Assembly (NCBI GenBank): GCA_963665845.2 | Contig: OY762492.1 | Location: 1,952,001-2,016,000, forward strand | DNA from: Candidatus Poribacteria bacterium | GTDB taxonomy: Bacteria > Poribacteria > WGA-4E > GCA-2687025 | DNA: 64,000 nt | Direction of reading: 5' to 3' | Shown: piece by piece, positions 1 through 64,000 of the stretch | How the letters are laid out: the number at the start of each line of letters is the position of its first letter | Numbering within the stretch: position 1 is the stretch's first letter | The notes under the pieces: generated by a model | Told to the model about the DNA's origin: nothing | Seen by the model: the letters and a program-made list of their open reading frames with translations, nothing else | Database searches by the model: none | Position numbers and translations under genes: made by a program

Positions 1-1368
1 GGAGTCGTAATGCGCGTCATTCGTGAGACGGCGGGGCGCTGACGCCTCTTCCGCCCCGTTGAGCGCGATCTCAAACAGATCGGTCTGTCCGTCCACGGAG
101 GCGGCGAGAAGAACCCGCTTGCCGTCCGGATAAACGGCGGGGGAATGAGCCTCTTTAAAAGGAAGATCGATGCATCGGCGCAGCTCGCCGATGACGACGT
201 CGGAGACGATGAGGCGCAGCCGACCCCCCTTGCGCCCGATATAGAGAACCGCGTCGCCGTCCGGCGTCCAAGCGAGGGCGCGTCCCTTGACCGGCATCGA
301 ATCGAATTGACGGCGCGCCGATTTGGAGATGTTTTGAATCATGGAGCCGTCCCGCGCCGACAGAAGCCACACCTCGTCGCGCCGGTAGCTCCGCACAACG
401 GCGGCGAGAGCCTCTCCTTTGGGCGACCATGCGGGGCTGAATGTGTGGGCGGGGACGTTCACCGGCAGAGCGCGCGCCGCGTAATCGATCGGCTCCTTCG
501 CGCGGATGAGGGGCCAGTATTTTTTCTTTGCGTCCCGCTGCCACCGCTTATTAAACGTCTCGAAGTCGATGCCGAGCGTTTTTTGGAGCGGTTTGTCCAT
601 GTCGCCTGTGCGCTCTTGCGCGGCGGCGGTCAACAGCTGACCGAGCGCGCGGTCGCCGTACTGTTCAGCGATATACGCGGCGGCGGAGTATCCCTGCGCG
701 GCTGCCAGATCCAGATCGCCTCCGCGCTTCGCCAGCGCGTTGAAATCGTTCAGACTGTCCAGCGAGTCGAGCTGGTTGTTGAGGCTTGCGCCGCGCAGGA
801 CCGCCTCTTCGCGCAGCCGACCCGGCCCCGCCAAGTAAAGCGCCGTCCCTTCCAAGAACCAGTCGGGCGGATGAAACAGCGGACCGAGTCCGACCGCCTC
901 CCAGCCGCCGTTCGGGTACAGTATTTGCTGTTGAAGTTCGCGCGCGGCGAAATATCGAACCGACCGCCGAAAATCGGACTCCAGCCCGTCAAACACGATC
1001 ATCTTCCGCCGGCGCAGAAGCGGCGACCATGCCCGCAGACGAGTGTCCGCGCCGCCGGCGGGTATGTTGGACGCGGCGGCGGCGTAACGCGACGGAAAGA
1101 CGAACCACGCGCCCGCCTTTTCAAGACGCAGACCGAGCCGCTTCTCCATTTCGTCCGCCGCTTCTTCCGCTGTTGTCAACGCGCGGCGCGCCAGCTCCTC
1201 CGCCCCCTTCGGATAAGCGATGCGAAAACGTTCCGACGCGATCGAGTTCCATTCAAGAGGGGGGGACGGGGGGCGGTTTTGACCGTATGCGCCGGTCGAA
1301 ATCGCCTCGGCGGACGGCGCCGTCAACGCGGCGGCGCATGCAATCAGCAGCGCGGGAAGCAGTCTCAT
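1..1368 (-). CDS. Secreted protein with degenerate peptidase-MA-like N-terminal domain and PD40/TolB-like repeats (3' end outside window)
   Basis: Manual translation (absent from the ORF track because no stop lies in the window): ATG at 1368 overlaps the TGA of the upstream gene; signal peptide MRLLPALLIACAAALTAPSAEA; PDWFLEGTA motif; SPAVYPDGKRVLL...PRRLTNDAHYDS repeats. Confidence 0.75.
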   Translation of the reverse strand, partial: MRLLPALLIACAAALTAPSAEAISTGAYGQNRPPSPPLEWNSIASERFRIAYPKGAEELARRALTTAEEAADEMEKRLGLRLEKAGAWFVFPSRYAAAASNIPAGGADTRLRAWSPLLRRRKMIVFDGLESDFRRSVRYFAARELQQQILYPNGGWEAVGLGPLFHPPDWFLEGTALYLAGPGRLREEAVLRGASLNNQLDSLDSLNDFNALAKRGGDLDLAAAQGYSAAAYIAEQYGDRALGQLLTAAAQERTGDMDKPLQKTLGIDFETFNKRWQRDAKKKYWPLIRAKEPIDYAARALPVNVPAHTFSPAWSPKGEALAAVVRSYRRDEVWLLSARDGSMIQNISKSARRQFDSMPVKGRALAWTPDGDAVLYIGRKGGRLRLIVSDVVIGELRRCIDLPFKEAHSPAVYPDGKRVLLAASVDGQTDLFEIALNGAEEASAPRRLTNDAHYDS

Positions 1369-2051
1369 CGAGCCAGCGTCCTTTCTTCAATCTCGTAATG
1401 CGGCGCAATGGCGCGGATAAATTTGAGAACCGCGCGCCTGCCCAGCTGCGACGCCGTCTCGGTGGAGCTGAACGCCTCGCTCGCAATGGCGGTGAGAGCG
1501 TTGTGCGGCTCGCGGTAACGCTCCGTCAACGACTGCCGAAAGATCGGTTCGCCGCTCTCCGAATCGATGACCGCGATGTCCAGCTTGAAATAGTGGGAGC
1601 GGACGATGCGCGTTTCCACCTCCGTAATGATGCGCTGCTGCGCGTACGAGTAACGATCCACCGGCTGATGCTGAACGTCCAAGATCGTGTCGTAGGAGGC
1701 TTGGGCGGCGATGAGCGCGTCCACCTCAAAAAGATCCGCCCAGTCGCGCGCCTTGTCAGGGTCCGCCCAGTCGCCGGCGTTCAGCTCTTCGCCCGCCATC
1801 AGGGAGCGCGTGACCGCGCCGCTGACGACCGACGCGTCCGCCGAACGCCCGATGCGCTCGCGCGTCATTTCGGTTATCTCTTCCAGGACAGCGTCCGGCA
1901 GCCTGCCGCTTTCATCGACAAACGGAAGCGCCGCAAAGGAGCGGTGTTTCTGCAGGTCAATGGCGGAGGCAACCTTGACCCTTATGGGAGCCTTGACGGT
2001 CGACTGGCATCCGACAGCGGCTGCGAGCAGCAAGACGGCTAAGGTTCGCAT
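1365..2051 (-). CDS. Lipoprotein, CsgG/TolB-N-like fold suspected
   Basis: Lipobox LLLAAAVGC; FAALPF motif; coupled to both neighbours. Confidence 0.7.
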   Translation of the reverse strand: MRTLAVLLLAAAVGCQSTVKAPIRVKVASAIDLQKHRSFAALPFVDESGRLPDAVLEEITEMTRERIGRSADASVVSGAVTRSLMAGEELNAGDWADPDKARDWADLFEVDALIAAQASYDTILDVQHQPVDRYSYAQQRIITEVETRIVRSHYFKLDIAVIDSESGEPIFRQSLTERYREPHNALTAIASEAFSSTETASQLGRRAVLKFIRAIAPHYEIEERTLAR

Positions 2052-2428
2052 GATTCGGTCGTCTCCGTCTCGTTGGGCGGGGCGGCGGCGCGCCCTGCGC
2101 GTTGTTTGTTCATTTCCGCCATGCGCAGATTTTGAATGTAATGTTTGTTGTTTGGGTCGAGGCTCAACGCCCGCTCATACGCTTCGAGGGCGTCGTCGTA
2201 CTGCTCCGCCGCTTCGTAGGCGGCGCCGAGGTTGTTCCACACCTTTGCGTTTCCGCCGAGGGCGGCGGCTTGCTCCCATCGAAACGCCGCCTCTTTCCAG
2301 AGTCCATGTTCGGCTAAACGGACGCCGTAACGGTTGTAGGCGTCGATTCGGTCGGCGGAACCGGCGCAGCCGCACAGGCATGCGGCGCATACGGCGGCGG
2401 CTGTCCATATCCAACGGGCGCGCGGCAT
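2039..2428 (-). CDS. TPR-repeat lipoprotein
   Basis: Lipobox-like LCGC; TPR consensus VWNNLGAAYEAAEQYDDALEAYERALSLDPNN. Confidence 0.85.
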   Translation of the reverse strand: MPRARWIWTAAAVCAACLCGCAGSADRIDAYNRYGVRLAEHGLWKEAAFRWEQAAALGGNAKVWNNLGAAYEAAEQYDDALEAYERALSLDPNNKHYIQNLRMAEMNKQRAGRAAAPPNETETTESCEP

Positions 2429-2647
2429 TCGTCTCTCTCCGTCTTGCGGGCGGCTCCTTCGATACGTTTATAGTATAACGCATGGCGCCATGTTCGCCAT
2501 CATGTTTTCATTGCGGCATGCGAGTCAAGAAGGAACGGGAGTCCAGAGTCCCGACAGAAACCGTCCGCGTCATCGCTCGGATAGTTGAAGCGGAGAGGCG
2601 GCGCCCGGGAGGGAAGGCGGAGAAGGAGGCTCCTCTCCGCCCGCCCG

Positions 2648-3760
2648 TCATTCTTTGGCGGGGGCTTTCTCCTCCGTCGGCGTTTCTTCAGCGTCCGCCT
2701 TTTTTATCTTGCCCCATGGCGCTTTTTTTTTACCCACTGGGTCGACGGAGAGGAAGCGGCCCTTGCCCGCCAAAACCCAAGTTGGCGAATCCACACCCCG
2801 CTTGATGAGCGTCGTCTTTCCCGTAGCGACATGCATGCGGTAAATGCCTTCCGGCGCTGGATGGTTCGGGTCACTTGAAGAGCCAAAGTAAACAATCCAT
2901 TTAGAATCGGGAGACCAATCGACGCCGATTTCAAAGTGTGTATTGTACGAGAGTCGCTCCACATTTGAGCCGTCCGGGTTCATCAAGTAAAGTTCCCACG
3001 CCTTCGGGGAAGGAAATTTACGGTAGGACACAAATACGATCTTTCGCCCGTCCGGCGACCATACGGGATAGGCGTCTGCTTTTGGATGGTTGCTGATGTT
3101 GACCATATTCGATCCGTCGGCGTCCATGACATAGACCTCGTTGTTTCGCACAGCCTCCTCCACTAAATGAGGCTCTTCCAAGGCTCCGAACGCGATCTTC
3201 TTGCCGTCCGGCGACCATGACGGAATTCCGTATGCAGGATTTCGCCGGGGAAAATCGGTCAGCTGAACAGATGCGCCGCTGCGGATATTGACCTTGAAGA
3301 TGTTCGCCGCAAGGATGAGATTGGTGATGCGCCATGTGTCGACAATCGCCACCCAGTTTCCGTCCGGCGACCAAGAGGGGTAAACATAATCGCCTACCCC
3401 CTCTGGGAGCCATTCCAGCAGATTTTGGACGGCGCCGGTTTCCAGATTCAACACATAAGGCGTGTAGCTCCTGTCGGCTCCATCGTACACGACGACTGCG
3501 GCGCGCTTCCCGTCCGGCGACCAGTATGCGCTGCCGGAGAACCGCGCTTTTCCGTCGCCTATCCAGAGACGATCGTTCTTGCCGTCCCAGTCCATGAGGC
3601 GAATCTCATACCCGTCTCCTGTAGCATAGCAGACGGTCGGTTTGGTCAGCTTCGTCACATCCTCTCGATGCTTTGGCAGCGGCAGGACAGCAAACGCCGG
3701 TTGAGAATGTATCAGCAAAGCGACGAGAGCGAAACAGGCGAAAATTCGAATCTGTCGCAT
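2648..3760 (-). CDS. Secreted TolB-like (PD40) beta-propeller protein with C-terminal VDPxGK...WGxIK motif
   Basis: Signal peptide; multiple WSPDG repeats; C-terminal SVDPVGKKKAPWGKIKK. Confidence 0.9.
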   Translation of the reverse strand: MRQIRIFACFALVALLIHSQPAFAVLPLPKHREDVTKLTKPTVCYATGDGYEIRLMDWDGKNDRLWIGDGKARFSGSAYWSPDGKRAAVVVYDGADRSYTPYVLNLETGAVQNLLEWLPEGVGDYVYPSWSPDGNWVAIVDTWRITNLILAANIFKVNIRSGASVQLTDFPRRNPAYGIPSWSPDGKKIAFGALEEPHLVEEAVRNNEVYVMDADGSNMVNISNHPKADAYPVWSPDGRKIVFVSYRKFPSPKAWELYLMNPDGSNVERLSYNTHFEIGVDWSPDSKWIVYFGSSSDPNHPAPEGIYRMHVATGKTTLIKRGVDSPTWVLAGKGRFLSVDPVGKKKAPWGKIKKADAEETPTEEKAPAKE

Positions 3761-3991
3761 TGAATCGTACCTTCCAAAATGTAACCGCTCAAACTTGAAT
3801 CCGCAGTTCCAAAGATAGAGGCGCAGGGGGCGGGTTTGAAGCCGCGCCCCTGTTCCTCAGCAGCGTCAATCTGCAAGCAGTTTGGCTTTTCGCTTACTGC
3901 TCCAGATCGTGCCGCCGCCTGTCTGAGGCAAACCGCTTTTAGTCGATGCGCCGCCGAGAGGCATTACGGCAAAGGGCGCCGTCAAGGCGGA

Positions 3992-4891
3992 TCATGGGCG
4001 CCATTCCAGCTCCGCGGCGACAGGGAAATGGTCGCTTGGGTACTGTCCGTCCATCTCAAACAGGTGGGTCTCATACGCGACCGCTTTTAGCCCGCCTCGC
4101 AGAAGTATCCAGTCGATGCGCGCGCCCTCCCGCGGACCGCGCCAACCGTGGAAGGTGGCGATGTTTGGTATGTCGACTCCAGATTCCAGCGCGGCGTCCC
4201 GAAAACCCGCCTCCTCGGTCAAAATCTCATACGGGCGGCTGCGTTCGGCGGCGGCGTTGAAATCGCCCAACAGAACGATCGGGAGATCAGGGTTCAGCTC
4301 GGCGCAGCGCGCGGCGACCAGCTGCGCCGAACGGACGCGCGCCTCCTCCACCACATGATCAAAATGCGTGTTGACGACGTAAAGCTCTCGATCCGCCGCC
4401 TTGTCCAAGAACCTGACCCATGTCGCCATCCGCACCACCGTATTTCCCCAACTGGAGGAGCCGACAACGTTCGGCGTGTCGGAGAGCCAGTAATGGTCAA
4501 ATTCCAGCGGCTCAAACCTGTCCCGCTTGAAAAAGACCGCCATGAACTCGCCTCGGCTTCCGCCGCTGCGCCCCGTCCCGATCCACTCGTATTCAGGCAT
4601 GTCCGCCGCCATATCGCGCAGCTGACGGTACACCCCCTCCTGCGTTCCGACGATGTCGGGGTCATGCTGTCGGCGCCACTCGCGGACAACGGGGCGGCGT
4701 TCCTGCCATGAGTTCGGCGGCTCATACTGCGCAAATTTCAGGTTGAAGGAGACGGCGCGGATTCGAGAAGCGGCGGTATTGTTCATAGGATCAGTTTCTT
4801 CGGTTGAAGCGGAAACAGTAACGAAAGCCAACAAGCATACTGCCGCCGGCAACAGCGTTCGCCCGCCGGCATGTTTAAACTCAAAAACCAT
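3992..4891 (-). CDS. Endonuclease/exonuclease/phosphatase family protein
   Basis: Motifs SFNLK, GTQE, NTHFDH, GDFN, IDWI, SDHFPV. Confidence 0.9.
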   Translation of the reverse strand: MVFEFKHAGGRTLLPAAVCLLAFVTVSASTEETDPMNNTAASRIRAVSFNLKFAQYEPPNSWQERRPVVREWRRQHDPDIVGTQEGVYRQLRDMAADMPEYEWIGTGRSGGSRGEFMAVFFKRDRFEPLEFDHYWLSDTPNVVGSSSWGNTVVRMATWVRFLDKAADRELYVVNTHFDHVVEEARVRSAQLVAARCAELNPDLPIVLLGDFNAAAERSRPYEILTEEAGFRDAALESGVDIPNIATFHGWRGPREGARIDWILLRGGLKAVAYETHLFEMDGQYPSDHFPVAAELEWRP

Positions 4892-4961
4892 TAATAAGGC
4901 GCTTTCGGTTCATATCGGCTATCATGATGTCCATAGCCATTTTACCATAGAAAGAGGCAGC

Positions 4962-5816
4962 GTGTTTAAAACTCCATCGATCGTCTTCTTGATCCAATGC
5001 CCCGACCAGAAGGGACTTGTCGCCGCGGTGAGCAATTTCTTTTTTGAGCGCGGGTTCAACATCCTGGGCAATCAGCAGTACACCGATTCGGCGCGCAACA
5101 TCTACTACATGCGGATCGAGCTGGATCTGCGCCACCTGGCTGTGTCGCGCCAGCATCTTGAGGAGGAGTTTGACGAGTTGGCCAGGGCGCTCAGCATGAA
5201 ATGGACGGTACACTACTCCGACCTTCGCCCGCGCGCCGCCATCCTCGCGACGAGAGCTCCGCACTGTCTTTACGACCTGTTGCTGCGCCAAAAAGAGGGG
5301 GAACTGGAGTGCGACATTCCGCTCATTATCAGCAACCATGCGTATCTGGAGGAGGCCGCCAATCTGTTCCGCATTCCGTTCCACTGCCTGCCTGTCGGCG
5401 ACGACCGAGACGCCCAGGAGCGCCGCGTCCTGGAGCTGCTCAAAGCGCATCATATCGATCTTGTCATTCTGGCGCGGTATATGCAGATTCTTTCCAAGCG
5501 CGCTATTGACGCCTATCCGAACTGCATTATCAACATTCACCATGCGTTTTTGCCGGCGTTTCAGGGCGCATACCCGTATCGGCAGGCGTATGAGCGCGGC
5601 GTCAAAATGATCGGAGCGACGGCGCATTACGCCACTGAAGACCTTGACCAGGGGCCGATCCTTGAGCAGGACGCGGTGCGCGTGACGCATGAGCAGTCCC
5701 CGCGCGATCTTGAACAGATCGGGCGCGATATTGAGCGGGTCGTGCTGGCGAAAGCTGTCAAGGCGCACCTTGAGCGGCGCGTCATGGTCTCTGAAAACCG
5801 CGCCATCGTCTTCTAA
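4962..5816 (+). CDS. purU: Formyltetrahydrofolate deformylase
   Basis: ACT domain CPDQKGLVA; LARYMQILS; INIHHAFLPAFQGA; GVKMIGATAHY; GTG start at 4962 after GAGG. Confidence 0.95.
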   Translation: MFKTPSIVFLIQCPDQKGLVAAVSNFFFERGFNILGNQQYTDSARNIYYMRIELDLRHLAVSRQHLEEEFDELARALSMKWTVHYSDLRPRAAILATRAPHCLYDLLLRQKEGELECDIPLIISNHAYLEEAANLFRIPFHCLPVGDDRDAQERRVLELLKAHHIDLVILARYMQILSKRAIDAYPNCIINIHHAFLPAFQGAYPYRQAYERGVKMIGATAHYATEDLDQGPILEQDAVRVTHEQSPRDLEQIGRDIERVVLAKAVKAHLERRVMVSENRAIVF

Positions 5817-5824
5817 ACGGACGT

Positions 5825-6853
5825 TTAGCCCGCCTCGTCAACGCCGTCCCAGGTGTAGCCTTCGATCTCGCCTTTTCGGACGAGCAGCGACGACTGAATC
5901 ATGGCGCGCAGGCTGCCTCTGGGCTGAAAACCGATCAGGCTTTTCGCCTTGTTGATGCAGTGGTCGTATACCCATCGGACCGGCAGGCGCGCCTCCACAG
6001 GCTCCTGACCCGTCCATTCGCGCATGATCTCCGCCGCTTCGACAAAGGAGAACGGGGCGGGCGCGCCGAGGTTGAACGACTCATGGACAGCCGCTTCGGA
6101 GCGTATCGCGCATATCATCGCAAGGGCGACGTCGCGCGCGTCGTTCGGCTGATACATCCATGGGCGCCCGTCCAGGTCTGTCGCGGCGCATGGCTGGGAC
6201 ATGCTCTCCGCCTTCTCTTCCAGTTCGCGCCATGGCTCCGTGCCGGCGGGGGTGTGGATTTCGCTGAGCGGATGCCGCTGCCCGTTTTTCAAGAGTCCGA
6301 CCGCCCTGCCGACGCTCAAATTGCTCAATACCGAGTCGCCGGAAAGCGCATGGCTTGGACGGACGATCGTCCATCGCAAGCCCGTACTTCGCCCCGCGTC
6401 TTCAGCCATGAATTCGCCAATCAGCTTGGAGAGGTTATACTCGCCGGGCGCGCGCTTCGGGTGGAGTTCATCGACAGGGTGGTAGGCGCAGGCGAGGTTG
6501 TGGCTGTCGTTCGGAAAGACGCCCGACGAGCTGACGTACACATAACGCTCCAGCCGGTCGGCATTCTGGGCGCAAACGCGCGTGACGACGCGGTTCGTTT
6601 GAATGTTGTTGTCGAAATGGGGACCGACAAGGTTGGCGGTGTGCGCGACCGCGTCCACGCCGTCGACCGCTTTTTGAACAAATTCGTCGTCCTGCAGGTC
6701 GCCCGCCAGCAGTTCAACATCGATTCCGTCTAGGCGTTCGATGGCGGGGTCGTCTGGGAGAACGGTTCCGCGCGCCTCCCAGTTTTGGTCAAGTATCTGT
6801 CGGACAAGCCTGCATCCGACCTGCCCCGCGGCGCCCGTTACAAGTACTTTCAT
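5825..6853 (-). CDS. NAD-dependent epimerase/dehydratase (extended SDR)
   Basis: MKVLVTGAAGQVG Rossmann motif; YNLSK catalytic YxxxK. Confidence 0.9.
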   Translation of the reverse strand: MKVLVTGAAGQVGCRLVRQILDQNWEARGTVLPDDPAIERLDGIDVELLAGDLQDDEFVQKAVDGVDAVAHTANLVGPHFDNNIQTNRVVTRVCAQNADRLERYVYVSSSGVFPNDSHNLACAYHPVDELHPKRAPGEYNLSKLIGEFMAEDAGRSTGLRWTIVRPSHALSGDSVLSNLSVGRAVGLLKNGQRHPLSEIHTPAGTEPWRELEEKAESMSQPCAATDLDGRPWMYQPNDARDVALAMICAIRSEAAVHESFNLGAPAPFSFVEAAEIMREWTGQEPVEARLPVRWVYDHCINKAKSLIGFQPRGSLRAMIQSSLLVRKGEIEGYTWDGVDEAG

Positions 6854-6892
6854 ATCGGAAAACTCCCTGTCGGCATTCGGTTCACGCTGCGC

Positions 6893-6921
6893 ATTATGCA
6901 TGGGAACGGGCGGCGCGTCAA
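6893..6921 (-). promoter_or_regulatory. Sigma70-like promoter
   Basis: TTGACG-17 nt-CATAAT upstream of the epimerase gene. Confidence 0.65.
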
Positions 6922-6932
6922 GCGGAACCTAA

Positions 6933-7352
6933 CAGACCTCATGTTAAAAGTTGAGACATTTGAACCGACGATCGCTTTATTCATGGGAAAAAGGCTCCGC
7001 CAACCAGGCCGTCATTCCCGCGCAAGCGGGAATCCAGAGGCGCCGCCGAAACCGTCTGCTGTCTGAACTAGGATTGCCAAGATTGAAAAGATTGCCAAGA
7101 GGATTCCCGTAAGCCGCGCTCTTGGCAATCTTAATCGTCCTTCCATCCCAGTTCAAACAAGCGCAACCCGCGCGCCAAACCCCCTAGCCCCTTACGCCTA
7201 AAGTTGGGACATTTGAACCAACGATCGCTCTATTCATAGGAAAAGGCTCCGCCAACCAGACCGTCATTCCCGCGTAAGCGGGAATCCAGAGGCGCCGCAG
7301 AAGACGTCTGCGTTCGCCCGCCGGCATGTCCTAACTAAAGACGTAAGGTCTA
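6933..7352. mobile_element. Composite MITE-like/REP element
   Basis: Degenerate termini CAGACCTCATGTTAAAAGTTGAGACAT and ATGTCCTAACTAAAGACGTAAGGTC; two CGTCATTCCCGCG(C/T)AAGCGGGAATCCAG hairpins at 7010 and 7262 inside a duplicated unit. Confidence 0.7.
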
Positions 7353-7536
7353 TTGAAGCGGTTGATGGGCGACAAGGAGCCGCTGTTTAGGCATATCGCC
7401 AAACGGCAAGGCGGTGAACTGCCCATGCGCCCCGTTTCGTTGTTTCCGTAGGCCGTCCGCCGTTAATCCTCAATGAGTCCCAAATCCAGCTCAATGATTT
7501 TGAAATCGGGATGATCTTTTTCTCCCCATCGAATCG

Positions 7537-8355
7537 CTAAGGCTTTGTTTTGACGCGCGTTTCTACCCCTTCAAGCTCGTCAATCTCGGCGCGAACATCT
7601 TGATATTCAGCCTCCAACGATTCGCCCGTTGCCATCCGCTCCAGTATGTCCAGCTCCTTGCTTCGAAGATTTTCCAATGTAAGGCGGCCCGATTCTGACA
7701 ATCGCCGCTTCATTTGGTATCGGACAACCACTTCAGTATGCGGTTTTTCTATCGTGTATATCTCGCCATTTGGCAGCTCAAACACATTGCCTTGCGCTGT
7801 TGGAGGCAGGCGGCCCGCCCGAACCAACATGGATGTCGGGTTGAAATTGGCGATTGTGCGCTGATCTTGGAAAAAAATCATTGCGGTCGTCAATTCGGGG
7901 CGTACGTTGTCGACAATGCGTTCTTGGATATTCAAGAACGCCTGCAATCTCGCATTGATCTCCTTGACGCCCTCGCTCATCAAGCGATCGTATTCGATAA
8001 GCATGAGCCGCGCATATTCATCCAAGGTTGCGTCCAACGTCTGATATTTCAGCTCGCTGATGTCGGATGCCAAAAAAGGCGTCGTTTCATGCGGTTGGGC
8101 GGCAACCTCTGTTTCCGGCGTCTGTTGCGTCTGCGTTTCCACAGACCTTGGCGAATCGCGATCTTTTTCGGATTCTTCCGACCGGTCAACAGATTCTGAA
8201 GGCTTCGCCGTAATCTCCTGTCTTGCGGGCAACGGACTTTGCCCTGCGGAGCCGGGGTCATGATCCTCTTGACTGTTTAACATCCACCAAATCAAGGCGG
8301 CCGACGCAATGCACCCCGCCGCTAGAATGATCGCCCATCGATGTTTTGTCTTCAT
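7537..8355 (-). CDS. Hypothetical membrane-anchored protein (possible 3' frameshift)
   Basis: N-terminal hydrophobic helix, low-complexity linker, AGGAG RBS and promoter upstream. Confidence 0.7.
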   Translation of the reverse strand: MKTKHRWAIILAAGCIASAALIWWMLNSQEDHDPGSAGQSPLPARQEITAKPSESVDRSEESEKDRDSPRSVETQTQQTPETEVAAQPHETTPFLASDISELKYQTLDATLDEYARLMLIEYDRLMSEGVKEINARLQAFLNIQERIVDNVRPELTTAMIFFQDQRTIANFNPTSMLVRAGRLPPTAQGNVFELPNGEIYTIEKPHTEVVVRYQMKRRLSESGRLTLENLRSKELDILERMATGESLEAEYQDVRAEIDELEGVETRVKTKP

Positions 8356-8416
8356 GAGGGAATCTCCTGCGTTAGCCCAGTTAAACCGCTTTTAGCCCAG
8401 ATAAACCGCCTATGAA

Positions 8417-8445
8417 ATTATAATACGGACTTTCTAACAGCGCAA
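8417..8445 (-). promoter_or_regulatory. Sigma70-like promoter
   Basis: TTGCGC-17 nt-TATAAT. Confidence 0.7.
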
Positions 8446-8455
8446 CCTTGCAACT

Positions 8456-8546
8456 CTGACCTCACGTCTTAAGTTGGGACATGTCGGCATGCGAACGCGG
8501 ACGTCTTCTGCGGCGTCTCTAGATTCCCGCTTACGCGGAAATGACG
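8456..8546. mobile_element. MITE-like element end plus CGTC REP
   Basis: CTGACCTCACGTCTTAAGTTGGGACAT at 8456-8482, identical (reverse complement) to 41054-41080 and 47277-47303, followed by a REP hairpin. Confidence 0.75.
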
Positions 8547-8774
8547 GAGAGGGAAAGCGGAAATGACGGAGAGGGAAAGCGGAAATGACGGAGAGGGAAA
8601 GCGGAAATGACGGAGAGGGAAAGCGGAAATGACGGAGAGGGAAAGCGGAAATGACGGAGAGGGAAAGCGGAAATGACGGAGAGGGAAAGCGGAAATGACG
8701 GAGAGGGAAAGCGGAAATGACGGAGAGGGAAAGCGGAAATGACGGAGAGGGAAAGCGGAAATGACGGAGAGGGA
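8535..8774. repeat. 22-bp tandem repeat, 11 copies
   Basis: Unit GCGGAAATGACGGAGAGGGAAA starting at 8535, 8557 ... 8755; unit is one REP arm plus 10 flanking nt. Confidence 0.95.
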
Positions 8775-8812
8775 GGGGCGCGGCAGGCTAAGGGCGGACG
8801 GCGTCCGCCGCT

Positions 8813-9961
8813 TTATGGAGGCGGGAAGCGGACGCGGCGCCCCGCCATAAAATGCGGCTCTCCGCCGCGGTCTAGATGATGCCAGCGCGGAGAGTAGCCG
8901 TAAATGAGCCAGCCCTCCCGTCCGTTCGGCTCGTCCATGATGAGGGTCGGGTGCCATGCCAGCTCCTGATACGGAACGGCGACGGAGAATGCGCGCACAA
9001 CCCGAACAGGCTTTGACCAGTCGATTCCGTTCTCCGACGTTGCGACGTAGATGCCGCTGCGCAGCGGTTTCATTGGCGGGTCGGCGCCGGCGTATTCGCG
9101 CCATGCGTTCATATTAAAAAACATGACATACCGCTCCAGCGCCGGAACCCATACAACATGCGGGAAGGTGGCGTCCGCGCCGATATTCAGCCCCGACATG
9201 ACAGGGTCGTCCAGACCTCCCATGCCCGGTTCGCTGAAGGCGCCGCCGCGCCATTTATGCCAGGCTTCAGGGGCGGGCGGCTTGCCGTTTTGAATGTCGG
9301 CGCGGGCAACGCAGATCTGAACGCCGCGCCCCTCCGCCCGCGAATGATCCACATAATACAGCAGCAGAAAGCCGCCGCCGCGTCCAAGCGTCAAACACGC
9401 CTCCCCGGCGCCTTGGTCCGGCATGCCGCCTGGCTCCTTCGCTTGACGGCTGCGCAAAGCGACTCCCGTCTTAACAAACGACCGCCCTTCGTCCATCGAG
9501 ACGGCGGACCCGATCAGCGCGTAGTAGCCCGGCACCCCTGGACCGACATCCGCCATGCCTTCATGGTCTTCGGCGTGGTAGACGGCGTAAAGCGTTCCGT
9601 CTGGGAAGCGGTGTACTCCGCAGACGCCGGCGTATCCGTTGTCAAACTCGCCGGGGCGCCCCGGCGCGAGAACCTGCGCGCCCGCCCGCAGCGAGCGCAT
9701 GTCCTCCCCCTCAAAGAGATAGACCGCCGTCCCCGCCGTGACGAGAAGACGCAGCGGACGCCGACTCAACAGCGCGCATGCCGTGTCGGGGAAGTAGCTC
9801 AACCCGCTTTGAGCGCGCGTCAACAGCGTCTCCTGGGCGGACAGTTCCATCGGAACGCCGCCCGTCTCGACCCTCAACGGCTCCGACCCCCAAGCCGAGC
9901 ATGCGAGCCATATCAAAAACGCCGCCGCGCGTTCAGTCCCGCCGCTCTTGGTACGCCGCAT
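8813..9961 (-). CDS. Secreted five-bladed beta-propeller glycoside-hydrolase-like protein
   Basis: Signal-peptide-like N-terminus; FDNGYAG, YHAEDH, AVSMDEGRSF, ATSENGIDWS motifs; family not resolved. Confidence 0.6.
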   Translation of the reverse strand: MRRTKSGGTERAAAFLIWLACSAWGSEPLRVETGGVPMELSAQETLLTRAQSGLSYFPDTACALLSRRPLRLLVTAGTAVYLFEGEDMRSLRAGAQVLAPGRPGEFDNGYAGVCGVHRFPDGTLYAVYHAEDHEGMADVGPGVPGYYALIGSAVSMDEGRSFVKTGVALRSRQAKEPGGMPDQGAGEACLTLGRGGGFLLLYYVDHSRAEGRGVQICVARADIQNGKPPAPEAWHKWRGGAFSEPGMGGLDDPVMSGLNIGADATFPHVVWVPALERYVMFFNMNAWREYAGADPPMKPLRSGIYVATSENGIDWSKPVRVVRAFSVAVPYQELAWHPTLIMDEPNGREGWLIYGYSPRWHHLDRGGEPHFMAGRRVRFPPP

Positions 9962-11345
9962 CGCGGACGCGCGCCTGTTGACGGCTCAGCTCCTGCTTCA
10001 GCTGCGTGACAATCAGCGCGTAGTCGGGGTGCCGGTAGACGTTGTTCATCTCGCGCGGATCCTCATGCAGATCGAACAGCTCCCATTCCGGCGGCGTCGC
10101 TTCGCCGCGCGTGCCGGGGTTGTCGAGCGGATCGCCGTAGTAGTAGATCAGCTTGTAGCGGTGCGTTCGCAAGCCGTAGTGCGCCGCCACATTGTGATGC
10201 GCCCCATGCATCCAGTACCTGTAGTACATGGAGGTCTGCCAGTCCTCCGGGACGGCGCCTTCCAGTATCGGGCGGAAGCTGCTGCCTTGCCACGGGATCG
10301 GAATGTCGATCTCGGCGTAATCCAGGAAGGTCGGCGCGAAGTCGACATTCAGGATCATCTCGTCTGTCACGACGCCCGGCTCAATCCCGGCGGGGTAGCG
10401 GACGATGAACGGCATGCGCAGCGACTCTTCATACATGAACCGCTTGTCGTACCAGCCGTGGTCGCCGAGGAAGAAGCCCTGATCGGAGGTGTAGACGACG
10501 ATCGTCTCTTCGGCGATGTCCTCCTCTTCGAGGTAGTCCAGCAGCCGTCCGACATTGTCATCGATGGAGGCGACGCAGCGCAGGTAGTCCTTGATGTACT
10601 TCTGGTATTTCCAGCGCGTCTCATCCTCTTCGCTGAGTCCCTCTGGTACCGGCTCCCCTTTCAGGTCGCGTTCGTTCAGGTCGCGGCTGACGCGCATTTC
10701 CGCGTTCTTTGCCGCGGCGGCGCGGTTGGAGTAGTCGTCGAACAGGTTGTCCGGTTCAGGGATGTCCTCGTCGGCGTACATGTCCGCATGTTTTTCATCA
10801 GGGTCCCACGGGCGGTGCGGCGCCTTGTGGTGGCACATCAGCAGAAACGGCTTCTCCGGGTCGCGGTTGCGCATCCATTCCAGCGACAGGTCGGCGATGA
10901 TGTCGGTCGTGTAACCTTCGTAGTTTTTCCGCTCGCCCATGTCGATCATGACAGGGTCATGGTAGGCGCCTTGCCCCGGCAGGACGTTCCAGTAGTCGAA
11001 CCCTGTCGGGTCGTTGGCGCCGCCGTGTCCGAGATGCCACTTGCCGATCATGGCGGTCTGGTAGCCGTGGCGCTGGAGCAGCTGCGGGAAGGTGAGCTGC
11101 CGTCCGTCCAGCGGCGTCGCCAGGGTGGTGACTCGGTTCACATGGTTGTAGGTGCCGGTCAGGATCGTCGCGCGGCTGGGCGAACAGATCGAGTTGGTGC
11201 AGAAGCAGTTGTTGAACAGTATGCCTTCCTGGGCGATACGGTCCAGGTTCGGGGTGGCGTTGATGCGGCTCCCGTAGCAGCTCATGGCATGGGAGGCGTG
11301 GTCGTCCGACATGATGAACAAGATGTTTGGTCGGGTGTCAGCCAA
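9933..11345 (-). CDS. Sulfatase (formylglycine-dependent; N-acetylglucosamine-6-sulfatase-like)
   Basis: PNILFIMSDDH; CSPSRATILTG; GKWHLG; KAPHRPW; YTSDQGFFLGDHGWYDKR. Confidence 0.95.
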   Translation of the reverse strand: MADTRPNILFIMSDDHASHAMSCYGSRINATPNLDRIAQEGILFNNCFCTNSICSPSRATILTGTYNHVNRVTTLATPLDGRQLTFPQLLQRHGYQTAMIGKWHLGHGGANDPTGFDYWNVLPGQGAYHDPVMIDMGERKNYEGYTTDIIADLSLEWMRNRDPEKPFLLMCHHKAPHRPWDPDEKHADMYADEDIPEPDNLFDDYSNRAAAAKNAEMRVSRDLNERDLKGEPVPEGLSEEDETRWKYQKYIKDYLRCVASIDDNVGRLLDYLEEEDIAEETIVVYTSDQGFFLGDHGWYDKRFMYEESLRMPFIVRYPAGIEPGVVTDEMILNVDFAPTFLDYAEIDIPIPWQGSSFRPILEGAVPEDWQTSMYYRYWMHGAHHNVAAHYGLRTHRYKLIYYYGDPLDNPGTRGEATPPEWELFDLHEDPREMNNVYRHPDYALIVTQLKQELSRQQARVRDAAYQERRD

Positions 11346-11366
11346 ATGGGTCTCCTTACGTGTTGC

Positions 11367-12629
11367 TTAGCGAATGCCCGCTTGCCGCTTGAGCTTTTCG
11401 TTGCCCAGGCGCGTCACGGGCGGGGTGTGCGATTCGGGCTTGCCGAGCTCCGCCTCGGCGCGTTCAGGCGTCCATAGGTCGCCCGCGCGCGCTGCGGCGC
11501 ATGCTTTCAGCCGTAACCTTCCGATCTCTTCAATTCCATGAGTATCCACAAAAACGGTCTCTTCTTCAACCAATTCAAACACGCTCACATCGGCGGCGCC
11601 GCCGACGCGCAGCGTTCCAATCTCCTTTTCCAGTCCGACCGCCGCCGCGGGAGCGCGCGTGACGGCATGAATCACGTCGGTTAGGCGCATGCCGAGGTTC
11701 AAAAACTTGGACGCGGTCGTCGGCAGATCGAACGCCGGACCATGAACGCTCAAACTATGCAGGTCGCTGCTGATCACATCCGGCAAAAAGCCCTGCTCAA
11801 TGGCGCGCCGCCCCGTCGGATAATGAAAACTGCCGGAACCATGCCCTACATCGAACAGGACGCCGCGCTTCCGCGCCTCCAGAACATGCGGCAGCAGCGA
11901 GTCGTCCGTTTGCAGGATCGTGTCGCCGCGCCCTTGGAAGCAATGCGTCACAATGTCCCCAGGACGCAGCAGGTTCAGGACATCCGGCAGCGGAACGCCC
12001 GCGGCGATATGCGCCATGACGCGCGTCTGCGCCATTTCCGCAGCGGCGACGGCGAGGCGCAGCGGCTCCACGCCGTTTTGACCGACCTGCGCCGCCCCTT
12101 GCCGCACCTTGATTCCGACGACCGTTTCAGGGTATTCCAGCGCCGTCTGCGCTGTCAGCTCCGCATCGGCGAAGCGCAGATCCTCCATCTCGCCGACGAG
12201 CGGATAGGTCAAGCCGATGCCGGAGATATGAACGAAGGCGTAGATTCGCGCGGCGGAGGGCTGGGCGATGAACGCCTCGAAGCCGGGAAAATTCGCCCAG
12301 CCCGCCGAGCCGGCGTCCACCGCCGCCGTGACGCCCGACGCGAGACAGAGCGGATCGGGCAGAACGCCCCAGGTGGTCGCGCCCCAGTAAGCGTGCGTGT
12401 GCAGGTCAACCCAGCCGGGGGTGACGATCTTGCCGCGGCAATCGAAGACGCGGTCGTTCTCTTGCGCGTCAATGCTCTTTTCGATGGCGTCAATGCGCCC
12501 GTTGCGGAGAGCGACATCGGCGGCGGCGTCGATACCGGCGCCAGGGTCGATAACGCGCCCGCCTTTCAGGAGCAGTCGGGGAGATTGTTCAGGTTGAGTT
12601 TTTCGCAAAGGCTTTGACCGCCCTTTCAT
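11367..12629 (-). CDS. Amidohydrolase/deacetylase family metallohydrolase (dihydroorotase-like)
   Basis: PGWVDLHTH; DAGSAG; GDIVTH; DVGHG; ISSDLH. Confidence 0.9.
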   Translation of the reverse strand: MKGRSKPLRKTQPEQSPRLLLKGGRVIDPGAGIDAAADVALRNGRIDAIEKSIDAQENDRVFDCRGKIVTPGWVDLHTHAYWGATTWGVLPDPLCLASGVTAAVDAGSAGWANFPGFEAFIAQPSAARIYAFVHISGIGLTYPLVGEMEDLRFADAELTAQTALEYPETVVGIKVRQGAAQVGQNGVEPLRLAVAAAEMAQTRVMAHIAAGVPLPDVLNLLRPGDIVTHCFQGRGDTILQTDDSLLPHVLEARKRGVLFDVGHGSGSFHYPTGRRAIEQGFLPDVISSDLHSLSVHGPAFDLPTTASKFLNLGMRLTDVIHAVTRAPAAAVGLEKEIGTLRVGGAADVSVFELVEEETVFVDTHGIEEIGRLRLKACAAARAGDLWTPERAEAELGKPESHTPPVTRLGNEKLKRQAGIR

Positions 12630-12866
12630 AGCATACAGCGACGCCGCCTAGTTTAGCATAGATTGGAGCAGAATGCGTTTCTATGTTCATGGCGCGGGCG
12701 GAAGGGCGGGAAGGCGGGGTTTGCCCGCCCGTTATTCTTCGGCGGGGGCGTTCTCCTTCGTCGGCGCGCCTGCCCCAACTAAAGCCGCAAGGTCAAACGC
12801 GAAGGACTCGCGCTCTGTCCAAAAGAGATATACAATAACAAAAAAAACGGCACTGGAGCGAAAGCG

Positions 12867-13625
12867 ATGGAGCGCATCTTTCACCCATATGCGTTTGGCG
12901 AACGGGAAAAGCGGAGGATGGATCATGACGGGCATTATCTGCTGCCAGGCGTCATGACGCAGACGGCGCAGGAAAAAATGACGGAAGCGCTGCGCAGCGT
13001 CCAACAGCTGAGCGCGCAAACAGGACCCGACGAACCGCGCCATCCGCAGCGATATTCCGCCGAATGGAACGAGTATCTTGCGAGCCTGATTGCCCATCCG
13101 CAACTGCTTGAACTGGCGCGGCGCATCCTCGGCGAAAACATCCGCTACGATCATTGCGTCGCGCTGAACCGACCGGGCGGCAACGGCGGCATCGGCTGGC
13201 ATAGCCACGCTTACAGCGACGACGACCCGTCCCTCGGCTTTGCGCGCATCTTCTTTTATGTGAACGGCTTTGAACCTGGGGACGGCGGCTTGAAGGTGTC
13301 GGCGGGGAGCCATCTGTATCGGGACGCGCGCATTCATGGGGGAACCGACGACGACCTGCGCAGCGGCTGGCTGTCGGGGAAAACGCATCTGAAGACAGGC
13401 GAACCGCTGTCGATACAGGAGCTGTCGGCGCCGGCGGGAACGGTCGCGCTCATGTGGACGCACGCCGCCCATGCGGTGAGTCCGCGCCGGCAAGGCAGCC
13501 CGACCCGCTGGACGGTTGTCTACGCATACCGCAACCCAGGGCGCCCGTCCGGCGCGCGCTGGATCGGCGAAGCGTTTGAAAAGAACCCGCCGCCCGGCGC
13601 CGAAGGCCTCATGAGTTTGATGTAG
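12867..13625 (+). CDS. PhyH-like Fe(II)/2-oxoglutarate dioxygenase family protein
   Basis: DGHYLLPGV; GGLKVSAGSHL; AGTVALMWTHAAH; distal Arg in PTRW. Confidence 0.8.
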   Translation: MERIFHPYAFGEREKRRMDHDGHYLLPGVMTQTAQEKMTEALRSVQQLSAQTGPDEPRHPQRYSAEWNEYLASLIAHPQLLELARRILGENIRYDHCVALNRPGGNGGIGWHSHAYSDDDPSLGFARIFFYVNGFEPGDGGLKVSAGSHLYRDARIHGGTDDDLRSGWLSGKTHLKTGEPLSIQELSAPAGTVALMWTHAAHAVSPRRQGSPTRWTVVYAYRNPGRPSGARWIGEAFEKNPPPGAEGLMSLM

Positions 13626-13697
13626 GCAGGCGGCGGAAGCGATGTAGGTTGACTTTAAGCCGCATGGCGCGCTACATAATTATTTGGAGGAAATGAT

Positions 13698-14984
13698 ATG
13701 AAAGAAGCGTTTGAAGGGTTCGCCTACCGCAACGGTGAACTGTATTGCGACGACGCGCCGGTCGCCGAGATCTGCGAGCGGTACGGCACCCCGCTTTACA
13801 TCTATAGCTACGGGGCGTTGACCGGTCGGTTTCGACGGCTGCGGGAGGCGTTTTCAAGTGTGGACGCGACGATCTGTTACTCGGTCAAATCGAACTCGAA
13901 CATCGCGGTCATACGGGCGTTGGCCCGGGAGGGCGCGGGGGCGGACATCGTTTCTGTCGGCGAACTGCGCCGCGCCTTGACCGCCGGCGTTGACCCGCAA
14001 AAGATCGTCTTTGCGGGCGTCGGCAAAACGGAGGCGGAGATCGCGGAGGCGCTGGAGGCCGACATCTTGGCGTTCGCGGTCGAGTCGGCGCCGGAAGCGT
14101 ATGCGGTCGGTAGAGTCGCCGAGAAAGCGGGCAAGCGCGCTCCCATCACGCTGCGCATCAACCCCGATGTTGACGCGAAGACGCATAAGCACACGACAAC
14201 AGGCAAAAAAGGCGTCAAATTCGGCGTGGACATCGACGCCGCGCCGCGTCTCTTCAAGGAGCTGGAAAACCATGCGCATCTGGACATATGCGGGGCGCAT
14301 ATTCATCTCGGCTCGCCTGTCACGACGATTGAGGCGTATGAAGCGGCGATGGAGAAGGCGGTCGCGCTGGTTGCGGAGCTGCGGGAAAACGGGTCGCGCT
14401 CGCTCCGCCTGCTGAATATGGGCGGCGGGCTGCCGATTGTCTATAAAGACGAAAAGGAGCTGGACCTGAACGCATACGCGCGGGTCATGATGGACGGCGC
14501 GGAGAAGACAGGCTGCCGCCTGGCGCTGGAGCCGGGGCGGTATATCAGCGGCAATTCCGGCATACTGTGCGCCCGCGTACTTTACCGAAAAGAGACCGAT
14601 CATAAAACATTCATCATCGTCGACGGCGCGATGAACGACCTGATACGCCCCTCGTTTTACGGCAGCTGGCATGAGATGCGCCCAGTGAAGCGGCGCGGAC
14701 GGGAGATCGAAACGGTGGACGTCGTCGGTCCGATCTGCGAATCGGGCGATTTTTTGGCGAAAGACCGCTCCCTGCCGCGCATGGAGGAGGGGGAAACGCT
14801 TGCCGTTTTCAGCGCAGGCGCATACGGATTCGCCATGTCCTCCAACTACAATTCCAGACCGAGAGCGGCTGAAGCGATGACCATCGGCGGCGAGGCGCTG
14901 CTCATACGCGAGCGCGAAACGCTGGAAGATTTGACAAGAGGCGAACGAATCCCTGAAATCTTACTAGACAAGAAAGAGAGCTGA
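13698..14984 (+). CDS. lysA: Diaminopimelate decarboxylase
   Basis: YGTPLYIY; YSVKSN; HIHLGS; EPGR; GPICESGD; GAYGFAMSSNYNSRPR. Confidence 0.97.
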   Translation: MKEAFEGFAYRNGELYCDDAPVAEICERYGTPLYIYSYGALTGRFRRLREAFSSVDATICYSVKSNSNIAVIRALAREGAGADIVSVGELRRALTAGVDPQKIVFAGVGKTEAEIAEALEADILAFAVESAPEAYAVGRVAEKAGKRAPITLRINPDVDAKTHKHTTTGKKGVKFGVDIDAAPRLFKELENHAHLDICGAHIHLGSPVTTIEAYEAAMEKAVALVAELRENGSRSLRLLNMGGGLPIVYKDEKELDLNAYARVMMDGAEKTGCRLALEPGRYISGNSGILCARVLYRKETDHKTFIIVDGAMNDLIRPSFYGSWHEMRPVKRRGREIETVDVVGPICESGDFLAKDRSLPRMEEGETLAVFSAGAYGFAMSSNYNSRPRAAEAMTIGGEALLIRERETLEDLTRGERIPEILLDKKES

Positions 14985-14985
14985 T

Positions 14986-15813
14986 ATGTCCATTTCATTC
15001 ACAAAGATGAGCGGCGCCGGCAACGATTTTGTCGTCATCGACAACCGCGCCGGTCAAATCGAAGCGTCCGCCGAATTTGTGGCGAAGGTATGTTCCCGCC
15101 GGGTGTCAGTCGGCGCGGACGGCCTCCTGCTCGTTGAATCGCCGGAGGATCCGTCGGAAGCCGATTTTCGAATGCGCTACTTCAACGCGGATGGCGGCGA
15201 AGCGGAAACCTGCGGCAACGGCGCCCGATGCATCGCCCGCTTCGCTTTTTTGAACGGCGTTGCCGACAAAACGATGCATTTTGAAACGCTTGCAGGGGTC
15301 TATTCGGCGGAGATTGCCGGCGGCAATGTGCTTCTTGGACTCGGCGATCCGCGCGACATACGGCTCGATTTTCCGTTGGAACTGGAGGAGGGCGAAGCGG
15401 TCGCCTCGTTTGCAAACACAGGCGTTCCGCATGCGGTGCGCTTCATGGACGAGATCGATTCCATCGATGTGCCGGCGGCGGGGCGCGAAATGCGTTACCA
15501 TGAAGCGTTCGGACAGGCGGGCGCCAACGCCAACTTTGTCCGCGTCGAAGACGAACAGACGCTGCGAACCCGAACCTATGAGCGCGGCGTCGAAGATGAA
15601 ACCTTAGCATGCGGAACGGGAGCTGTCGCCTCGGCGGTGACAGCCGCTCTGCAGGACAAGGTACGCCCGCCCGTCACGGTGCGCGTCAAAGGCGGATTCG
15701 ATCTGATCGTCCATTTTGAACTGAACGGCGGCGCGGCAAGCAATATCCGCTTGGAAGGCGACGCCCGCGTCGTTTTCACCGGCGAACTAAGCAAGGAAGC
15801 CTGGAGCTACTGA
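14986..15813 (+). CDS. dapF: Diaminopimelate epimerase
   Basis: KMSGAGNDF; CGNGARC; GVPH; YERGVEDETLACGTG. Confidence 0.97.
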   Translation: MSISFTKMSGAGNDFVVIDNRAGQIEASAEFVAKVCSRRVSVGADGLLLVESPEDPSEADFRMRYFNADGGEAETCGNGARCIARFAFLNGVADKTMHFETLAGVYSAEIAGGNVLLGLGDPRDIRLDFPLELEEGEAVASFANTGVPHAVRFMDEIDSIDVPAAGREMRYHEAFGQAGANANFVRVEDEQTLRTRTYERGVEDETLACGTGAVASAVTAALQDKVRPPVTVRVKGGFDLIVHFELNGGAASNIRLEGDARVVFTGELSKEAWSY

Positions 15814-16523
15814 TGCGCTCATCGAACATGTCCGCAGCCCGCCAAGCGATGTCCCCCGTCTTGACAACGTCGATGGAGGATTACATCAAAACGATCTACA
15901 AGGCGCAGCGGCGGCATGGCAGGGCGACAACGGTTCTGATTGCGGATCGAATGCAGGTCTCCGCGGCGTCCGTAACCAAAATGCTCAAACGGTTGGCGCG
16001 GTTCGATCTGGCGCTTTATGAGCCGTATCAGGGGGCGGAGCTGACCGAGACGGGGCGATGCATCGCGCTGGAAATCATCCGCCATCATCGGCTTCTGGAG
16101 CTATACCTGGCGGAGCGGATGGGGTATTCGTGGGACGAGGTGGACGCCGAAGCGGAGGCGCTGGAGCATGTGATCTCGGAGGCGTTTGAGGCGCGGATCG
16201 ACGCCCTGCTCGGCTATCCCGACACCGACCCGCATGGGCATCCAATACCGTCCCGCGAGGGGCATATACGCGACGACGCGCTTTACACGCCGTTAGACCA
16301 GATCGAAGCGGGCGAACAGGCGGTCGTCCGCCGCGTCTCCGACCGCGATTCATGCCGTCTGCGCCGTTTTGGCGATCTGGGGCTGTTTCCCGGCAGGAGC
16401 GTTCATGTGCTGGCGTTTGAAGCGGGGCGGCTGCAGATGCGCGTCGCCGGCAGCGCGCAAGAGATGGAGAGCGCCCTGGCGGAAGGCGTCTATGTGGAGC
16501 GCGCGGCGCCGAAACCTGTATGA
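15813..16523 (+). CDS. DtxR/MntR metal-dependent transcriptional regulator with FeoA-like C-terminal domain
   Basis: EDYIKTIY; IIRHHRLLELYL; AEALEH; DPHGHPIP. Confidence 0.93.
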   Translation: MRSSNMSAARQAMSPVLTTSMEDYIKTIYKAQRRHGRATTVLIADRMQVSAASVTKMLKRLARFDLALYEPYQGAELTETGRCIALEIIRHHRLLELYLAERMGYSWDEVDAEAEALEHVISEAFEARIDALLGYPDTDPHGHPIPSREGHIRDDALYTPLDQIEAGEQAVVRRVSDRDSCRLRRFGDLGLFPGRSVHVLAFEAGRLQMRVAGSAQEMESALAEGVYVERAAPKPV

Positions 16524-16533
16524 ACGGAAACGG

Positions 16534-17403
16534 ATGAGCGGATCGAACGTCCATATTGAGAACGAGGATTGCCGCGTCGGGATGAAGCGTCTTGCCGACA
16601 ATTCCGTCTCGCTCATTTTGACCGACCCGCCCTATTTCCTAGACGGCATGGGCGCGGACTGGGACGCGGCAAAGTTGAAGCGGCGCGTCAAAAAAGGGGT
16701 CGTCGGCTCCTTGCCGGCGGGTATGAAGTTTTCGGCGCGGCAGGGGCTTGACCTGCAGCGTTTCTTGACGCCGGTCGCCCGCGAGTGGATGCGCGTCATT
16801 CGCCCGGGCGGCTTCTGCCTCGTGTTTAGCCAGAACCGCTTGGCGCATCGGGCGGCGGTGGCGCTGGAGGAGGCTGGTTTTGAAATACGCGACATGCTGC
16901 TCTGGCGGTATGAGGGGCAGGCGAAGGCGTTTTCACAGGAGCATTGGGTGCGGAAGCGGAAACTGCCGGACGCCGAAAAGAAGCGGCTGATACGCAAACT
17001 GGGCGGACGCAAAACGGCGCAGCTGAAACCGCAGGGAGAGATGATCGTTCTAGGGCAGGCGCCGGTTGAGGGGACGCTGGTCGACAACTGGGACCGCTGG
17101 GAGACGGGCTTGATCGATGTCAGCTCGCCGCTCATCCATCCCGATCAGTTTCCAGGAACGGTCATACAGGTCGACAAGCCGAAGGAGCGGCATGGGCATA
17201 TGACGCCGAAGCCTGTCGCGCTGCTTCAACATCTCATACGCATCTTTTCGGCGCCGGGGTCGCTGGTACTGGACGCATTCGCTGGGTCGGGTTCTACGGG
17301 TGTGGCGGCGAAGCGGGAAGGGCGCGCGTTTATTGGTTATGAGATCGAGGCGGAAACGGCCGCGGGCGCGCAGGCGCGAATCAGGAGTACATTAAATGCA
17401 TGA
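16534..17403 (+). CDS. Site-specific DNA methyltransferase (N4-C/N6-A, beta class)
   Basis: TDPPY precedes HMTPKP and VLDAFAGSGSTG. Confidence 0.9.
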   Translation: MSGSNVHIENEDCRVGMKRLADNSVSLILTDPPYFLDGMGADWDAAKLKRRVKKGVVGSLPAGMKFSARQGLDLQRFLTPVAREWMRVIRPGGFCLVFSQNRLAHRAAVALEEAGFEIRDMLLWRYEGQAKAFSQEHWVRKRKLPDAEKKRLIRKLGGRKTAQLKPQGEMIVLGQAPVEGTLVDNWDRWETGLIDVSSPLIHPDQFPGTVIQVDKPKERHGHMTPKPVALLQHLIRIFSAPGSLVLDAFAGSGSTGVAAKREGRAFIGYEIEAETAAGAQARIRSTLNA

Positions 17404-18265
17404 GTTTCATTCCGACCTGTATGAACAGCTGCGCACAAAGCGCAACGAATTGGCAAGGGAGAAGAGAGTCCGTCCATATTTTATCCTTGCAAACAGGTCT
17501 TTGGAGGAAATGGCAACCGATTTGCCGCAAACTCAAGAAGAATTTGCAAATATCTGGGGGATTGGTCCCATTACAATCCAATATGCCGGTGTTTTTTTAC
17601 CGATCATCCGTCAATACTGCAAAGAGCATGCGCTGCGCGCTGATGCTCCGATTGAGTTTCAGTACGCGCTTTTTGAGCTGCTTCGACTGAGGCGCATAGA
17701 AGTCGCCAGACGAGACAATACAAACGATCTGCAAGTCTTTCGGGACAGAACGCTGGAAGATTTAGCGACTCATCTGCCGAAGACCAGAGAAGAATTTAGG
17801 CAAATTTGGGGCGTTGATGAAGGGCGGACAGCGCGGTACGCCGACGACTTCCTTCCGATCATCCGTCAATACTGCGGGGAAACGAACGAGCCGCCTCTTC
17901 AGCAGGTCGCCGAATCGTCCGTCGCATTCGATCAAAATCCTACGGCTATTATCTCTGTCGAGGAGGAACAGTACGCAGACCCAAACGAATACGCCCCTAG
18001 GCTGTACGAACTGCTAAGGGATGAACGCGATCGGATTCCCGAGAGGGTCAATGCGTTTCAGGACAGAACATTGAAGCAGATGGCAGCTTATCTCCCGCAA
18101 ACAGAAAGCGAATTTTTAAATATCGATAGGATCGGATCCTTGTTAACGGAAAGGTACGCAGACAGGTTTTTGCCGATCATACGCGATTTTTGCAGAGAAA
18201 ACGGCATTTCATACGACCGCATCGAACCCCGCCAGCGAGAATTGCTAGACTGGCTCCGGAGATAA
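17396..18265 (+). CDS. Stand-alone protein with three tandem HRDC domains
   Basis: Three RecQ-HRDC-like units of form L(Y/F)ExLR...R(S/T)LxxxAxxLPxTxxEF...FLPIIRx(Y/F)C. Confidence 0.85.
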   Translation: MHEFHSDLYEQLRTKRNELAREKRVRPYFILANRSLEEMATDLPQTQEEFANIWGIGPITIQYAGVFLPIIRQYCKEHALRADAPIEFQYALFELLRLRRIEVARRDNTNDLQVFRDRTLEDLATHLPKTREEFRQIWGVDEGRTARYADDFLPIIRQYCGETNEPPLQQVAESSVAFDQNPTAIISVEEEQYADPNEYAPRLYELLRDERDRIPERVNAFQDRTLKQMAAYLPQTESEFLNIDRIGSLLTERYADRFLPIIRDFCRENGISYDRIEPRQRELLDWLRR

Positions 18266-18373
18266 ACGCATGCCCCGCCGCAGGCGCGCAGGCGCGAATA
18301 GAGGGCGCGACGCTGGCAGATAGTACGCTCATGCGATGTGATTCATTTTGCGTGACGGCCCGCCGATCCAGAC

Positions 18374-18463
18374 CGTCATTCCCGCGTAAGCGGGAATCTA
18401 GAGGCGCCGCAGAAACCGTCCGCGCCCGCCCGCTGTCATGCCCAACTAACGACGTAAGGTCAG
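18374..18463. mobile_element. CGTC REP plus MITE-like element end
   Basis: CGTCATTCCCGCGTAAGCGGGAATC ... ATGCCCAACTAACGACGTAAGGTCAG. Confidence 0.7.
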
Positions 18464-18473
18464 AGGTCAAACG

Positions 18474-18506
18474 TTGTTTGAAATTTTTGACGGTCTATAC
18501 TATAGT
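18474..18506 (+). promoter_or_regulatory. Sigma70-like promoter
   Basis: TTGAAA(18478)-17 nt-TATAGT, or overlapping TTGTTT(18474)-16 nt-TATACT. Confidence 0.6.
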
Positions 18507-18549
18507 TGTTTTAACTAAAAAAATGGGCATACATGCAACGGAGAGCAAC

Positions 18550-19368
18550 ATGCGCAAAATCGTCTACAGCGTCTGCGCCGCGCTCATGCTCGCGGCAACA
18601 TGCGCCGAGCAAAAAGCGCAGGCGAACGCTGGACAGATGGCTGTCTTTTACGACAATGTGGGATGGATCGCCGCCGGCAAAGCGAAAGAGGTCGGAGACG
18701 CGATCATCGCAGGCGTCAAATCGTTCCAAAACCCGAAAGCGTACGACCTGGACGGCGTCGCCGAATGGGTTGAACAAAACACAGGGGACGGCGACGTCGA
18801 TTGCCTCGTGATGTTCGGGTACACGCCCCAGACCATCTACACGCCTGGGAATGCCGATCCGGACGGATCCCTGGTCGAAGAGTTTATCGACGACGGCAAC
18901 TTCGTCATGAACACCGCCGACTACATCTTCTATGTTACGCAAGGCGGAGGGGCGAACGCGGTGCAAGGACTTCAGAACATCACCGACTCCACCTTCGACA
19001 TGTGGACGGACGGCAACGCCATCAAGCCGACCGCCGACGGAGAAAAATACACCCCCAGCCTCGGCAACTTCACCTCCAACAGGTCCTTCAAACCAGGTCA
19101 AATCGAGGCGGACGACAATTGGGAAATCGAGGTTGCTTTCGGGTCGGGACCGCTGGGGATTGACCCCGCTATCATCCGCCACACAGAAACCGGCGGGCGC
19201 GTCGGCATCTGGATGCAGGTCGTCAACGACGGCTTGAACCGCGCCGACGTCGCGCTTGACATCTTCAACAACTGGGTTCCCGAAACGATAGAGCCGCAGT
19301 CGGTCGATCCGATCGGCAAATCGGCTGCGTTGTGGGGCAACCTGAAGCGCCAGCGCGCCGCAAGATAA
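18550..19368 (+). CDS. Secreted protein of unknown function with C-terminal VDPxGK...WGxLK motif (paralog 1)
   Basis: Signal peptide MRKIVYSVCAALMLAA; ends SVDPIGKSAALWGNLKRQRAAR. Confidence 0.85.
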   Translation: MRKIVYSVCAALMLAATCAEQKAQANAGQMAVFYDNVGWIAAGKAKEVGDAIIAGVKSFQNPKAYDLDGVAEWVEQNTGDGDVDCLVMFGYTPQTIYTPGNADPDGSLVEEFIDDGNFVMNTADYIFYVTQGGGANAVQGLQNITDSTFDMWTDGNAIKPTADGEKYTPSLGNFTSNRSFKPGQIEADDNWEIEVAFGSGPLGIDPAIIRHTETGGRVGIWMQVVNDGLNRADVALDIFNNWVPETIEPQSVDPIGKSAALWGNLKRQRAAR

Positions 19369-19399
19369 AACGCGCGCAACAACTAAGGAGAAAGCGCCA

Positions 19400-20197
19400 A
19401 TGCGCAATGCAATGAACGCTGTCATCGCAGCAATGATTCTCGTGTGCGGAACGGCCGCCGCCCAGTCGCTTGGGCAGATCGCCGTCTTCCACGAAAAGGT
19501 GGGCTGGATCGGCCAAGCCGCCGCTGACGACGCCGCCAATGAAATCCTCAGCAACACAACCTCGACCGACATCATGGCGGTCAATCTGGACGAATCCGCC
19601 AGCTTCCTTGCCGACAGCACCGGCGACGGAGATGTCGATGTCTTCTTCACCTTCGGCTACCTGCCCGAAACCGTCTATGCGCCCGGCAACGCCGAGCCGG
19701 ACGACTCCATCATCGAAAAGTACATCGAGGACGGAAACCTGTACCTCAACACCGCCGACTACATCTTCTATGTGACCCTCGGCGGAGGAGCGAACGCGGT
19801 GGGCGGTCTCCAGAGCGTCACCGACTCCACCTTCGATATGTGGACGGACGGCAACGCTGTCTCTCCGACCGCCGACGGCAGCAAATATCTGCCCAGCTTG
19901 GAAGGTTTCCAGTCGAACCGCTCCTTCAAAAAGGCGCAGGTTGAAGGGGACGAGAACTGGGATTACGCTGTCGTCTTTGCGGAGGGACCGCTCGGCGAAG
20001 ATCCGGCGATCATCCAGCATGCGGACTACAAGGGCTTGGTCGGCATCGTCATGCAGGTCTCCAACGACAACCTGCCGCGCGGGGCGGTCGTCACGGAGCT
20101 GTTCAACAACTGGCTCCCGGACGCTTTCCCGACCACGTCGGTCGATCCGATCGGCAAAGCCGCTTCTCTTTGGGGCGGTTTGAAATCGGCGGAGTGA
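19400..20197 (+). CDS. Secreted protein of unknown function with C-terminal VDPxGK...WGxLK motif (paralog 2)
   Basis: AAGGAG RBS; signal peptide; shares NTADYIFYVT and TDSTFDMWTDGNA with paralog 1; ends SVDPIGKAASLWGGLKSAE. Confidence 0.88.
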   Translation: MRNAMNAVIAAMILVCGTAAAQSLGQIAVFHEKVGWIGQAAADDAANEILSNTTSTDIMAVNLDESASFLADSTGDGDVDVFFTFGYLPETVYAPGNAEPDDSIIEKYIEDGNLYLNTADYIFYVTLGGGANAVGGLQSVTDSTFDMWTDGNAVSPTADGSKYLPSLEGFQSNRSFKKAQVEGDENWDYAVVFAEGPLGEDPAIIQHADYKGLVGIVMQVSNDNLPRGAVVTELFNNWLPDAFPTTSVDPIGKAASLWGGLKSAE

Positions 20198-20233
20198 TTC
20201 GTTGAACGCTGGAACAGGCCGCGCGGGGGATGC

Positions 20234-20608
20234 TCAACAGCACCCTTTGCGCGGTCTGATTCTTGCGATGACGCGGTAGGCCGCTTCGGCGAGCGGCGCC
20301 AAGACGGGCAGCTGAAGCAGCTGTCCAAGCCATCGCCGCCTCGGCAGCCGAGATAAGATGCGCCCCGCCGCCGCCGCGCCGCGGTATGTTTTTCCAAACT
20401 CCACCGCATGAATCGCGCGTCGCGCCTCTTCAGCCGACAGGGAGAGCCGCGCCAACGCCGCCTCGTCCTGAAGCGGTATGAAATGGACGGCGCCGTCTAT
20501 ATCCAAAGCTGACCAGCGCGCCGCCGCGCGTCGACACCATCCGCATTCGGCGTCGTACACTGCGACTAGGCGGCTCGCCGTTTTTGCTTTTTCAGCCTGT
20601 CTTTCCAT
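20234..20608 (-). CDS. DCC-family (DUF393) thiol-disulfide oxidoreductase
   Basis: YDAECGWC (DxxCxxC), FIPLQ, AYRVIARIR; start MERQAEK at 20608. Confidence 0.85.
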   Translation of the reverse strand: MERQAEKAKTASRLVAVYDAECGWCRRAAARWSALDIDGAVHFIPLQDEAALARLSLSAEEARRAIHAVEFGKTYRGAAAAGRILSRLPRRRWLGQLLQLPVLAPLAEAAYRVIARIRPRKGCC

Positions 20609-21157
20609 ATGTCTTTCTGGCGAACGCGGACGGTTTCTGCCGGGACTCTGGATTCCCGCTTGCGCGGGAATGACGAAGAGCGGCGCGCCGCCGCGCGTCG
20701 GCGCCATCCGCATTCGGCGTCGTACACTGCGACTAGGCGGTTTGCCGTTTTTGCTTTTTCAGCCTGTCTTTCCATATGTCTTTCTGGCGAACGCGGAAGG
20801 TTTCTGCCGGGACTCTGGATTCCCGCTTGCGCGGGAATGACGAAGAGGGGCGCGCCGCCGCGCGTCGACACCATCCGCATTCGGCGTCGTACACTGCGAC
20901 TAGGCGGCTTGCCATTTTTGTTTTTCAGTCTGTCTTTCCATACGCCGCGCTGTCAATACCTAAAGTCTGACCTTCTGTCTTTAGTTGGGACATTCCGCCT
21001 AGTGAACGCGGACGGTTTCTGCGACGCCTCTGGATTCCCGCTTGCGCGGGAATGACGAAGAGCGGCGCGCCGCCGCGCGTCGGCGCCATCCGCATTCGGC
21101 GTCGTACACCGCGGCTAAGCGGCGTGGCGCTTGTGTTTCGCCTGCCTGTCTTTCCAT
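20516..21157. repeat. Four copies of the DCC gene 5' end separated by REP hairpins
   Basis: Start-codon copies at 20608, 20775, 20941 and 21157; REPs near 20648, 20815 and 21030; element end at 20967. Confidence 0.9.
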
Positions 21158-23559
21158 AATGCCGCGTAGGTCAGGATGTTCTCCACCAGCGGAACGCTCC
21201 ACTCAAAATCTGCGGGGCGGCTCGGTCCGAAGCCGAACACGACATACAGCCCGCGTCCATATGGGAGGGTCAACGCGACCGCCGCCTTCTCGCCCTCATA
21301 GGGTCCCTCCGTGTCGACGGATGCAATCTGCGTGAATCGGTCGCTCCATACCGACCAGCCGACCTTCGCCGGCGTCTCTTCCAGCTCCAGTTCGTTCGGC
21401 TCCAGGAAGATGCGCGACACCTTTGCCGCGGCGATGGCGGAGATCGTCTCAAACTTGATGAGGCTCCCCCCTGGCTCATGAATCCGCGGACCGCGCGTCA
21501 GTTCGACGTTGGACGCGATGCGGTCTTCCGTTTCCACCAGCGGATCGGGTATCCATCCGAGTCGACCGCCCCGCCGCACTTTTGTGTTCGGCGGAAATGC
21601 GATGATGATTCCGCCCTGGGCGGCGAATCGGCGGATGCGCTCCTCGCTTTGCCGGTTGAATCCGCGCAGGTTTTGCAGATTGGCGCCCATGCCGAGATAC
21701 AGGATGTCCATCTTATCCAGACACGGCAGCGCCGGGTTCGGTTCTCGGCGGAAAAGCATGCGGTGACCCGCCGCCGAGTGGATCGCGTTCAGGGCGCTGA
21801 TCTCCTCGTCATGCCGCGCTTGCGTCAAAACGCCGATGCGCATCGGCAGTTTGTGCGGGGGCGCGGTGATTTTCAAATCGCGCCGCCGCCGCGCAATCGG
21901 GAACTGCAAAGCCCAGCTTTCGGGCGACGCGAGCTGCTTCTCGCTCGAAATCAGCTGCATCAGCGCCACCTGCGCCGCCGCCTTCTTCGCCCTGCCGGTC
22001 AACGCGCCGAGGCGGCCCGAAAACGACCAGCGCAGAGGGCGCGACTTCCGCTCAAACCGATCAAACGAACGCTCGTTGTCCCACCGCTTCGAGTAATGTC
22101 CGCGCACCTCCGGAATGTTGACAAGGTCTTTGCTGAGGTTCGTCACATATCCGCTGTTGAGATGCAGCCCGCGGATGCGGTTGCCTTTCTCGTCGGTGAT
22201 CTCAAGGCGCGAGGAGGTGCGCCACAGCGCCTCCGCCAGAGAGTCGAGCTGAACATCCTGCGCGTCCACCTTCTCGGCGCGGTATTTGATCGCGTTGTTT
22301 TGGTATTTGACGACGCAATCCGCCATGCGGCTGGTGTGGAACCGCAGCTTCACATGTCCGTAATCGTTCAGGCCGAGGTCGAAGCCGGGACCGATGATTT
22401 CCTTGAATGTGCTTTGCGCCACCTTGCGCCGTTCGTGATGCATCTTTTTCCACTTGATTTTGCCGTACGGCTCAATCCGTATGTTGATCTTCTCGTGGTT
22501 GTGCTTATGATCCTTGTTGTAAGATTTATTTCCGACATGCTGGTTGGCGATCTTGCGGCCGCCATGCATTTCTAAGAGTGTGAGCTGAAGCGGGAACTGC
22601 GCGCGGCTCTCGATCTCGATCTCGTTGTCATGGCGCGTCGCGCGCACAAGTCGGTCGTATCCGCCGCCGCCGACCCACTTGCCCTGCTGTTTTCCCCACT
22701 CAATGTTCAGCTCAAAACTTTCATCCAGCTTCACATCCAGCAGCTGGTAGTAGCCGCCCAAGGTGTAGTCGGCAAGGATGCATTCTCGGTTGCCGCCCAA
22801 GACATTCGCCAACACTTTCGTTCCGAGAAGCCGGTCGATGAGCATACGGTAGGAGGTGCCGCCTTCAGTGTCGTCCAGCTTGTATCCTCCCTCTCGGGTG
22901 ATGCCGGTAACATCTTCGACCTGCCTTTCAGCCATCTCTTGAATCTGCGCCCCGCCTATATATTTTTCAGTGTGCCCCCGCAATCGAGTGAGATGGGTTC
23001 CGATCGCTTGGTCCCATATCACCTTCACTTGATCGCCCAGCAGCCGGAAGAACGACAGGAGCTGTTTTCGAAAACGGTTGAAGATGGTCGGGTGGATGGA
23101 GCGTTGAATATACCCTTTCCGCTCATCCATGTCCGCCTGCGTCATTTCGTCATGGTAACGGACGAGCGCCTGGAACTTGTCGTGAAATTCTTTATGGCTG
23201 AAGAGCCGTCCGCTGTCTTTGCCCTGAACGTCGGTCTTCTCCGAGGCGATCTCCACATCTTTCAGAATCATTTTAAAGATGCCCGATTCCCGCCCGTCTT
23301 TATGCCTCAACTGCAGATACTTGCCGAGGTGCCGTTTCAAAATCTTGTCTCGGCGCACCGCCGAATGAATCGTCTTGATGACGGTGATGACGATGCTGAC
23401 AATGACCGTCGCCCAGAGCGGATTTTTTGCGCCGACTTCAAAAATTTTGAAAAAGCCGGAATCGGTCGCCGCGGGCGCGCTGTCCTGCGCAAACGCCGCG
23501 AACGCCAGCGAGCCAAACAACGCGAACGCCGAAATCCAATAAACCCGTTTCATCACCAC
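21115..23559 (-). CDS. Large hypothetical membrane protein (814 aa)
   Basis: Long ORF with signal peptide and TM helix; C-terminal region possibly GATase-like; overlaps the upstream gene. Confidence 0.8.
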   Translation of the reverse strand: MVMKRVYWISAFALFGSLAFAAFAQDSAPAATDSGFFKIFEVGAKNPLWATVIVSIVITVIKTIHSAVRRDKILKRHLGKYLQLRHKDGRESGIFKMILKDVEIASEKTDVQGKDSGRLFSHKEFHDKFQALVRYHDEMTQADMDERKGYIQRSIHPTIFNRFRKQLLSFFRLLGDQVKVIWDQAIGTHLTRLRGHTEKYIGGAQIQEMAERQVEDVTGITREGGYKLDDTEGGTSYRMLIDRLLGTKVLANVLGGNRECILADYTLGGYYQLLDVKLDESFELNIEWGKQQGKWVGGGGYDRLVRATRHDNEIEIESRAQFPLQLTLLEMHGGRKIANQHVGNKSYNKDHKHNHEKINIRIEPYGKIKWKKMHHERRKVAQSTFKEIIGPGFDLGLNDYGHVKLRFHTSRMADCVVKYQNNAIKYRAEKVDAQDVQLDSLAEALWRTSSRLEITDEKGNRIRGLHLNSGYVTNLSKDLVNIPEVRGHYSKRWDNERSFDRFERKSRPLRWSFSGRLGALTGRAKKAAAQVALMQLISSEKQLASPESWALQFPIARRRRDLKITAPPHKLPMRIGVLTQARHDEEISALNAIHSAAGHRMLFRREPNPALPCLDKMDILYLGMGANLQNLRGFNRQSEERIRRFAAQGGIIIAFPPNTKVRRGGRLGWIPDPLVETEDRIASNVELTRGPRIHEPGGSLIKFETISAIAAAKVSRIFLEPNELELEETPAKVGWSVWSDRFTQIASVDTEGPYEGEKAAVALTLPYGRGLYVVFGFGPSRPADFEWSVPLVENILTYAALWKDRQAKHKRHAA

Positions 23560-24284
23560 TCCTCGTCAAACTCTCCGCCGCATTTTCGGCATGCAAGGTA
23601 AAACTGCACATCGTCCCGAAGCGCGTACTGCTTCATCAGCTCCACCGCCTGATGCGGCAGATCCGCCATGCACTTCGCGCACCGGTAAAGCGAGCCTTCC
23701 ATCGCCGGCGCCTCGTTCATGTTGCCGAGCGTCTCTTTCCATCGGCGGTACTCCCAAGGGACCTCATGCCCCACCTCCTGCGAGATCTTCTCCGCCCAAT
23801 TGATATACCGCTGGCATTCCTGCAGCTCTTTCTCTTCATACGGCGGCTCCTCAAACGACTGGATATGCTTCTCCAGCGCCGCCTCCTCAACCGACACATC
23901 CATAAAGCAGTCCTGAAGCCCCCGCTTCCACAGGTCCAGCAACAGCGACATGACCCGCAGCGTTCCGTCCGGGTTATGCCGCGCGACCAGTACCGAGCCG
24001 CAGCCGCTTTCAGGGATGTAGCGGAAGTAGCACTTGTGGAGCGGGTAGGTCTTGCCGGGCAGGGAGCGGTTGCGCGTCAACATCGGCGCAAAATACGGGC
24101 AGCGCGCGTCGCAGCCTTCTACGACGCCGCGGCTCTCCCGGCAGGTGGTCGCCGAGATGAGACCCTCGTAGGCGGGGCAGTTGCGCTTGGCGTCCGCCAT
24201 CCCGGTGACCTTGTCCCGCCCGCGAAAGCCTTTGCGTATCCGCTTTGACCGTTCCGACAACGGCCTCGGCCACTTGTCATACAT
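23553..24284 (-). CDS. Cys-rich hypothetical protein with C-terminal zinc-ribbon-like CxxC pairs
   Basis: N-terminal Cys cluster; CAKC...CRKC. Confidence 0.75.
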   Translation of the reverse strand: MYDKWPRPLSERSKRIRKGFRGRDKVTGMADAKRNCPAYEGLISATTCRESRGVVEGCDARCPYFAPMLTRNRSLPGKTYPLHKCYFRYIPESGCGSVLVARHNPDGTLRVMSLLLDLWKRGLQDCFMDVSVEEAALEKHIQSFEEPPYEEKELQECQRYINWAEKISQEVGHEVPWEYRRWKETLGNMNEAPAMEGSLYRCAKCMADLPHQAVELMKQYALRDDVQFYLACRKCGGEFDEEW

Positions 24285-24288
24285 CGTC

Positions 24289-25233
24289 TTAGCCCTGATA
24301 GTCGCGCCAGGCGCGTTCAATTCCGCTTTGCCAGCTCAAATTCTGAACGGGGCGCAGGATGTCCAAAACCCCGTTCAGTATCTCTTCGTCTATCGGCGCG
24401 TTCAGCGCCTCTATGTTCGATTCCAGATGCCGCCGCCGCGCCGTGCCTGTCATCGTGGTGTCGGCGGCTGGACACTGGAACGCGAATTGCATTGCTAGAA
24501 ACGCGAGATTGGCTCCCCGTTCGGCGCACCATTCCGCCGCTTCGTTCGCCTTCGCTTTCAACGCATCCGGAGCCGGGTGCCACTCCTGCGGTCCGCCATG
24601 CGTCAACAGACCCATCGAGAGCGGGCTGGCGTTGATGACGCCGAGTCCGTCCGCGCGCCACCGCTCCGCATACGGTATCATCGCCGTGTCGTTCAAGCAG
24701 TAGCGGCAGTAGGACAAGATCGCGTCCAGATGCGGAAACTGCTCATGCGCCGTCTGCAGAACATGCAGCGGCAAGCCCGACGCGCCGATAAAGCGGGTTT
24801 TGCCCTCCTCTTTGAGCGCTTGAAGCGTCGGCAGCCCCTCGTTTAAGACGACCGCCGGGTCGGCAAACTCGATGTCATGCGCGATGAGCAGGTCGACATG
24901 GTCGGTCTGCAGTCGGCGCAGGCTGTTGTCGACCTCGGCGCGCAGCCGTTTCTCGGTGAAATCGAACGCGTCAAAGTCGAACCTTCCCGTTTTGGTGGAG
25001 AGGAACACCTTGCGGCGTTTGCCGTTGAGCGCTTTTCCCAGCGCTTCTTCGGAGCGCGTTCGTCCGTAGTAGGGGGAGGTGTCGAAGTAGTTGACGCCCA
25101 GTTCGATGGCGCGGTCGACCGTTTCGTTCACCTCGCGCTGTGTACGTTCGCCGTATTCTCCGCCCATGGCGGCGGCTCCGGCGCTCATCGCCGAGACCTG
25201 AAAGCCGGTGCGTCCGAGGGGGCGCGTTTCCAT
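24289..25233 (-). CDS. Aldo/keto reductase (L-galactose dehydrogenase-like)
   Basis: METRPLGRTG; FDTSPYYG; STKTGR; AHDIEF; TGATG overlap with rpsU. Confidence 0.92.
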   Translation of the reverse strand: METRPLGRTGFQVSAMSAGAAAMGGEYGERTQREVNETVDRAIELGVNYFDTSPYYGRTRSEEALGKALNGKRRKVFLSTKTGRFDFDAFDFTEKRLRAEVDNSLRRLQTDHVDLLIAHDIEFADPAVVLNEGLPTLQALKEEGKTRFIGASGLPLHVLQTAHEQFPHLDAILSYCRYCLNDTAMIPYAERWRADGLGVINASPLSMGLLTHGGPQEWHPAPDALKAKANEAAEWCAERGANLAFLAMQFAFQCPAADTTMTGTARRRHLESNIEALNAPIDEEILNGVLDILRPVQNLSWQSGIERAWRDYQG

Positions 25234-25448
25234 CAGTAGTATTTCGGCGCGGCGTCGTTGTTTTTCGCCTGGGCGCGCAGCAGTTGGCGCTGTCGGCGCA
25301 TCAGTTTTCGGCGCCGTTTTTCGCTCGGTTTTTCGTACGCCATGCGGCGTTTCATTTCGCGGCGGAGTCCTTCCCGCTCGCACAGTTTTTTAAATCGGTT
25401 CAGCACGCGATCGATGGAGTCGTCGCTGCTCACATTCACTTTCGGCAA
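25233..25448 (-). CDS. rpsU: 30S ribosomal protein S21
   Basis: LNRFKK...YEKPSEKRRRK; TTG start after GGAGG. Confidence 0.95.
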   Translation of the reverse strand: MPKVNVSSDDSIDRVLNRFKKLCEREGLRREMKRRMAYEKPSEKRRRKLMRRQRQLLRAQAKNNDAAPKYY

Positions 25449-25507
25449 AACATACCTCCGTTGTTTTGTTGACGGGCGCCCTTTTCATACAATGCGCCCA
25501 TGTACAG

Positions 25508-25536
25508 AGTATAACGCAAAGGCGCGGACGATGCAA
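25508..25536 (-). promoter_or_regulatory. Sigma70-like promoter of rpsU
   Basis: TTGCAT-17 nt-TATACT. Confidence 0.7.
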
Positions 25537-25607
25537 CTCAAGCAGGAATCTGGCAGTACGCCCATGCGATGAATTTCATTTGACCCTAAAGCGTCGGAAC
25601 CGCCTGA

Positions 25608-25695
25608 CGTCATTCCCGCGTAAGCGGGAATCTTAAGGCATCGCAGTCGCTGCGCCTGTTTTAAACCCCCCTAGCCCCCCTTTTCAAGGGGGGAA
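25608..25695. repeat. CGTC REP plus CCCCCTTTTCAAGGGGG hairpin
   Basis: Both motifs recur elsewhere in the window. Confidence 0.8.
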
Positions 25696-25752
25696 TCGGA
25701 CGCTCCACGCCGCGAATATCCCTTATGGGAGTACTACCAGAAATCTTAACCG

Positions 25753-26427
25753 TTACCCGACGATGCGCCCGTCGCGCATCTCAATGACGCGGTCGGCAGA
25801 CTGCTCAAGCGCCGTCTGGTGCGTCGCGATGACGACAGCGGCTCCAAACTGCTCGCGCAGCTCCGCAACCAGCGCCAGCAGGTTGGCGGATTGGCGGCTG
25901 TCGAGATTGGCGGTCGGCTCGTCCGCGAAGATCACCTTCGGGTTGTTCGCCAACGCGCGCGCGAAAGAGACGCGCTGCTTTTCACCCCCAGAAAGCTGCC
26001 CAGGGCGGTGCGTCAACCGATGCTCCAAGCCGACCTGACGCAGCAGTTCTTCCGCTCTGTTTTCCGCCTCGGCGCCTTTTTTGCCGGCGACATCCAGCGC
26101 CAGCAGCACATTTTCAAGCGCCGACAGATACGGCGCCAGGTTGAACATCTGAAACACAAAGCCGATTTTCTCTCGGCGCAGGCGGGGCAGAACGCGCTCA
26201 TCGCTGTAGTCCACCTCAGCGCCCTCCAGCAGCGTCGTCCCTTCGCTCGGTCTCAAGATGCATCCAAGCATGCTCATGAGAGTCGTCTTGCCGCAGCCGC
26301 TGTCGCCTTTTAACATCGCCAGCTCGCCGCTCTGGACGGCGATGTCAACGCCGTTGACAGCGGTCACCTGGGCGTCTCCCTCCCCGAACCGCTTCACTAA
26401 GCCGACGCCTTCGATGACAGCGCTCAT
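25753..26427 (-). CDS. ABC transporter ATP-binding protein (LolD/MacB-like)
   Basis: GDSGCGKT; LSGGEKQR; FADEPTANLD. Confidence 0.95.
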   Translation of the reverse strand: MSAVIEGVGLVKRFGEGDAQVTAVNGVDIAVQSGELAMLKGDSGCGKTTLMSMLGCILRPSEGTTLLEGAEVDYSDERVLPRLRREKIGFVFQMFNLAPYLSALENVLLALDVAGKKGAEAENRAEELLRQVGLEHRLTHRPGQLSGGEKQRVSFARALANNPKVIFADEPTANLDSRQSANLLALVAELREQFGAAVVIATHQTALEQSADRVIEMRDGRIVG

Positions 26428-26444
26428 TTTACGCTCCTTTTTCG

Positions 26445-27668
26445 TTACACTTCGCCGCGGAAGGCGATCATCGGATCAACGCGGGCGGCGCGCCTTGCGG
26501 CGATCCATCCCCCCAAAAGGCAGACCGCCAAACTGACCGCCGAAACGATGCACGCTATTATCGGACTGATTAGCACAAAGAACGGAAAGACCTGAGCGAC
26601 GGCGGTAGCATACGCCAGCGCGACCGCCAGCAAGACGCCCAGAACCGACATCAATCCGATCTGGTTTAAAATGAGCCGCATCACATAGCCGTTGTCGGCG
26701 CCGACCGCCTTCATAATGCCGATTTCGCGCGTCTTTTCGAAGGTTGTCACATACGCGGTCATCCCGACAATGAGCGCCGAGGCGATACATAAAAGTGTTT
26801 GCAAAAACCTAACGCCCTTCATCGGTTCATCCACATAGTTTTTACGAATGTTGTCGATCGTCTCTTCGGTGGTGTGAACATCGACGCCGATGAGGCCTGT
26901 CTGAGGATCAGACAGGACGTCTTTGAGATCGTCGGCGCCATCCTCCTCAGCCGCCTTCACAATAAAGGTGTTCACATAGATCACATCCTGCAGCGCGACG
27001 CGCCGCGCGACATTGATGTCGGTAAAAATGAACGGCGTATCGAAGAGGAACATCATGTCTTCAACAACGCCGACCACTTTCAGCTCATGCCCGCCGACCT
27101 CTATCGATTCGCCAACTTCCAAGCCGAGCGATTTGTCATCGGACACGACGCACTCCATCGGGATGTCTTGTCCAGGGGCGTACTCTTTAGTGGATTGAAA
27201 CATTCTGCCGCGCGCGATGTCGGAGCGTTTCGGTCCGCCTAGTTTTCCAGCGCGGTATCCGACCACCACCGCTTTCACCTCCTGCTCCATATTTTTTTTG
27301 CGAATCGTCGGGCGGGAGGGAGCGAATATGAACGGGTAAACGCCCTTGTCGTTCCTGTTTTCTTCGTCAAGTATCCGGATCAGATTGCGTTCCTCGCCGG
27401 AGGGGGAGCGGACGACGCCAACGCCGGAAACGGCGGGGACAACCGTCTCGGAGTTCAGCAGCGTGAACCCGACAAAGACGCCCCCGCTGCGTTCGCGCGA
27501 TACCCATACATCCGCGCCGGTCGACTCGACAAAACGACTCGCCTGCCAATACATCCCTGTTATGATTCCTTCGAAAAGCAAGATCATTAGGCTAAGAGAC
27601 GCGACGCCCGCGACGGTCAGGGCGGCGCGCCCGCGCCGATAACGCAGGTCTTTCCACAAAAAACGCAC
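26445..27668 (-). CDS. ABC transporter permease (MacB/FtsX family)
   Basis: N-terminal TM, periplasmic domain, EKTREIGIMKAVGA, AARVDPMIAFRGE. Confidence 0.92.
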   Translation of the reverse strand: MRFLWKDLRYRRGRAALTVAGVASLSLMILLFEGIITGMYWQASRFVESTGADVWVSRERSGGVFVGFTLLNSETVVPAVSGVGVVRSPSGEERNLIRILDEENRNDKGVYPFIFAPSRPTIRKKNMEQEVKAVVVGYRAGKLGGPKRSDIARGRMFQSTKEYAPGQDIPMECVVSDDKSLGLEVGESIEVGGHELKVVGVVEDMMFLFDTPFIFTDINVARRVALQDVIYVNTFIVKAAEEDGADDLKDVLSDPQTGLIGVDVHTTEETIDNIRKNYVDEPMKGVRFLQTLLCIASALIVGMTAYVTTFEKTREIGIMKAVGADNGYVMRLILNQIGLMSVLGVLLAVALAYATAVAQVFPFFVLISPIIACIVSAVSLAVCLLGGWIAARRAARVDPMIAFRGEV

Positions 27669-28583
27669 TTAGGTTCCCATCATGTCGAGTAGAACCGCCT
27701 TCTGCAGATGGAGGCGGTTTTCTGCCTGGTCAAAAATGATCGACCGGTCGGAGTCAGCCACCTCGTCCGTTACCTCATGCCCGCGGTGCGCAGGCAGGCA
27801 GTGCATGAACAGCGCGCCGTCGGGCGCCTTGCGCATCAGATCGGCGTTCACCTGATACGGCTCATACGCTTTCTGACGCTCCGGCGTCGGTTTTTCATGC
27901 ATGGAGAACCAGACGTCCGTATATATAATGTCGGCGTTCTGGACGGCGGCGGACGGATCATGCGTCAGCAAGATTTGCGCATCGGTTTGACGGGCGGCTT
28001 GTTGGGCGAACTGAAACGCGCTCGGGTCGGGCGATTCGCCTTTCGGAGAACAGACGGTCAAATGCGCGCCGAACTGCGGAAAGGCATGCAGCATGGAGTG
28101 AACGAGGTTGTTGTTGGCGGGACCGAGGAAGGCGGTACGGACGCCTTCAAGCCGCCCCGTATGTTCATGGATCGTCATCAGGTCGGACAGGATCTGGCAG
28201 GGGTGGTTGAAGTTCGTCAGCCCGTTGATGACCGGGATGGAGGCGTTGTCCGCCATCTCCAGCAGCATGTCGTGTTCATAGAGGCGGACGGCGAGCGCGT
28301 CCACATATCTGGAGAGCGTTCGGACCGTGTCGGGGATCGTTTCGCCGCGGCTCATCTGCGTCGTGTCGGGGTTCAGGTAGATGGAGCCGCCGCCGAGCTG
28401 GATCATGGCGGCTTCAAAGGAGACGCGCGTGCGCGTGGAGCTTTTGAGAAAGAGCAAGGCGAGAGTCTTGCCGCGCAACGCGCCGCTTTCCGCGCCGCGG
28501 TTCTGTTTCAACGCAAGGGCGCGGTCGATATACTGCCGCAGCTCGCGGACGGTGAAATCGTTGAGAGCCAGAAAACGCTTCAT
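27669..28583 (-). CDS. argF: Ornithine carbamoyltransferase
   Basis: STRTRVSF; HPCQ; HCLPAHRG; QAENR. Confidence 0.95.
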   Translation of the reverse strand: MKRFLALNDFTVRELRQYIDRALALKQNRGAESGALRGKTLALLFLKSSTRTRVSFEAAMIQLGGGSIYLNPDTTQMSRGETIPDTVRTLSRYVDALAVRLYEHDMLLEMADNASIPVINGLTNFNHPCQILSDLMTIHEHTGRLEGVRTAFLGPANNNLVHSMLHAFPQFGAHLTVCSPKGESPDPSAFQFAQQAARQTDAQILLTHDPSAAVQNADIIYTDVWFSMHEKPTPERQKAYEPYQVNADLMRKAPDGALFMHCLPAHRGHEVTDEVADSDRSIIFDQAENRLHLQKAVLLDMMGT

Positions 28584-28651
28584 TTCTCATCCCCTATAAA
28601 AGATTTATTTTAGCAGGGGAGTTCGGAAAAGTCAAAAAACGCGCTTCCGTT

Positions 28652-29002
28652 TCAGATCATGCCTTTCAGAAAGAGGCTGACGAGCGCGATCAAAATTCCT
28701 GTTTGGAACGCAAAAAGCAATTTCATTTGGTTTTGAAGGGAAATCAACCGCTTCTCCATTCCCTCTACCCGGCTCGTCAGCGCCGCAAGCGCAATTCGCG
28801 TTTCTGTGTGTTCGCTTTTGAGTTCGGACTTCGCCTCCGCGATTTCGCTTCGGACAGCCGCGATGTCATCTTTGAATTCTGACCGAAGATTCGCGGTTTC
28901 ATCTTTGAAATCGTACCGAAGATTCGCGATGTCCAGCTTTGTCGCGTAAGCGTTTGGATCCAGCGGAAGACCCTCGTTCTGGGGTTCCTGCGTTGTGTTC
29001 AT
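28652..29002 (-). CDS. DUF1640/CCDC90-like coiled-coil protein with C-terminal TM helix
   Basis: ATKLDI neck motif, 11-aa repeats, hydrophobic tail; AAGGAG RBS. Confidence 0.75.
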   Translation of the reverse strand: MNTTQEPQNEGLPLDPNAYATKLDIANLRYDFKDETANLRSEFKDDIAAVRSEIAEAKSELKSEHTETRIALAALTSRVEGMEKRLISLQNQMKLLFAFQTGILIALVSLFLKGMI

Positions 29003-29124
29003 AGCGCGTCTCCTTCATGGGAATCTGTCAACGCCTCAACATGATACGCCGACGCGGCGCATGACGCAAACCCGTCTTTGCCCGACCGCGTCATCCCCGC
29101 CTCTTCATTGCACGGACGTTTGTC

Positions 29125-29631
29125 TCAACTTTCAAGAGTGAGTGCTTTTGTCAGCGCATCGAATGCTTTGGCGCATTCGCGCAGCGCAGCGATTAGTTGG
29201 TGAATGTCATCCGCATTTTTGATTTCATCGAATGCTATATTTACATCGAGAATTTCGCTTTTTAACGAAATTTGCAGGTTGAACTTTGTTTCCGACTGGA
29301 TTTGATCAACATGTTGCGTCACAAATTTTGACGCTTTCGCTTCAATGATAGTGTCTCGTTCGAGTGCAGTGATTGTATTGAAGATTTTTTGATGTAGGAG
29401 ATGTTTAGAAATCTTGGTACTGGGTAGAACTTTTTCTGGATTCCAAACAACCTCCCCAAATTTAGAGGAGATTTCGTTTGCGAATTCTTTGGGTAGAAAA
29501 TCACGAATCTTTGTCATTGCCTTGTTGTAGGAGGTTTTTAGACTCGCTAGTTCTTCATCCACTTGAGATTCGAGCCGTCTTTTTTCTCCCAACTTCCTGA
29601 GCAGGTTTTGCTGATGCTCTTTTTTAGACAT
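29125..29631 (-). CDS. Hypothetical helical protein (AT-rich)
   Basis: ORF with GGAGGG RBS before MSKKEH; composition atypical for the window. Confidence 0.6.
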   Translation of the reverse strand: MSKKEHQQNLLRKLGEKRRLESQVDEELASLKTSYNKAMTKIRDFLPKEFANEISSKFGEVVWNPEKVLPSTKISKHLLHQKIFNTITALERDTIIEAKASKFVTQHVDQIQSETKFNLQISLKSEILDVNIAFDEIKNADDIHQLIAALRECAKAFDALTKALTLES

Positions 29632-29732
29632 TCTGTGTCCCTCCGTTGTTGTGGCTGGCGTAATTACCAATCTGCCAAAAATTTTGCCGCGTGGTTTTCG
29701 GGAAGTCAAATTTTTCTGGGTTTATTTAGCGG

Positions 29733-31151
29733 CTATCCGTTCGGCGGCCCCTGGTTGCTGCGAGCGATGATCTCTTGCCGACGCTTGATCCAGCCCTTGT
29801 CGGTCAACAGCTTGATCAGCTCCTCATGCGACTTCGTACCTTTATGCGCGTTGCATGATCCGCAAAGCAGCTGCAGATTGCTGATATGGTCGTTGCCGCC
29901 ATTCGCGCGCGGGATGATATGATCCACCTGAAAATGCCGCGGCTCAAAATGCGTCCCGCAAGCGGTGCAGTAACCGCCCTGCTGTCCATAAAGATAACGG
30001 CGGTTCTCGGCACAATTGTATTTTGGGATTTTGCCCAAGTCGGTTCGTTTGGGAATGTCGGTTCGATGCGCGCCTTGATACGCCAACCCAAGCTCTTCTC
30101 GCAGGCGCGACTGAACAAGATCCGCCGCCTTCTCCGAGATGTCGATACCGACCCAATTCCGCTGGAGCTGTTCAGCCGCAATGCATGTCGTCGCGCAGCC
30201 GCAGAACGGATCCAAAACCATATCGCCCTCATTTGAGGACCCCTTGATGATGCGGTGAAGAAGCGCCAGCGGCTTTTGCGTCGGATAGCCGGTGCGCTCG
30301 GCGGTACCGGAAGACAGCGGCGCGACATCGTCCCAGATGTCATTCACCGGGACGCCTTTTTTGTCCGCCAGATAATTCTTATAGCGGTGACTTTTTGCGT
30401 TCGGGCGTCTTACCAGGCGTCCGTCAGCTTCCAGCTCAGCTATCCGCTCTGGCGTCGCTGCTGCCAGCTCCGACAGCGTGTAGGGTCCGCGTCCATCGCC
30501 GTCATCGTGTTTGTAGTTTCGGCGGACGTATTCAGGATCGTAGGGTCGGTACTGCATGACAAAGCTTGAGGGATCCCCGTATGCTAGCACCGTATCGTGA
30601 TCAGTCGGATACCGCCTGGACCTGGCTTTACTACTCGCCGTGCTGGTGACCCGCTTCCATACGATCTCGTTCTGAAACGCTTTCGCCCCGAACACCGCAT
30701 CCATCAGCAGCCGTAGGTATGAGTTCGCTGTCGGGTCGCAATGGAGATAGATGGAGCCTTTCGGTTTCAGCAGCCTGCGCATTTCCATGACGCGGATCGA
30801 CATGTAAATCAGGTAACTCATCATGGAGGCGCCGTGTATCTCGCGCGTTGTCGTCAGGAGAGCGTAGAGACCAGGATAAGCATGCTTGATCTCGCCATGC
30901 CAGACCAGTTTGACATCGTCCAGCCCCCAGGTGTCTTTGAAGGCGGCGCCTGCCGCTTTGCTTCCGATGGGCGCGGCGTAATTCGCCTTGCTGTTGAACG
31001 GCGGGTCAAGGTAAATCAGGTCGACACTGTCGGAGTTCATGCCGCGCATGATGTCCAGGTTGTCGCCTGTCCAGATTGTTTGCGAGTTGAAGTTGGCGCT
31101 CGTTATTTTTCGTTCCTTTCTTTTGAAAATAGGGCGGATTGTACCGCCCAT
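29733..31151 (-). CDS. N6/N4 DNA methyltransferase fused to C-terminal HNH endonuclease
   Basis: DPPF; YPTQKP; LDPFCGC; CTAC...VDHIIPRANGG...NLQLLCGSCNAHKG; start codon uncertain. Confidence 0.9.
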   Translation of the reverse strand: MGGTIRPIFKRKERKITSANFNSQTIWTGDNLDIMRGMNSDSVDLIYLDPPFNSKANYAAPIGSKAAGAAFKDTWGLDDVKLVWHGEIKHAYPGLYALLTTTREIHGASMMSYLIYMSIRVMEMRRLLKPKGSIYLHCDPTANSYLRLLMDAVFGAKAFQNEIVWKRVTSTASSKARSRRYPTDHDTVLAYGDPSSFVMQYRPYDPEYVRRNYKHDDGDGRGPYTLSELAAATPERIAELEADGRLVRRPNAKSHRYKNYLADKKGVPVNDIWDDVAPLSSGTAERTGYPTQKPLALLHRIIKGSSNEGDMVLDPFCGCATTCIAAEQLQRNWVGIDISEKAADLVQSRLREELGLAYQGAHRTDIPKRTDLGKIPKYNCAENRRYLYGQQGGYCTACGTHFEPRHFQVDHIIPRANGGNDHISNLQLLCGSCNAHKGTKSHEELIKLLTDKGWIKRRQEIIARSNQGPPNG

Positions 31152-31191
31152 TCTCTTTTTGGACGGTGTGAGTCAGAGACGGCTGGCTGCT

Positions 31192-31692
31192 TTACACGCT
31201 GCCCGACATCTCTTTTTTCACCCAACCCTTGCACGTCGTAGTTCCTTCCCTAGAAAAAAGCTTTGACGGCATTACAAACTGGACGATCCCATAGGAGTCG
31301 TCGCACGTTTTTACTCCTTTGAACATGAACACGCACTCGTCATCTGCGTCCAGAATCGTCCTCGGCCTTTGTGTGTTCATACCGGCCGTCATTATGTCTT
31401 CGTGAACCTCATTCCCTGGCTCGTATTCGACCGTGAACAAGAGTGTCCTCTTCATGGATCCTTCGTCACGGATCGGCTCATCCTGACCGAATTCAGGATA
31501 CTCTGTTACAACCCAGGAGTTGCGACGCCAGAGCGCGCCAGGAAGGATCCTCGTCACTTCCAACAGCTCAGCCGCTGTTGGTTTGACGAGGTCGCTGTCG
31601 GCATTGCCCCGCTTCTTTGCGAGGAAAAGCGTTTTCCCCCGTTTCATTTCCGCTTTCGGTATTCTTCGTTTCATATACCGAACCCCTTCCAA
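31192..31692 (-). CDS. Hypothetical protein
   Basis: 166-aa ORF directly upstream of the MTase-HNH gene; no family recognised. Confidence 0.5.
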   Translation of the reverse strand: MEGVRYMKRRIPKAEMKRGKTLFLAKKRGNADSDLVKPTAAELLEVTRILPGALWRRNSWVVTEYPEFGQDEPIRDEGSMKRTLLFTVEYEPGNEVHEDIMTAGMNTQRPRTILDADDECVFMFKGVKTCDDSYGIVQFVMPSKLFSREGTTTCKGWVKKEMSGSV

Positions 31693-32000
31693 TGTTGTGG
31701 GGGCGGAGCCAATCTCCCCCTGTGTGTGCCGTTACCGGCGACCTGTTTTGATCACTCCCAAGACGCTACACCGAAACCTGCGGCGAGGCGGTGAAACAAA
31801 TCAACGTTCATGACTGCAATGGGACGATGCGGCTGGATCGTCAAGGTAAAATTGATCAGCCCGCATTTCTTACACATCTGCATCCCCCGTGCAGTAAGTA
31901 AAACAGACCCTGATATTTACAGGTTACATGAATTTTCGGAATTGTGCAAGCGGAGTCGTCTGCAAAAATATGTCCGACTCGATATGCCGAAGAGGGCCCT

Positions 32001-32423
32001 CTAACGCCTCCGCTGTGGAAACGAAAGCCACCATTCCGCCGCCGTCTCCCACCAACTTTCCGGCAGCCCGTCCGGCGGCGCGAGGCGCACATACAGCCCC
32101 GGCGCGATCTCTTCCGAGCCTTCCAGTATCGCCGCGATGGAACGAAAGCGGGTCGCCTCCTCCACCTCCAGCAGTCCGACAGGCTCCAAACGCACGCGCG
32201 ACAGCCGCCCCGTCGCGGGGTGCGTCTCCTCCTCGGCGACGCGGAACGCCATGAGGCGCGTTCCCTTCTCCGCCTTTTCGTCGGTACCGAGGTCGATCAG
32301 CGCATACCCCTCGGCGATCTCCAGCGTTTTGCCCGTGATGTAGTAGGGGCTTTCCATCGCGCGGCGCGACGCGCATCCCGCCAGCGCTAGACAGATCAAC
32401 GCCGCCGTCAGCGAAACGCGCAT
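32001..32423 (-). CDS. Lipoprotein, FlgT C-terminal-like domain
   Basis: Lipobox LALAGC; YALIDLG...HPATG pattern; TAATG overlap. Confidence 0.7.
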   Translation of the reverse strand: MRVSLTAALICLALAGCASRRAMESPYYITGKTLEIAEGYALIDLGTDEKAEKGTRLMAFRVAEEETHPATGRLSRVRLEPVGLLEVEEATRFRSIAAILEGSEEIAPGLYVRLAPPDGLPESWWETAAEWWLSFPQRRR

Positions 32424-32677
32424 TATTCGCGGTTCGCCCCGACCAGCGCAAACCGAATATGCGCCGACAACGCCGAGTTGACGGCGCGCAGATCGGCGCC
32501 CTCCGCGTCGGGATACATGACATGCGCCGCGACCGCCTTTTTGACCCACGATTCCAAACGCTGATCATACTGCACAAACTTTTCGGGATCCGCTGTGCAG
32601 GCGGGGCATTCTTCAGGCAGATCCTCCGCCGTCTCCACATCCTCAAACAGATAGCCGCACGCCGAGCATACAAACAT
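32423..32677 (-). CDS. Rubredoxin-like small protein
   Basis: CSACGY...CPAC...KF; AAGGAG RBS. Confidence 0.75.
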   Translation of the reverse strand: MFVCSACGYLFEDVETAEDLPEECPACTADPEKFVQYDQRLESWVKKAVAAHVMYPDAEGADLRAVNSALSAHIRFALVGANRE

Positions 32678-32848
32678 CGCGTTCTCCTTTTAATAGCCGT
32701 TCACGGGCGCATTTTACACGGCGCGGCTTCAACATGCAACCCGCCCCCTTTGACCCTGCCAGCTCTGACGGCTCCTGCGGCGCCTAAGATTCCCGTTTTC
32801 ACGGGAATGACGAGGAGAGGGCGCGGGAATGACGACCTGGAGGTCGGG

Positions 32849-33934
32849 CTATACAATCGACAGCATGCGGTTCAGCGCCGTCAACGCCCACTCCGCGATC
32901 TCCGGCTCCACCGTGATCTGGTTGACGACCCGCTCCTCCAGCAGATTGTCCAGCGCCCAGGACAGATGCGGCGGATCGATGCGGTTCATCGTCGTGCAGA
33001 GACACATGTTCGGGTCGACCGACACGATTGTTTTGTCGGGATGCTCCTTCGCCAGTCGGTTCACGAGGTGCAGCTCGGTTCCGACCGCCCATTTGGATCC
33101 AGGCTCCGCCTCCTCTATCGTTTTGACGATGTAGGCGGTGGAGCCGTAGAGGTCCGCCTCGCGCAGAACCTCATGGCGCACTTCGGGGTGGACGAGGATA
33201 TGGATGCCGTCAAACATCTCGCGCATGCGCTGAACCTGCTTCGCGGTGAACAGCTGATGGACGGGGCAGTTGCCTTTCCAGAGGACGATGCGGGAGCGTT
33301 CGATCTGCTCTGGCGCGTTGCCGCCGAGGGGCAGGCGCGGGTCCCAGACGATCATTTCGTCTAGGGGGATGCCCATCGCCCATCCGGTGTTGCGTCCGAG
33401 GTGTTCGTCGGGGAAGAAGAGCGCGCGCTCCGCCTTGTCAAACGCCCACTCGAGGACGGCGGCGGCGTTGGAGGAGGTGCAGACGGCTCCGTCGTTCTCG
33501 CCGACGAACGCTTTCAGGTTGGCGGCGGAGTTCATGTAGGTGATCGGGATCGTGCCGCCGGGGGCGATCTCCTCCAGCTCGTCCCAGCACTCTTCGACGG
33601 CGTCGATGTCCGCCATGTCCGCCATGTGGCAGCCGGCTTTCAGGTCGGGCAGCAGCACTTTTTGGTACGGCTGGCTCAGGATGTCGGCGCTTTCCGCCAT
33701 GAAATGAACGCCGCAGAAGACGATGTATTCGGCGTCCGCGCGTTCCGCCGCCAGCTGCGACAGCTTGAAGGAGTCGCCGCGGAAGTCGGCGAATTGGATG
33801 ATTTCATCCCGCTGGTAATGGTGTCCGAGGATGACAAGGCGTTCGCCCAGCTCGTTTTTGGCGGCGCGTATCCGCTCTTCCAGTTCTTCGCCGGTCAGCT
33901 GGTAATATTTTTCGGGTATCGGCAAAAAGTACAT
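32849..33934 (-). CDS. nadA: Quinolinate synthase
   Basis: GHHYQR; GDSFKL; FCGVHFMAE; GCHMAD; TYMNS; HPEV. Confidence 0.96.
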   Translation of the reverse strand: MYFLPIPEKYYQLTGEELEERIRAAKNELGERLVILGHHYQRDEIIQFADFRGDSFKLSQLAAERADAEYIVFCGVHFMAESADILSQPYQKVLLPDLKAGCHMADMADIDAVEECWDELEEIAPGGTIPITYMNSAANLKAFVGENDGAVCTSSNAAAVLEWAFDKAERALFFPDEHLGRNTGWAMGIPLDEMIVWDPRLPLGGNAPEQIERSRIVLWKGNCPVHQLFTAKQVQRMREMFDGIHILVHPEVRHEVLREADLYGSTAYIVKTIEEAEPGSKWAVGTELHLVNRLAKEHPDKTIVSVDPNMCLCTTMNRIDPPHLSWALDNLLEERVVNQITVEPEIAEWALTALNRMLSIV

Positions 33935-33982
33935 GATCGACCCTTCCTGTAAGTCGAAGTCGCCTTGAGGCTGAATTCCCGC

Positions 33983-34327
33983 TCAATCTGCGCTTTGTTG
34001 CGCGTTGTCTTGCTGTTCGTCGTTGAAGACGACGTAGATGTCTCCGTCCTGCACTTCGACCGGGTATGTTTTGATGTCGATGCCGGGCGGCCAGACTCCC
34101 GCTCCGTCGCACAGCCGAAATTCCCAGCCGTGCCATGGGCAGACCACCGTGCCTTCGTCGGTGATCCAGCCGGTCGCGAGCGAGCCGCCCATATGCGGGC
34201 ATGTGTCGTTGATGGCGACGGGCTGCCCGTCCCGCAGCACGACGGCGATGTAGTCGGCGCCGCGCTGGATGACTCGATTTTGCCCTTCTTTCAGTTCAGA
34301 CAGCGGGCAGACTTTCATGCGTTCCAC
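33983..34327 (-). CDS. Rieske [2Fe-2S] ferredoxin
   Basis: CPHMGG...CPWHGW. Confidence 0.9.
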   Translation of the reverse strand: MERMKVCPLSELKEGQNRVIQRGADYIAVVLRDGQPVAINDTCPHMGGSLATGWITDEGTVVCPWHGWEFRLCDGAGVWPPGIDIKTYPVEVQDGDIYVVFNDEQQDNAQQSAD

Positions 34328-34445
34328 AAAACTCTCCGTTAGGTCGGAATTGCATATTTTGACTATGGTAGCGGAAACAGGGCGGCAAGCGCAACTTTTT
34401 TATTTCGCCGTCAACCATTCCGTTCCCGCTTCCGCAAGGACATGC

Positions 34446-34588
34446 ATTCCCGCGCAAGCGGGAATCCAGAGTCCCGGCAGAAACCGTCCGCGCCCGGAAA
34501 TCGTCATTCCCGCGCAAGCGGGAATCTTAAGGCGTCGCGCGCGGCCGCCGCGCCCGCGCGGAAACCCCTAGCCCCCTTTTCAAGGGAG
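34446..34588. repeat. Two CGTC REPs plus CCCCCTTTTCAAGGG hairpin
   Basis: Direct motif matches. Confidence 0.8.
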
Positions 34589-34603
34589 AATCGGACGCGG
34601 AGC

Positions 34604-34632
34604 TTGCAACGCTCCCGCGCATACGTCATGAT
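34604..34632 (+). promoter_or_regulatory. Sigma70-like promoter of the Lon N-domain paralog
   Basis: TTGCAA-17 nt-CATGAT; homologous to the lon promoter. Confidence 0.6.
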
Positions 34633-34685
34633 AAAAATAAGCGCAGAACCGTTCACGCAAATTGCTAACCGAAGGCGGCGAAAAC

Positions 34686-35456
34686 ATGGAAACCGTTCAG
34701 GGCATGCCAGTTCTCGGCTTGATAAAGCATGTCATCCTGCCGCTCGGCGAGATTCCGAAGACGGGTTTGATAGCGGGTCGGGTACGGAGCGTTAAAACGG
34801 TCCAATGGGCGTTGCAAAACAACAACGGCAAAGCGCTGCTTCTGGCGCAAAAAAATGACGCCGTCCGCCCAGGCGGCGACGACTTTTACGATGTCGGCGT
34901 CGCCGCCGAGCTGACCGAGCCGATGGAGGTGAACGAGGAGATTCAGTTCATCCCGATCGCCAAGTCGCGCGCGGTCGTCGCGCGTCTGGACGACAGCGGC
35001 GGCATGCTCACCGCCGAGGCGCGCCTCGTCCAAGACGAGCCGATGCCGTCGTCCGAAAAAGGAGAAGCGGTACAGCTCTCCCTAAAACTGCTTGAAGCGT
35101 TTGAACAGTACTGCGGCAAAACAAGCAAAGAACTTAGCCCCGACGATCAGACCAGCCTCGCCAACGAGACGGAACCGGGGCGCCTCGCCGACCGCATCGC
35201 GTTTTACTGCTACAAGCCCAAGCCGAAAGAGTCGCGCCATCGCTATCTGACCTATCAGCAGCTGCAGCGCGTCCTGGAAACGCTGGATCCGCTCGAACGG
35301 CTCCAGACCGTGTATGATATGACGACAGAGCTGCTGGAGCGCCGCTCTATGGAGGAAAATCTTAGGACTATGCTCGTTCAAGTTTCCATACTTCAGGAGA
35401 CGTTGTCCCAACTTCAGAAGACGCTGCAGGATTCTCTTGAGACCTTAAAGCCTTAA
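34686..35456 (+). CDS. Stand-alone Lon N-terminal (substrate-binding) domain, paralog of the adjacent lon
   Basis: Highly similar to the Lon N-terminus (METVQG...DDQTSLANETEPGR...LTYQQLQRVL), then a unique coiled-coil tail; no Walker A or protease domain. Confidence 0.85.
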   Translation: METVQGMPVLGLIKHVILPLGEIPKTGLIAGRVRSVKTVQWALQNNNGKALLLAQKNDAVRPGGDDFYDVGVAAELTEPMEVNEEIQFIPIAKSRAVVARLDDSGGMLTAEARLVQDEPMPSSEKGEAVQLSLKLLEAFEQYCGKTSKELSPDDQTSLANETEPGRLADRIAFYCYKPKPKESRHRYLTYQQLQRVLETLDPLERLQTVYDMTTELLERRSMEENLRTMLVQVSILQETLSQLQKTLQDSLETLKP

Positions 35457-35515
35457 ATGAAACCGCCCGCCCGCTCAAACGTCTTTAAATTGAGGGGCGG
35501 ATACGATGGCGGTAC

Positions 35516-35544
35516 TTGCAATGCAGCCGCGCATGCGCCATAAT
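35516..35544 (+). promoter_or_regulatory. Sigma70-like promoter of lon
   Basis: TTGCAA-17 nt-CATAAT. Confidence 0.65.
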
Positions 35545-35600
35545 AAGAAGTGAGATACACAACCGATCACGCAAATTGCTAACCGAAGGCGGCGAAAAAC

Positions 35601-38126
35601 ATGGCAGCTGATCAAAGCGCCTCGACCCACTACCGATATATGGAAACCGTTCAGGGCATACCGGTTCTCGGCTTGAAGGAGTACGTCGTCCTGCCGCTGG
35701 GCGCGTTTCCCAATTCGGGCTTGAGAGCGGGTCGAAAACGAAGCGTCAACGCTGTCCGATGGGCTTTACAAAACAACAACGGCAAGGCGCTGCTTCTGGC
35801 GCAAAAAAACGCCTCCGCCCATCCCACCCCAGACGACTTTTACGATGTCGGCGTCGTCGCCGAGCTGACCGATCCGATGGAGGTGAACGAGGAGATTCAG
35901 TTCCGACCCATCGCCAAGTCGCGCGCGGTTGTCACGCGCCTGGACGACAGCGGCGACATACTCACCGCCGATGTGCGCGTCGTCCAAGACGCGCCGATAC
36001 CCGCCTCCGAAAAAAGAGAGGTGGAGCAGCTCTCCCAAAAACTGCTCAAAGCGTTCGAATACTACTACCAAAAAACGAACCGAGGACTCAGCTACGACGA
36101 TCAGACCAGCCTCGCCAACGAGACCGAACCGGGGCGCTTCGCCGACCGCATCGCGTTTTACTGCTACAAGCCGAAAGATTCGCGCAACCTCCACCTGACC
36201 TACCAGCAGCTGCAGCGCGTTCTGGACACGCTGGACCCGCGCGAACGGCTCCAGAAAGTGTATGAGATGACGATGGAGCTGCTAGACCTCGCCTCCATCG
36301 AGGAGAAGCTCTCGGCGCAGGTGAAGGAGCAAGTGGAAAAAACGCAGCGCGAATACTACCTCAGCGAAAAACTGAAGGCGATCCAAAAGGAGCTCGGACG
36401 CGACGGCAGCGACACCGAAGAACTGCGCGAACGCGTCGAAAAGGCGAACATGACCGAAGAGGCGGAAGAGAAAGCGCTCAAAGAGATCGACAGGCTTGAC
36501 ATGCTGCCGCCGATGTCGTCCGAGGCGGGCGTCGCGCGCAGTTATGTGGACTGGCTTCTGTCGCTTCCGTGGGACACGAAAAGCGACGCTTCGGTCGATA
36601 TCGGCGTCGCCGCCGATATGCTGGACGAAGACCATTACGGGTTGAAGAAGGTGAAGGAGCGCATCCTCGAGTACCTCGCCGTCATGAAACTGGCGGGCGA
36701 ATCGCGCGGTCCGATTCTCTGCTTCGCCGGTCCGCCCGGCGTCGGCAAGACCTCTCTGGGCAGGTCCATCGCGCGGGCGACAGGGCGCGAGTTTGTGCGC
36801 ATGTCTCTCGGCGGCGTGCGCGACGAGGCGGAAATTCGCGGACACCGCCGAACCTACATCGGCTCCATACCGGGGCGCATCATGCATGGCATCCGCGACG
36901 CGAAGACGAAAAATCCGTTCTTCCTGCTGGATGAGGTGGACAAGATGGGGCGCGACTTTAGAGGCGACCCCGCCGCGGCGCTCCTGGAGGTGCTGGACCC
37001 TGAGCAGAACAACACTTTCCGCGATCATTATCTGGATGTGGCGTTCGACCTGTCCGACGTCATGTTTTTGACGACGGCAAACGTCCTGCCGGCGATACCG
37101 CCGCCGCTGCAAGACCGCATGGAGATCATTGAGCTGCCTGGATATACGGAGTTTGAAAAAGGCAAGATTGCGCGCCATTTTCTGATCCCGAAACAGATCA
37201 AGCAGCACGGGTTGCAGAAAGCGAAGATACGCATCACGGACGGGGCGGTCAGCGCGGTCATTCAGTCCTACACGCGCGAGGCGGGCGTACGCGGGCTTGA
37301 GCGCGAAATGACGAAGATATGCCGAAAGATCGCCCGGCAAATCGTGGACGACTCGCCGAAAAAGAAAACCAAAGCGCGCAAGGACGAAGCGGATAAAGAG
37401 AACGGCAGCGAGAAAAAAGGCGTCTCCGTCACGGCGCGCAACATCGCCCAGTATCTCGGACCGCCCCAATACGCCGCGACAAAAGCGGAGAAGACCGACC
37501 AGATCGGCGTCGCGCAGGGGCTTGTCTATACGCAGGTCGGCGGCGATGTGATCTCCATTGAAACGACCATGGCGTCCGCGGACAAGGCGAAGTTGACCCT
37601 GACCGGACGGCTCGGCGAAGTGATGAGCGAGAGCGCCCAGACCGCCCTCAGCTGCATCCGCTCCAAGACGAAAGAGTACGACCTGGAGCCGTTCGACTTC
37701 AACCGCTTGGACATGCATATCCATGTGCCGGAGGGCGCCGTGCCGAAGGAGGGACCCTCCGCCGGCATCACGCTCGCCGCGGCGATGCTCTCCTCGTTGA
37801 CAGGGCGTCCGGTGCGCAAGGATGTGGCGATGACGGGCGAAATCACCCTGCGCGGCAATGTGCTGCCCATCGGCGGACTGAAAGAAAAACTGCTCGCGGC
37901 GCACCGCGTCGGCATCAAGGAGGCGCTGATACCGAAAGGCAATGTCAAAGACCTGGACGACATACCGGCGGACATCCGCCAGGATATGAAGATTCAACCG
38001 GTTGATCATATCGACCAGGTCATTGAGCGCGCGCTGCTGCCGAAGGCGACTGAAGAAAGCGGCGTGGAGGCGCCGGCGGCATTCCCGGCGGCGCCGCCGA
38101 ACCCGACGCCCCCTCCGCCGAATTGA
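35601..38126 (+). CDS. lon: ATP-dependent Lon protease
   Basis: GPPGVGKT; IRGHRRTY; LDEVDK; PKEGPSAG; IGGLKEK. Confidence 0.97.
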   Translation: MAADQSASTHYRYMETVQGIPVLGLKEYVVLPLGAFPNSGLRAGRKRSVNAVRWALQNNNGKALLLAQKNASAHPTPDDFYDVGVVAELTDPMEVNEEIQFRPIAKSRAVVTRLDDSGDILTADVRVVQDAPIPASEKREVEQLSQKLLKAFEYYYQKTNRGLSYDDQTSLANETEPGRFADRIAFYCYKPKDSRNLHLTYQQLQRVLDTLDPRERLQKVYEMTMELLDLASIEEKLSAQVKEQVEKTQREYYLSEKLKAIQKELGRDGSDTEELRERVEKANMTEEAEEKALKEIDRLDMLPPMSSEAGVARSYVDWLLSLPWDTKSDASVDIGVAADMLDEDHYGLKKVKERILEYLAVMKLAGESRGPILCFAGPPGVGKTSLGRSIARATGREFVRMSLGGVRDEAEIRGHRRTYIGSIPGRIMHGIRDAKTKNPFFLLDEVDKMGRDFRGDPAAALLEVLDPEQNNTFRDHYLDVAFDLSDVMFLTTANVLPAIPPPLQDRMEIIELPGYTEFEKGKIARHFLIPKQIKQHGLQKAKIRITDGAVSAVIQSYTREAGVRGLEREMTKICRKIARQIVDDSPKKKTKARKDEADKENGSEKKGVSVTARNIAQYLGPPQYAATKAEKTDQIGVAQGLVYTQVGGDVISIETTMASADKAKLTLTGRLGEVMSESAQTALSCIRSKTKEYDLEPFDFNRLDMHIHVPEGAVPKEGPSAGITLAAAMLSSLTGRPVRKDVAMTGEITLRGNVLPIGGLKEKLLAAHRVGIKEALIPKGNVKDLDDIPADIRQDMKIQPVDHIDQVIERALLPKATEESGVEAPAAFPAAPPNPTPPPPN

Positions 38127-38147
38127 TCGGCGGCGCCGCACTCAATG

Positions 38148-38355
38148 CTGACTCATGCAGAAAGTTGGGACATTTGAACTGATGATCGCTCTATTTATGG
38201 GGAAAAAGCGTCGCCAATCAGACCGTCATTCCCGCGTAAGCGGGAATCTTAGGCGCCGACCAGACCGTCATTCCCGCGTAAGCGGGAATCTTAGGCGCCA
38301 CAGGCGCTGTCCGCGTTCGCAACCAGAATTGTCCCAACTCTAAAGGTAAGTTCAG
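38148..38355. mobile_element. Complete MITE-like element with two internal REPs
   Basis: Imperfect inverted termini CTGACTCATGCAGAAAGTTGGGACA / TGTCCCAACTCTAAAGGTAAGTTCAG; 42-bp internal REP duplication. Confidence 0.7.
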
Positions 38356-38360
38356 TCTCG

Positions 38361-40088
38361 ATGGACTTGCGCAAGCAGATCATCGCCGCGCTGGGGTTGG
38401 CGGCCGTCCTGGCGGTTCTCGCGGCTGTTTATCTGTTTCTGAACGGAAACGGCGGCGGCAGCGGCGGCGGACAGACGCCGCTCGGCGATGAATACGGAAT
38501 CGCGCCCGCCGACATACAGAAGGCGCAGTTTCGATACGCCGACTCGTCCCTGCCGGATATAACGCTGGAGCGGGTTGACGGCGAATGGCGCCTCGCGGAG
38601 CCGATACAGGTTCCCGCCGTCCAAGAGCGCGCCGAAGCGCTGCTCCGCTTTTTGAAATTGCCCGTCCGCAAGCGCGTTCAGGGCGACATGTCCGAATTCG
38701 GGCTGACGGAACCGACCGTCTCCGTAACGCTTCATACATCGTCCAAAACGCTCGCCTTTCTGTTCGGGCGAAAAAGCGTCAGCTACGGAATGTATGTGAA
38801 AGAAAAAAGCGAGAGCGGCGCCTTCATCATGGAGGCGTATCTCATCGACGAGCTGCTCGTGTCGCCGTCCGATCTGCGCGACCGCAGGATCGTTCCGCTG
38901 CCGTCCGACAAGGCGGCGCGCGTTCAGATTGAGCGCGGCGGCAAGCCTGTCGTCTCCATAGAGCGGGTTGATCCAGACGCGGACTGGCGGCTTGTTTCGC
39001 CGGTCAAGGCGGCGGCTGATCAAGCGGCGGTTCAGCGTTTTCTGGACGCGCTGTTGAGCCTCAACGCCGAGCAGTTTCTTCCGCCGATGGAGACGACCCC
39101 GTCCGAGTGGAGCGCGGCGGTCGAGACGTTTGACGGCGCGCGGCGCGTTCTTTATATGGAGCGAAGCGGCGTCGAAGGGCGGCTGCTGGCGGCGGACGAG
39201 AACGGGTATGCGTATGCGGCGTCCGACTCGTTTCTGGCGCATCTGCCGACAGAGCCGTTTGCGTGGCGGGAGAAGCGCATCGCCGACTTTCAGCGCACCG
39301 AGACAACGCGCGTCGATGTGGAGAACCGATACGGCGCGTTTGCGCTGGAGCGTCCGTCAACGGCAAGCAGCGAATGGCGCCTCGTTGAACCTGCGGAGCG
39401 TCCGGCGGACGGCGGTCTGATGAGCGATCTGCTGTTTCATCTCGATTCGGCGCAGGCGCTGCGCATCTTGAGCGAAGACGGAAAGGACGCGGCGGCATAC
39501 GGGTTCAACCGCCCGCGCGTACGTATACGTTTTAATGGCGGCAGCGGCGCGGAGATTGAAATTGGCGCGGAGGCGGAGGGCGGCGCGGCGGTGCGCTCCT
39601 CCATGTCGCCTCTGATTGGCGCGTATCGGATGGAAGACCTGCGCGGATGGATGGAAGGTCCGGCGGCGTTCCGAAGCAAGCGGCTGTTTGATCACAAAAC
39701 AAGCGAGGCAAAGCGCATTGAGATCGACAACGGACGCGAATCGTTCGTCTTGGCGCGGGGGGGCTTTGTGCAGTGGCGCATCGAAAAGCCGTACCCTGAA
39801 GCGGCGAACACCGAAGCGGTAGAACAGATGAACATCGGGCTGCGCGACCTGCGCGCCGCGCGGTTTTATTCCGAACCGCCGCCCGTTTCAAAAACAGGCT
39901 TAGACCGCCCGCGTCTGACCGCCGCCTTGACGCTTGAGGATGGGCGTCGAATCCAGCTGCTTTTTGGGAAGGATGGGACCGACGGCGTCTACGCGCAAAT
40001 GGAGGGGGACGCGGACGTTTTTGCCGCGCCGACGGAAGCGTTTGAGCTGCTGAACGCGAGCCTGGACGAGCTGCGCGCGAAGCGGTGA
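38361..40088 (+). CDS. DUF4340 domain-containing membrane-anchored protein
   Basis: N-terminal TM; repeated WRLxxP...FGLxxP and LRDRRI/WREKRI/FRSKRL units. Confidence 0.8.
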   Translation: MDLRKQIIAALGLAAVLAVLAAVYLFLNGNGGGSGGGQTPLGDEYGIAPADIQKAQFRYADSSLPDITLERVDGEWRLAEPIQVPAVQERAEALLRFLKLPVRKRVQGDMSEFGLTEPTVSVTLHTSSKTLAFLFGRKSVSYGMYVKEKSESGAFIMEAYLIDELLVSPSDLRDRRIVPLPSDKAARVQIERGGKPVVSIERVDPDADWRLVSPVKAAADQAAVQRFLDALLSLNAEQFLPPMETTPSEWSAAVETFDGARRVLYMERSGVEGRLLAADENGYAYAASDSFLAHLPTEPFAWREKRIADFQRTETTRVDVENRYGAFALERPSTASSEWRLVEPAERPADGGLMSDLLFHLDSAQALRILSEDGKDAAAYGFNRPRVRIRFNGGSGAEIEIGAEAEGGAAVRSSMSPLIGAYRMEDLRGWMEGPAAFRSKRLFDHKTSEAKRIEIDNGRESFVLARGGFVQWRIEKPYPEAANTEAVEQMNIGLRDLRAARFYSEPPPVSKTGLDRPRLTAALTLEDGRRIQLLFGKDGTDGVYAQMEGDADVFAAPTEAFELLNASLDELRAKR

Positions 40089-40885
40089 AGCCGAACGGAA
40101 TCGTCGCGCTGTTGACCGATTTTGGAGTCGCCGATCCGTTTGTCGGCGTTATGAAGGGCGTTGTTTTGAGCGTTGCGCCTGGGGCGTCCGTTGTGGACAT
40201 CGCGCATGGCGTCCCGCCTCAAAATCTGGAGGCGGGGTCTCTTTTCTTGGCGTATTCTGCGCCGTATTTTCCGATCGGGACGATCATCGCCGCGGTCGTG
40301 GATCCAGGCGTCGGGACAAGTCGGCGCGCTGTCGCCGTGGAGACGGACCGCGGCTGGCGCGTCGCCCCTGACAACGGGCTGCTGACGCGGCTGCTGCGTA
40401 CGGAGAGGCTGCGCGCCGCCGTGGAGCTGACGAACGCGGCAATGCTGCTGCCGAAGGTGAGCGGGACGTTTCACGGGCGGGACATCTTCGCGCCGGCGGC
40501 GGCTCAACTGGCGGCGGGCGTTCCGCTTGAACAGATGGGCGAGCCTGTCGACGATCTGATTCAGCTGTCGATGGAGCCGCCGAAGAGGCGCGGGCGGGTC
40601 GTCTATGCGCGCGTTCTGTTTGCGGATCGGTTCGGCAATTTGACGACGAATCTATCGGCGGAGGAGGCGCCGGGCGGCGTTGAACAAGCGTCGCTGGGCG
40701 AGATAAATTTTGGGGCGCCGCGCCGTTCATACGGATATGCGGAGCAGGGCGCGCCCGTATGCGTCTGGAACAGCTTCGGGCTGCTGGAGCTGGCGCTGAA
40801 CGGAGGCGATCTAGCGGCGCATATCGGCTGGCGCAGGGAGGAGCGGCTGACAGCGGCGGCGGTCTTGGCAGCGCCGTCTCCCTAG
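40085..40885 (+). CDS. SAM hydrolase (DUF62 family)
   Basis: LTDFG; VVDPGVGTSRR; PDNG; TFHGRDIF; DRFGN. Confidence 0.92.
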   Translation: MKPNGIVALLTDFGVADPFVGVMKGVVLSVAPGASVVDIAHGVPPQNLEAGSLFLAYSAPYFPIGTIIAAVVDPGVGTSRRAVAVETDRGWRVAPDNGLLTRLLRTERLRAAVELTNAAMLLPKVSGTFHGRDIFAPAAAQLAAGVPLEQMGEPVDDLIQLSMEPPKRRGRVVYARVLFADRFGNLTTNLSAEEAPGGVEQASLGEINFGAPRRSYGYAEQGAPVCVWNSFGLLELALNGGDLAAHIGWRREERLTAAAVLAAPSP

Positions 40886-40920
40886 ACACTTCCCAACCAG
40901 ACCATTCCCCGCTTCCGTAA

Positions 40921-41080
40921 AACCCCCCAGCCCCCCTTTTCAAGGGGGGAGTCCAGAAACCGCGCCCCAACCGCTGTTATTGGGCTATTCGTCATTCCCG
41001 CGCAAGCGGGAATCCAGAGGCGCCGTAGAAGAGGTTCGCGTTCGCATGCCGAGATGTCCCAACTTAAGACGTGAGGTCAG
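40921..41080. mobile_element. Hairpin plus REP plus MITE-like element end
   Basis: CCCCCTTTTCAAGGGGG, REP at 40990, terminus 41054-41080. Confidence 0.75.
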
Positions 41081-41089
41081 GCGGCGCCT

Positions 41090-41118
41090 TTGACGTAACG
41101 CCCGTCTTGCGCTATGAT
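41090..41118 (+). promoter_or_regulatory. Sigma70-like promoter of tyrS
   Basis: TTGACG-17 nt-TATGAT. Confidence 0.75.
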
Positions 41119-41150
41119 TCCATCGGCATCCGATCAGTTAAGGAGCGAAG

Positions 41151-42395
41151 ATGGACGGCGGACGCGCCCTGACCATAGAGCAGCAGCGAAAAATACTGGA
41201 ACGCGGCGTTGAAGAGATACTGCCCGCGGGAGAGCTGGAGCCGCTCTTGCGCCTCGCCGAGAAAGAACGGCGACCCCTGCGCGTCAAGCTCGGCATTGAC
41301 CCGACCGCCTCGGACATCCATCTCGGCTTCGCTGTCGTCTTGAGAAAGCTGCGCCAGTTTCAAAACCTCGGACACACCGCCTGCCTTGTGATCGGCGACT
41401 TCACCGCTTCCATCGGCGATCCGACCGGACGCTCCAAGACGCGCCCGATCCTCTCCCGCGCCGACATTGAACGCAACATCCAAAGCTACGAACAGCAGCT
41501 GTACCGAATCTTAGACCCCGACCGAACCGAAATTTTTTACAACGGCGACTGGCTCGCCGAGATGCGCTTCGCGGACGTCGTCCAGCTCGCTTCCCAGTAC
41601 ACCGCCGCGCGAATCCTGGAGCGGGACGACTTTGCAAAACGCGTTGAGGATCAGCAGCCGGTCTATATCCACGAGATGCTGTACCCGCTCTGTCAAGGGC
41701 AGGATTCTGTGCAGATACGGTCGGACATTGAGCTGGGCGGATCCGATCAAAAATTCAACAACCTGGTCGGGCGCGACCTGCAGCGCAACGCAGGGCAGCG
41801 CCCCCAGCTTGTCATGCTGATGCCGCTTCTGGTCGGAACGGACGGCGTCGAAAAGATGAGCAAGTCTCTCGGCAACTACATCGCTATCGACGAATCGCCT
41901 GAAGAGCAATTCGGCAAAACGATGTCGATACCGGATGAGCAGATTGTTCCGTATATGGAGCTGGCGGCGGGCGCGTCTCCCGAAGAGGCGGAGGCGGCGC
42001 GCGCCGAGAACAATCCGATGGCGGCAAAAACGGCGCTGGCGAAGCGCATCGCCGCGTTGTATCATGGACTGGAAGCCGCGGAACGGGCGGCGGAGCATTT
42101 TGCCGCGACGGTGCGCCGCCGAGAAACCCCCGACGAGATGCCGACGCTGAACGCCGCGCCGCTTATCGAAAACAGCGGAGAAAAAGGCGGAGAGAAGGAG
42201 GGCGTCTGGATTGTCAAGCTGATCGCCGAGGCGGGCTTCGCCGACAGCAACAGCGCCGCCCGCCGCCTCATCCAGCAAGGCGCCGTCTCTATTGACGGTG
42301 AGCGCATTACGGACGCCAACGCGCAGGTCTTCCCCGACGACGGGGCGGTCTTGAAGGCGGGAAAACGCCGCTTTGTCCGCCTCGTCATGAAATAA
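41151..42395 (+). CDS. tyrS: Tyrosine--tRNA ligase
   Basis: GIDPTASDIHLG; IGDPTGRSKTR; KMSKS; C-terminal S4 domain. Confidence 0.97.
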   Translation: MDGGRALTIEQQRKILERGVEEILPAGELEPLLRLAEKERRPLRVKLGIDPTASDIHLGFAVVLRKLRQFQNLGHTACLVIGDFTASIGDPTGRSKTRPILSRADIERNIQSYEQQLYRILDPDRTEIFYNGDWLAEMRFADVVQLASQYTAARILERDDFAKRVEDQQPVYIHEMLYPLCQGQDSVQIRSDIELGGSDQKFNNLVGRDLQRNAGQRPQLVMLMPLLVGTDGVEKMSKSLGNYIAIDESPEEQFGKTMSIPDEQIVPYMELAAGASPEEAEAARAENNPMAAKTALAKRIAALYHGLEAAERAAEHFAATVRRRETPDEMPTLNAAPLIENSGEKGGEKEGVWIVKLIAEAGFADSNSAARRLIQQGAVSIDGERITDANAQVFPDDGAVLKAGKRRFVRLVMK

Positions 42396-42405
42396 GGGCG
42401 CGTCG

Positions 42406-43119
42406 ATGAGCGACTTTTGCGTCGTCATGCCCGCCTACAACGAAGCGGCGGCGGTCGGAGAGGCGGCGGCGCTGGCGCGTTCTTACGCCCCGCTCGTTCT
42501 GGTCGTGGACGACGGCTCCACCGACGCGACGGCGTCAGAAGCGGAAGCGGCAGGGGCTGAAGTGGCGCGCCTCCCCCAAAACAGCGGCAAGGGCAAGGCG
42601 CTCCAAACAGGCTTTGAAATCGCGCGCCGCCGCGGCTTTGAAATGGTCGTCGCGCTGGACGCGGACGGGCAGCATGACCCGCGCGACATACCGCGTTTTT
42701 TAGAGGCGCGCCGACGTTCCAACGCGGACGCGGTGGTCGGGACGCGCATGGCAAACGCGGCGCAGATGCCGATTCACCGCCGGCTCAACAACCGGTGGAT
42801 CGCCATGGTCGGCTCATGGCTCGGCGGACAGCATGCGCCCGATTTTCAGTGCGGCTTCCGCCTCTACAGGCTGGAACCGCTGCGGTCGCTTCGGCTGGAA
42901 ACGAGCGGCTTTGAGTTTGAATCGGAGCTGCTGATACAGATGCTGCGCGCCGGCTGGAAAGTGGAATGGACGCCTGTCAAAGCGGCATACGGGAATGAAA
43001 CAAGCCATGTGCGCGCGGGTCGGGAGATGGCGCGCTTCACGCGGCTTTTTTTCAGACAGCTGACGCCGTATAAAAGGGATTGCGCTGACGATGCAGCGCG
43101 GAAGGATGACGGCAGATGA
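42406..43119 (+). CDS. Glycosyltransferase family 2 (DPM-synthase-like)
   Basis: PAYNE; VDDGSTD; DADGQH; QCGFR. Confidence 0.92.
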   Translation: MSDFCVVMPAYNEAAAVGEAAALARSYAPLVLVVDDGSTDATASEAEAAGAEVARLPQNSGKGKALQTGFEIARRRGFEMVVALDADGQHDPRDIPRFLEARRRSNADAVVGTRMANAAQMPIHRRLNNRWIAMVGSWLGGQHAPDFQCGFRLYRLEPLRSLRLETSGFEFESELLIQMLRAGWKVEWTPVKAAYGNETSHVRAGREMARFTRLFFRQLTPYKRDCADDAARKDDGR

Positions 43120-44333
43120 ACAACAAAACGGCATGCCTCGTCGGATCGCTGGACACAAAGGGCGAGGAGTTTCTGTTTTTAAAGGAGCGCATTGAGGCGC
43201 AGGGCGTTCAAACGCTCGTCATTGACGGCGGCGTCATGGGCGAGCCTCCGTTCGCGCCGGACATATCGGCGTCCGAGACGGCGACGGCGGCGCAAACCGA
43301 CCTTGAAACGCTGCGCAGTAGAGGCGACCGAGGCGAGGCGGTCGCCGCGATGGCGGACGGCGCGGCGCGGCTGGCGGCAGACCTGTTTGCGGAAGGCAAG
43401 ATCGATGGCGTCGTCTCTCTCGGCGGCTCGGCAGGGACGACCATCGGAACGGCGGCGATGCGCGCGCTTCCGTTCGGCGCCCCGAAGGTGATGGTATCCA
43501 CGCTCGCCTCCGGCAACGTCCAGCCGTATGTTCAAACAAAAGACATCGCCATGATCTACCCGATCGTCGATGTGGCGGGTTTAAACAGCGTCCTGCGCCG
43601 TTCCATTGCGAACGCCGCCGCCTGCATCTGCGGCATGCTGAACGCGCCGCCTCTGGAGTCGTCCGCGGATCGACCTGTCGTCGCGGCGACCATGTTCGGC
43701 GTGACGACGCCATGCGTCACGGCGGCGCGCGCCGTCTTGGAGGCGGCGGGGTATGAAACGCTTGTGTTTCACGCGACCGGCGTCGGCGGGCAGGCGATGG
43801 AGAGCCTCATACGCGACGGCGCCGTTCAAGGCGTCTTAGACATCACCACGACCGAACTGGCGGATGAGCTGGTCGGCGGCATTTTGAGCGCCGGTCCGGA
43901 ACGGCTGAACGCCGCGGCGGAAACGGCGATACCGCAGATCGCCGCGCCAGGGGCGCTGGATATGGTGAACTTCGGACCGCCCGGCGAGGTTCCCGACAAG
44001 TTTGCCGACCGCCTCTTTTATCAGCATAATCCGAACGTCACGCTCATGCGAACGACGCCTGACGAATGCCGTCAGCTCGGCGAGATCATCGCGCGCAAGT
44101 TGACCGCTTCAAAGGCGCCGGCGGCGTTCCTTTTCCCTCAAAAAGGGTTCTCCGCTATCGACGCGGAGGGGCAGCCGTTTGAAGACGCCGAGGCGCGCGC
44201 CGCGTTTCTGGACGGGTTCCAATCCAAGGCGGGCGGAAATATAGAGCTGATCGAACTGGACGCGCATATCAACGACGAGGCGTTTGCCGAAGCGGCCGCG
44301 AAGGCGCTGTTGAAACGGATCGACTCGGCGTAA
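43116..44333 (+). CDS. Tm-1-like ATP-binding domain protein (UPF0261)
   Basis: LDTKGEE; GGSAGT; TMFGVTT; FHATGVGG; DMVNFG; HNPNVTLMRT. Confidence 0.92.
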   Translation: MNNKTACLVGSLDTKGEEFLFLKERIEAQGVQTLVIDGGVMGEPPFAPDISASETATAAQTDLETLRSRGDRGEAVAAMADGAARLAADLFAEGKIDGVVSLGGSAGTTIGTAAMRALPFGAPKVMVSTLASGNVQPYVQTKDIAMIYPIVDVAGLNSVLRRSIANAAACICGMLNAPPLESSADRPVVAATMFGVTTPCVTAARAVLEAAGYETLVFHATGVGGQAMESLIRDGAVQGVLDITTTELADELVGGILSAGPERLNAAAETAIPQIAAPGALDMVNFGPPGEVPDKFADRLFYQHNPNVTLMRTTPDECRQLGEIIARKLTASKAPAAFLFPQKGFSAIDAEGQPFEDAEARAAFLDGFQSKAGGNIELIELDAHINDEAFAEAAAKALLKRIDSA

Positions 44334-44359
44334 AAGCGAAACGAAAGGGCAGTTGCAGT

Positions 44360-45028
44360 ATGGGAAGATTGAAAAAGCTGGCGCGGGAGGCGCAGCGCAA
44401 AGGTTTTCACATATCGGGCTTGATCATCCCCGTTCTTTACTACGCGGGACTCAAGCTGGACATCCCTGGAACCGACCGGACATGGTTGACGCGGGAGCTG
44501 GCGGCATGGATCGCCGGCGGCGTCGCGGGTTTGTCCCTGGCGGTCGACGCCGCGCGGCTGTCGGACGCGAACGCGAATCGCTGGTTCATCCGCTTTTTTG
44601 GACATATCCTGCGCAAGTCGGAGCGGCGGAAAATCACCGGCACCACCTATTATTTGATTGGATCGTTCCTGTCGATTTTGCTGTTTAAGCCGGCAATTGC
44701 GATCGCGGCGCTGCTGTTTTTGGTGTTCGGCGACTTTGCGGCGGCGCTCGTCGGCGTCGCGGTCGGGCGCATACGTCTTCTCGGCGGCAAGACGCTGGAG
44801 GGCGCGCTCGCCTGCTTTGCGGTCTGCGCGGCGGTCGGGCTGCTCATTTTTTGGAAAGTCATGCCGCACTGGAGCTACGGCGTTCTGGCGCTGTCCGGCG
44901 CCGTCGCGGCGACGGCGGCCGAACTGCTGCCCGGCCCGCTGAACGACAACCTGACGATACCGCTCATATCGGGCTTAGCCGTCATTGCAGTCGCCTTTTT
45001 AGCGGGCATAGACGTTCCATTGCCATAA
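44360..45028 (+). CDS. Dolichol/phytol/diacylglycerol kinase family membrane protein
   Basis: RKGFH; GDFAAALVG; KTLEG; NDNLTIP. Confidence 0.88.
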   Translation: MGRLKKLAREAQRKGFHISGLIIPVLYYAGLKLDIPGTDRTWLTRELAAWIAGGVAGLSLAVDAARLSDANANRWFIRFFGHILRKSERRKITGTTYYLIGSFLSILLFKPAIAIAALLFLVFGDFAAALVGVAVGRIRLLGGKTLEGALACFAVCAAVGLLIFWKVMPHWSYGVLALSGAVAATAAELLPGPLNDNLTIPLISGLAVIAVAFLAGIDVPLP

Positions 45029-45041
45029 GCAAAAAGCGAAA

Positions 45042-45189
45042 CTGACCTCATGCTAAAAGTTGGGACATTTGAACGGAAAAAGGCGTTGCCAACCAGGCCG
45101 TCATTCCCGCGCAAGCGGGAATCTAGAGGCGTCGCAGAAGACGCTCGCGTTTGCCAAGCGGAATGCCTCAACTAAAGCGCTACGGTCAG
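45042..45189. mobile_element. Complete MITE-like element with possible 6-bp target-site duplication
   Basis: CTGACC...GGTCAG termini, central REP; GCGAAA on both flanks (45036-45041 and 45190-45195). Confidence 0.72.
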
Positions 45190-45223
45190 GCGAAACTGAA
45201 CGTTATCACGAAACGGACGGAAC

Positions 45224-46030
45224 ATGAAACTACTTTTGGCGGTCAGCGCGGCGATCCTTTTGACAGCGGGATGCGGCATCTCATCAGACGACCCTGAAGA
45301 AAATTATCCGCCGGCGGCGCCCAGAGGCGTCCGATCCATCAGCGGAAGCGGACAAGTGACGGTCATCTGGTACCCGAACACAGAACCAGATCTGGCGGGC
45401 TATCAGATCTGGCGGAGCCTGCAGCCTGGGGACGGGTACCGGAAAATCGCGACCGTCGGACCGAACGCGGCGCAGTATCTGGACATCAACCTTGAAAACG
45501 GAACCACCTACTATTACGCGGTGCTGGCGTTTGACCAGGACGGCAACGAGAGCGAATTCAACCCTGAAATCGTTGAAGACACGCCGCGGCCCGAAGGAAG
45601 CAACGTGACGCTGCGCAACTACCGGGACGACCCGTCCAGAGCCGGCTTCGCGTTCAGAAACGGCGCCTTCGGTCCCGTCCGCTGGGACGCGGACGGCGAC
45701 GACCGGCTCGACCGAGACGTCGACATCTTCTTCGGGCGAAACGACGAATTCCGCATCAATTACATCTACTCCGATCATGACGACCTGCTCATGCAAGACC
45801 TCGGCTACCGCGACACGCTGGACGAGGTGGATGTGGCGCCGCTTCACGGTTACACGATCATCTCGGTCGAAGCGCTGGCGGGGCATGTGTATGCGTTCTT
45901 CACGCCGGACGGCAACTACGCGAAGATACGGGTGACGCGCGTCTCGTCCAATGAGATCACGTTCGACTGGGCGTATCAGCTCCAGGAGGAGAACGCCGAC
46001 CTCGCGCCGCCGCAAACAGGAGGCGAATGA
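45224..46030 (+). CDS. Fibronectin type III domain lipoprotein
   Basis: Lipobox LTAGC; PPAAP...W...GYQIWR...NGTTYYYAVLAFDQDGNES. Confidence 0.88.
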   Translation: MKLLLAVSAAILLTAGCGISSDDPEENYPPAAPRGVRSISGSGQVTVIWYPNTEPDLAGYQIWRSLQPGDGYRKIATVGPNAAQYLDINLENGTTYYYAVLAFDQDGNESEFNPEIVEDTPRPEGSNVTLRNYRDDPSRAGFAFRNGAFGPVRWDADGDDRLDRDVDIFFGRNDEFRINYIYSDHDDLLMQDLGYRDTLDEVDVAPLHGYTIISVEALAGHVYAFFTPDGNYAKIRVTRVSSNEITFDWAYQLQEENADLAPPQTGGE

Positions 46031-46794
46031 GTATGGCGGACGCCGCGCGCCGAGTCTTTGCCGTCATAGCCGCTCTTGTATGGGCGGCGTCGGCGGTCTG
46101 CGCGGAAACGCCGCTCCATGAAGCGCCTGTCCTAAACCCGCTTCCGATCAAGGTCGGCGAACGGCTTGAGTACAAGGTGAAACTGGGCATCATCGGCGCG
46201 GGGACGCAGACGATGGAGATCGCCGCCAAAGAGACGATGAACGGCGCGCCCGTCTTCAAGCTGCTGTCGAAATCGGAGCCGTCCTCCGCCTTGAAACGCA
46301 TCTATTCGTTCCGCGACGCGAAGACCAGTTATATTCATCTGAACACGCTGCTGCCGATTCGGTATGAAAAAGACATTCAAGACCGCTCCTACAAGGCGAA
46401 GTTTCTCGTCCGTTTTGACCGCTCCGCCGACGAAGCGAAGGTGTGGAAAGACGGCGCGTTTGAATCGACCGTCGCTCTCAAGCCGTTCACGCAGGACGAG
46501 CTGAGCATGATCTACTACATGCGCAGCCGAGACCTCCGCCCCGGCGAGACCTACACCTACGATTTTTTCACGGGGCGGAAAATTCACAGCGTCAAAATAC
46601 ATGTGAAAAGCCGCGTCTTTGTGGACGCTCCGAAACCGATCGGAAAGCGCCCCGCGCTGCGCATTGAAGCGTCGGACGGGTTCCGCATGTGGCTGACGGC
46701 AGACGCCGACCGCCTGCCGGTCAAGATCGAAGCGCCGGTCAAGTTTTTTGGGACGCTGAAGGCGGAGCTGTCCGAATATAAAGCGGGGCGTTAA
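46027..46794 (+). CDS. DUF3108 domain secreted protein
   Basis: GERLEYKV; QDELSMIYYMRS; WLTADADRLPVKI. Confidence 0.8.
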   Translation: MSMADAARRVFAVIAALVWAASAVCAETPLHEAPVLNPLPIKVGERLEYKVKLGIIGAGTQTMEIAAKETMNGAPVFKLLSKSEPSSALKRIYSFRDAKTSYIHLNTLLPIRYEKDIQDRSYKAKFLVRFDRSADEAKVWKDGAFESTVALKPFTQDELSMIYYMRSRDLRPGETYTYDFFTGRKIHSVKIHVKSRVFVDAPKPIGKRPALRIEASDGFRMWLTADADRLPVKIEAPVKFFGTLKAELSEYKAGR

Positions 46795-46834
46795 GCGTCC
46801 CCGCCTGAACGTCCCCCGCTTCCGCGAGGGCATG

Positions 46835-47303
46835 CATTCCCGCGCCTTCTCCCCGTCATTCCCGCGCCTTCTCCCCGTCATTCCCGCGTAAGCGGGAATC
46901 CAGAGGCGCCGCAGAAGACATCCGCGTTCACCTCAAACGTTCATCCTACCCGCCGTCATTCCCGCGCCTTCTCCCCGTCATTCCCGCGTAAGCGGGAATC
47001 CAGAGGCGCCGCAGTCGACATCCGCGTTCACCTCAAACGTTCATCCTACCCGCCGTCATTCCCGCGTAAGCGGGAATCCAGAGTCTTCTTGCGGCGCTGA
47101 AAACCCTCCTAGCCCCCCTTTTCAAGGGGGAACGGCCAGCGACGCGCAAGCGGGAATCCAGGGTCTTCTTACGGCGCTGAAAACCCCCCTAGCCCCCTTT
47201 TCAAGGGGGAACGGCCAGCGACGCGCAAGCGGGAATCCAGAGGCGCCGCAGAAGACGTCCGCGTTCGCATGTCGAAATGTCCCAACTTAAGACGTGAGGT
47301 CAG
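46835..47303. repeat. Expanded REP cluster ending in the MITE-like terminus
   Basis: Nested 22-bp, 100-bp and 79-bp direct duplications around REP and CCCCTTTTCAAGGGG hairpins; terminus 47277-47303. Confidence 0.85.
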
Positions 47304-47367
47304 CGCTTGCCCTTGACAAAACGGCGCAAACGACGCATATTCTACTGTAGACAACGCGGAGAAACGC

Positions 47368-50283
47368 ATGGCGCATCACGCCGAAACGAACCTGAACTAT
47401 GTCCTCGCCGACATCCTGCAGGAGATGGCGCCGAAGAGCCGCATGAAGGCAGAAAACACCAGGGTCCTCCGCGAAGGCAGAAGCTATCAGCCCGACATAC
47501 TCATTGCGTCAAGCGGGCGCTCCCCTGTCATCATCGAGGCGGAATATGAACCCGCGCGGGATGTCGAAGAGGAAGCGAAACAGCGGCTCGGCGCCAAACC
47601 TGAGGGGCAGACGCGCCCGGTGGAAGCGGTCGTCGCGCTGATCTATCCAGAAGAGCTGGAAACGGCGGGCGATCTCAAGGCGGAGATGAATCAGGCAATT
47701 CTCAAGTACTGCTTCTTTCAAGAAGACGCGGACGAAGCGGCGGAGGAACCAATCCGCTTTCCCGAAACCGGATGGCTGGAAGGGACGGCGGAAGACCTGT
47801 CCGATATGGTTCGCATGATTTCGGTTCCGCAAAAAGAGGTGGACAGAGCCGCCGAAGCTCTAGAAAACAGCATCGAACAAGCCGCAAAAGTCCTAGACGA
47901 AGACGCCCAAACGCGCCCCGAAATCTCCAAAGAAACGGCGCGGCTGCTCGGCATGTCGAACGTCCCGCAAACGCGCCGAATGGCATGCGCCATCCTCGCC
48001 AATGCGCTCACGTTTCATGAACGCATCGCGGGCATGCATGGCGGCATCCGCCCCCTTGAGCTGGTTTGCGGCGCGCTCAACCCGCAGAGCGCCATGCTGG
48101 AGGTGTGGAAACAGATACTCAAGATCAACTACTATCCGATCTTCGCCATCGCAAAAGACATCCTGACTCAGCTGCCGTCCGACCTTGCAAGCGCCGTCCT
48201 GTCGCAGCTGCGCCCCGCCGCGCAGGGCGTCCACATCACGAACGCGCATGAGCTGACGGGGCGCGTTTTTCAGCGTCTCATCTCCGACCGCAAATATCTC
48301 GCCACCTTCTACACGCGCCCCAATTCCGCCGCCCTGCTCGCAAGGCTTGCTGTCAGCAAATTGCGCGGCGTCGAATGGAAATCCCGCGAGTCGATTGCGC
48401 AGCTGCGCATTGCCGACTTCGCATGCGGAACGGGCGCGCTCCTCTCCGCCGTCTATGACGTGATCGCAAGCAAACATGAACGAGAAGGCGGAAACACAGA
48501 CGACCTGCACCCTGTCATGATGGAGAAGGTTCTGCGCGGATGCGACGTCATGCCCTCCGCAGCGCATATTGCGAGCGCGACCCTCTCCGGCGCCAGACCC
48601 GACATCGACTACGGCGACTCCAAAATCTACACCGTCCCATACGGGCGACAGAAGGACAACACGGTCAAACTCGGCTCGCTGGAACTGCTGACGCGCAGCG
48701 GCGTCATCGCGCTCTTTAACACCACCGACCCAGGACGAGCCACAGGCAGACACGGCGAAGAAACGGCGACCCGCATCTATGTTGAGATGAAGAATGAGTC
48801 GTTCGACCTTGTCATCATGAACCCGCCGTTCACTCGAAACACAGCAAAAGAAGGCGTCTATATTGGGACCTTTGCGGGCGCATTTGCCGCGTTTGAATCG
48901 ACAATCGAAGATCAACAAGATATGGCGAAACGGATGAAGTCGATTCAATCGAACACATGCTACCACGGGCATGCAGGCATGGCTTCAGCGTTCGCTTCGT
49001 TGGGCGACCGCAAACTCAAGCCGGGCGGCGTCTTGGCGTTGGTTCTTCCCTTGACCGCAGTATCTGGGAAATCTTGGCAGAAGTTTCGGCAGATGCTTTC
49101 TCAAAAATACAGCGGTATAGAGATTGTCAACATTGCAAGCAGCGGAAAAGATGTGTCCTTTTCTTCAGATACCAGCATAGCGGAATGCTTGATGATCGCG
49201 CGCAAATCGGGTCCATCAGGGCGCCGCGCTGTTCATAAGCCGCTCTATCCAGAAGCGCGTTTTATATCGCTGCAGAGTTCTCCCAAAAGCATCGCGGAAT
49301 CTGCCGCCGTTGCAGATCAAGCGATTAAATCGAAAGAAACGCGCCGGCTGGATGAAGGACCCCATGGAGGCGCGCCGATGCGCATAGGAGACGAGTTCTG
49401 CGGATCGTCTATTTCCGCTCAAGTGATGCATGACGGCTCGAAGTGGGGATTGTCGCGCATCGCAGATTATTCGGTCGCGCAAACCGCTTATGCGCTTTCC
49501 CAATCTAAATTATGGCCGCCAGGCTTCTTTGAAGGGCGCGATTTAAAAATTAATCCGCTAGGCAATTTCGCTGATCGAGGTTATCACCATTTAGACATCG
49601 TCGGCAAACCGCCTCAGGGGCCGTTTGATAAACTTCCGCCTAGCTCCACAGCGACGTACCCGTCTCTTTGGAATCACAATGCAAAAAATGAAACGCGGCT
49701 GGTCTGTGAGCCGGATTCACAACTACAAATGAGACCAGGCATGAAAGAGAAGGCGGCTAAAGTTTGGGCAACCGCCAGCCGATGCCATCAAAGCTTAGAT
49801 TTCGGGCTGGGATCGCAGCCCCTATCGGTTGCCTTCACAGACAATAAAACAGCGGGCGGACGCGCGTGGCCAAACGTCATTTTTACTGATCAGCGGTTCG
49901 ATTATCCGTTTACGTTATGGAGCAACAGCGCTCTCGGATTGCTTCTACATTGGTGGCATGGCAGTCGACAGCAGCCTGGAAGAAGCATCATAACCGTATC
50001 CGCCATTAAAACGTTGCCGACGCTAGACCTCCGCGCGCTCACGGACGATCAGCTGTCTCTCGCTGAGGAGATCTTCGAGCGTTTTCGGGATCGAGAATTC
50101 AAGCCGGCGTATATCGCCGACCTTGACCAGGCGCGCGCCGATCTGGACCGCGCCGTGCTGTGCGAGCTGCTTGGCTTCGACGAGTCTGTTCATGTCGCTG
50201 TGCGCAAGCTGTCGGCGAAGTGGGCGGCGGAGCCGTCCGTCCGCGGCGGCAAGAATCGTCCCGACAGCGCGCTTGCTGTCTAA
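47368..50283 (+). CDS. Type IIG-like restriction-modification enzyme (nuclease-like N-terminus, gamma-class N6 MTase, TRD)
   Basis: PDILI...IIEAE; FYTRP; DFACGTG; MNPPF. Confidence 0.82.
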   Translation: MAHHAETNLNYVLADILQEMAPKSRMKAENTRVLREGRSYQPDILIASSGRSPVIIEAEYEPARDVEEEAKQRLGAKPEGQTRPVEAVVALIYPEELETAGDLKAEMNQAILKYCFFQEDADEAAEEPIRFPETGWLEGTAEDLSDMVRMISVPQKEVDRAAEALENSIEQAAKVLDEDAQTRPEISKETARLLGMSNVPQTRRMACAILANALTFHERIAGMHGGIRPLELVCGALNPQSAMLEVWKQILKINYYPIFAIAKDILTQLPSDLASAVLSQLRPAAQGVHITNAHELTGRVFQRLISDRKYLATFYTRPNSAALLARLAVSKLRGVEWKSRESIAQLRIADFACGTGALLSAVYDVIASKHEREGGNTDDLHPVMMEKVLRGCDVMPSAAHIASATLSGARPDIDYGDSKIYTVPYGRQKDNTVKLGSLELLTRSGVIALFNTTDPGRATGRHGEETATRIYVEMKNESFDLVIMNPPFTRNTAKEGVYIGTFAGAFAAFESTIEDQQDMAKRMKSIQSNTCYHGHAGMASAFASLGDRKLKPGGVLALVLPLTAVSGKSWQKFRQMLSQKYSGIEIVNIASSGKDVSFSSDTSIAECLMIARKSGPSGRRAVHKPLYPEARFISLQSSPKSIAESAAVADQAIKSKETRRLDEGPHGGAPMRIGDEFCGSSISAQVMHDGSKWGLSRIADYSVAQTAYALSQSKLWPPGFFEGRDLKINPLGNFADRGYHHLDIVGKPPQGPFDKLPPSSTATYPSLWNHNAKNETRLVCEPDSQLQMRPGMKEKAAKVWATASRCHQSLDFGLGSQPLSVAFTDNKTAGGRAWPNVIFTDQRFDYPFTLWSNSALGLLLHWWHGSRQQPGRSIITVSAIKTLPTLDLRALTDDQLSLAEEIFERFRDREFKPAYIADLDQARADLDRAVLCELLGFDESVHVAVRKLSAKWAAEPSVRGGKNRPDSALAV

Positions 50284-50314
50284 ACCCCCAGCCCCTTCCT
50301 TGTGTTTTTAGGCG

Positions 50315-51031
50315 TTAGCGGAGCGTGTCCCCCGGCTCCCAGTCCACAAACTGAACCTCAAGACCGAGGCGCGCCGCTTCCTGTTTCCACGCTTCGGGCG
50401 TCCCCGTCAACACGTCGAAGGTTCCGTAATGGGCGGGCGCGGCCGCCTTTACATTCAGCAGGCGCAGCGCATGCGCCGCCTCCAACGGTCCCATCGTGAA
50501 GTTGTCGCCGATGGGAAGGATCGCCAGATCCGGCTGATAGATTTCGCCGATGAGGCGCATATCGCCAAACAGCGCCGTATCGCCCGCGTTATACACCTTA
50601 TACCCGTTCGGAAATTCAAAGATGAAGCCCGCCGCCTCGCCGCCTGGGACAAGCGTTCCGTCCGCCTCCTGTATGGAGGAGCTGTGTACCGCATGCGTCA
50701 TGGTCGCCTTGAGTCCGTCCGCCTCGACGGTTCCGCCCTTGTTCATGGCGAGGATGTTGTCGAAACCTTTGCCGGTCAGGTATTGCGCAATCTCGACGAT
50801 GGCGGCGACGGTCGGTTGATGCGTCTCGATAATATCGAGAGCGTCGGCAAAATGATCGCCATGCCCATGCGTGATGAACAGCGAGTCGATCTTTTCAAAC
50901 GTTTTGCATTCGTCCGGGCAGGCGGGGTTGCTTTGAACCCAGGCGTCCGCCAGCGCGGTATGCCCGTCAAAATCGAACCGCACGGTCGATTGCCCTAGCC
51001 ATGTGATCTCAAGTCCGTTGTTGAGGCGCAT
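50315..51031 (-). CDS. Metal-dependent hydrolase, metallo-beta-lactamase fold (UPF0173-like)
   Basis: THGHGDH; AVHSS; AGDT; LPIGDNFTMG; HYGTF. Confidence 0.92.
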   Translation of the reverse strand: MRLNNGLEITWLGQSTVRFDFDGHTALADAWVQSNPACPDECKTFEKIDSLFITHGHGDHFADALDIIETHQPTVAAIVEIAQYLTGKGFDNILAMNKGGTVEADGLKATMTHAVHSSSIQEADGTLVPGGEAAGFIFEFPNGYKVYNAGDTALFGDMRLIGEIYQPDLAILPIGDNFTMGPLEAAHALRLLNVKAAAPAHYGTFDVLTGTPEAWKQEAARLGLEVQFVDWEPGDTLR

Positions 51032-51080
51032 TCGTTTCTCCTGTTGAGGCTGTCCGTTCATTTTGCCGTTCCGTTTTATG

Positions 51081-51893
51081 TTAGCGTATAAACGGGAACA
51101 GGTTGAGTAACTCTTTCAAGCGGGGGCGGGCGCCGTATTCGGACAGCTCAAACGCTTCGGCATGCCGCGCGGCGCCGCCTTTCTCCTCGCCGTAAAGCTG
51201 AATCAAAAGCCCGCGCCAAGCGTCCGCGTTCGGGCGTCCGCGCCGTTTTGCGAGCCAAGCGCGCCGTTCCTTCTCTCCCTCTGGAACCTCCGACAGATAG
51301 CCGCCGTTGTAAGGCAGCCACTCGTAAAACTGCGACTCATGCTGATGCAGCATATCGATCTTCGTTTCATACGCCTCGTCGATGCAGACGGCGAGGGTCG
51401 GCTGAAACGGCAGCGGCTTTTGGAACCCGTCGCTCATATACATGATGACAGGGTTTTTGGACATATGCGGCGCGTCGGGGCAGATGTTCGGAACCGTCAC
51501 CATGTAGGCGGAATCCTGCGTCAAAATGGAGGTGTAGCGGTGGTCGGGATGGTAATCGTTCGGGCGGTGCGTGATGAGCAGGTCGGGGTTGAAGCGGCGG
51601 ATGAGGCGTATCAGCTGCTTGCGCGCTTCCAGGGTCGGCATGAGTTCGCCGTCATGGTTGTCCAGCGCGATGTACTGGATGCCGGCGATTTCGCCGGCGC
51701 GGCGCGCTTCTTCCGCCCTTCGCTGCGCGAGCGGTCCGCCGCCCATCTCATGATGCCCGGCGTCGCCGTTCGTGACCGACACAAACTGGACGCAATGCCC
51801 CATTCTCGCCCACAAGACCGCGCAGCCGCCGACCTTGATGTCGCAGTCGTCAGGGTGCGCGCCCAGCGCCAATACGCGTACCGTTTTTTCCAT
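51081..51893 (-). CDS. PIG-L/LmbE family deacetylase
   Basis: AHPDD; TNGDAG; DYHPDHR. Confidence 0.92.
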   Translation of the reverse strand: MEKTVRVLALGAHPDDCDIKVGGCAVLWARMGHCVQFVSVTNGDAGHHEMGGGPLAQRRAEEARRAGEIAGIQYIALDNHDGELMPTLEARKQLIRLIRRFNPDLLITHRPNDYHPDHRYTSILTQDSAYMVTVPNICPDAPHMSKNPVIMYMSDGFQKPLPFQPTLAVCIDEAYETKIDMLHQHESQFYEWLPYNGGYLSEVPEGEKERRAWLAKRRGRPNADAWRGLLIQLYGEEKGGAARHAEAFELSEYGARPRLKELLNLFPFIR

Positions 51894-52027
51894 GATTTAT
51901 CCGCGCCTACGATACGAACTTCGGCGCTATTTTACCGCGCCCGCCCCTCCATCTCAACTGCGGTGTCTGACGGGAAGTCTCTACAGACGATGACGTTCAT
52001 TTTTGCGCGACGGCCCGCCGATCCAAA

Positions 52028-52162
52028 CCGTCATTCCCGCGTAAGCGGGAATCTTAAGGTTCCGCAGCCGCCTCGCCCGCCCTTAAACCCCCCCAGCCCC
52101 CCTTTTCAAGGGGGGAGTCCAGAAACCCCCCAGCCCCTCTTTTCAAGGGGGAGTCCAGAAAC
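52028..52162. repeat. CGTC REP plus duplicated CCCCxxTTTTCAAGGGGG hairpin
   Basis: Direct motif matches. Confidence 0.8.
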
Positions 52163-52189
52163 CCGCGCCCTACGTCATTGGGCTGCTCA

Positions 52190-53869
52190 TCATTCCCGCT
52201 GGATAGAGCGGCTTGACGCAAGCCCCTTTTCTTCATTGATATCCAGCGTCTGATTCGCCGCAATGTTTGCAAGCCGAACCGCCTTGCCGGACGGGAATGT
52301 AACGACCAGCTCCAGCGCTTCCGCCGCGTCTCCTAAGCCGAATGTGAGCGTCTTTTCGCTCTGCGAGCAGTAGCTTCCTCCCCCTTTGAGCGTCTGCGTT
52401 TGACGCCCGTCTGCCGTTTTCAAGACCGCTTTGGCGCCGACAGCGTCTCGGTTGGAGCGGGAGCCTGTGAGGCGGAGGCGCAGTATCCCGGCGGTTGACG
52501 GCGAGTCGTTTCGATAGACGCGCGCCTCTCCGCCGTTCGCTGTCAGGACGATGTCCAGGTCGCCGTCGCCGTCCAGGTCGCCGTATGCCGCGCCCCTGCC
52601 GACCATCGGCTCCGTCAAGCCGACGTCCGCCGCCGCGTCCGCGTACCGCTTTCCGCCGCGGTTGAGAAACAGATGCGGACGCTGCGCGTATTGCACATTT
52701 TGCCGCACCGTTTCGATTTCGTTTTCAATATGCCCGTTTGCGACGAGCAGGTCGACCCATCCGTCCGCGTCCGCGTCCAAAAAACAGAGGCCGAAGGCGA
52801 GCGTCAAAAACGAGGGCGCGCCGATCTTCGCCTCCGCCGCCGCGTCGATGAACAGCCCGTTGCCCTCGTTGCGGTGAAGGCTGATCATCTCATTGGAGAA
52901 ATTGCCGACCGCGACCGTCGCGCGCCCTGAACGGTTTTCATCCGCCGCGTCCACGCCCATTCCCGCCCGCGCGACGCCCGCCTCGTCAAACGCGACGCCC
53001 GCCAGCATTCCGATCTCCTCAAACCGCCCCCCGCCAATGTTTTCATAAAGCTTATCCGGCTCCGTGTCGTTTGAAACGAACAGGTCTATTCGTCCGTCGC
53101 CGTTGTGATCGAACGCGACGACGCCGAGGCTCTTGCTGGTTGGGTCATGTACGCCGGCGGCTTCCGAAACGTCGGTGAAGGTTCCGTCGCCGTTGTTTTT
53201 GTAAAGCCGGTCGGCGGCGCCGTCATACGATTCGGGCGAGCAGTACGATTTGCGCGTTCCGTCCAATGTGCAGAAGATGTCTTTTTCGATAGACCATTCC
53301 ACATAGTTGCATATATAAAGGTCTAGATGTCCGTCGTTGTCCCCGTCGAACCATGCGGCGCTTGCTCCAAACCGTTCATTATGGACGCCCGCCTCTTTTG
53401 AGACCTCGTCAAACCGCCCTGTTCCGTCGTTTCGGTACAGTTTGCCGGCGCCGAGGGCGGAGATGAAGATGTCCGCGTCGCCGTCGTTGTCATAGTCGGC
53501 TGCCGCCGCTCCCATGCCGTAGATCGGCTCGTTGAAGCCCGCCTCCGCCGTTTTGTCGATGAAGCGCGGGGAGGAGCCGGGGGGAGCCTGTTCAAAATAG
53601 GCGGGCGTTTGCGGTTCGCCGGTCGGATTGCCCTGCCAGTCCATGCCGTTCACAAAGAGGATGTCGAGCCGTCCGTCGCTGTTTGCGTCCAGGATCGCGA
53701 CGCCGCTTCCCATCGTTTCGGGCAGGTATTTTTTGCCGAAGGCGCCGTTGTTGTGTTTGAAATAGACGCCCCATTCGGCGCTTATTTCTGTGAAACGCGG
53801 TCCCGCCTCGCCGTATGCCGGCGCCGACATCAACAGAAACGCGCAGAAAGCCGCCCTCAACCGCCCCAT
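52190..53869 (-). CDS. CRTAC1 family protein (FG-GAP repeats plus ASPIC/UnbV domain)
   Basis: PETMGSG; DxDxDG repeats; NRDAVGA...GGSYCSQ...FGLG. Confidence 0.93.
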   Translation of the reverse strand: MGRLRAAFCAFLLMSAPAYGEAGPRFTEISAEWGVYFKHNNGAFGKKYLPETMGSGVAILDANSDGRLDILFVNGMDWQGNPTGEPQTPAYFEQAPPGSSPRFIDKTAEAGFNEPIYGMGAAAADYDNDGDADIFISALGAGKLYRNDGTGRFDEVSKEAGVHNERFGASAAWFDGDNDGHLDLYICNYVEWSIEKDIFCTLDGTRKSYCSPESYDGAADRLYKNNGDGTFTDVSEAAGVHDPTSKSLGVVAFDHNGDGRIDLFVSNDTEPDKLYENIGGGRFEEIGMLAGVAFDEAGVARAGMGVDAADENRSGRATVAVGNFSNEMISLHRNEGNGLFIDAAAEAKIGAPSFLTLAFGLCFLDADADGWVDLLVANGHIENEIETVRQNVQYAQRPHLFLNRGGKRYADAAADVGLTEPMVGRGAAYGDLDGDGDLDIVLTANGGEARVYRNDSPSTAGILRLRLTGSRSNRDAVGAKAVLKTADGRQTQTLKGGGSYCSQSEKTLTFGLGDAAEALELVVTFPSGKAVRLANIAANQTLDINEEKGLASSRSIQRE

Positions 53870-55651
53870 TTAGACGCCCCGTTTCCGTTCATACGCCGCC
53901 CACTCCGCCGCCAAGAATGCAGCCGCCAAGAGCGCGAGCCATGGCCAAAACTCCCGCTTTTGAACATCGGACGCCGCCTCCGCCGCGGGCGCCGCCGCAT
54001 GCGCCTCTCCGTTTTTTATCGGCTCCATTTCGGAGCGCGGAACGTTGACGGCGGTCAACCCCTGCGGCTGACCGTCCGCGTAGACGCGGTAGATCCCCGC
54101 CACATTGATTCTTGCCGGACGCGCCAGCGGCGCGCGCCGATCCGTTCCGACCCGCTCAATCTCTAGGCTTGACGCGCTCAACTTCGGCAGCGGGATCGGC
54201 TCCCCCGCTTCCGCCGACAGCGGAACCGACCGCGCCCCCTCCCGCGCCCATTCCGCCAGATTCGACGCGAACACCACCGCGGCGGGCGTCATCGCAAAAT
54301 CGGTCTCGTTCAGGTTAAAGGCGTCAAACGCCGCGAGAACGATGCGCCGCCGCGGCGATTCAAACAGCGCGATCAGCGGCGCCTCTTCCGTCCACACAAG
54401 CCGACGCGCCTGCGGATTCAGCCGATACGCGCCCGCGGACCGCGCCGTCAGCCCGCTCCAGTCGGCAAAGCGGGTTAGCCGTTCGGACGGGTCATGCCGC
54501 GCGTCCGATACATTATATAAGTCGCCAATCCGTTCGGCGAAGGGCAGATCTCCCGCTGGGTTCACGGCGAGCGCGCTTCCGTCCGGCCATTCTTCGGGCG
54601 CTGCGCCGTCAAACACAACGAGCGCGTAGTCGCCGCTTGGCAGATACTCCTCAGGAGAGACGCGCTCCACGACCGCGTCCCCGCTCAACGCGAAGGCGGC
54701 GTCTCGAAACGGGTTTTCATCCCCGACCGTCAAGATGCGCAGCGCCGTTTTTTTGGGCAAGACGGCGTATGCCGCGTCGTCGCGGTCGAGATCGCCCCCG
54801 TTGTCGAGGCGGACGCTCAAGGCGGTTTCGCTGTCGTCCGACGCGCCGCCTGTGAAGGAAATTTGGACGCTCCGCATCGGCTTTATTTCGACAGCCCGCG
54901 CGTCCACAGGCGCGCCGTCCTGCGTCAAGTGAACCGCCGCGCGCGCCGTCTCGTCCGACAGGTTCAACGCCTCGGCGTCCACACGATACCTTCCCCCTCC
55001 GATCCATCGGGCGCGGACATCAACCAATGCGATGTTTTGAAAATCCGCCTCCTGTTCGTTTCCCCGCGCGTTGTTCTGATCGGTGAACAGCTCTATATGC
55101 GCGTCGGTCTGTTGAGACAGGCTCTCGGCGAAACGCAGCGCCGCGTCCAGATCCGCATGCGCGTCGGTCGGCTGAAGGCGTTTCAGCGCTTCTTCAATCG
55201 CGTTCGGATCTTGGGTGAACCCTTGCGCCAAAACAGGCGTCGGTCCCGCGGCGACGAGAGCCGCTAAAGCGTTCATCGGGGCGCTCTCCAGCCGTTTCAA
55301 CGCGCGGCGCTTCGCCTCTTCGAGTCGGTTTGGTTGAATGTCGCGCGCCGCCATGCTCGCGGAGACGTCCACGATCAGAACGACGCGCCGCGCCGCGAGC
55401 CGATCCGTCTCCATATAGGGTCGGGCGATGGCGGCGACGGCGGCCGTCATTGCCGCCAGTTGAAGAAGAAGGCGCAGGTTGATCTTTAACCGTCCCGCCG
55501 AGGCGGCGCGCGGCAGGCTGTCCGATTCCTCCCCCCAAAGAAGCAGACTCGGAACGATATAGACGGGCGGCTTCGGCTGAAGCAGGCTCAACAGCGCCGC
55601 AACCGGCAGCAAAACCGCCAGCAGCCATGCCCACGGCGCCAAAAAACCCAC
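53870..55651 (-). CDS. BatA N-terminal/VWA domain membrane protein
   Basis: VPSLLLW; ARP; MIDAS motif DVSASM; C-terminal TM WPWLALLA...EW. Confidence 0.88.
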   Translation of the reverse strand: MGFLAPWAWLLAVLLPVAALLSLLQPKPPVYIVPSLLLWGEESDSLPRAASAGRLKINLRLLLQLAAMTAAVAAIARPYMETDRLAARRVVLIVDVSASMAARDIQPNRLEEAKRRALKRLESAPMNALAALVAAGPTPVLAQGFTQDPNAIEEALKRLQPTDAHADLDAALRFAESLSQQTDAHIELFTDQNNARGNEQEADFQNIALVDVRARWIGGGRYRVDAEALNLSDETARAAVHLTQDGAPVDARAVEIKPMRSVQISFTGGASDDSETALSVRLDNGGDLDRDDAAYAVLPKKTALRILTVGDENPFRDAAFALSGDAVVERVSPEEYLPSGDYALVVFDGAAPEEWPDGSALAVNPAGDLPFAERIGDLYNVSDARHDPSERLTRFADWSGLTARSAGAYRLNPQARRLVWTEEAPLIALFESPRRRIVLAAFDAFNLNETDFAMTPAAVVFASNLAEWAREGARSVPLSAEAGEPIPLPKLSASSLEIERVGTDRRAPLARPARINVAGIYRVYADGQPQGLTAVNVPRSEMEPIKNGEAHAAAPAAEAASDVQKREFWPWLALLAAAFLAAEWAAYERKRGV

Positions 55652-55658
55652 CGCCGAC

Positions 55659-56693
<1,035 letters not shown>

Positions 56694-56723
56694 GGCGTTT
56701 CTCCAATCGTGTGTGCGGTGCGG

Positions 56724-59279
56724 TTACAAACGGGGGTCGACAGGTTCGCTTTCCAGAGCCAGTATTGCAAAGACGCATTCATGCGCTCGGCTGATTGGCT
56801 CTCGTCGGGCGCGCCGCTCCAGCGCTTCCGCGCCAAGGGCAAACTCGCGCAGCGCCAGCATTCGTTTGGCGTTGAGGCTGCGCTGTTTTAAGCGTTGGAG
56901 CCGATCCGGCAACAAATACTCCGGCCCGTAAATGATGCGCAGATACTCGCGCCCTCTGCATTTGAGGGCGGGCTGAATCAGCCTATTTCTTGGGTTATGG
57001 GCGATGAAATCGAGCGGCTTTACGACGGCGCCTTCGCCGCCTTCGCCGGTCAACCGCTCCCACCACTCGATGGCTTCTTGACGCTGCGCTTCGTCAGAAA
57101 GGCGGACGGTTTTATGCTCGGCGGGAATGAGCCATCCAGGGTCGGCGTCGGCGAGACGGCGGAGCGCGTTCAAATGCCAGAGATGGTTTTTGTCTAGAAA
57201 AGAGCGCCCCTCCGCCGCCAGCAGATGAAACGGCGCAATGCGAAGATCGTCGATGGAGCCGACCTCCCAGCAATACCGCCGATACGCTTCCCGATACCGC
57301 TGGACGCCTTCAGCCCGCTGTTCAGCCCGCTCCCGCAGGTATGAAATATCGATGCCGCGCGCCTCGGCTCGGCGCAGCGCCTCCCCCGCCAGACTCAACG
57401 ACGCCTCCCCCGCCGCGCCCGCCGAAGCGTATTGACCCTTGACCAGCTCCTGCGCCTTCGCCGACCAGGGCATGATCTCCGCGTCGATGCATGCCCAGTC
57501 CGTCTCATGCGCGTTCCAAAAATCGGCGGCGTCGAACGCGGCGCGCAGCCGCCGTATGACCGCCTCTTCCTCCGCTTCGTCTGAAAAGAAAGGACGCCCC
57601 GTGCGCGTGTAACACGCTCCCCCCGCCGGCGACTCCACGCCGAACCGCCGCTCCGCCGCCTGCTCGTTTTGACAGATCACCGCGACGGCGCGGGAACCCA
57701 TATATTTCTCTTCGCACACAACCTGCTCAACGCCTTCTTTTTCAAAATACGCAAACGCCTCTTCAGGACGCTCCAGCATGTCGGGCTGGGCGGAAACTTC
57801 ACATGGGGACATGGTCGGCGGGAGATAAACGAGCCACTCAGGCGCCGCGGTGAACCGCGTCATCACCTCCAGAGCCGCCGCGGCGTTCTCCTCATTCACA
57901 ATCACATTGCCCATCAGCCGCGTGTGTATCAGCATCTTGCGCTGATAGTCGGCGATGTTCAGCAGGAGAGCCGCGCCGCCGCCGTCGTCCGCCTCTAAAG
58001 GCTTGGCGGGAACGCTGTACTGCTTTTCGGCGGGGATGGAGACGAGCGTTTTTTCAGGGTAGCGCAGCGCCGTCAACGCGCCGCCGAACACGCAGCCCGT
58101 GTCGATGTTGATCGTCCCGTTCACCCATTCGGCGCGCGTCACAGCGGTATGTCCATAGACGACCGCCGCGCGCCCCTTGTAGTCGACCGCCCAGTCAAGC
58201 CGTTCGGGGAGTCCGTAGGAGTCGGTTTCGCCGGTCGTTTCGCCGTAGAGCGCGAAGTCTCGCGCGGGGGAGGAGGCGCGCCCCTGCATATGTTCAGGCA
58301 TTCCAGCATGCGCCGCGACCAGTTTTCCGCCGTCCAGCAGATAATGGCTCACCATTCCGTCGATGAACGCCGCCGTTTTTTCTTCAAACGCCGCGCGCTC
58401 CGCCTCCGGCAGCGCCTCCAGCTCGGCGAGCGTTTTTTCCAGCCCATGCGTAATTTGAACATTCCGCCCCTGCAGTTTGCGCAGCAGTTTGACGTCATGG
58501 TTGCCGGGGACGCACAGCGCGTTTCCCTCCTCATGCATGCCCATAGCGATGCGCAGGACGTCTAGGTTTCGGGGGCCGCGGTCGGTCAGGTCGCCTAAGA
58601 AGATTGCCCGCCGCCCTTCAGGGTGGGCGTAAACGCCGCGCTCATTCCGCGCGTATCCAAGCGTCTCCAGCAGCGCCTCCAGCTCGCCGCAGCATCCGTG
58701 TATGTCGCCGATGATGTCGAACGGGCCGGCGTCGCCGCGTCGGTCAGTCCATAGCGGCTGGCGGTTGATCTGAACGTTGTTCACTTCCTCTTCGCCGCGC
58801 AGGCGGTACACATACCTGAAGCCGTCCCCCTTGACGCTTCCCGTGAACCGCCGGTGGATCCGCCGTATATGCTGATTAATGACGCCGCGGGGCAGTTGAC
58901 GGTCGGTACGGTTTCGGTTCCGCTCTTGGCATACTTTTTCCGGCATGTCCAAAATGACAGCGACCGGAAACAGATGATACTCTCGCGCCAGCTGCGTCAA
59001 CGGCTTCCGATCTTCCGATTTCAGATTGGTCGCGTCGATGACGGTCAAGCGGCGGGCGGCGAGCCGTTTTGCCGCCACATAATGGAGCGCGTCGAAGGCG
59101 TCCTGCGTCGCGTCCATGTTGTTCTCGTCGTCCCCGATCATCGCGCGGAAAGCGTCTGACGAAAGCGTCTCGGTCGCCTTAAAATGCTGGCGCGCGAAGG
59201 AGCTTTTGCCTGAACAAGAGGCGCCGATGAGGACGACAAGGGAAGGGTCGGGTATCTGCAGGACGCGCGGCTCCTTCAT
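56724..59279 (-). CDS. pnkp: Polynucleotide kinase-phosphatase-ligase Pnkp
   Basis: Kinase GASCSGKS; metallophosphoesterase GDIHG/GDLTDRG/GNHD; ligase motif I CEEKYMGSR; C-terminal ESEPVDPRL. Confidence 0.95.
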   Translation of the reverse strand: MKEPRVLQIPDPSLVVLIGASCSGKSSFARQHFKATETLSSDAFRAMIGDDENNMDATQDAFDALHYVAAKRLAARRLTVIDATNLKSEDRKPLTQLAREYHLFPVAVILDMPEKVCQERNRNRTDRQLPRGVINQHIRRIHRRFTGSVKGDGFRYVYRLRGEEEVNNVQINRQPLWTDRRGDAGPFDIIGDIHGCCGELEALLETLGYARNERGVYAHPEGRRAIFLGDLTDRGPRNLDVLRIAMGMHEEGNALCVPGNHDVKLLRKLQGRNVQITHGLEKTLAELEALPEAERAAFEEKTAAFIDGMVSHYLLDGGKLVAAHAGMPEHMQGRASSPARDFALYGETTGETDSYGLPERLDWAVDYKGRAAVVYGHTAVTRAEWVNGTINIDTGCVFGGALTALRYPEKTLVSIPAEKQYSVPAKPLEADDGGGAALLLNIADYQRKMLIHTRLMGNVIVNEENAAAALEVMTRFTAAPEWLVYLPPTMSPCEVSAQPDMLERPEEAFAYFEKEGVEQVVCEEKYMGSRAVAVICQNEQAAERRFGVESPAGGACYTRTGRPFFSDEAEEEAVIRRLRAAFDAADFWNAHETDWACIDAEIMPWSAKAQELVKGQYASAGAAGEASLSLAGEALRRAEARGIDISYLRERAEQRAEGVQRYREAYRRYCWEVGSIDDLRIAPFHLLAAEGRSFLDKNHLWHLNALRRLADADPGWLIPAEHKTVRLSDEAQRQEAIEWWERLTGEGGEGAVVKPLDFIAHNPRNRLIQPALKCRGREYLRIIYGPEYLLPDRLQRLKQRSLNAKRMLALREFALGAEALERRARREPISRAHECVFAILALESEPVDPRL

Positions 59280-60679
59280 TGCGCCGCGCCTTTCCGGTCA
59301 AAAATTGCCATCTGCGTCGGCGGACCGAGTTCGGCGTCCGGTTCCCCGACAGGGCGCGTCTGGACGCTGTATCCGTACTGTTCAGCGGCGTTGTTGATCC
59401 ATGCCTGAAACTCCGCCCGCGTCCACTCGAATCGGTGATCGGTATGGCGCAGCTTGCCGGGCGGGAGCGTTTCAAAAAGGACGTTGTATTCGCGGTTCGG
59501 CGTTGTGATGACAAGACGCCTCGGCTGCGCCTTTTGAAACAGCGCCATCTCCAGCGCCTTCAGCCTTGGCGGGTCGATATGCTCAATCACTTCGATGAGG
59601 GCGGCGGCGTCGAAACCGTTTAAGCGGCGGTCTTCGTAGGTGAGCGCGGTGTGAATCAGCTGAATCCGTTCGCGGCTTTGCGACTGGCGGTCTAAACGGA
59701 GCCTGCGATGGGCGCGTCCAAGGGCGACTGTGGAGATGTCCGCGCCGACGATCTTCACAAACTGCTTCTCTTTACGAAGCCGCGCCAGCAGCTTTCCGTC
59801 GCCGCAGCCCAGGTCGAGTACGGTTGCCGCGCCGTTCTCTTTTAAAGCTTCCGCCGCGGCGTTCAAGCGTATTTCGTTCAGGCGAACCTTCCTCTCCAGG
59901 GTGCCTTCCCGCGCGGCGCCATGCTCCTCCGTTTCCACCGCTTCGGAGGCGTCTTCGCGCATTCGCGCCAGGGCGGCGCGCACCAGCGGGCGATGCCGCC
60001 GCAAATACCTCTCCGCAATCATCTGCCGCTCTGGATGGTTTTCAAGCCAGTCGCCGCCACGTTTCAGCAGCTTGACCACCTCGTCGTCGCCGACATAATA
60101 ATGTTTCTCATCGTCCAGAACCGGTATCAGCACATAGAGATGCGTCAGCAGATCATGAAGCGGGCGCGTCGTTTTAAAAAGGGCGGTGAAATACTTTGAA
60201 TCGCCCCAGTCGGCGAATTGGGGATCAAGCGGAAGCCGCTCCGTTTCCAGCTCATACCCTAGCGGTTCAAAAAGTCGGCGCAGTACCGTTTCCCCGCCTC
60301 TGCAGGGAAGGGCGGAGAGGCGCGCCTCTAGACGCATCGGCGCGTCAACGCGGTCGGGGCGCGCGTCGCACCGGGCGGACATTGCCGTCCCAAAGACGCG
60401 CGCCAGCGCGACGCTCAAAAAGGAGGAGGCGGCATACGGGCGGTCGTTCACATAGTCAAACAGCGTCCAGCTGGCGCCGCGCCGCCGCCTCCTCGCCAGT
60501 TCCACCGCGTCGATCTCCAGCAGCAGCGCCGCCTCGCAGCGCGTATCGCTCCATGTCGGATAGAACACATGCGCATTTCCAAATTTGAGCGAAAACTCCT
60601 GCGCCCTGCCGGGATGCTTATGCAGCAGATAGCTCAAGTCTTCAGCATGCGGGCCGTCGGCGGCGATGGTCAGCAGCAT
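59276..60679 (-). CDS. hen1: 3'-terminal RNA ribose 2'-O-methyltransferase Hen1
   Basis: YLLHKHP; YVNDRPYAASS; PVLDDEKHY; DLGCGDG; EVIEH; TTPN; RHTDHRFEW. Confidence 0.95.
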   Translation of the reverse strand: MLLTIAADGPHAEDLSYLLHKHPGRAQEFSLKFGNAHVFYPTWSDTRCEAALLLEIDAVELARRRRRGASWTLFDYVNDRPYAASSFLSVALARVFGTAMSARCDARPDRVDAPMRLEARLSALPCRGGETVLRRLFEPLGYELETERLPLDPQFADWGDSKYFTALFKTTRPLHDLLTHLYVLIPVLDDEKHYYVGDDEVVKLLKRGGDWLENHPERQMIAERYLRRHRPLVRAALARMREDASEAVETEEHGAAREGTLERKVRLNEIRLNAAAEALKENGAATVLDLGCGDGKLLARLRKEKQFVKIVGADISTVALGRAHRRLRLDRQSQSRERIQLIHTALTYEDRRLNGFDAAALIEVIEHIDPPRLKALEMALFQKAQPRRLVITTPNREYNVLFETLPPGKLRHTDHRFEWTRAEFQAWINNAAEQYGYSVQTRPVGEPDAELGPPTQMAIFDRKGAAQ

Positions 60680-60687
60680 CGGGCGGC

Positions 60688-62505
60688 TTAACGTTCGCCG
60701 CGTTCAAAATACCGCTTGACGGCGTTTTTATGCCTCGGCAGCAGCTGATGTTTATTCGAGGAGCCGCCGCCCGCTTTGGAGCCGCTCAACACATCAACGC
60801 TTTTCTCCGGCGCCTCGTCGTTCACCATCGGGGCGGAGGAGCTGACCTGGAGCGTTTCGCCGCTGTCCGGCGAGGCGATTTTGGAGAGCGGGAGCGTCTC
60901 CGCGTTGAACTTTGCGTTCTCTTCGGAGGCGGGGTCTTTCCATGTCAACGGGGCGGCGCCCGGACCTCGGTTGATTCCGTACTGCCCTGGTCCCTGATTC
61001 TGCATCCCCGCCATGAGCGATTGGATGGAGCCGCTGTTTCCGCTGCTTCGGCATTCGCTCAAAAACTTTGCCAGCCCTGCGCTGTTGCATTGTCCCAGCT
61101 GTTCGCATTTTTGGAGCGAATCCATCGGTATGAGACCCGCCTCATTCATCTTTGCCAACCGCTCGGACAGCTTGCCTTTCGCTTGGCGCAGCGCGTCGGC
61201 AAGCGAAGCCAGCTGCTCCGGCGACAGCGACTTGGCGCCGTCTTGCGAGAGCGCCTTGCGGAGAGCGTTTGCCAACGCTTCCTGCTGCTCCTTGCTAAGG
61301 CCGTTCTGCCCATTCTGTCCATTCTGCCCGTTCGATTGCGCGGCGTTTTGGTTCATGATGTTTTTCATGGCGCTCATGAGCGATGGGTTGTTCAGCGCGT
61401 TTTCCAGAGCCTTGTTTAAAGCGTTCGCCGTTTCTGGATTGCTGAGCGCGTTTTGCAGAGCCTTGCTTAAAGAGTTTGCCGTTTCTGGATTGTTGAGCGC
61501 GCCTTTCATTGCCTTGCTTAAAGCGTCCGCCAGCGCCGATTTGTCGCCGGCGCCTTCCATCGCCTTGCTTAAAGCGTCTGCGAGGGACGGATCGTTCAGC
61601 GCCTTTTCCAGCGCCTCGGTCAAGGCGTTCGAAAGGGCGGGATTGTTCAGCGCGTCTTCTAGATTCTTGCTCAAGGCGTCCGCCAGCTGCTCATTCTCCT
61701 GCGCCGCCTTGCCGACCATCTCGGACAGCGCCGACATCGCCTCCGCCAGCAGCGATTCGTCCATCATGCCGCTTTCATGAAGAAGCGATTCGGCAAGCGA
61801 TTCGGCGTTGGCAAGGTCTTCGGTTTGCGTTAGCGCCTCTTCGGCGGCTTCTTCGGCGGTCTGTTTCAGCTCTTTTTCAACATGGTCAAGCGCTTCCCAG
61901 GTTTTGGCGGGGTCTTCGCCGGTCGCTTCCTCTTCGAGGCGGTCCAGCTCTTGCTCCAGCTCCTCCACCTTTTCGATCTCAATCTTCTCCTCTTTCAGCG
62001 CGTCGATGCCTTTGGAGAGCTGATCCGTCTCGGCGCTGATGTCAAGCGGTCGGGCGCGCGTCGCGTCCACATACCGCTGCGGGATCAGCAGGCTTGTCAA
62101 AACAAACAGCGCCGCGCCGAGCAGACGCAGAGACGATTTGCCGCTGCGCCACTGAAGCTTGGTCGGCTGCGCCTGCGGCATTTGGTACGCCCAGGCGCCC
62201 AGGTCAACGCTCTCTTCCGCCATGAGAAGCCCGCCCATTTTGCTGCGCCGGTCAATGGCGGCGCGGAAGGCGCTCTTGCTTGGAAGTTGGCGGCGCGCCC
62301 AGTATCCTGCGACAAGGGCGGCGGCGGCAAGTCCAGCGATCCCCCACCAGATGGACGGACGCGGCTGCCCAAACGCGGCGCGCAGCAGAATGACCGCCGT
62401 TCCCCATATCAAGCCCCACACGGCGGCGAGCAATGCCGCGCGTTTGAAAAAAAGCAGCAGGGCGGTTTTGCGTCTCAGTTTGTCGATGGAGGTTCGGCGT
62501 TTCAT
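60688..62505 (-). CDS. Membrane-anchored coiled-coil protein with internal 17-aa repeats
   Basis: Three TM segments; ALxxP repeats; GINRGPGAAPLTW; ends LPRHKNAVKRYF. Confidence 0.82.
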   Translation of the reverse strand: MKRRTSIDKLRRKTALLLFFKRAALLAAVWGLIWGTAVILLRAAFGQPRPSIWWGIAGLAAAALVAGYWARRQLPSKSAFRAAIDRRSKMGGLLMAEESVDLGAWAYQMPQAQPTKLQWRSGKSSLRLLGAALFVLTSLLIPQRYVDATRARPLDISAETDQLSKGIDALKEEKIEIEKVEELEQELDRLEEEATGEDPAKTWEALDHVEKELKQTAEEAAEEALTQTEDLANAESLAESLLHESGMMDESLLAEAMSALSEMVGKAAQENEQLADALSKNLEDALNNPALSNALTEALEKALNDPSLADALSKAMEGAGDKSALADALSKAMKGALNNPETANSLSKALQNALSNPETANALNKALENALNNPSLMSAMKNIMNQNAAQSNGQNGQNGQNGLSKEQQEALANALRKALSQDGAKSLSPEQLASLADALRQAKGKLSERLAKMNEAGLIPMDSLQKCEQLGQCNSAGLAKFLSECRSSGNSGSIQSLMAGMQNQGPGQYGINRGPGAAPLTWKDPASEENAKFNAETLPLSKIASPDSGETLQVSSSAPMVNDEAPEKSVDVLSGSKAGGGSSNKHQLLPRHKNAVKRYFERGER

Positions 62506-62545
62506 TGGGCTATCCTCTCGCGGCTTCTATGTATGGCATATCTTT

Positions 62546-62574
62546 AGTTTAACGTACAGAATCGAACGGCGCAA
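62546..62574 (-). promoter_or_regulatory. Sigma70-like promoter of the coiled-coil/Hen1/Pnkp/MoxR operon
   Basis: TTGCGC-17 nt-TAAACT. Confidence 0.6.
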
Positions 62575-62583
62575 ACCGAATTT

Positions 62584-62822
62584 CTGATCTTACGTCTTAG
62601 TTGGGACATGTCGGCGGGTGGACGCGGACGTCGTCTGCGGCGCCTAAGATTCCCGCTTGCGCGGGAATGACGGCATGGGAGGGCGCGGGAATGACGGCAT
62701 GGGAGGGCGCGGGAATGACGGCATGGGAGGGCGCGGGAATGACGGCATGGGAGGGCGCGGGAATGACGGCATGGGAGGACGCGGATCGTTCCCCCCTTGA
62801 AAAGGGGGGCTAGGGGGGTTTA
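62584..62822. mobile_element. MITE-like end, REP, 24-bp tandem repeat (5 copies) and CCCCCCTTGAAAAGGGGGG hairpin
   Basis: CTGATCTTACGTCTTAGTTGGGACAT; unit GCGGGAATGACGGCATGGGAGGGC at 62661-62780. Confidence 0.82.
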
Positions 62823-62895
62823 AGGCGTGGACAACGGCGACATAAGAGCGCGCCGCTCTTAACGTACACCGCCTTCCGGTGTAGACTATAGACAA

Positions 62896-63576
62896 ATGAA
62901 ATACAGCGAGATCTTTTACTCCATTCAAGGCGAAGGCGCGTTGGCGGGCGTCCCGAGCGTCTTTTTTAGAACCAGTTACTGCAACCTGCGCTGCGTCTGG
63001 TGCGACACGCCGTACACCAGCTGGGAACCCGAAAACAGGGACATCACTGTAGAAGAAGCGGCGGAAGCGATCCTGCGCTACAACTGCCCCCATGCCGTCA
63101 TCACAGGCGGAGAGCCGACGATACAGGCGGACGAGTTGACGAAGCTGTGCGCCGCGCTGACCGCCGCCGGCATGCATATCACCATCGAAACGAACGGAAC
63201 CGTCTATGTTCCCGTTCAGGCGGATCTGATCTCCATCAGCCCGAAGCTGTCGAATTCAAACCCGCCGCCTGAAAACCGCGCCTTTCGATTTCACGAAGCA
63301 AAGCGGGTCAACCTGACCGTCATCCGCCAATATCTGCAGAGCCATGCGTGCCAGGTGAAGTTTGTTGTGGACGCGCCGTCCGATCTGGCGGAGATTGAGC
63401 GCATTGTCAAAGAGGCGGAGATACCGCCCTCTCAAACGCTCCTGATGCCGCAGGGCGTTTCAACCGACGAAATAAAGCCCAAAATGCGCCAGCTTGCTGA
63501 AATCTGCCGGCAGAAAGGTTACCGCCTCTCGCCGCGCCTTCATGTGGACATCTGGGGCGATCGGAGGGGCGTATGA
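62896..63576 (+). CDS. queE: 7-carboxy-7-deazaguanine synthase (radical SAM)
   Basis: [10 protein letters not shown]; [10 protein letters not shown]; TGGEP; ETNGT; SPK. Confidence 0.95.
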
Positions 63577-64000
63577 GCGCGGCAAAGCGCGCCGTCGTCC
63601 TGTTGAGCGGGGGGTTGGATTCCGCTGTCGCGCTTGCCGACGCGCTTCATAACGGGTATGAATGCGCCGCTCTTGCGGTTCGGTATGGACAGCGGCATGC
63701 GGCGGAATTGAAAGCGGCGCGCCGCGTCGCCCGTTCCCTCGGCGTTCCGTTCAAGGCGGTACGAATCGATCTGCGCGTCTTCGGCGGCTCCGCGCTCACC
63801 GACCGCATTGATGTGCCGAAGGGGCGCTCGCCGCGCGACATGGAACGCGGCATTCCGATCACCTACGTTCCCGCGCGCAACACGATCTTTCTCGCCCTTG
63901 CGCTGGGTTACGCCGAAACGATCGGCGCCGCCGACATCTTTATCGGCGTCAACGCGCTTGACTATTCAGGCTACCCCGATTGCCGGCCGGAGTATATCGC
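63573..64000 (+). CDS. queC: 7-cyano-7-deazaguanine synthase (partial)
   Basis: Manual translation: LLSGGLDS; YGQRH; GGSALTD; [10 protein letters not shown]; [10 protein letters not shown]. Confidence 0.93.

Follow-up and report, generated by a model that had tools for sequence, protein, structure and literature searches.

Target Duplications of a Tn5-Type Element Family Mostly End Three Base Pairs Upstream of sigma70 -35 Boxes in a Poribacterium

Terminal Repeats and Adjacent Promoters in the Window

The window, i.e., the entire 64,000-nucleotide stretch of Candidatus Poribacteria bacterium DNA analysed here (contig OY762492.1, positions 1,952,001 to 2,016,000), contains three exact copies of a 27-bp sequence, located at 8456-8482 on the plus strand and at 41054-41080 and 47277-47303 on the minus strand, just where the original prediction had placed them, with none expected from 100 shuffles. 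This 27-mer constitutes the terminal inverted repeat (TIR) of a MITE of about 168 bp, which is short, non-coding, TIR-bounded and of high copy number, with about 500 ends genome-wide.

Seven TIR ends of the window had been reported to face an outward sigma70 promoter, and all of these gaps and hexamers were re-read as claimed. The degenerate TIR of a half element at 6933-6959 (plus strand, outer end 6933) is separated by 11 nt from a host promoter on the minus strand (6893-6921, TTGACG-17-CATAAT), which precedes the ORF at 5825-6901; in a second genome of the genus, G001, this -35 box is kept without a TIR and synteny is broken there. The intact TIR of another half element (8456-8482, plus strand), which continues through a hairpin into a 22-bp tandem array, lies 10 nt from TTGCGC-17-TATAAT on the minus strand. 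Gaps of 10 nt also separate the half-element TIR at 18437-18463 (minus strand) from TTGTTT-16-TATACT (18474), and that at 20967-20993 (plus strand) from a minus-strand TTGACA with a weak -10 box. A gap of 9 nt is found at the intact TIR at 41054-41080 (minus strand), which faces the promoter of tyrS (identified by TIGR00234), TTGACG (41090-41095)-17-TATGAT, at the intact TIR at 47277-47303 (minus strand), which faces TTGACA (47313-47318)-17-CATATT before the ORF at 47368-50283, and at the half-element TIR at 62584-62610 (plus strand), which faces TTGCGC-17-TAAACT on the minus strand.

Elements with two ends occur as well. A MITE of 167 bp occupies 7186-7352 on the plus strand (C1:1959186-1959352); both of its TIRs are decayed, it carries an NTS/dRS3 hairpin, and it has no exact target duplication (TSD). 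On the same strand, a 148-bp MITE (45042-45189) is embedded between 6-bp TSDs, GCGAAA, at 45036-45195, and a TTG begins on the minus strand 3 nt outside the duplication. At ends 7352 and 45042, TTG resides 9 nt away with no good -10 box, in agreement with the earlier reading. A 209-bp MITE with a doubled hairpin extends from 38147 to 38355 (plus strand). Ends 38148, 38355 and 45189 had been regarded as misfits, which is borne out for 38147/8 and 45189, where TTG is absent, but not for 38355, which features TTGCGC at a gap of 11 nt, albeit without a -10 box. Two further degenerate ends, 7186 and 12796, had been missed, the latter being the outer end of a solo degenerate TIR (12770-12796, minus strand) with no -35 box at gaps of 6-13 nt. 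G001 alignments at ends 12796 and 20967 are too diverged for reading. An Rfam search of the window gave no match, and a tRNA search found none.

Promoter Spacing Throughout the Genome

TIR ends were collected genome-wide by a PWM, which yielded 531, of which 502 with a score of at least 20 were kept and 29 with scores of 14-20 were left out. Among 143 short left-right TIR pairs, 97 measure 165-170 bp and 55 possess an exact TSD of 5-9 bp with a mode of 6-7 (mismatched pairs, 0.36), the other 88 host pairs showing no exact TSD; with 56% A+T in a genome of 60% GC, the duplications are slightly A+T-rich. The internal hairpin of the MITE is a known NTS/dRS3 passenger, i.e., cargo, and contig C1 comprises 866 dRS3 matches. 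A 105-aa GIY-YIG frame is also present. The 27-mer had been described as attached to CGTC-type REPs, but the REP travels within the MITE as a passenger and does not host the 27-mer.

The outer flanks of the 502 ends exhibit the TTG peak at +10 to +12 that had been predicted: TTG starts at offsets 10, 11 and 12 from the TIR end in 75, 82 and 33 cases, respectively, and at any other offset from 1 to 70 in 1-19. With promoters called as matches to the -35/-10 consensus, a full pair is found at offsets 10-13 (gaps of 9-12 nt) at 141 of 502 ends, compared with 2.9 in 300 shuffles (maximum 9), confirming the anticipated enrichment. No TTG occurs at gaps of 8-12 nt at 284 of the 502 ends, about half of all ends being expected to be promoter-distal. 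Where the -35 box consists of TTG only, TAnnnT follows 16-18 nt on at 24 of 40 ends (60%) versus 190 of 3,387 sites (5.6%) in an intergenic background built on a crude ORF map, and even ends devoid of TTG display a -10 peak (42 of 273, versus 5-21 in 22 other position windows). NTS/dRS3 hairpins away from ends give no promoter peak (1,078 flanks, at most 4 at any gap), and C/G hairpins give only a small bump at gaps of 34-36 nt (454 flanks, maximum 8).

The gap varies between sites because TSD length varies (5-9 bp) while the -35 TTG begins exactly 3 nt outside the duplication, a relation termed the TSD+3 rule. In the host, 38 of the 55 copies whose TSD is exact obey it, and so do 38 of the 41 that carry TTG at gaps of 8-12 nt, compared with a mean of 13.5 and a maximum of 25 upon permutation of TSD lengths (20,000 permutations). 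Among the 17 of 55 copies without TTG at +3, six possess a -10 box at the matching place and 11 do not. The same rule holds in G001 for 14 of 18 elements (35 less 17 without an exact TSD), in relatives from other genomes, mostly Chloroflexota, for 33 of 34 (80 loci, less 20 without two usable TIRs or duplicated, and less 26 of the remaining 60 without an exact TSD; several share genomes and represent independent sites in related hosts), and in metagenomes for 10 of 10 copies (80 loci, less 16 without two usable TIRs or duplicated, and less 54 of 64 without an exact TSD; one site has the same promoter flank as locus L030). A sister clade, whose enzyme is 23% identical and whose TSDs measure 9-12 bp, obeys it in 14 of 15 copies, four of 19 without an exact TSD being left out; its -10 box appears less regular by eye. 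Insertion orientation is free (left/right/both: 16/21/1 in the host, 17/15/1 in other genomes).

Empty Sites and Genome Comparison

Empty sites of the kind suggested for inspection were found. At the orthologous site, G001 lacks the window MITE found at 38148-38355, and contigs of run X7 bridge two window MITEs, namely this one and that at 45036-45195, where the contig is 149 bases shorter. The insertion at G000:568063 is empty in runs X10 and X12, which retain a single TSD copy and an intact -35 box; in this one base-resolved empty site the -35 box lies at TSD+4 instead of +3. Since such sites exist, the promoters are host DNA, as originally proposed. Mapping by 200-bp flanks, which are able to map to repeats, assigned the 35 complete G001 elements to 2 empty, 4 shared and 3 occupied by another insert in the host genome G000, with 22 at breakpoints or large indels and 4 unmapped. 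The coincidence of MITE positions with synteny breaks between these two genomes of the genus (22 of 35) is an uncontrolled count.

The Cognate Transposase

That the window contains no cognate transposase was a correct observation: the cognate IS, of 1,267 bp and present in a single host copy, is located outside of it at G000:C1:561322-562588. It encodes a PF01609 ORF and is bounded by the same termini, its end being identical to the MITE consensus end (28/28), so that MITE and IS share their TIRs, although the MITE interior is unrelated to that of the IS. A single-sequence scan of the genome contigs found no relative of the transposase, whereas an alignment-based search of them did. In the 90%-complete genome, neither the Mutator-like transposase PF00872 nor the RAYT/Y1 transposase PF01797 was matched, the latter absence leading to rejection of REPIN/RAYT membership.

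Foldseek returned Tn5 transposase as top match (E 1e-11). The enzyme features a DDE triad (D87/D168/E267) and the YREK motif Y260-R263-E267-K274, and the IS has 5'-CT ends; over 70 sequences Y260, R263 and K274 are invariant and E267 occurs in at least 90%, in keeping with Y(2)R(3)E(6)K. The D-D and D-E spacings amount to 80 and 98 residues, the second just under the IS4 range D(60-110)D(100-150)E. With NF033591, the best NCBIfam IS4 model, the host enzyme scores 77.7 bits, four relatives 77-99 and the sister clade 113-121 against a cut-off of 152, and all NCBIfam IS4 cut-offs are missed by the enzyme; in addition, TSDs of 5-9 bp deviate from the IS4 value of about 10 bp, one helix turn, those of the sister clade measuring 9-12 bp. 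It is an IS4-like enzyme with a Tn5 fold, filed as unclassified, and its fold and YREK motif suggest cut-and-paste transposition via hairpin intermediates. Enzymes of the family comprise about 330-380 aa with many natural variants, of which P0012, P0016 and P0061 stay in frame throughout and P0002-P0008 shift frame at a stretch of A residues past the catalytic core. Such a shift at an A run also affects the host copy, near codon 321 and beyond the catalytic core, and the present activity of this copy is therefore uncertain.

Proposed Targeting Mechanism and Alternatives

Taken together, the elements sit with the edge of their TSD 3 bp upstream of the sigma70 -35 box, probably through docking of the transpososome on promoter-bound holoenzyme. 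One reading of the original prediction, in which RNA polymerase or sigma bound at the promoter positions a non-autonomous element, is thereby supported by TIRs, TSDs, cognate IS, empty sites and TSD-edge spacing, the contact between RNA polymerase and transposase being inferred. DDE chemistry, as in Tn5, involves a staggered attack that leaves a 5' overhang. On this basis, the anchored step would be the strand transfer to the template strand, at a point 3 bp before the -35 hexamer, by the element end that comes to lie distal to the promoter, with sigma region 4 or the alpha C-terminal domain as predicted contact. The second strand transfer would slip by a few bases, so that TSDs range from 5 to 9 bp and gaps from 8 to 12 nt. 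The promoter would stay whole, retaining 3+TSD bases upstream, and the site would thus represent a safe harbour, though any UP element or binding site for an activator that lay beyond these bases would be displaced. The IS presumably moved the MITE in trans, and many MITEs may later have lost one half or been rejoined when copies recombined with one another or at the NTS/dRS3 hairpin, which would account for solo ends and for elements with a promoter at both ends.

An alternative without protein contact, in which bound RNA polymerase bends the DNA upstream of -35 and forms a steric border while the transposase prefers the bent, accessible stretch, appears unlikely, yet it accounts for the importance of both boxes, the free orientation and the slightly A+T-rich TSDs. 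A passive edge would be expected to blur over more than one base, but the offset stays at 3 nt with TSDs of 5-12 bp across hosts, and the different distance of Mutator-like elements (13-17 bp, in the available text of PMC3942029) argues for enzyme-specific docking. That the transposase itself reads TTG(ACA) 3 bp past its cut, with selection purging copies in genes, is very unlikely: TTG would be within reach of a target-capture surface and is the sharpest signal of the target profile, in a set that had been chosen on TTG, but a -10 box accompanies about 5% of intergenic TTG (25% of perfect TTGACA) versus 48-64% at element ends, and ends without TTG keep their -10 peak about 33 nt away.

Random insertion followed by purifying selection near promoters, or co-option of the TIR as a regulatory site at -45 to -72, is hardly credible. 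Long ORFs contain only 106 of the 502 ends in spite of covering 89% of the genome, and some insertions are common to G001 (4 of 35), both as selection or co-option would have it; either process, however, would hold the promoter at a constant distance from the end of the element, and the observed distance follows the TSD edge (38 of 41 versus 13.5 permuted), rendering the co-opted site, the other reading of the original prediction, unnecessary. Moreover, other intergenic repeats lack a comparable peak, the rule is also followed in distant phyla by full-length IS copies whose TIRs differ, and empty alleles exist. There is next to no likelihood that the -35 box belongs to the element or that a RAYT (Y1) enzyme mobilises the element as a REP/REPIN. 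A hairpin half lies within 120 bp inward of 183 of 225 solo ends, as a REPIN might suggest, but conservation falls to background directly outside the TIR, and PF01797 is unmatched in the 90%-complete genome. The element moreover has TIRs and TSDs, its termini recur around a DDE transposase gene, and empty sites keep the promoter.

Docking on promoter-bound holoenzyme may extend further. The chances are even that a broad, unnamed Tn5-type branch of at least two clades (23% identity, each with its own TIRs and TSD lengths) uses sigma70 region 4 as its docking surface, in the manner of a class II activator, and always directs its first strand transfer to the template strand at 3 bp before the -35 box. 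Bound RNA polymerase would then be its targeting factor, evolved separately from the Mutator-like case, and its hundreds of MITEs would serve as rearrangement joints that reshuffle genes with intact promoters.

Implications and Comparison With Known Systems

A second enzyme class, of Tn5 type, is hence likely guided by promoter-bound RNA polymerase in bacteria, beside the Mutator-like one. The variable TSD length would reveal which strand transfer is anchored and thereby affords a one-base prediction that a structure or an assay could address. In this uncultured bacterium, no fewer than 141 candidate promoters are already flagged by TIR ends. Should the targeting prove portable, the enzyme would offer a safe-harbour integrase as well as a Tn5-like probe tagging occupied sigma70 promoters.

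With the IS4 family (IS10, IS50 (Tn5), ISPepr1), the enzyme shares the DDE triad, YREK, 5'-CT ends and a Tn5-like fold, as far as the available text of PMC2266710 describes them; the single ORF of IS4 is seen in some relatives, whereas the host copy and other relatives shift frame, and TSDs are about 10 bp there but 5-9 bp here. The word 'promoter' is absent from the main text of that paper. A literature search over open-access main texts found promoter targeting only for Mutator-like elements and none for IS4-type enzymes; PMC7780238 had no bearing on the matter. NTS/dRS3 hairpins with Ssn nucleases, as outlined in the accessible part of PMC11893778, resemble the present case in the NTS motif inside the MITE and the GIY-YIG frame, but here the hairpin is cargo, and promoter spacing is lacking at NTS copies remote from TIRs.

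The closest parallels are the promoter-targeting Mutator-like DDE elements described in the available text of PMC3942029, i.e., TnGBS ICEs, ISLre2 (p-MULT 3) and the ISKra4 group (p-MULT 4), which likewise insert at a fixed distance upstream of the primary-sigma -35 box, 13-17 bp from the IR, and for which (TnGBS/ISLre2) RNA polymerase contact was proposed from spacing and by analogy to Ty3 of yeast. Those members of the ISKra4 group whose TIRs are near-perfect insert both ways, as does the present family. Membership in p-MULT 3/4 was rejected, as the present enzyme is PF01609 with a Tn5 fold instead of Mutator-like and its gap is 8-12 nt, not 13-17 bp. A fixed TSD-edge distance combined with variable TSD length, which that text does not describe for TnGBS, ISLre2 or ISKra4, distinguishes the present family.

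Element ends and promoter spacing across the genome

The 27-bp terminus described at three positions is present at all of them and absent from shuffled sequence, and the seven original gaps (nucleotides between the outer end of the element and the -35 box) and -35 hexamers match the sequence at each site. The window spans C1:1952001-2016000 of the 3.98-Mb host genome (G000, 60% GC), which probably belongs to the Poribacteria, since its RpoD region shares 78-80% identity with proteins annotated as Candidatus Poribacteria RpoD. Across this genome, an iterated matrix yields 531 such ends, and in their alignment the outer base of the terminal inverted repeat (TIR) marks an abrupt edge of conservation, followed by T-rich columns at +10 to +12 and TA-rich columns at +33 to +35. 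Among the 502 ends with a matrix score of at least 20, 204 have a TTG beginning at offsets 10-13 (shuffles 31.7, maximum 48) and 141 a full -35/-10 pair there (shuffles 2.9, maximum 9). NTS hairpins away from ends give no promoter-spacing peak, no single gap being represented by more than 4 of 1,078 flanks. A second, C/G hairpin repeat has 276 matches genome-wide (in the window at 25659-25705, 40915-40961, 47097-47223 and 52081-52164), and its flanks carry a small promoter bump at gaps 34-36 (4, 8 and 6 of 454).

The miniature element and its insertion sequence

Left and right ends form 143 inverted pairs shorter than 300 bp, with a mean identity of 81% and a length of 165-170 bp in 97 cases. 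Exact target-site duplications (TSDs) of 5-9 bp flank 55 pairs (0.36 for mismatched pairs), with lengths of 5 bp in 3, 6 bp in 25, 7 bp in 20, 8 bp in 5 and 9 bp in 2, the remaining 88 lacking an exact TSD. The short paired element is a MITE, whose interior NTS/dRS3 hairpin is described in PMC11893778. Eleven right-left neighbours lie less than 100 bp apart, MITEs being stacked end to end with few bases between them (for instance at C1:2966158-2966500 and 3592889-3593181 on the host contig); single promoters may thus have been targeted more than once.

A cognate transposase gene with the same termini, sought outside the window, resides in a single-copy insertion sequence (IS) of 1,267 bp at C1:561322-562588, which has one TIR pair, holds the sole PF01609 match in the genome and has TTG at gap 9-10 from each end. 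Its interior shows no similarity to that of the MITE. The 371-aa product retains D87, D168 and Y260-R263-E267-K274, and its AlphaFold model (pLDDT 85) best matches Tn5 transposase (E 1e-11, TM 0.56). The enzyme is IS4-like, yet unclassified, because its TSD length departs from that given in PMC2266710 and its score on the nearest NCBIfam IS4 model (77.7 bits) lies below the curated cut-off of 152. At E <= 1e-30 a profile search gave 253 clusters, of which many are fragmentary. In the host copy the frame changes at an A run at about codon 321; the C-terminal segment that is conserved in relatives reading through in frame is encoded in a different frame there and in relatives P0002-P0008, which may reflect programmed slippage in a subgroup.

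A base-exact insertion rule

The near-fixed distance to the -35 box is real, but its reference point is the TSD edge, rather than the element end as originally proposed: TTG starts 3 nt beyond the promoter-proximal edge (TSD+3). In the host, 38/55 TSD-bearing MITEs follow this rule exactly. A TTG somewhere at gap 8-12 is present in 41 of the 55, and 38 of these conform, while permuting TSD lengths gives 13.5 (maximum 25 in 20,000). Six of the 17 exceptions, which lack TTG at +3, have a -10 box at the matching place. In G001, a genome of the same genus with about 90% identical DNA and 4 of 35 elements in common with the host, 14/18 obey; in other genomes, mostly of Chloroflexota, 33 of 34 exact-TSD loci do so (80 loci, 60 with both TIRs). 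Metagenome loci, analysed after the genomes, gave 10/10 exact-TSD copies (80 loci, 64 with both TIRs), one sharing its promoter flank with locus L030. Three genomes from the same class as the host carry a sister clade (L281-L314 in G043, G053 and G027), whose transposase is 23% identical (hhalign probability 98.7) and whose IS of ~1,337 bp has different TIRs and TSDs of 9-12 bp. Of its 19 copies 15 bear a TSD, and 14 of these follow the rule. Further relatives occur in genomes G035 (L004), G037 (L005) and G025 (L008), the last with 32 matches. The promoter may be faced by either element end.

Empty sites, possible recombination and neighbouring repeats

That the promoters are host DNA is borne out by element-free alleles which keep the -35 box. 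G001 retains that of window 6916-6921 with no TIR there, and where the host has a MITE at G000:568063, contigs of runs X10 and X12 are continuous, with a single TSD copy and the -35 box still in place. The element at 38147-38355 is missing from G001; in a run X7 contig, 14 bases span 38126-38356, and the contig is 149 bases shorter over the 45042 element. The sole base-resolved empty site has its -35 box at TSD+4 rather than +3.

Later recombination between copies is suggested because 183 of the 225 solo ends have a hairpin half inward, TTG stands on both sides of 13/88 pairs without TSD vs 1/55 with TSD (p 0.01), and 22 of 35 G001 elements (L102-L199 loci) have flanks mapping apart in the host, an uncontrolled count in which synteny breaks between the two genomes often fall at MITE positions. 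Directly inward of solo TIRs, half of the NTS hairpin has given rise to tandemly repeated units of 22 bp and 24 bp (8491-8820 and 62635-62808), and the TIR at 20967 is inserted in a 167-bp tandem repeat with NTS hairpins (20450-21138). Elsewhere, a Lon N-terminal-like ORF (34662-35456) precedes full-length lon (35601-38126) and is a partial duplication, with 300-nt and 144-nt stretches about 84% identical; 51-bp (17-codon) repeats occupy 61385-61687 within the ORF 60688-62505; and frames of 390-470 aa with sigma region 4 matches, 25 in the genome, cluster at C1:1716339-1726037 and 2454553-2456188.

Positioning of insertion

Inverted repeats, TSDs, partner IS, the +3 rule, both promoter boxes, free orientation and empty alleles are all observed, and promoter-spaced insertion is real. 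Direct reading of the target sequence by the transposase would account for a recurrent TTG, but the -10 box is enriched as well. For hexamers with three, four, five and six matches to TTGACA, TAnnnT follows at 16-18 nt in 24/40, 38/59, 34/71 and 30/48 cases at elements, against 190/3,387, 202/3,901, 118/2,317 and 54/216 in a background drawn with a crude ORF map. Even the 273 ends without TTG show a -10 peak at offsets 33-36 (42 vs 5-21 in 22 other windows). The flanks are hence predicted promoters, more than TTG alone, and direct readout is very improbable; that selection or regulatory co-option explains the spacing is less credible still.

Docking of the transposase on the holoenzyme is predicted to position insertion and is the probable explanation, while passive positioning by the holoenzyme, through bending or sterically, is rather unlikely. 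Tn5 is a DDE enzyme whose attack is staggered, with a 5' overhang. By analogy, the promoter-proximal TSD edge would be the nick on the template strand, which would fix one active site at 3 bp upstream of the -35 hexamer and leave the other free to slip. Next to this position lie sigma region 4 and the proximal alpha-CTD site, the area that class II activators occupy.

Comparison with known systems

No report of promoter targeting by IS4-type enzymes was found in the open-access papers searched, and the word 'promoter' is absent from the main text of PMC2266710. According to PMC3942029, which cites Brochet 2009, the Mutator-like p-MULT 3 and ISKra4 elements insert upstream of the -35 boxes of sigmaA promoters, at a distance of 13-17 bp, and RNA polymerase contact is proposed for their targeting. 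The habit is already known; here it is seen in enzymes of another, unrelated class and obeys a rule exact to the base, which makes the idea of guidance by RNA polymerase directly testable.
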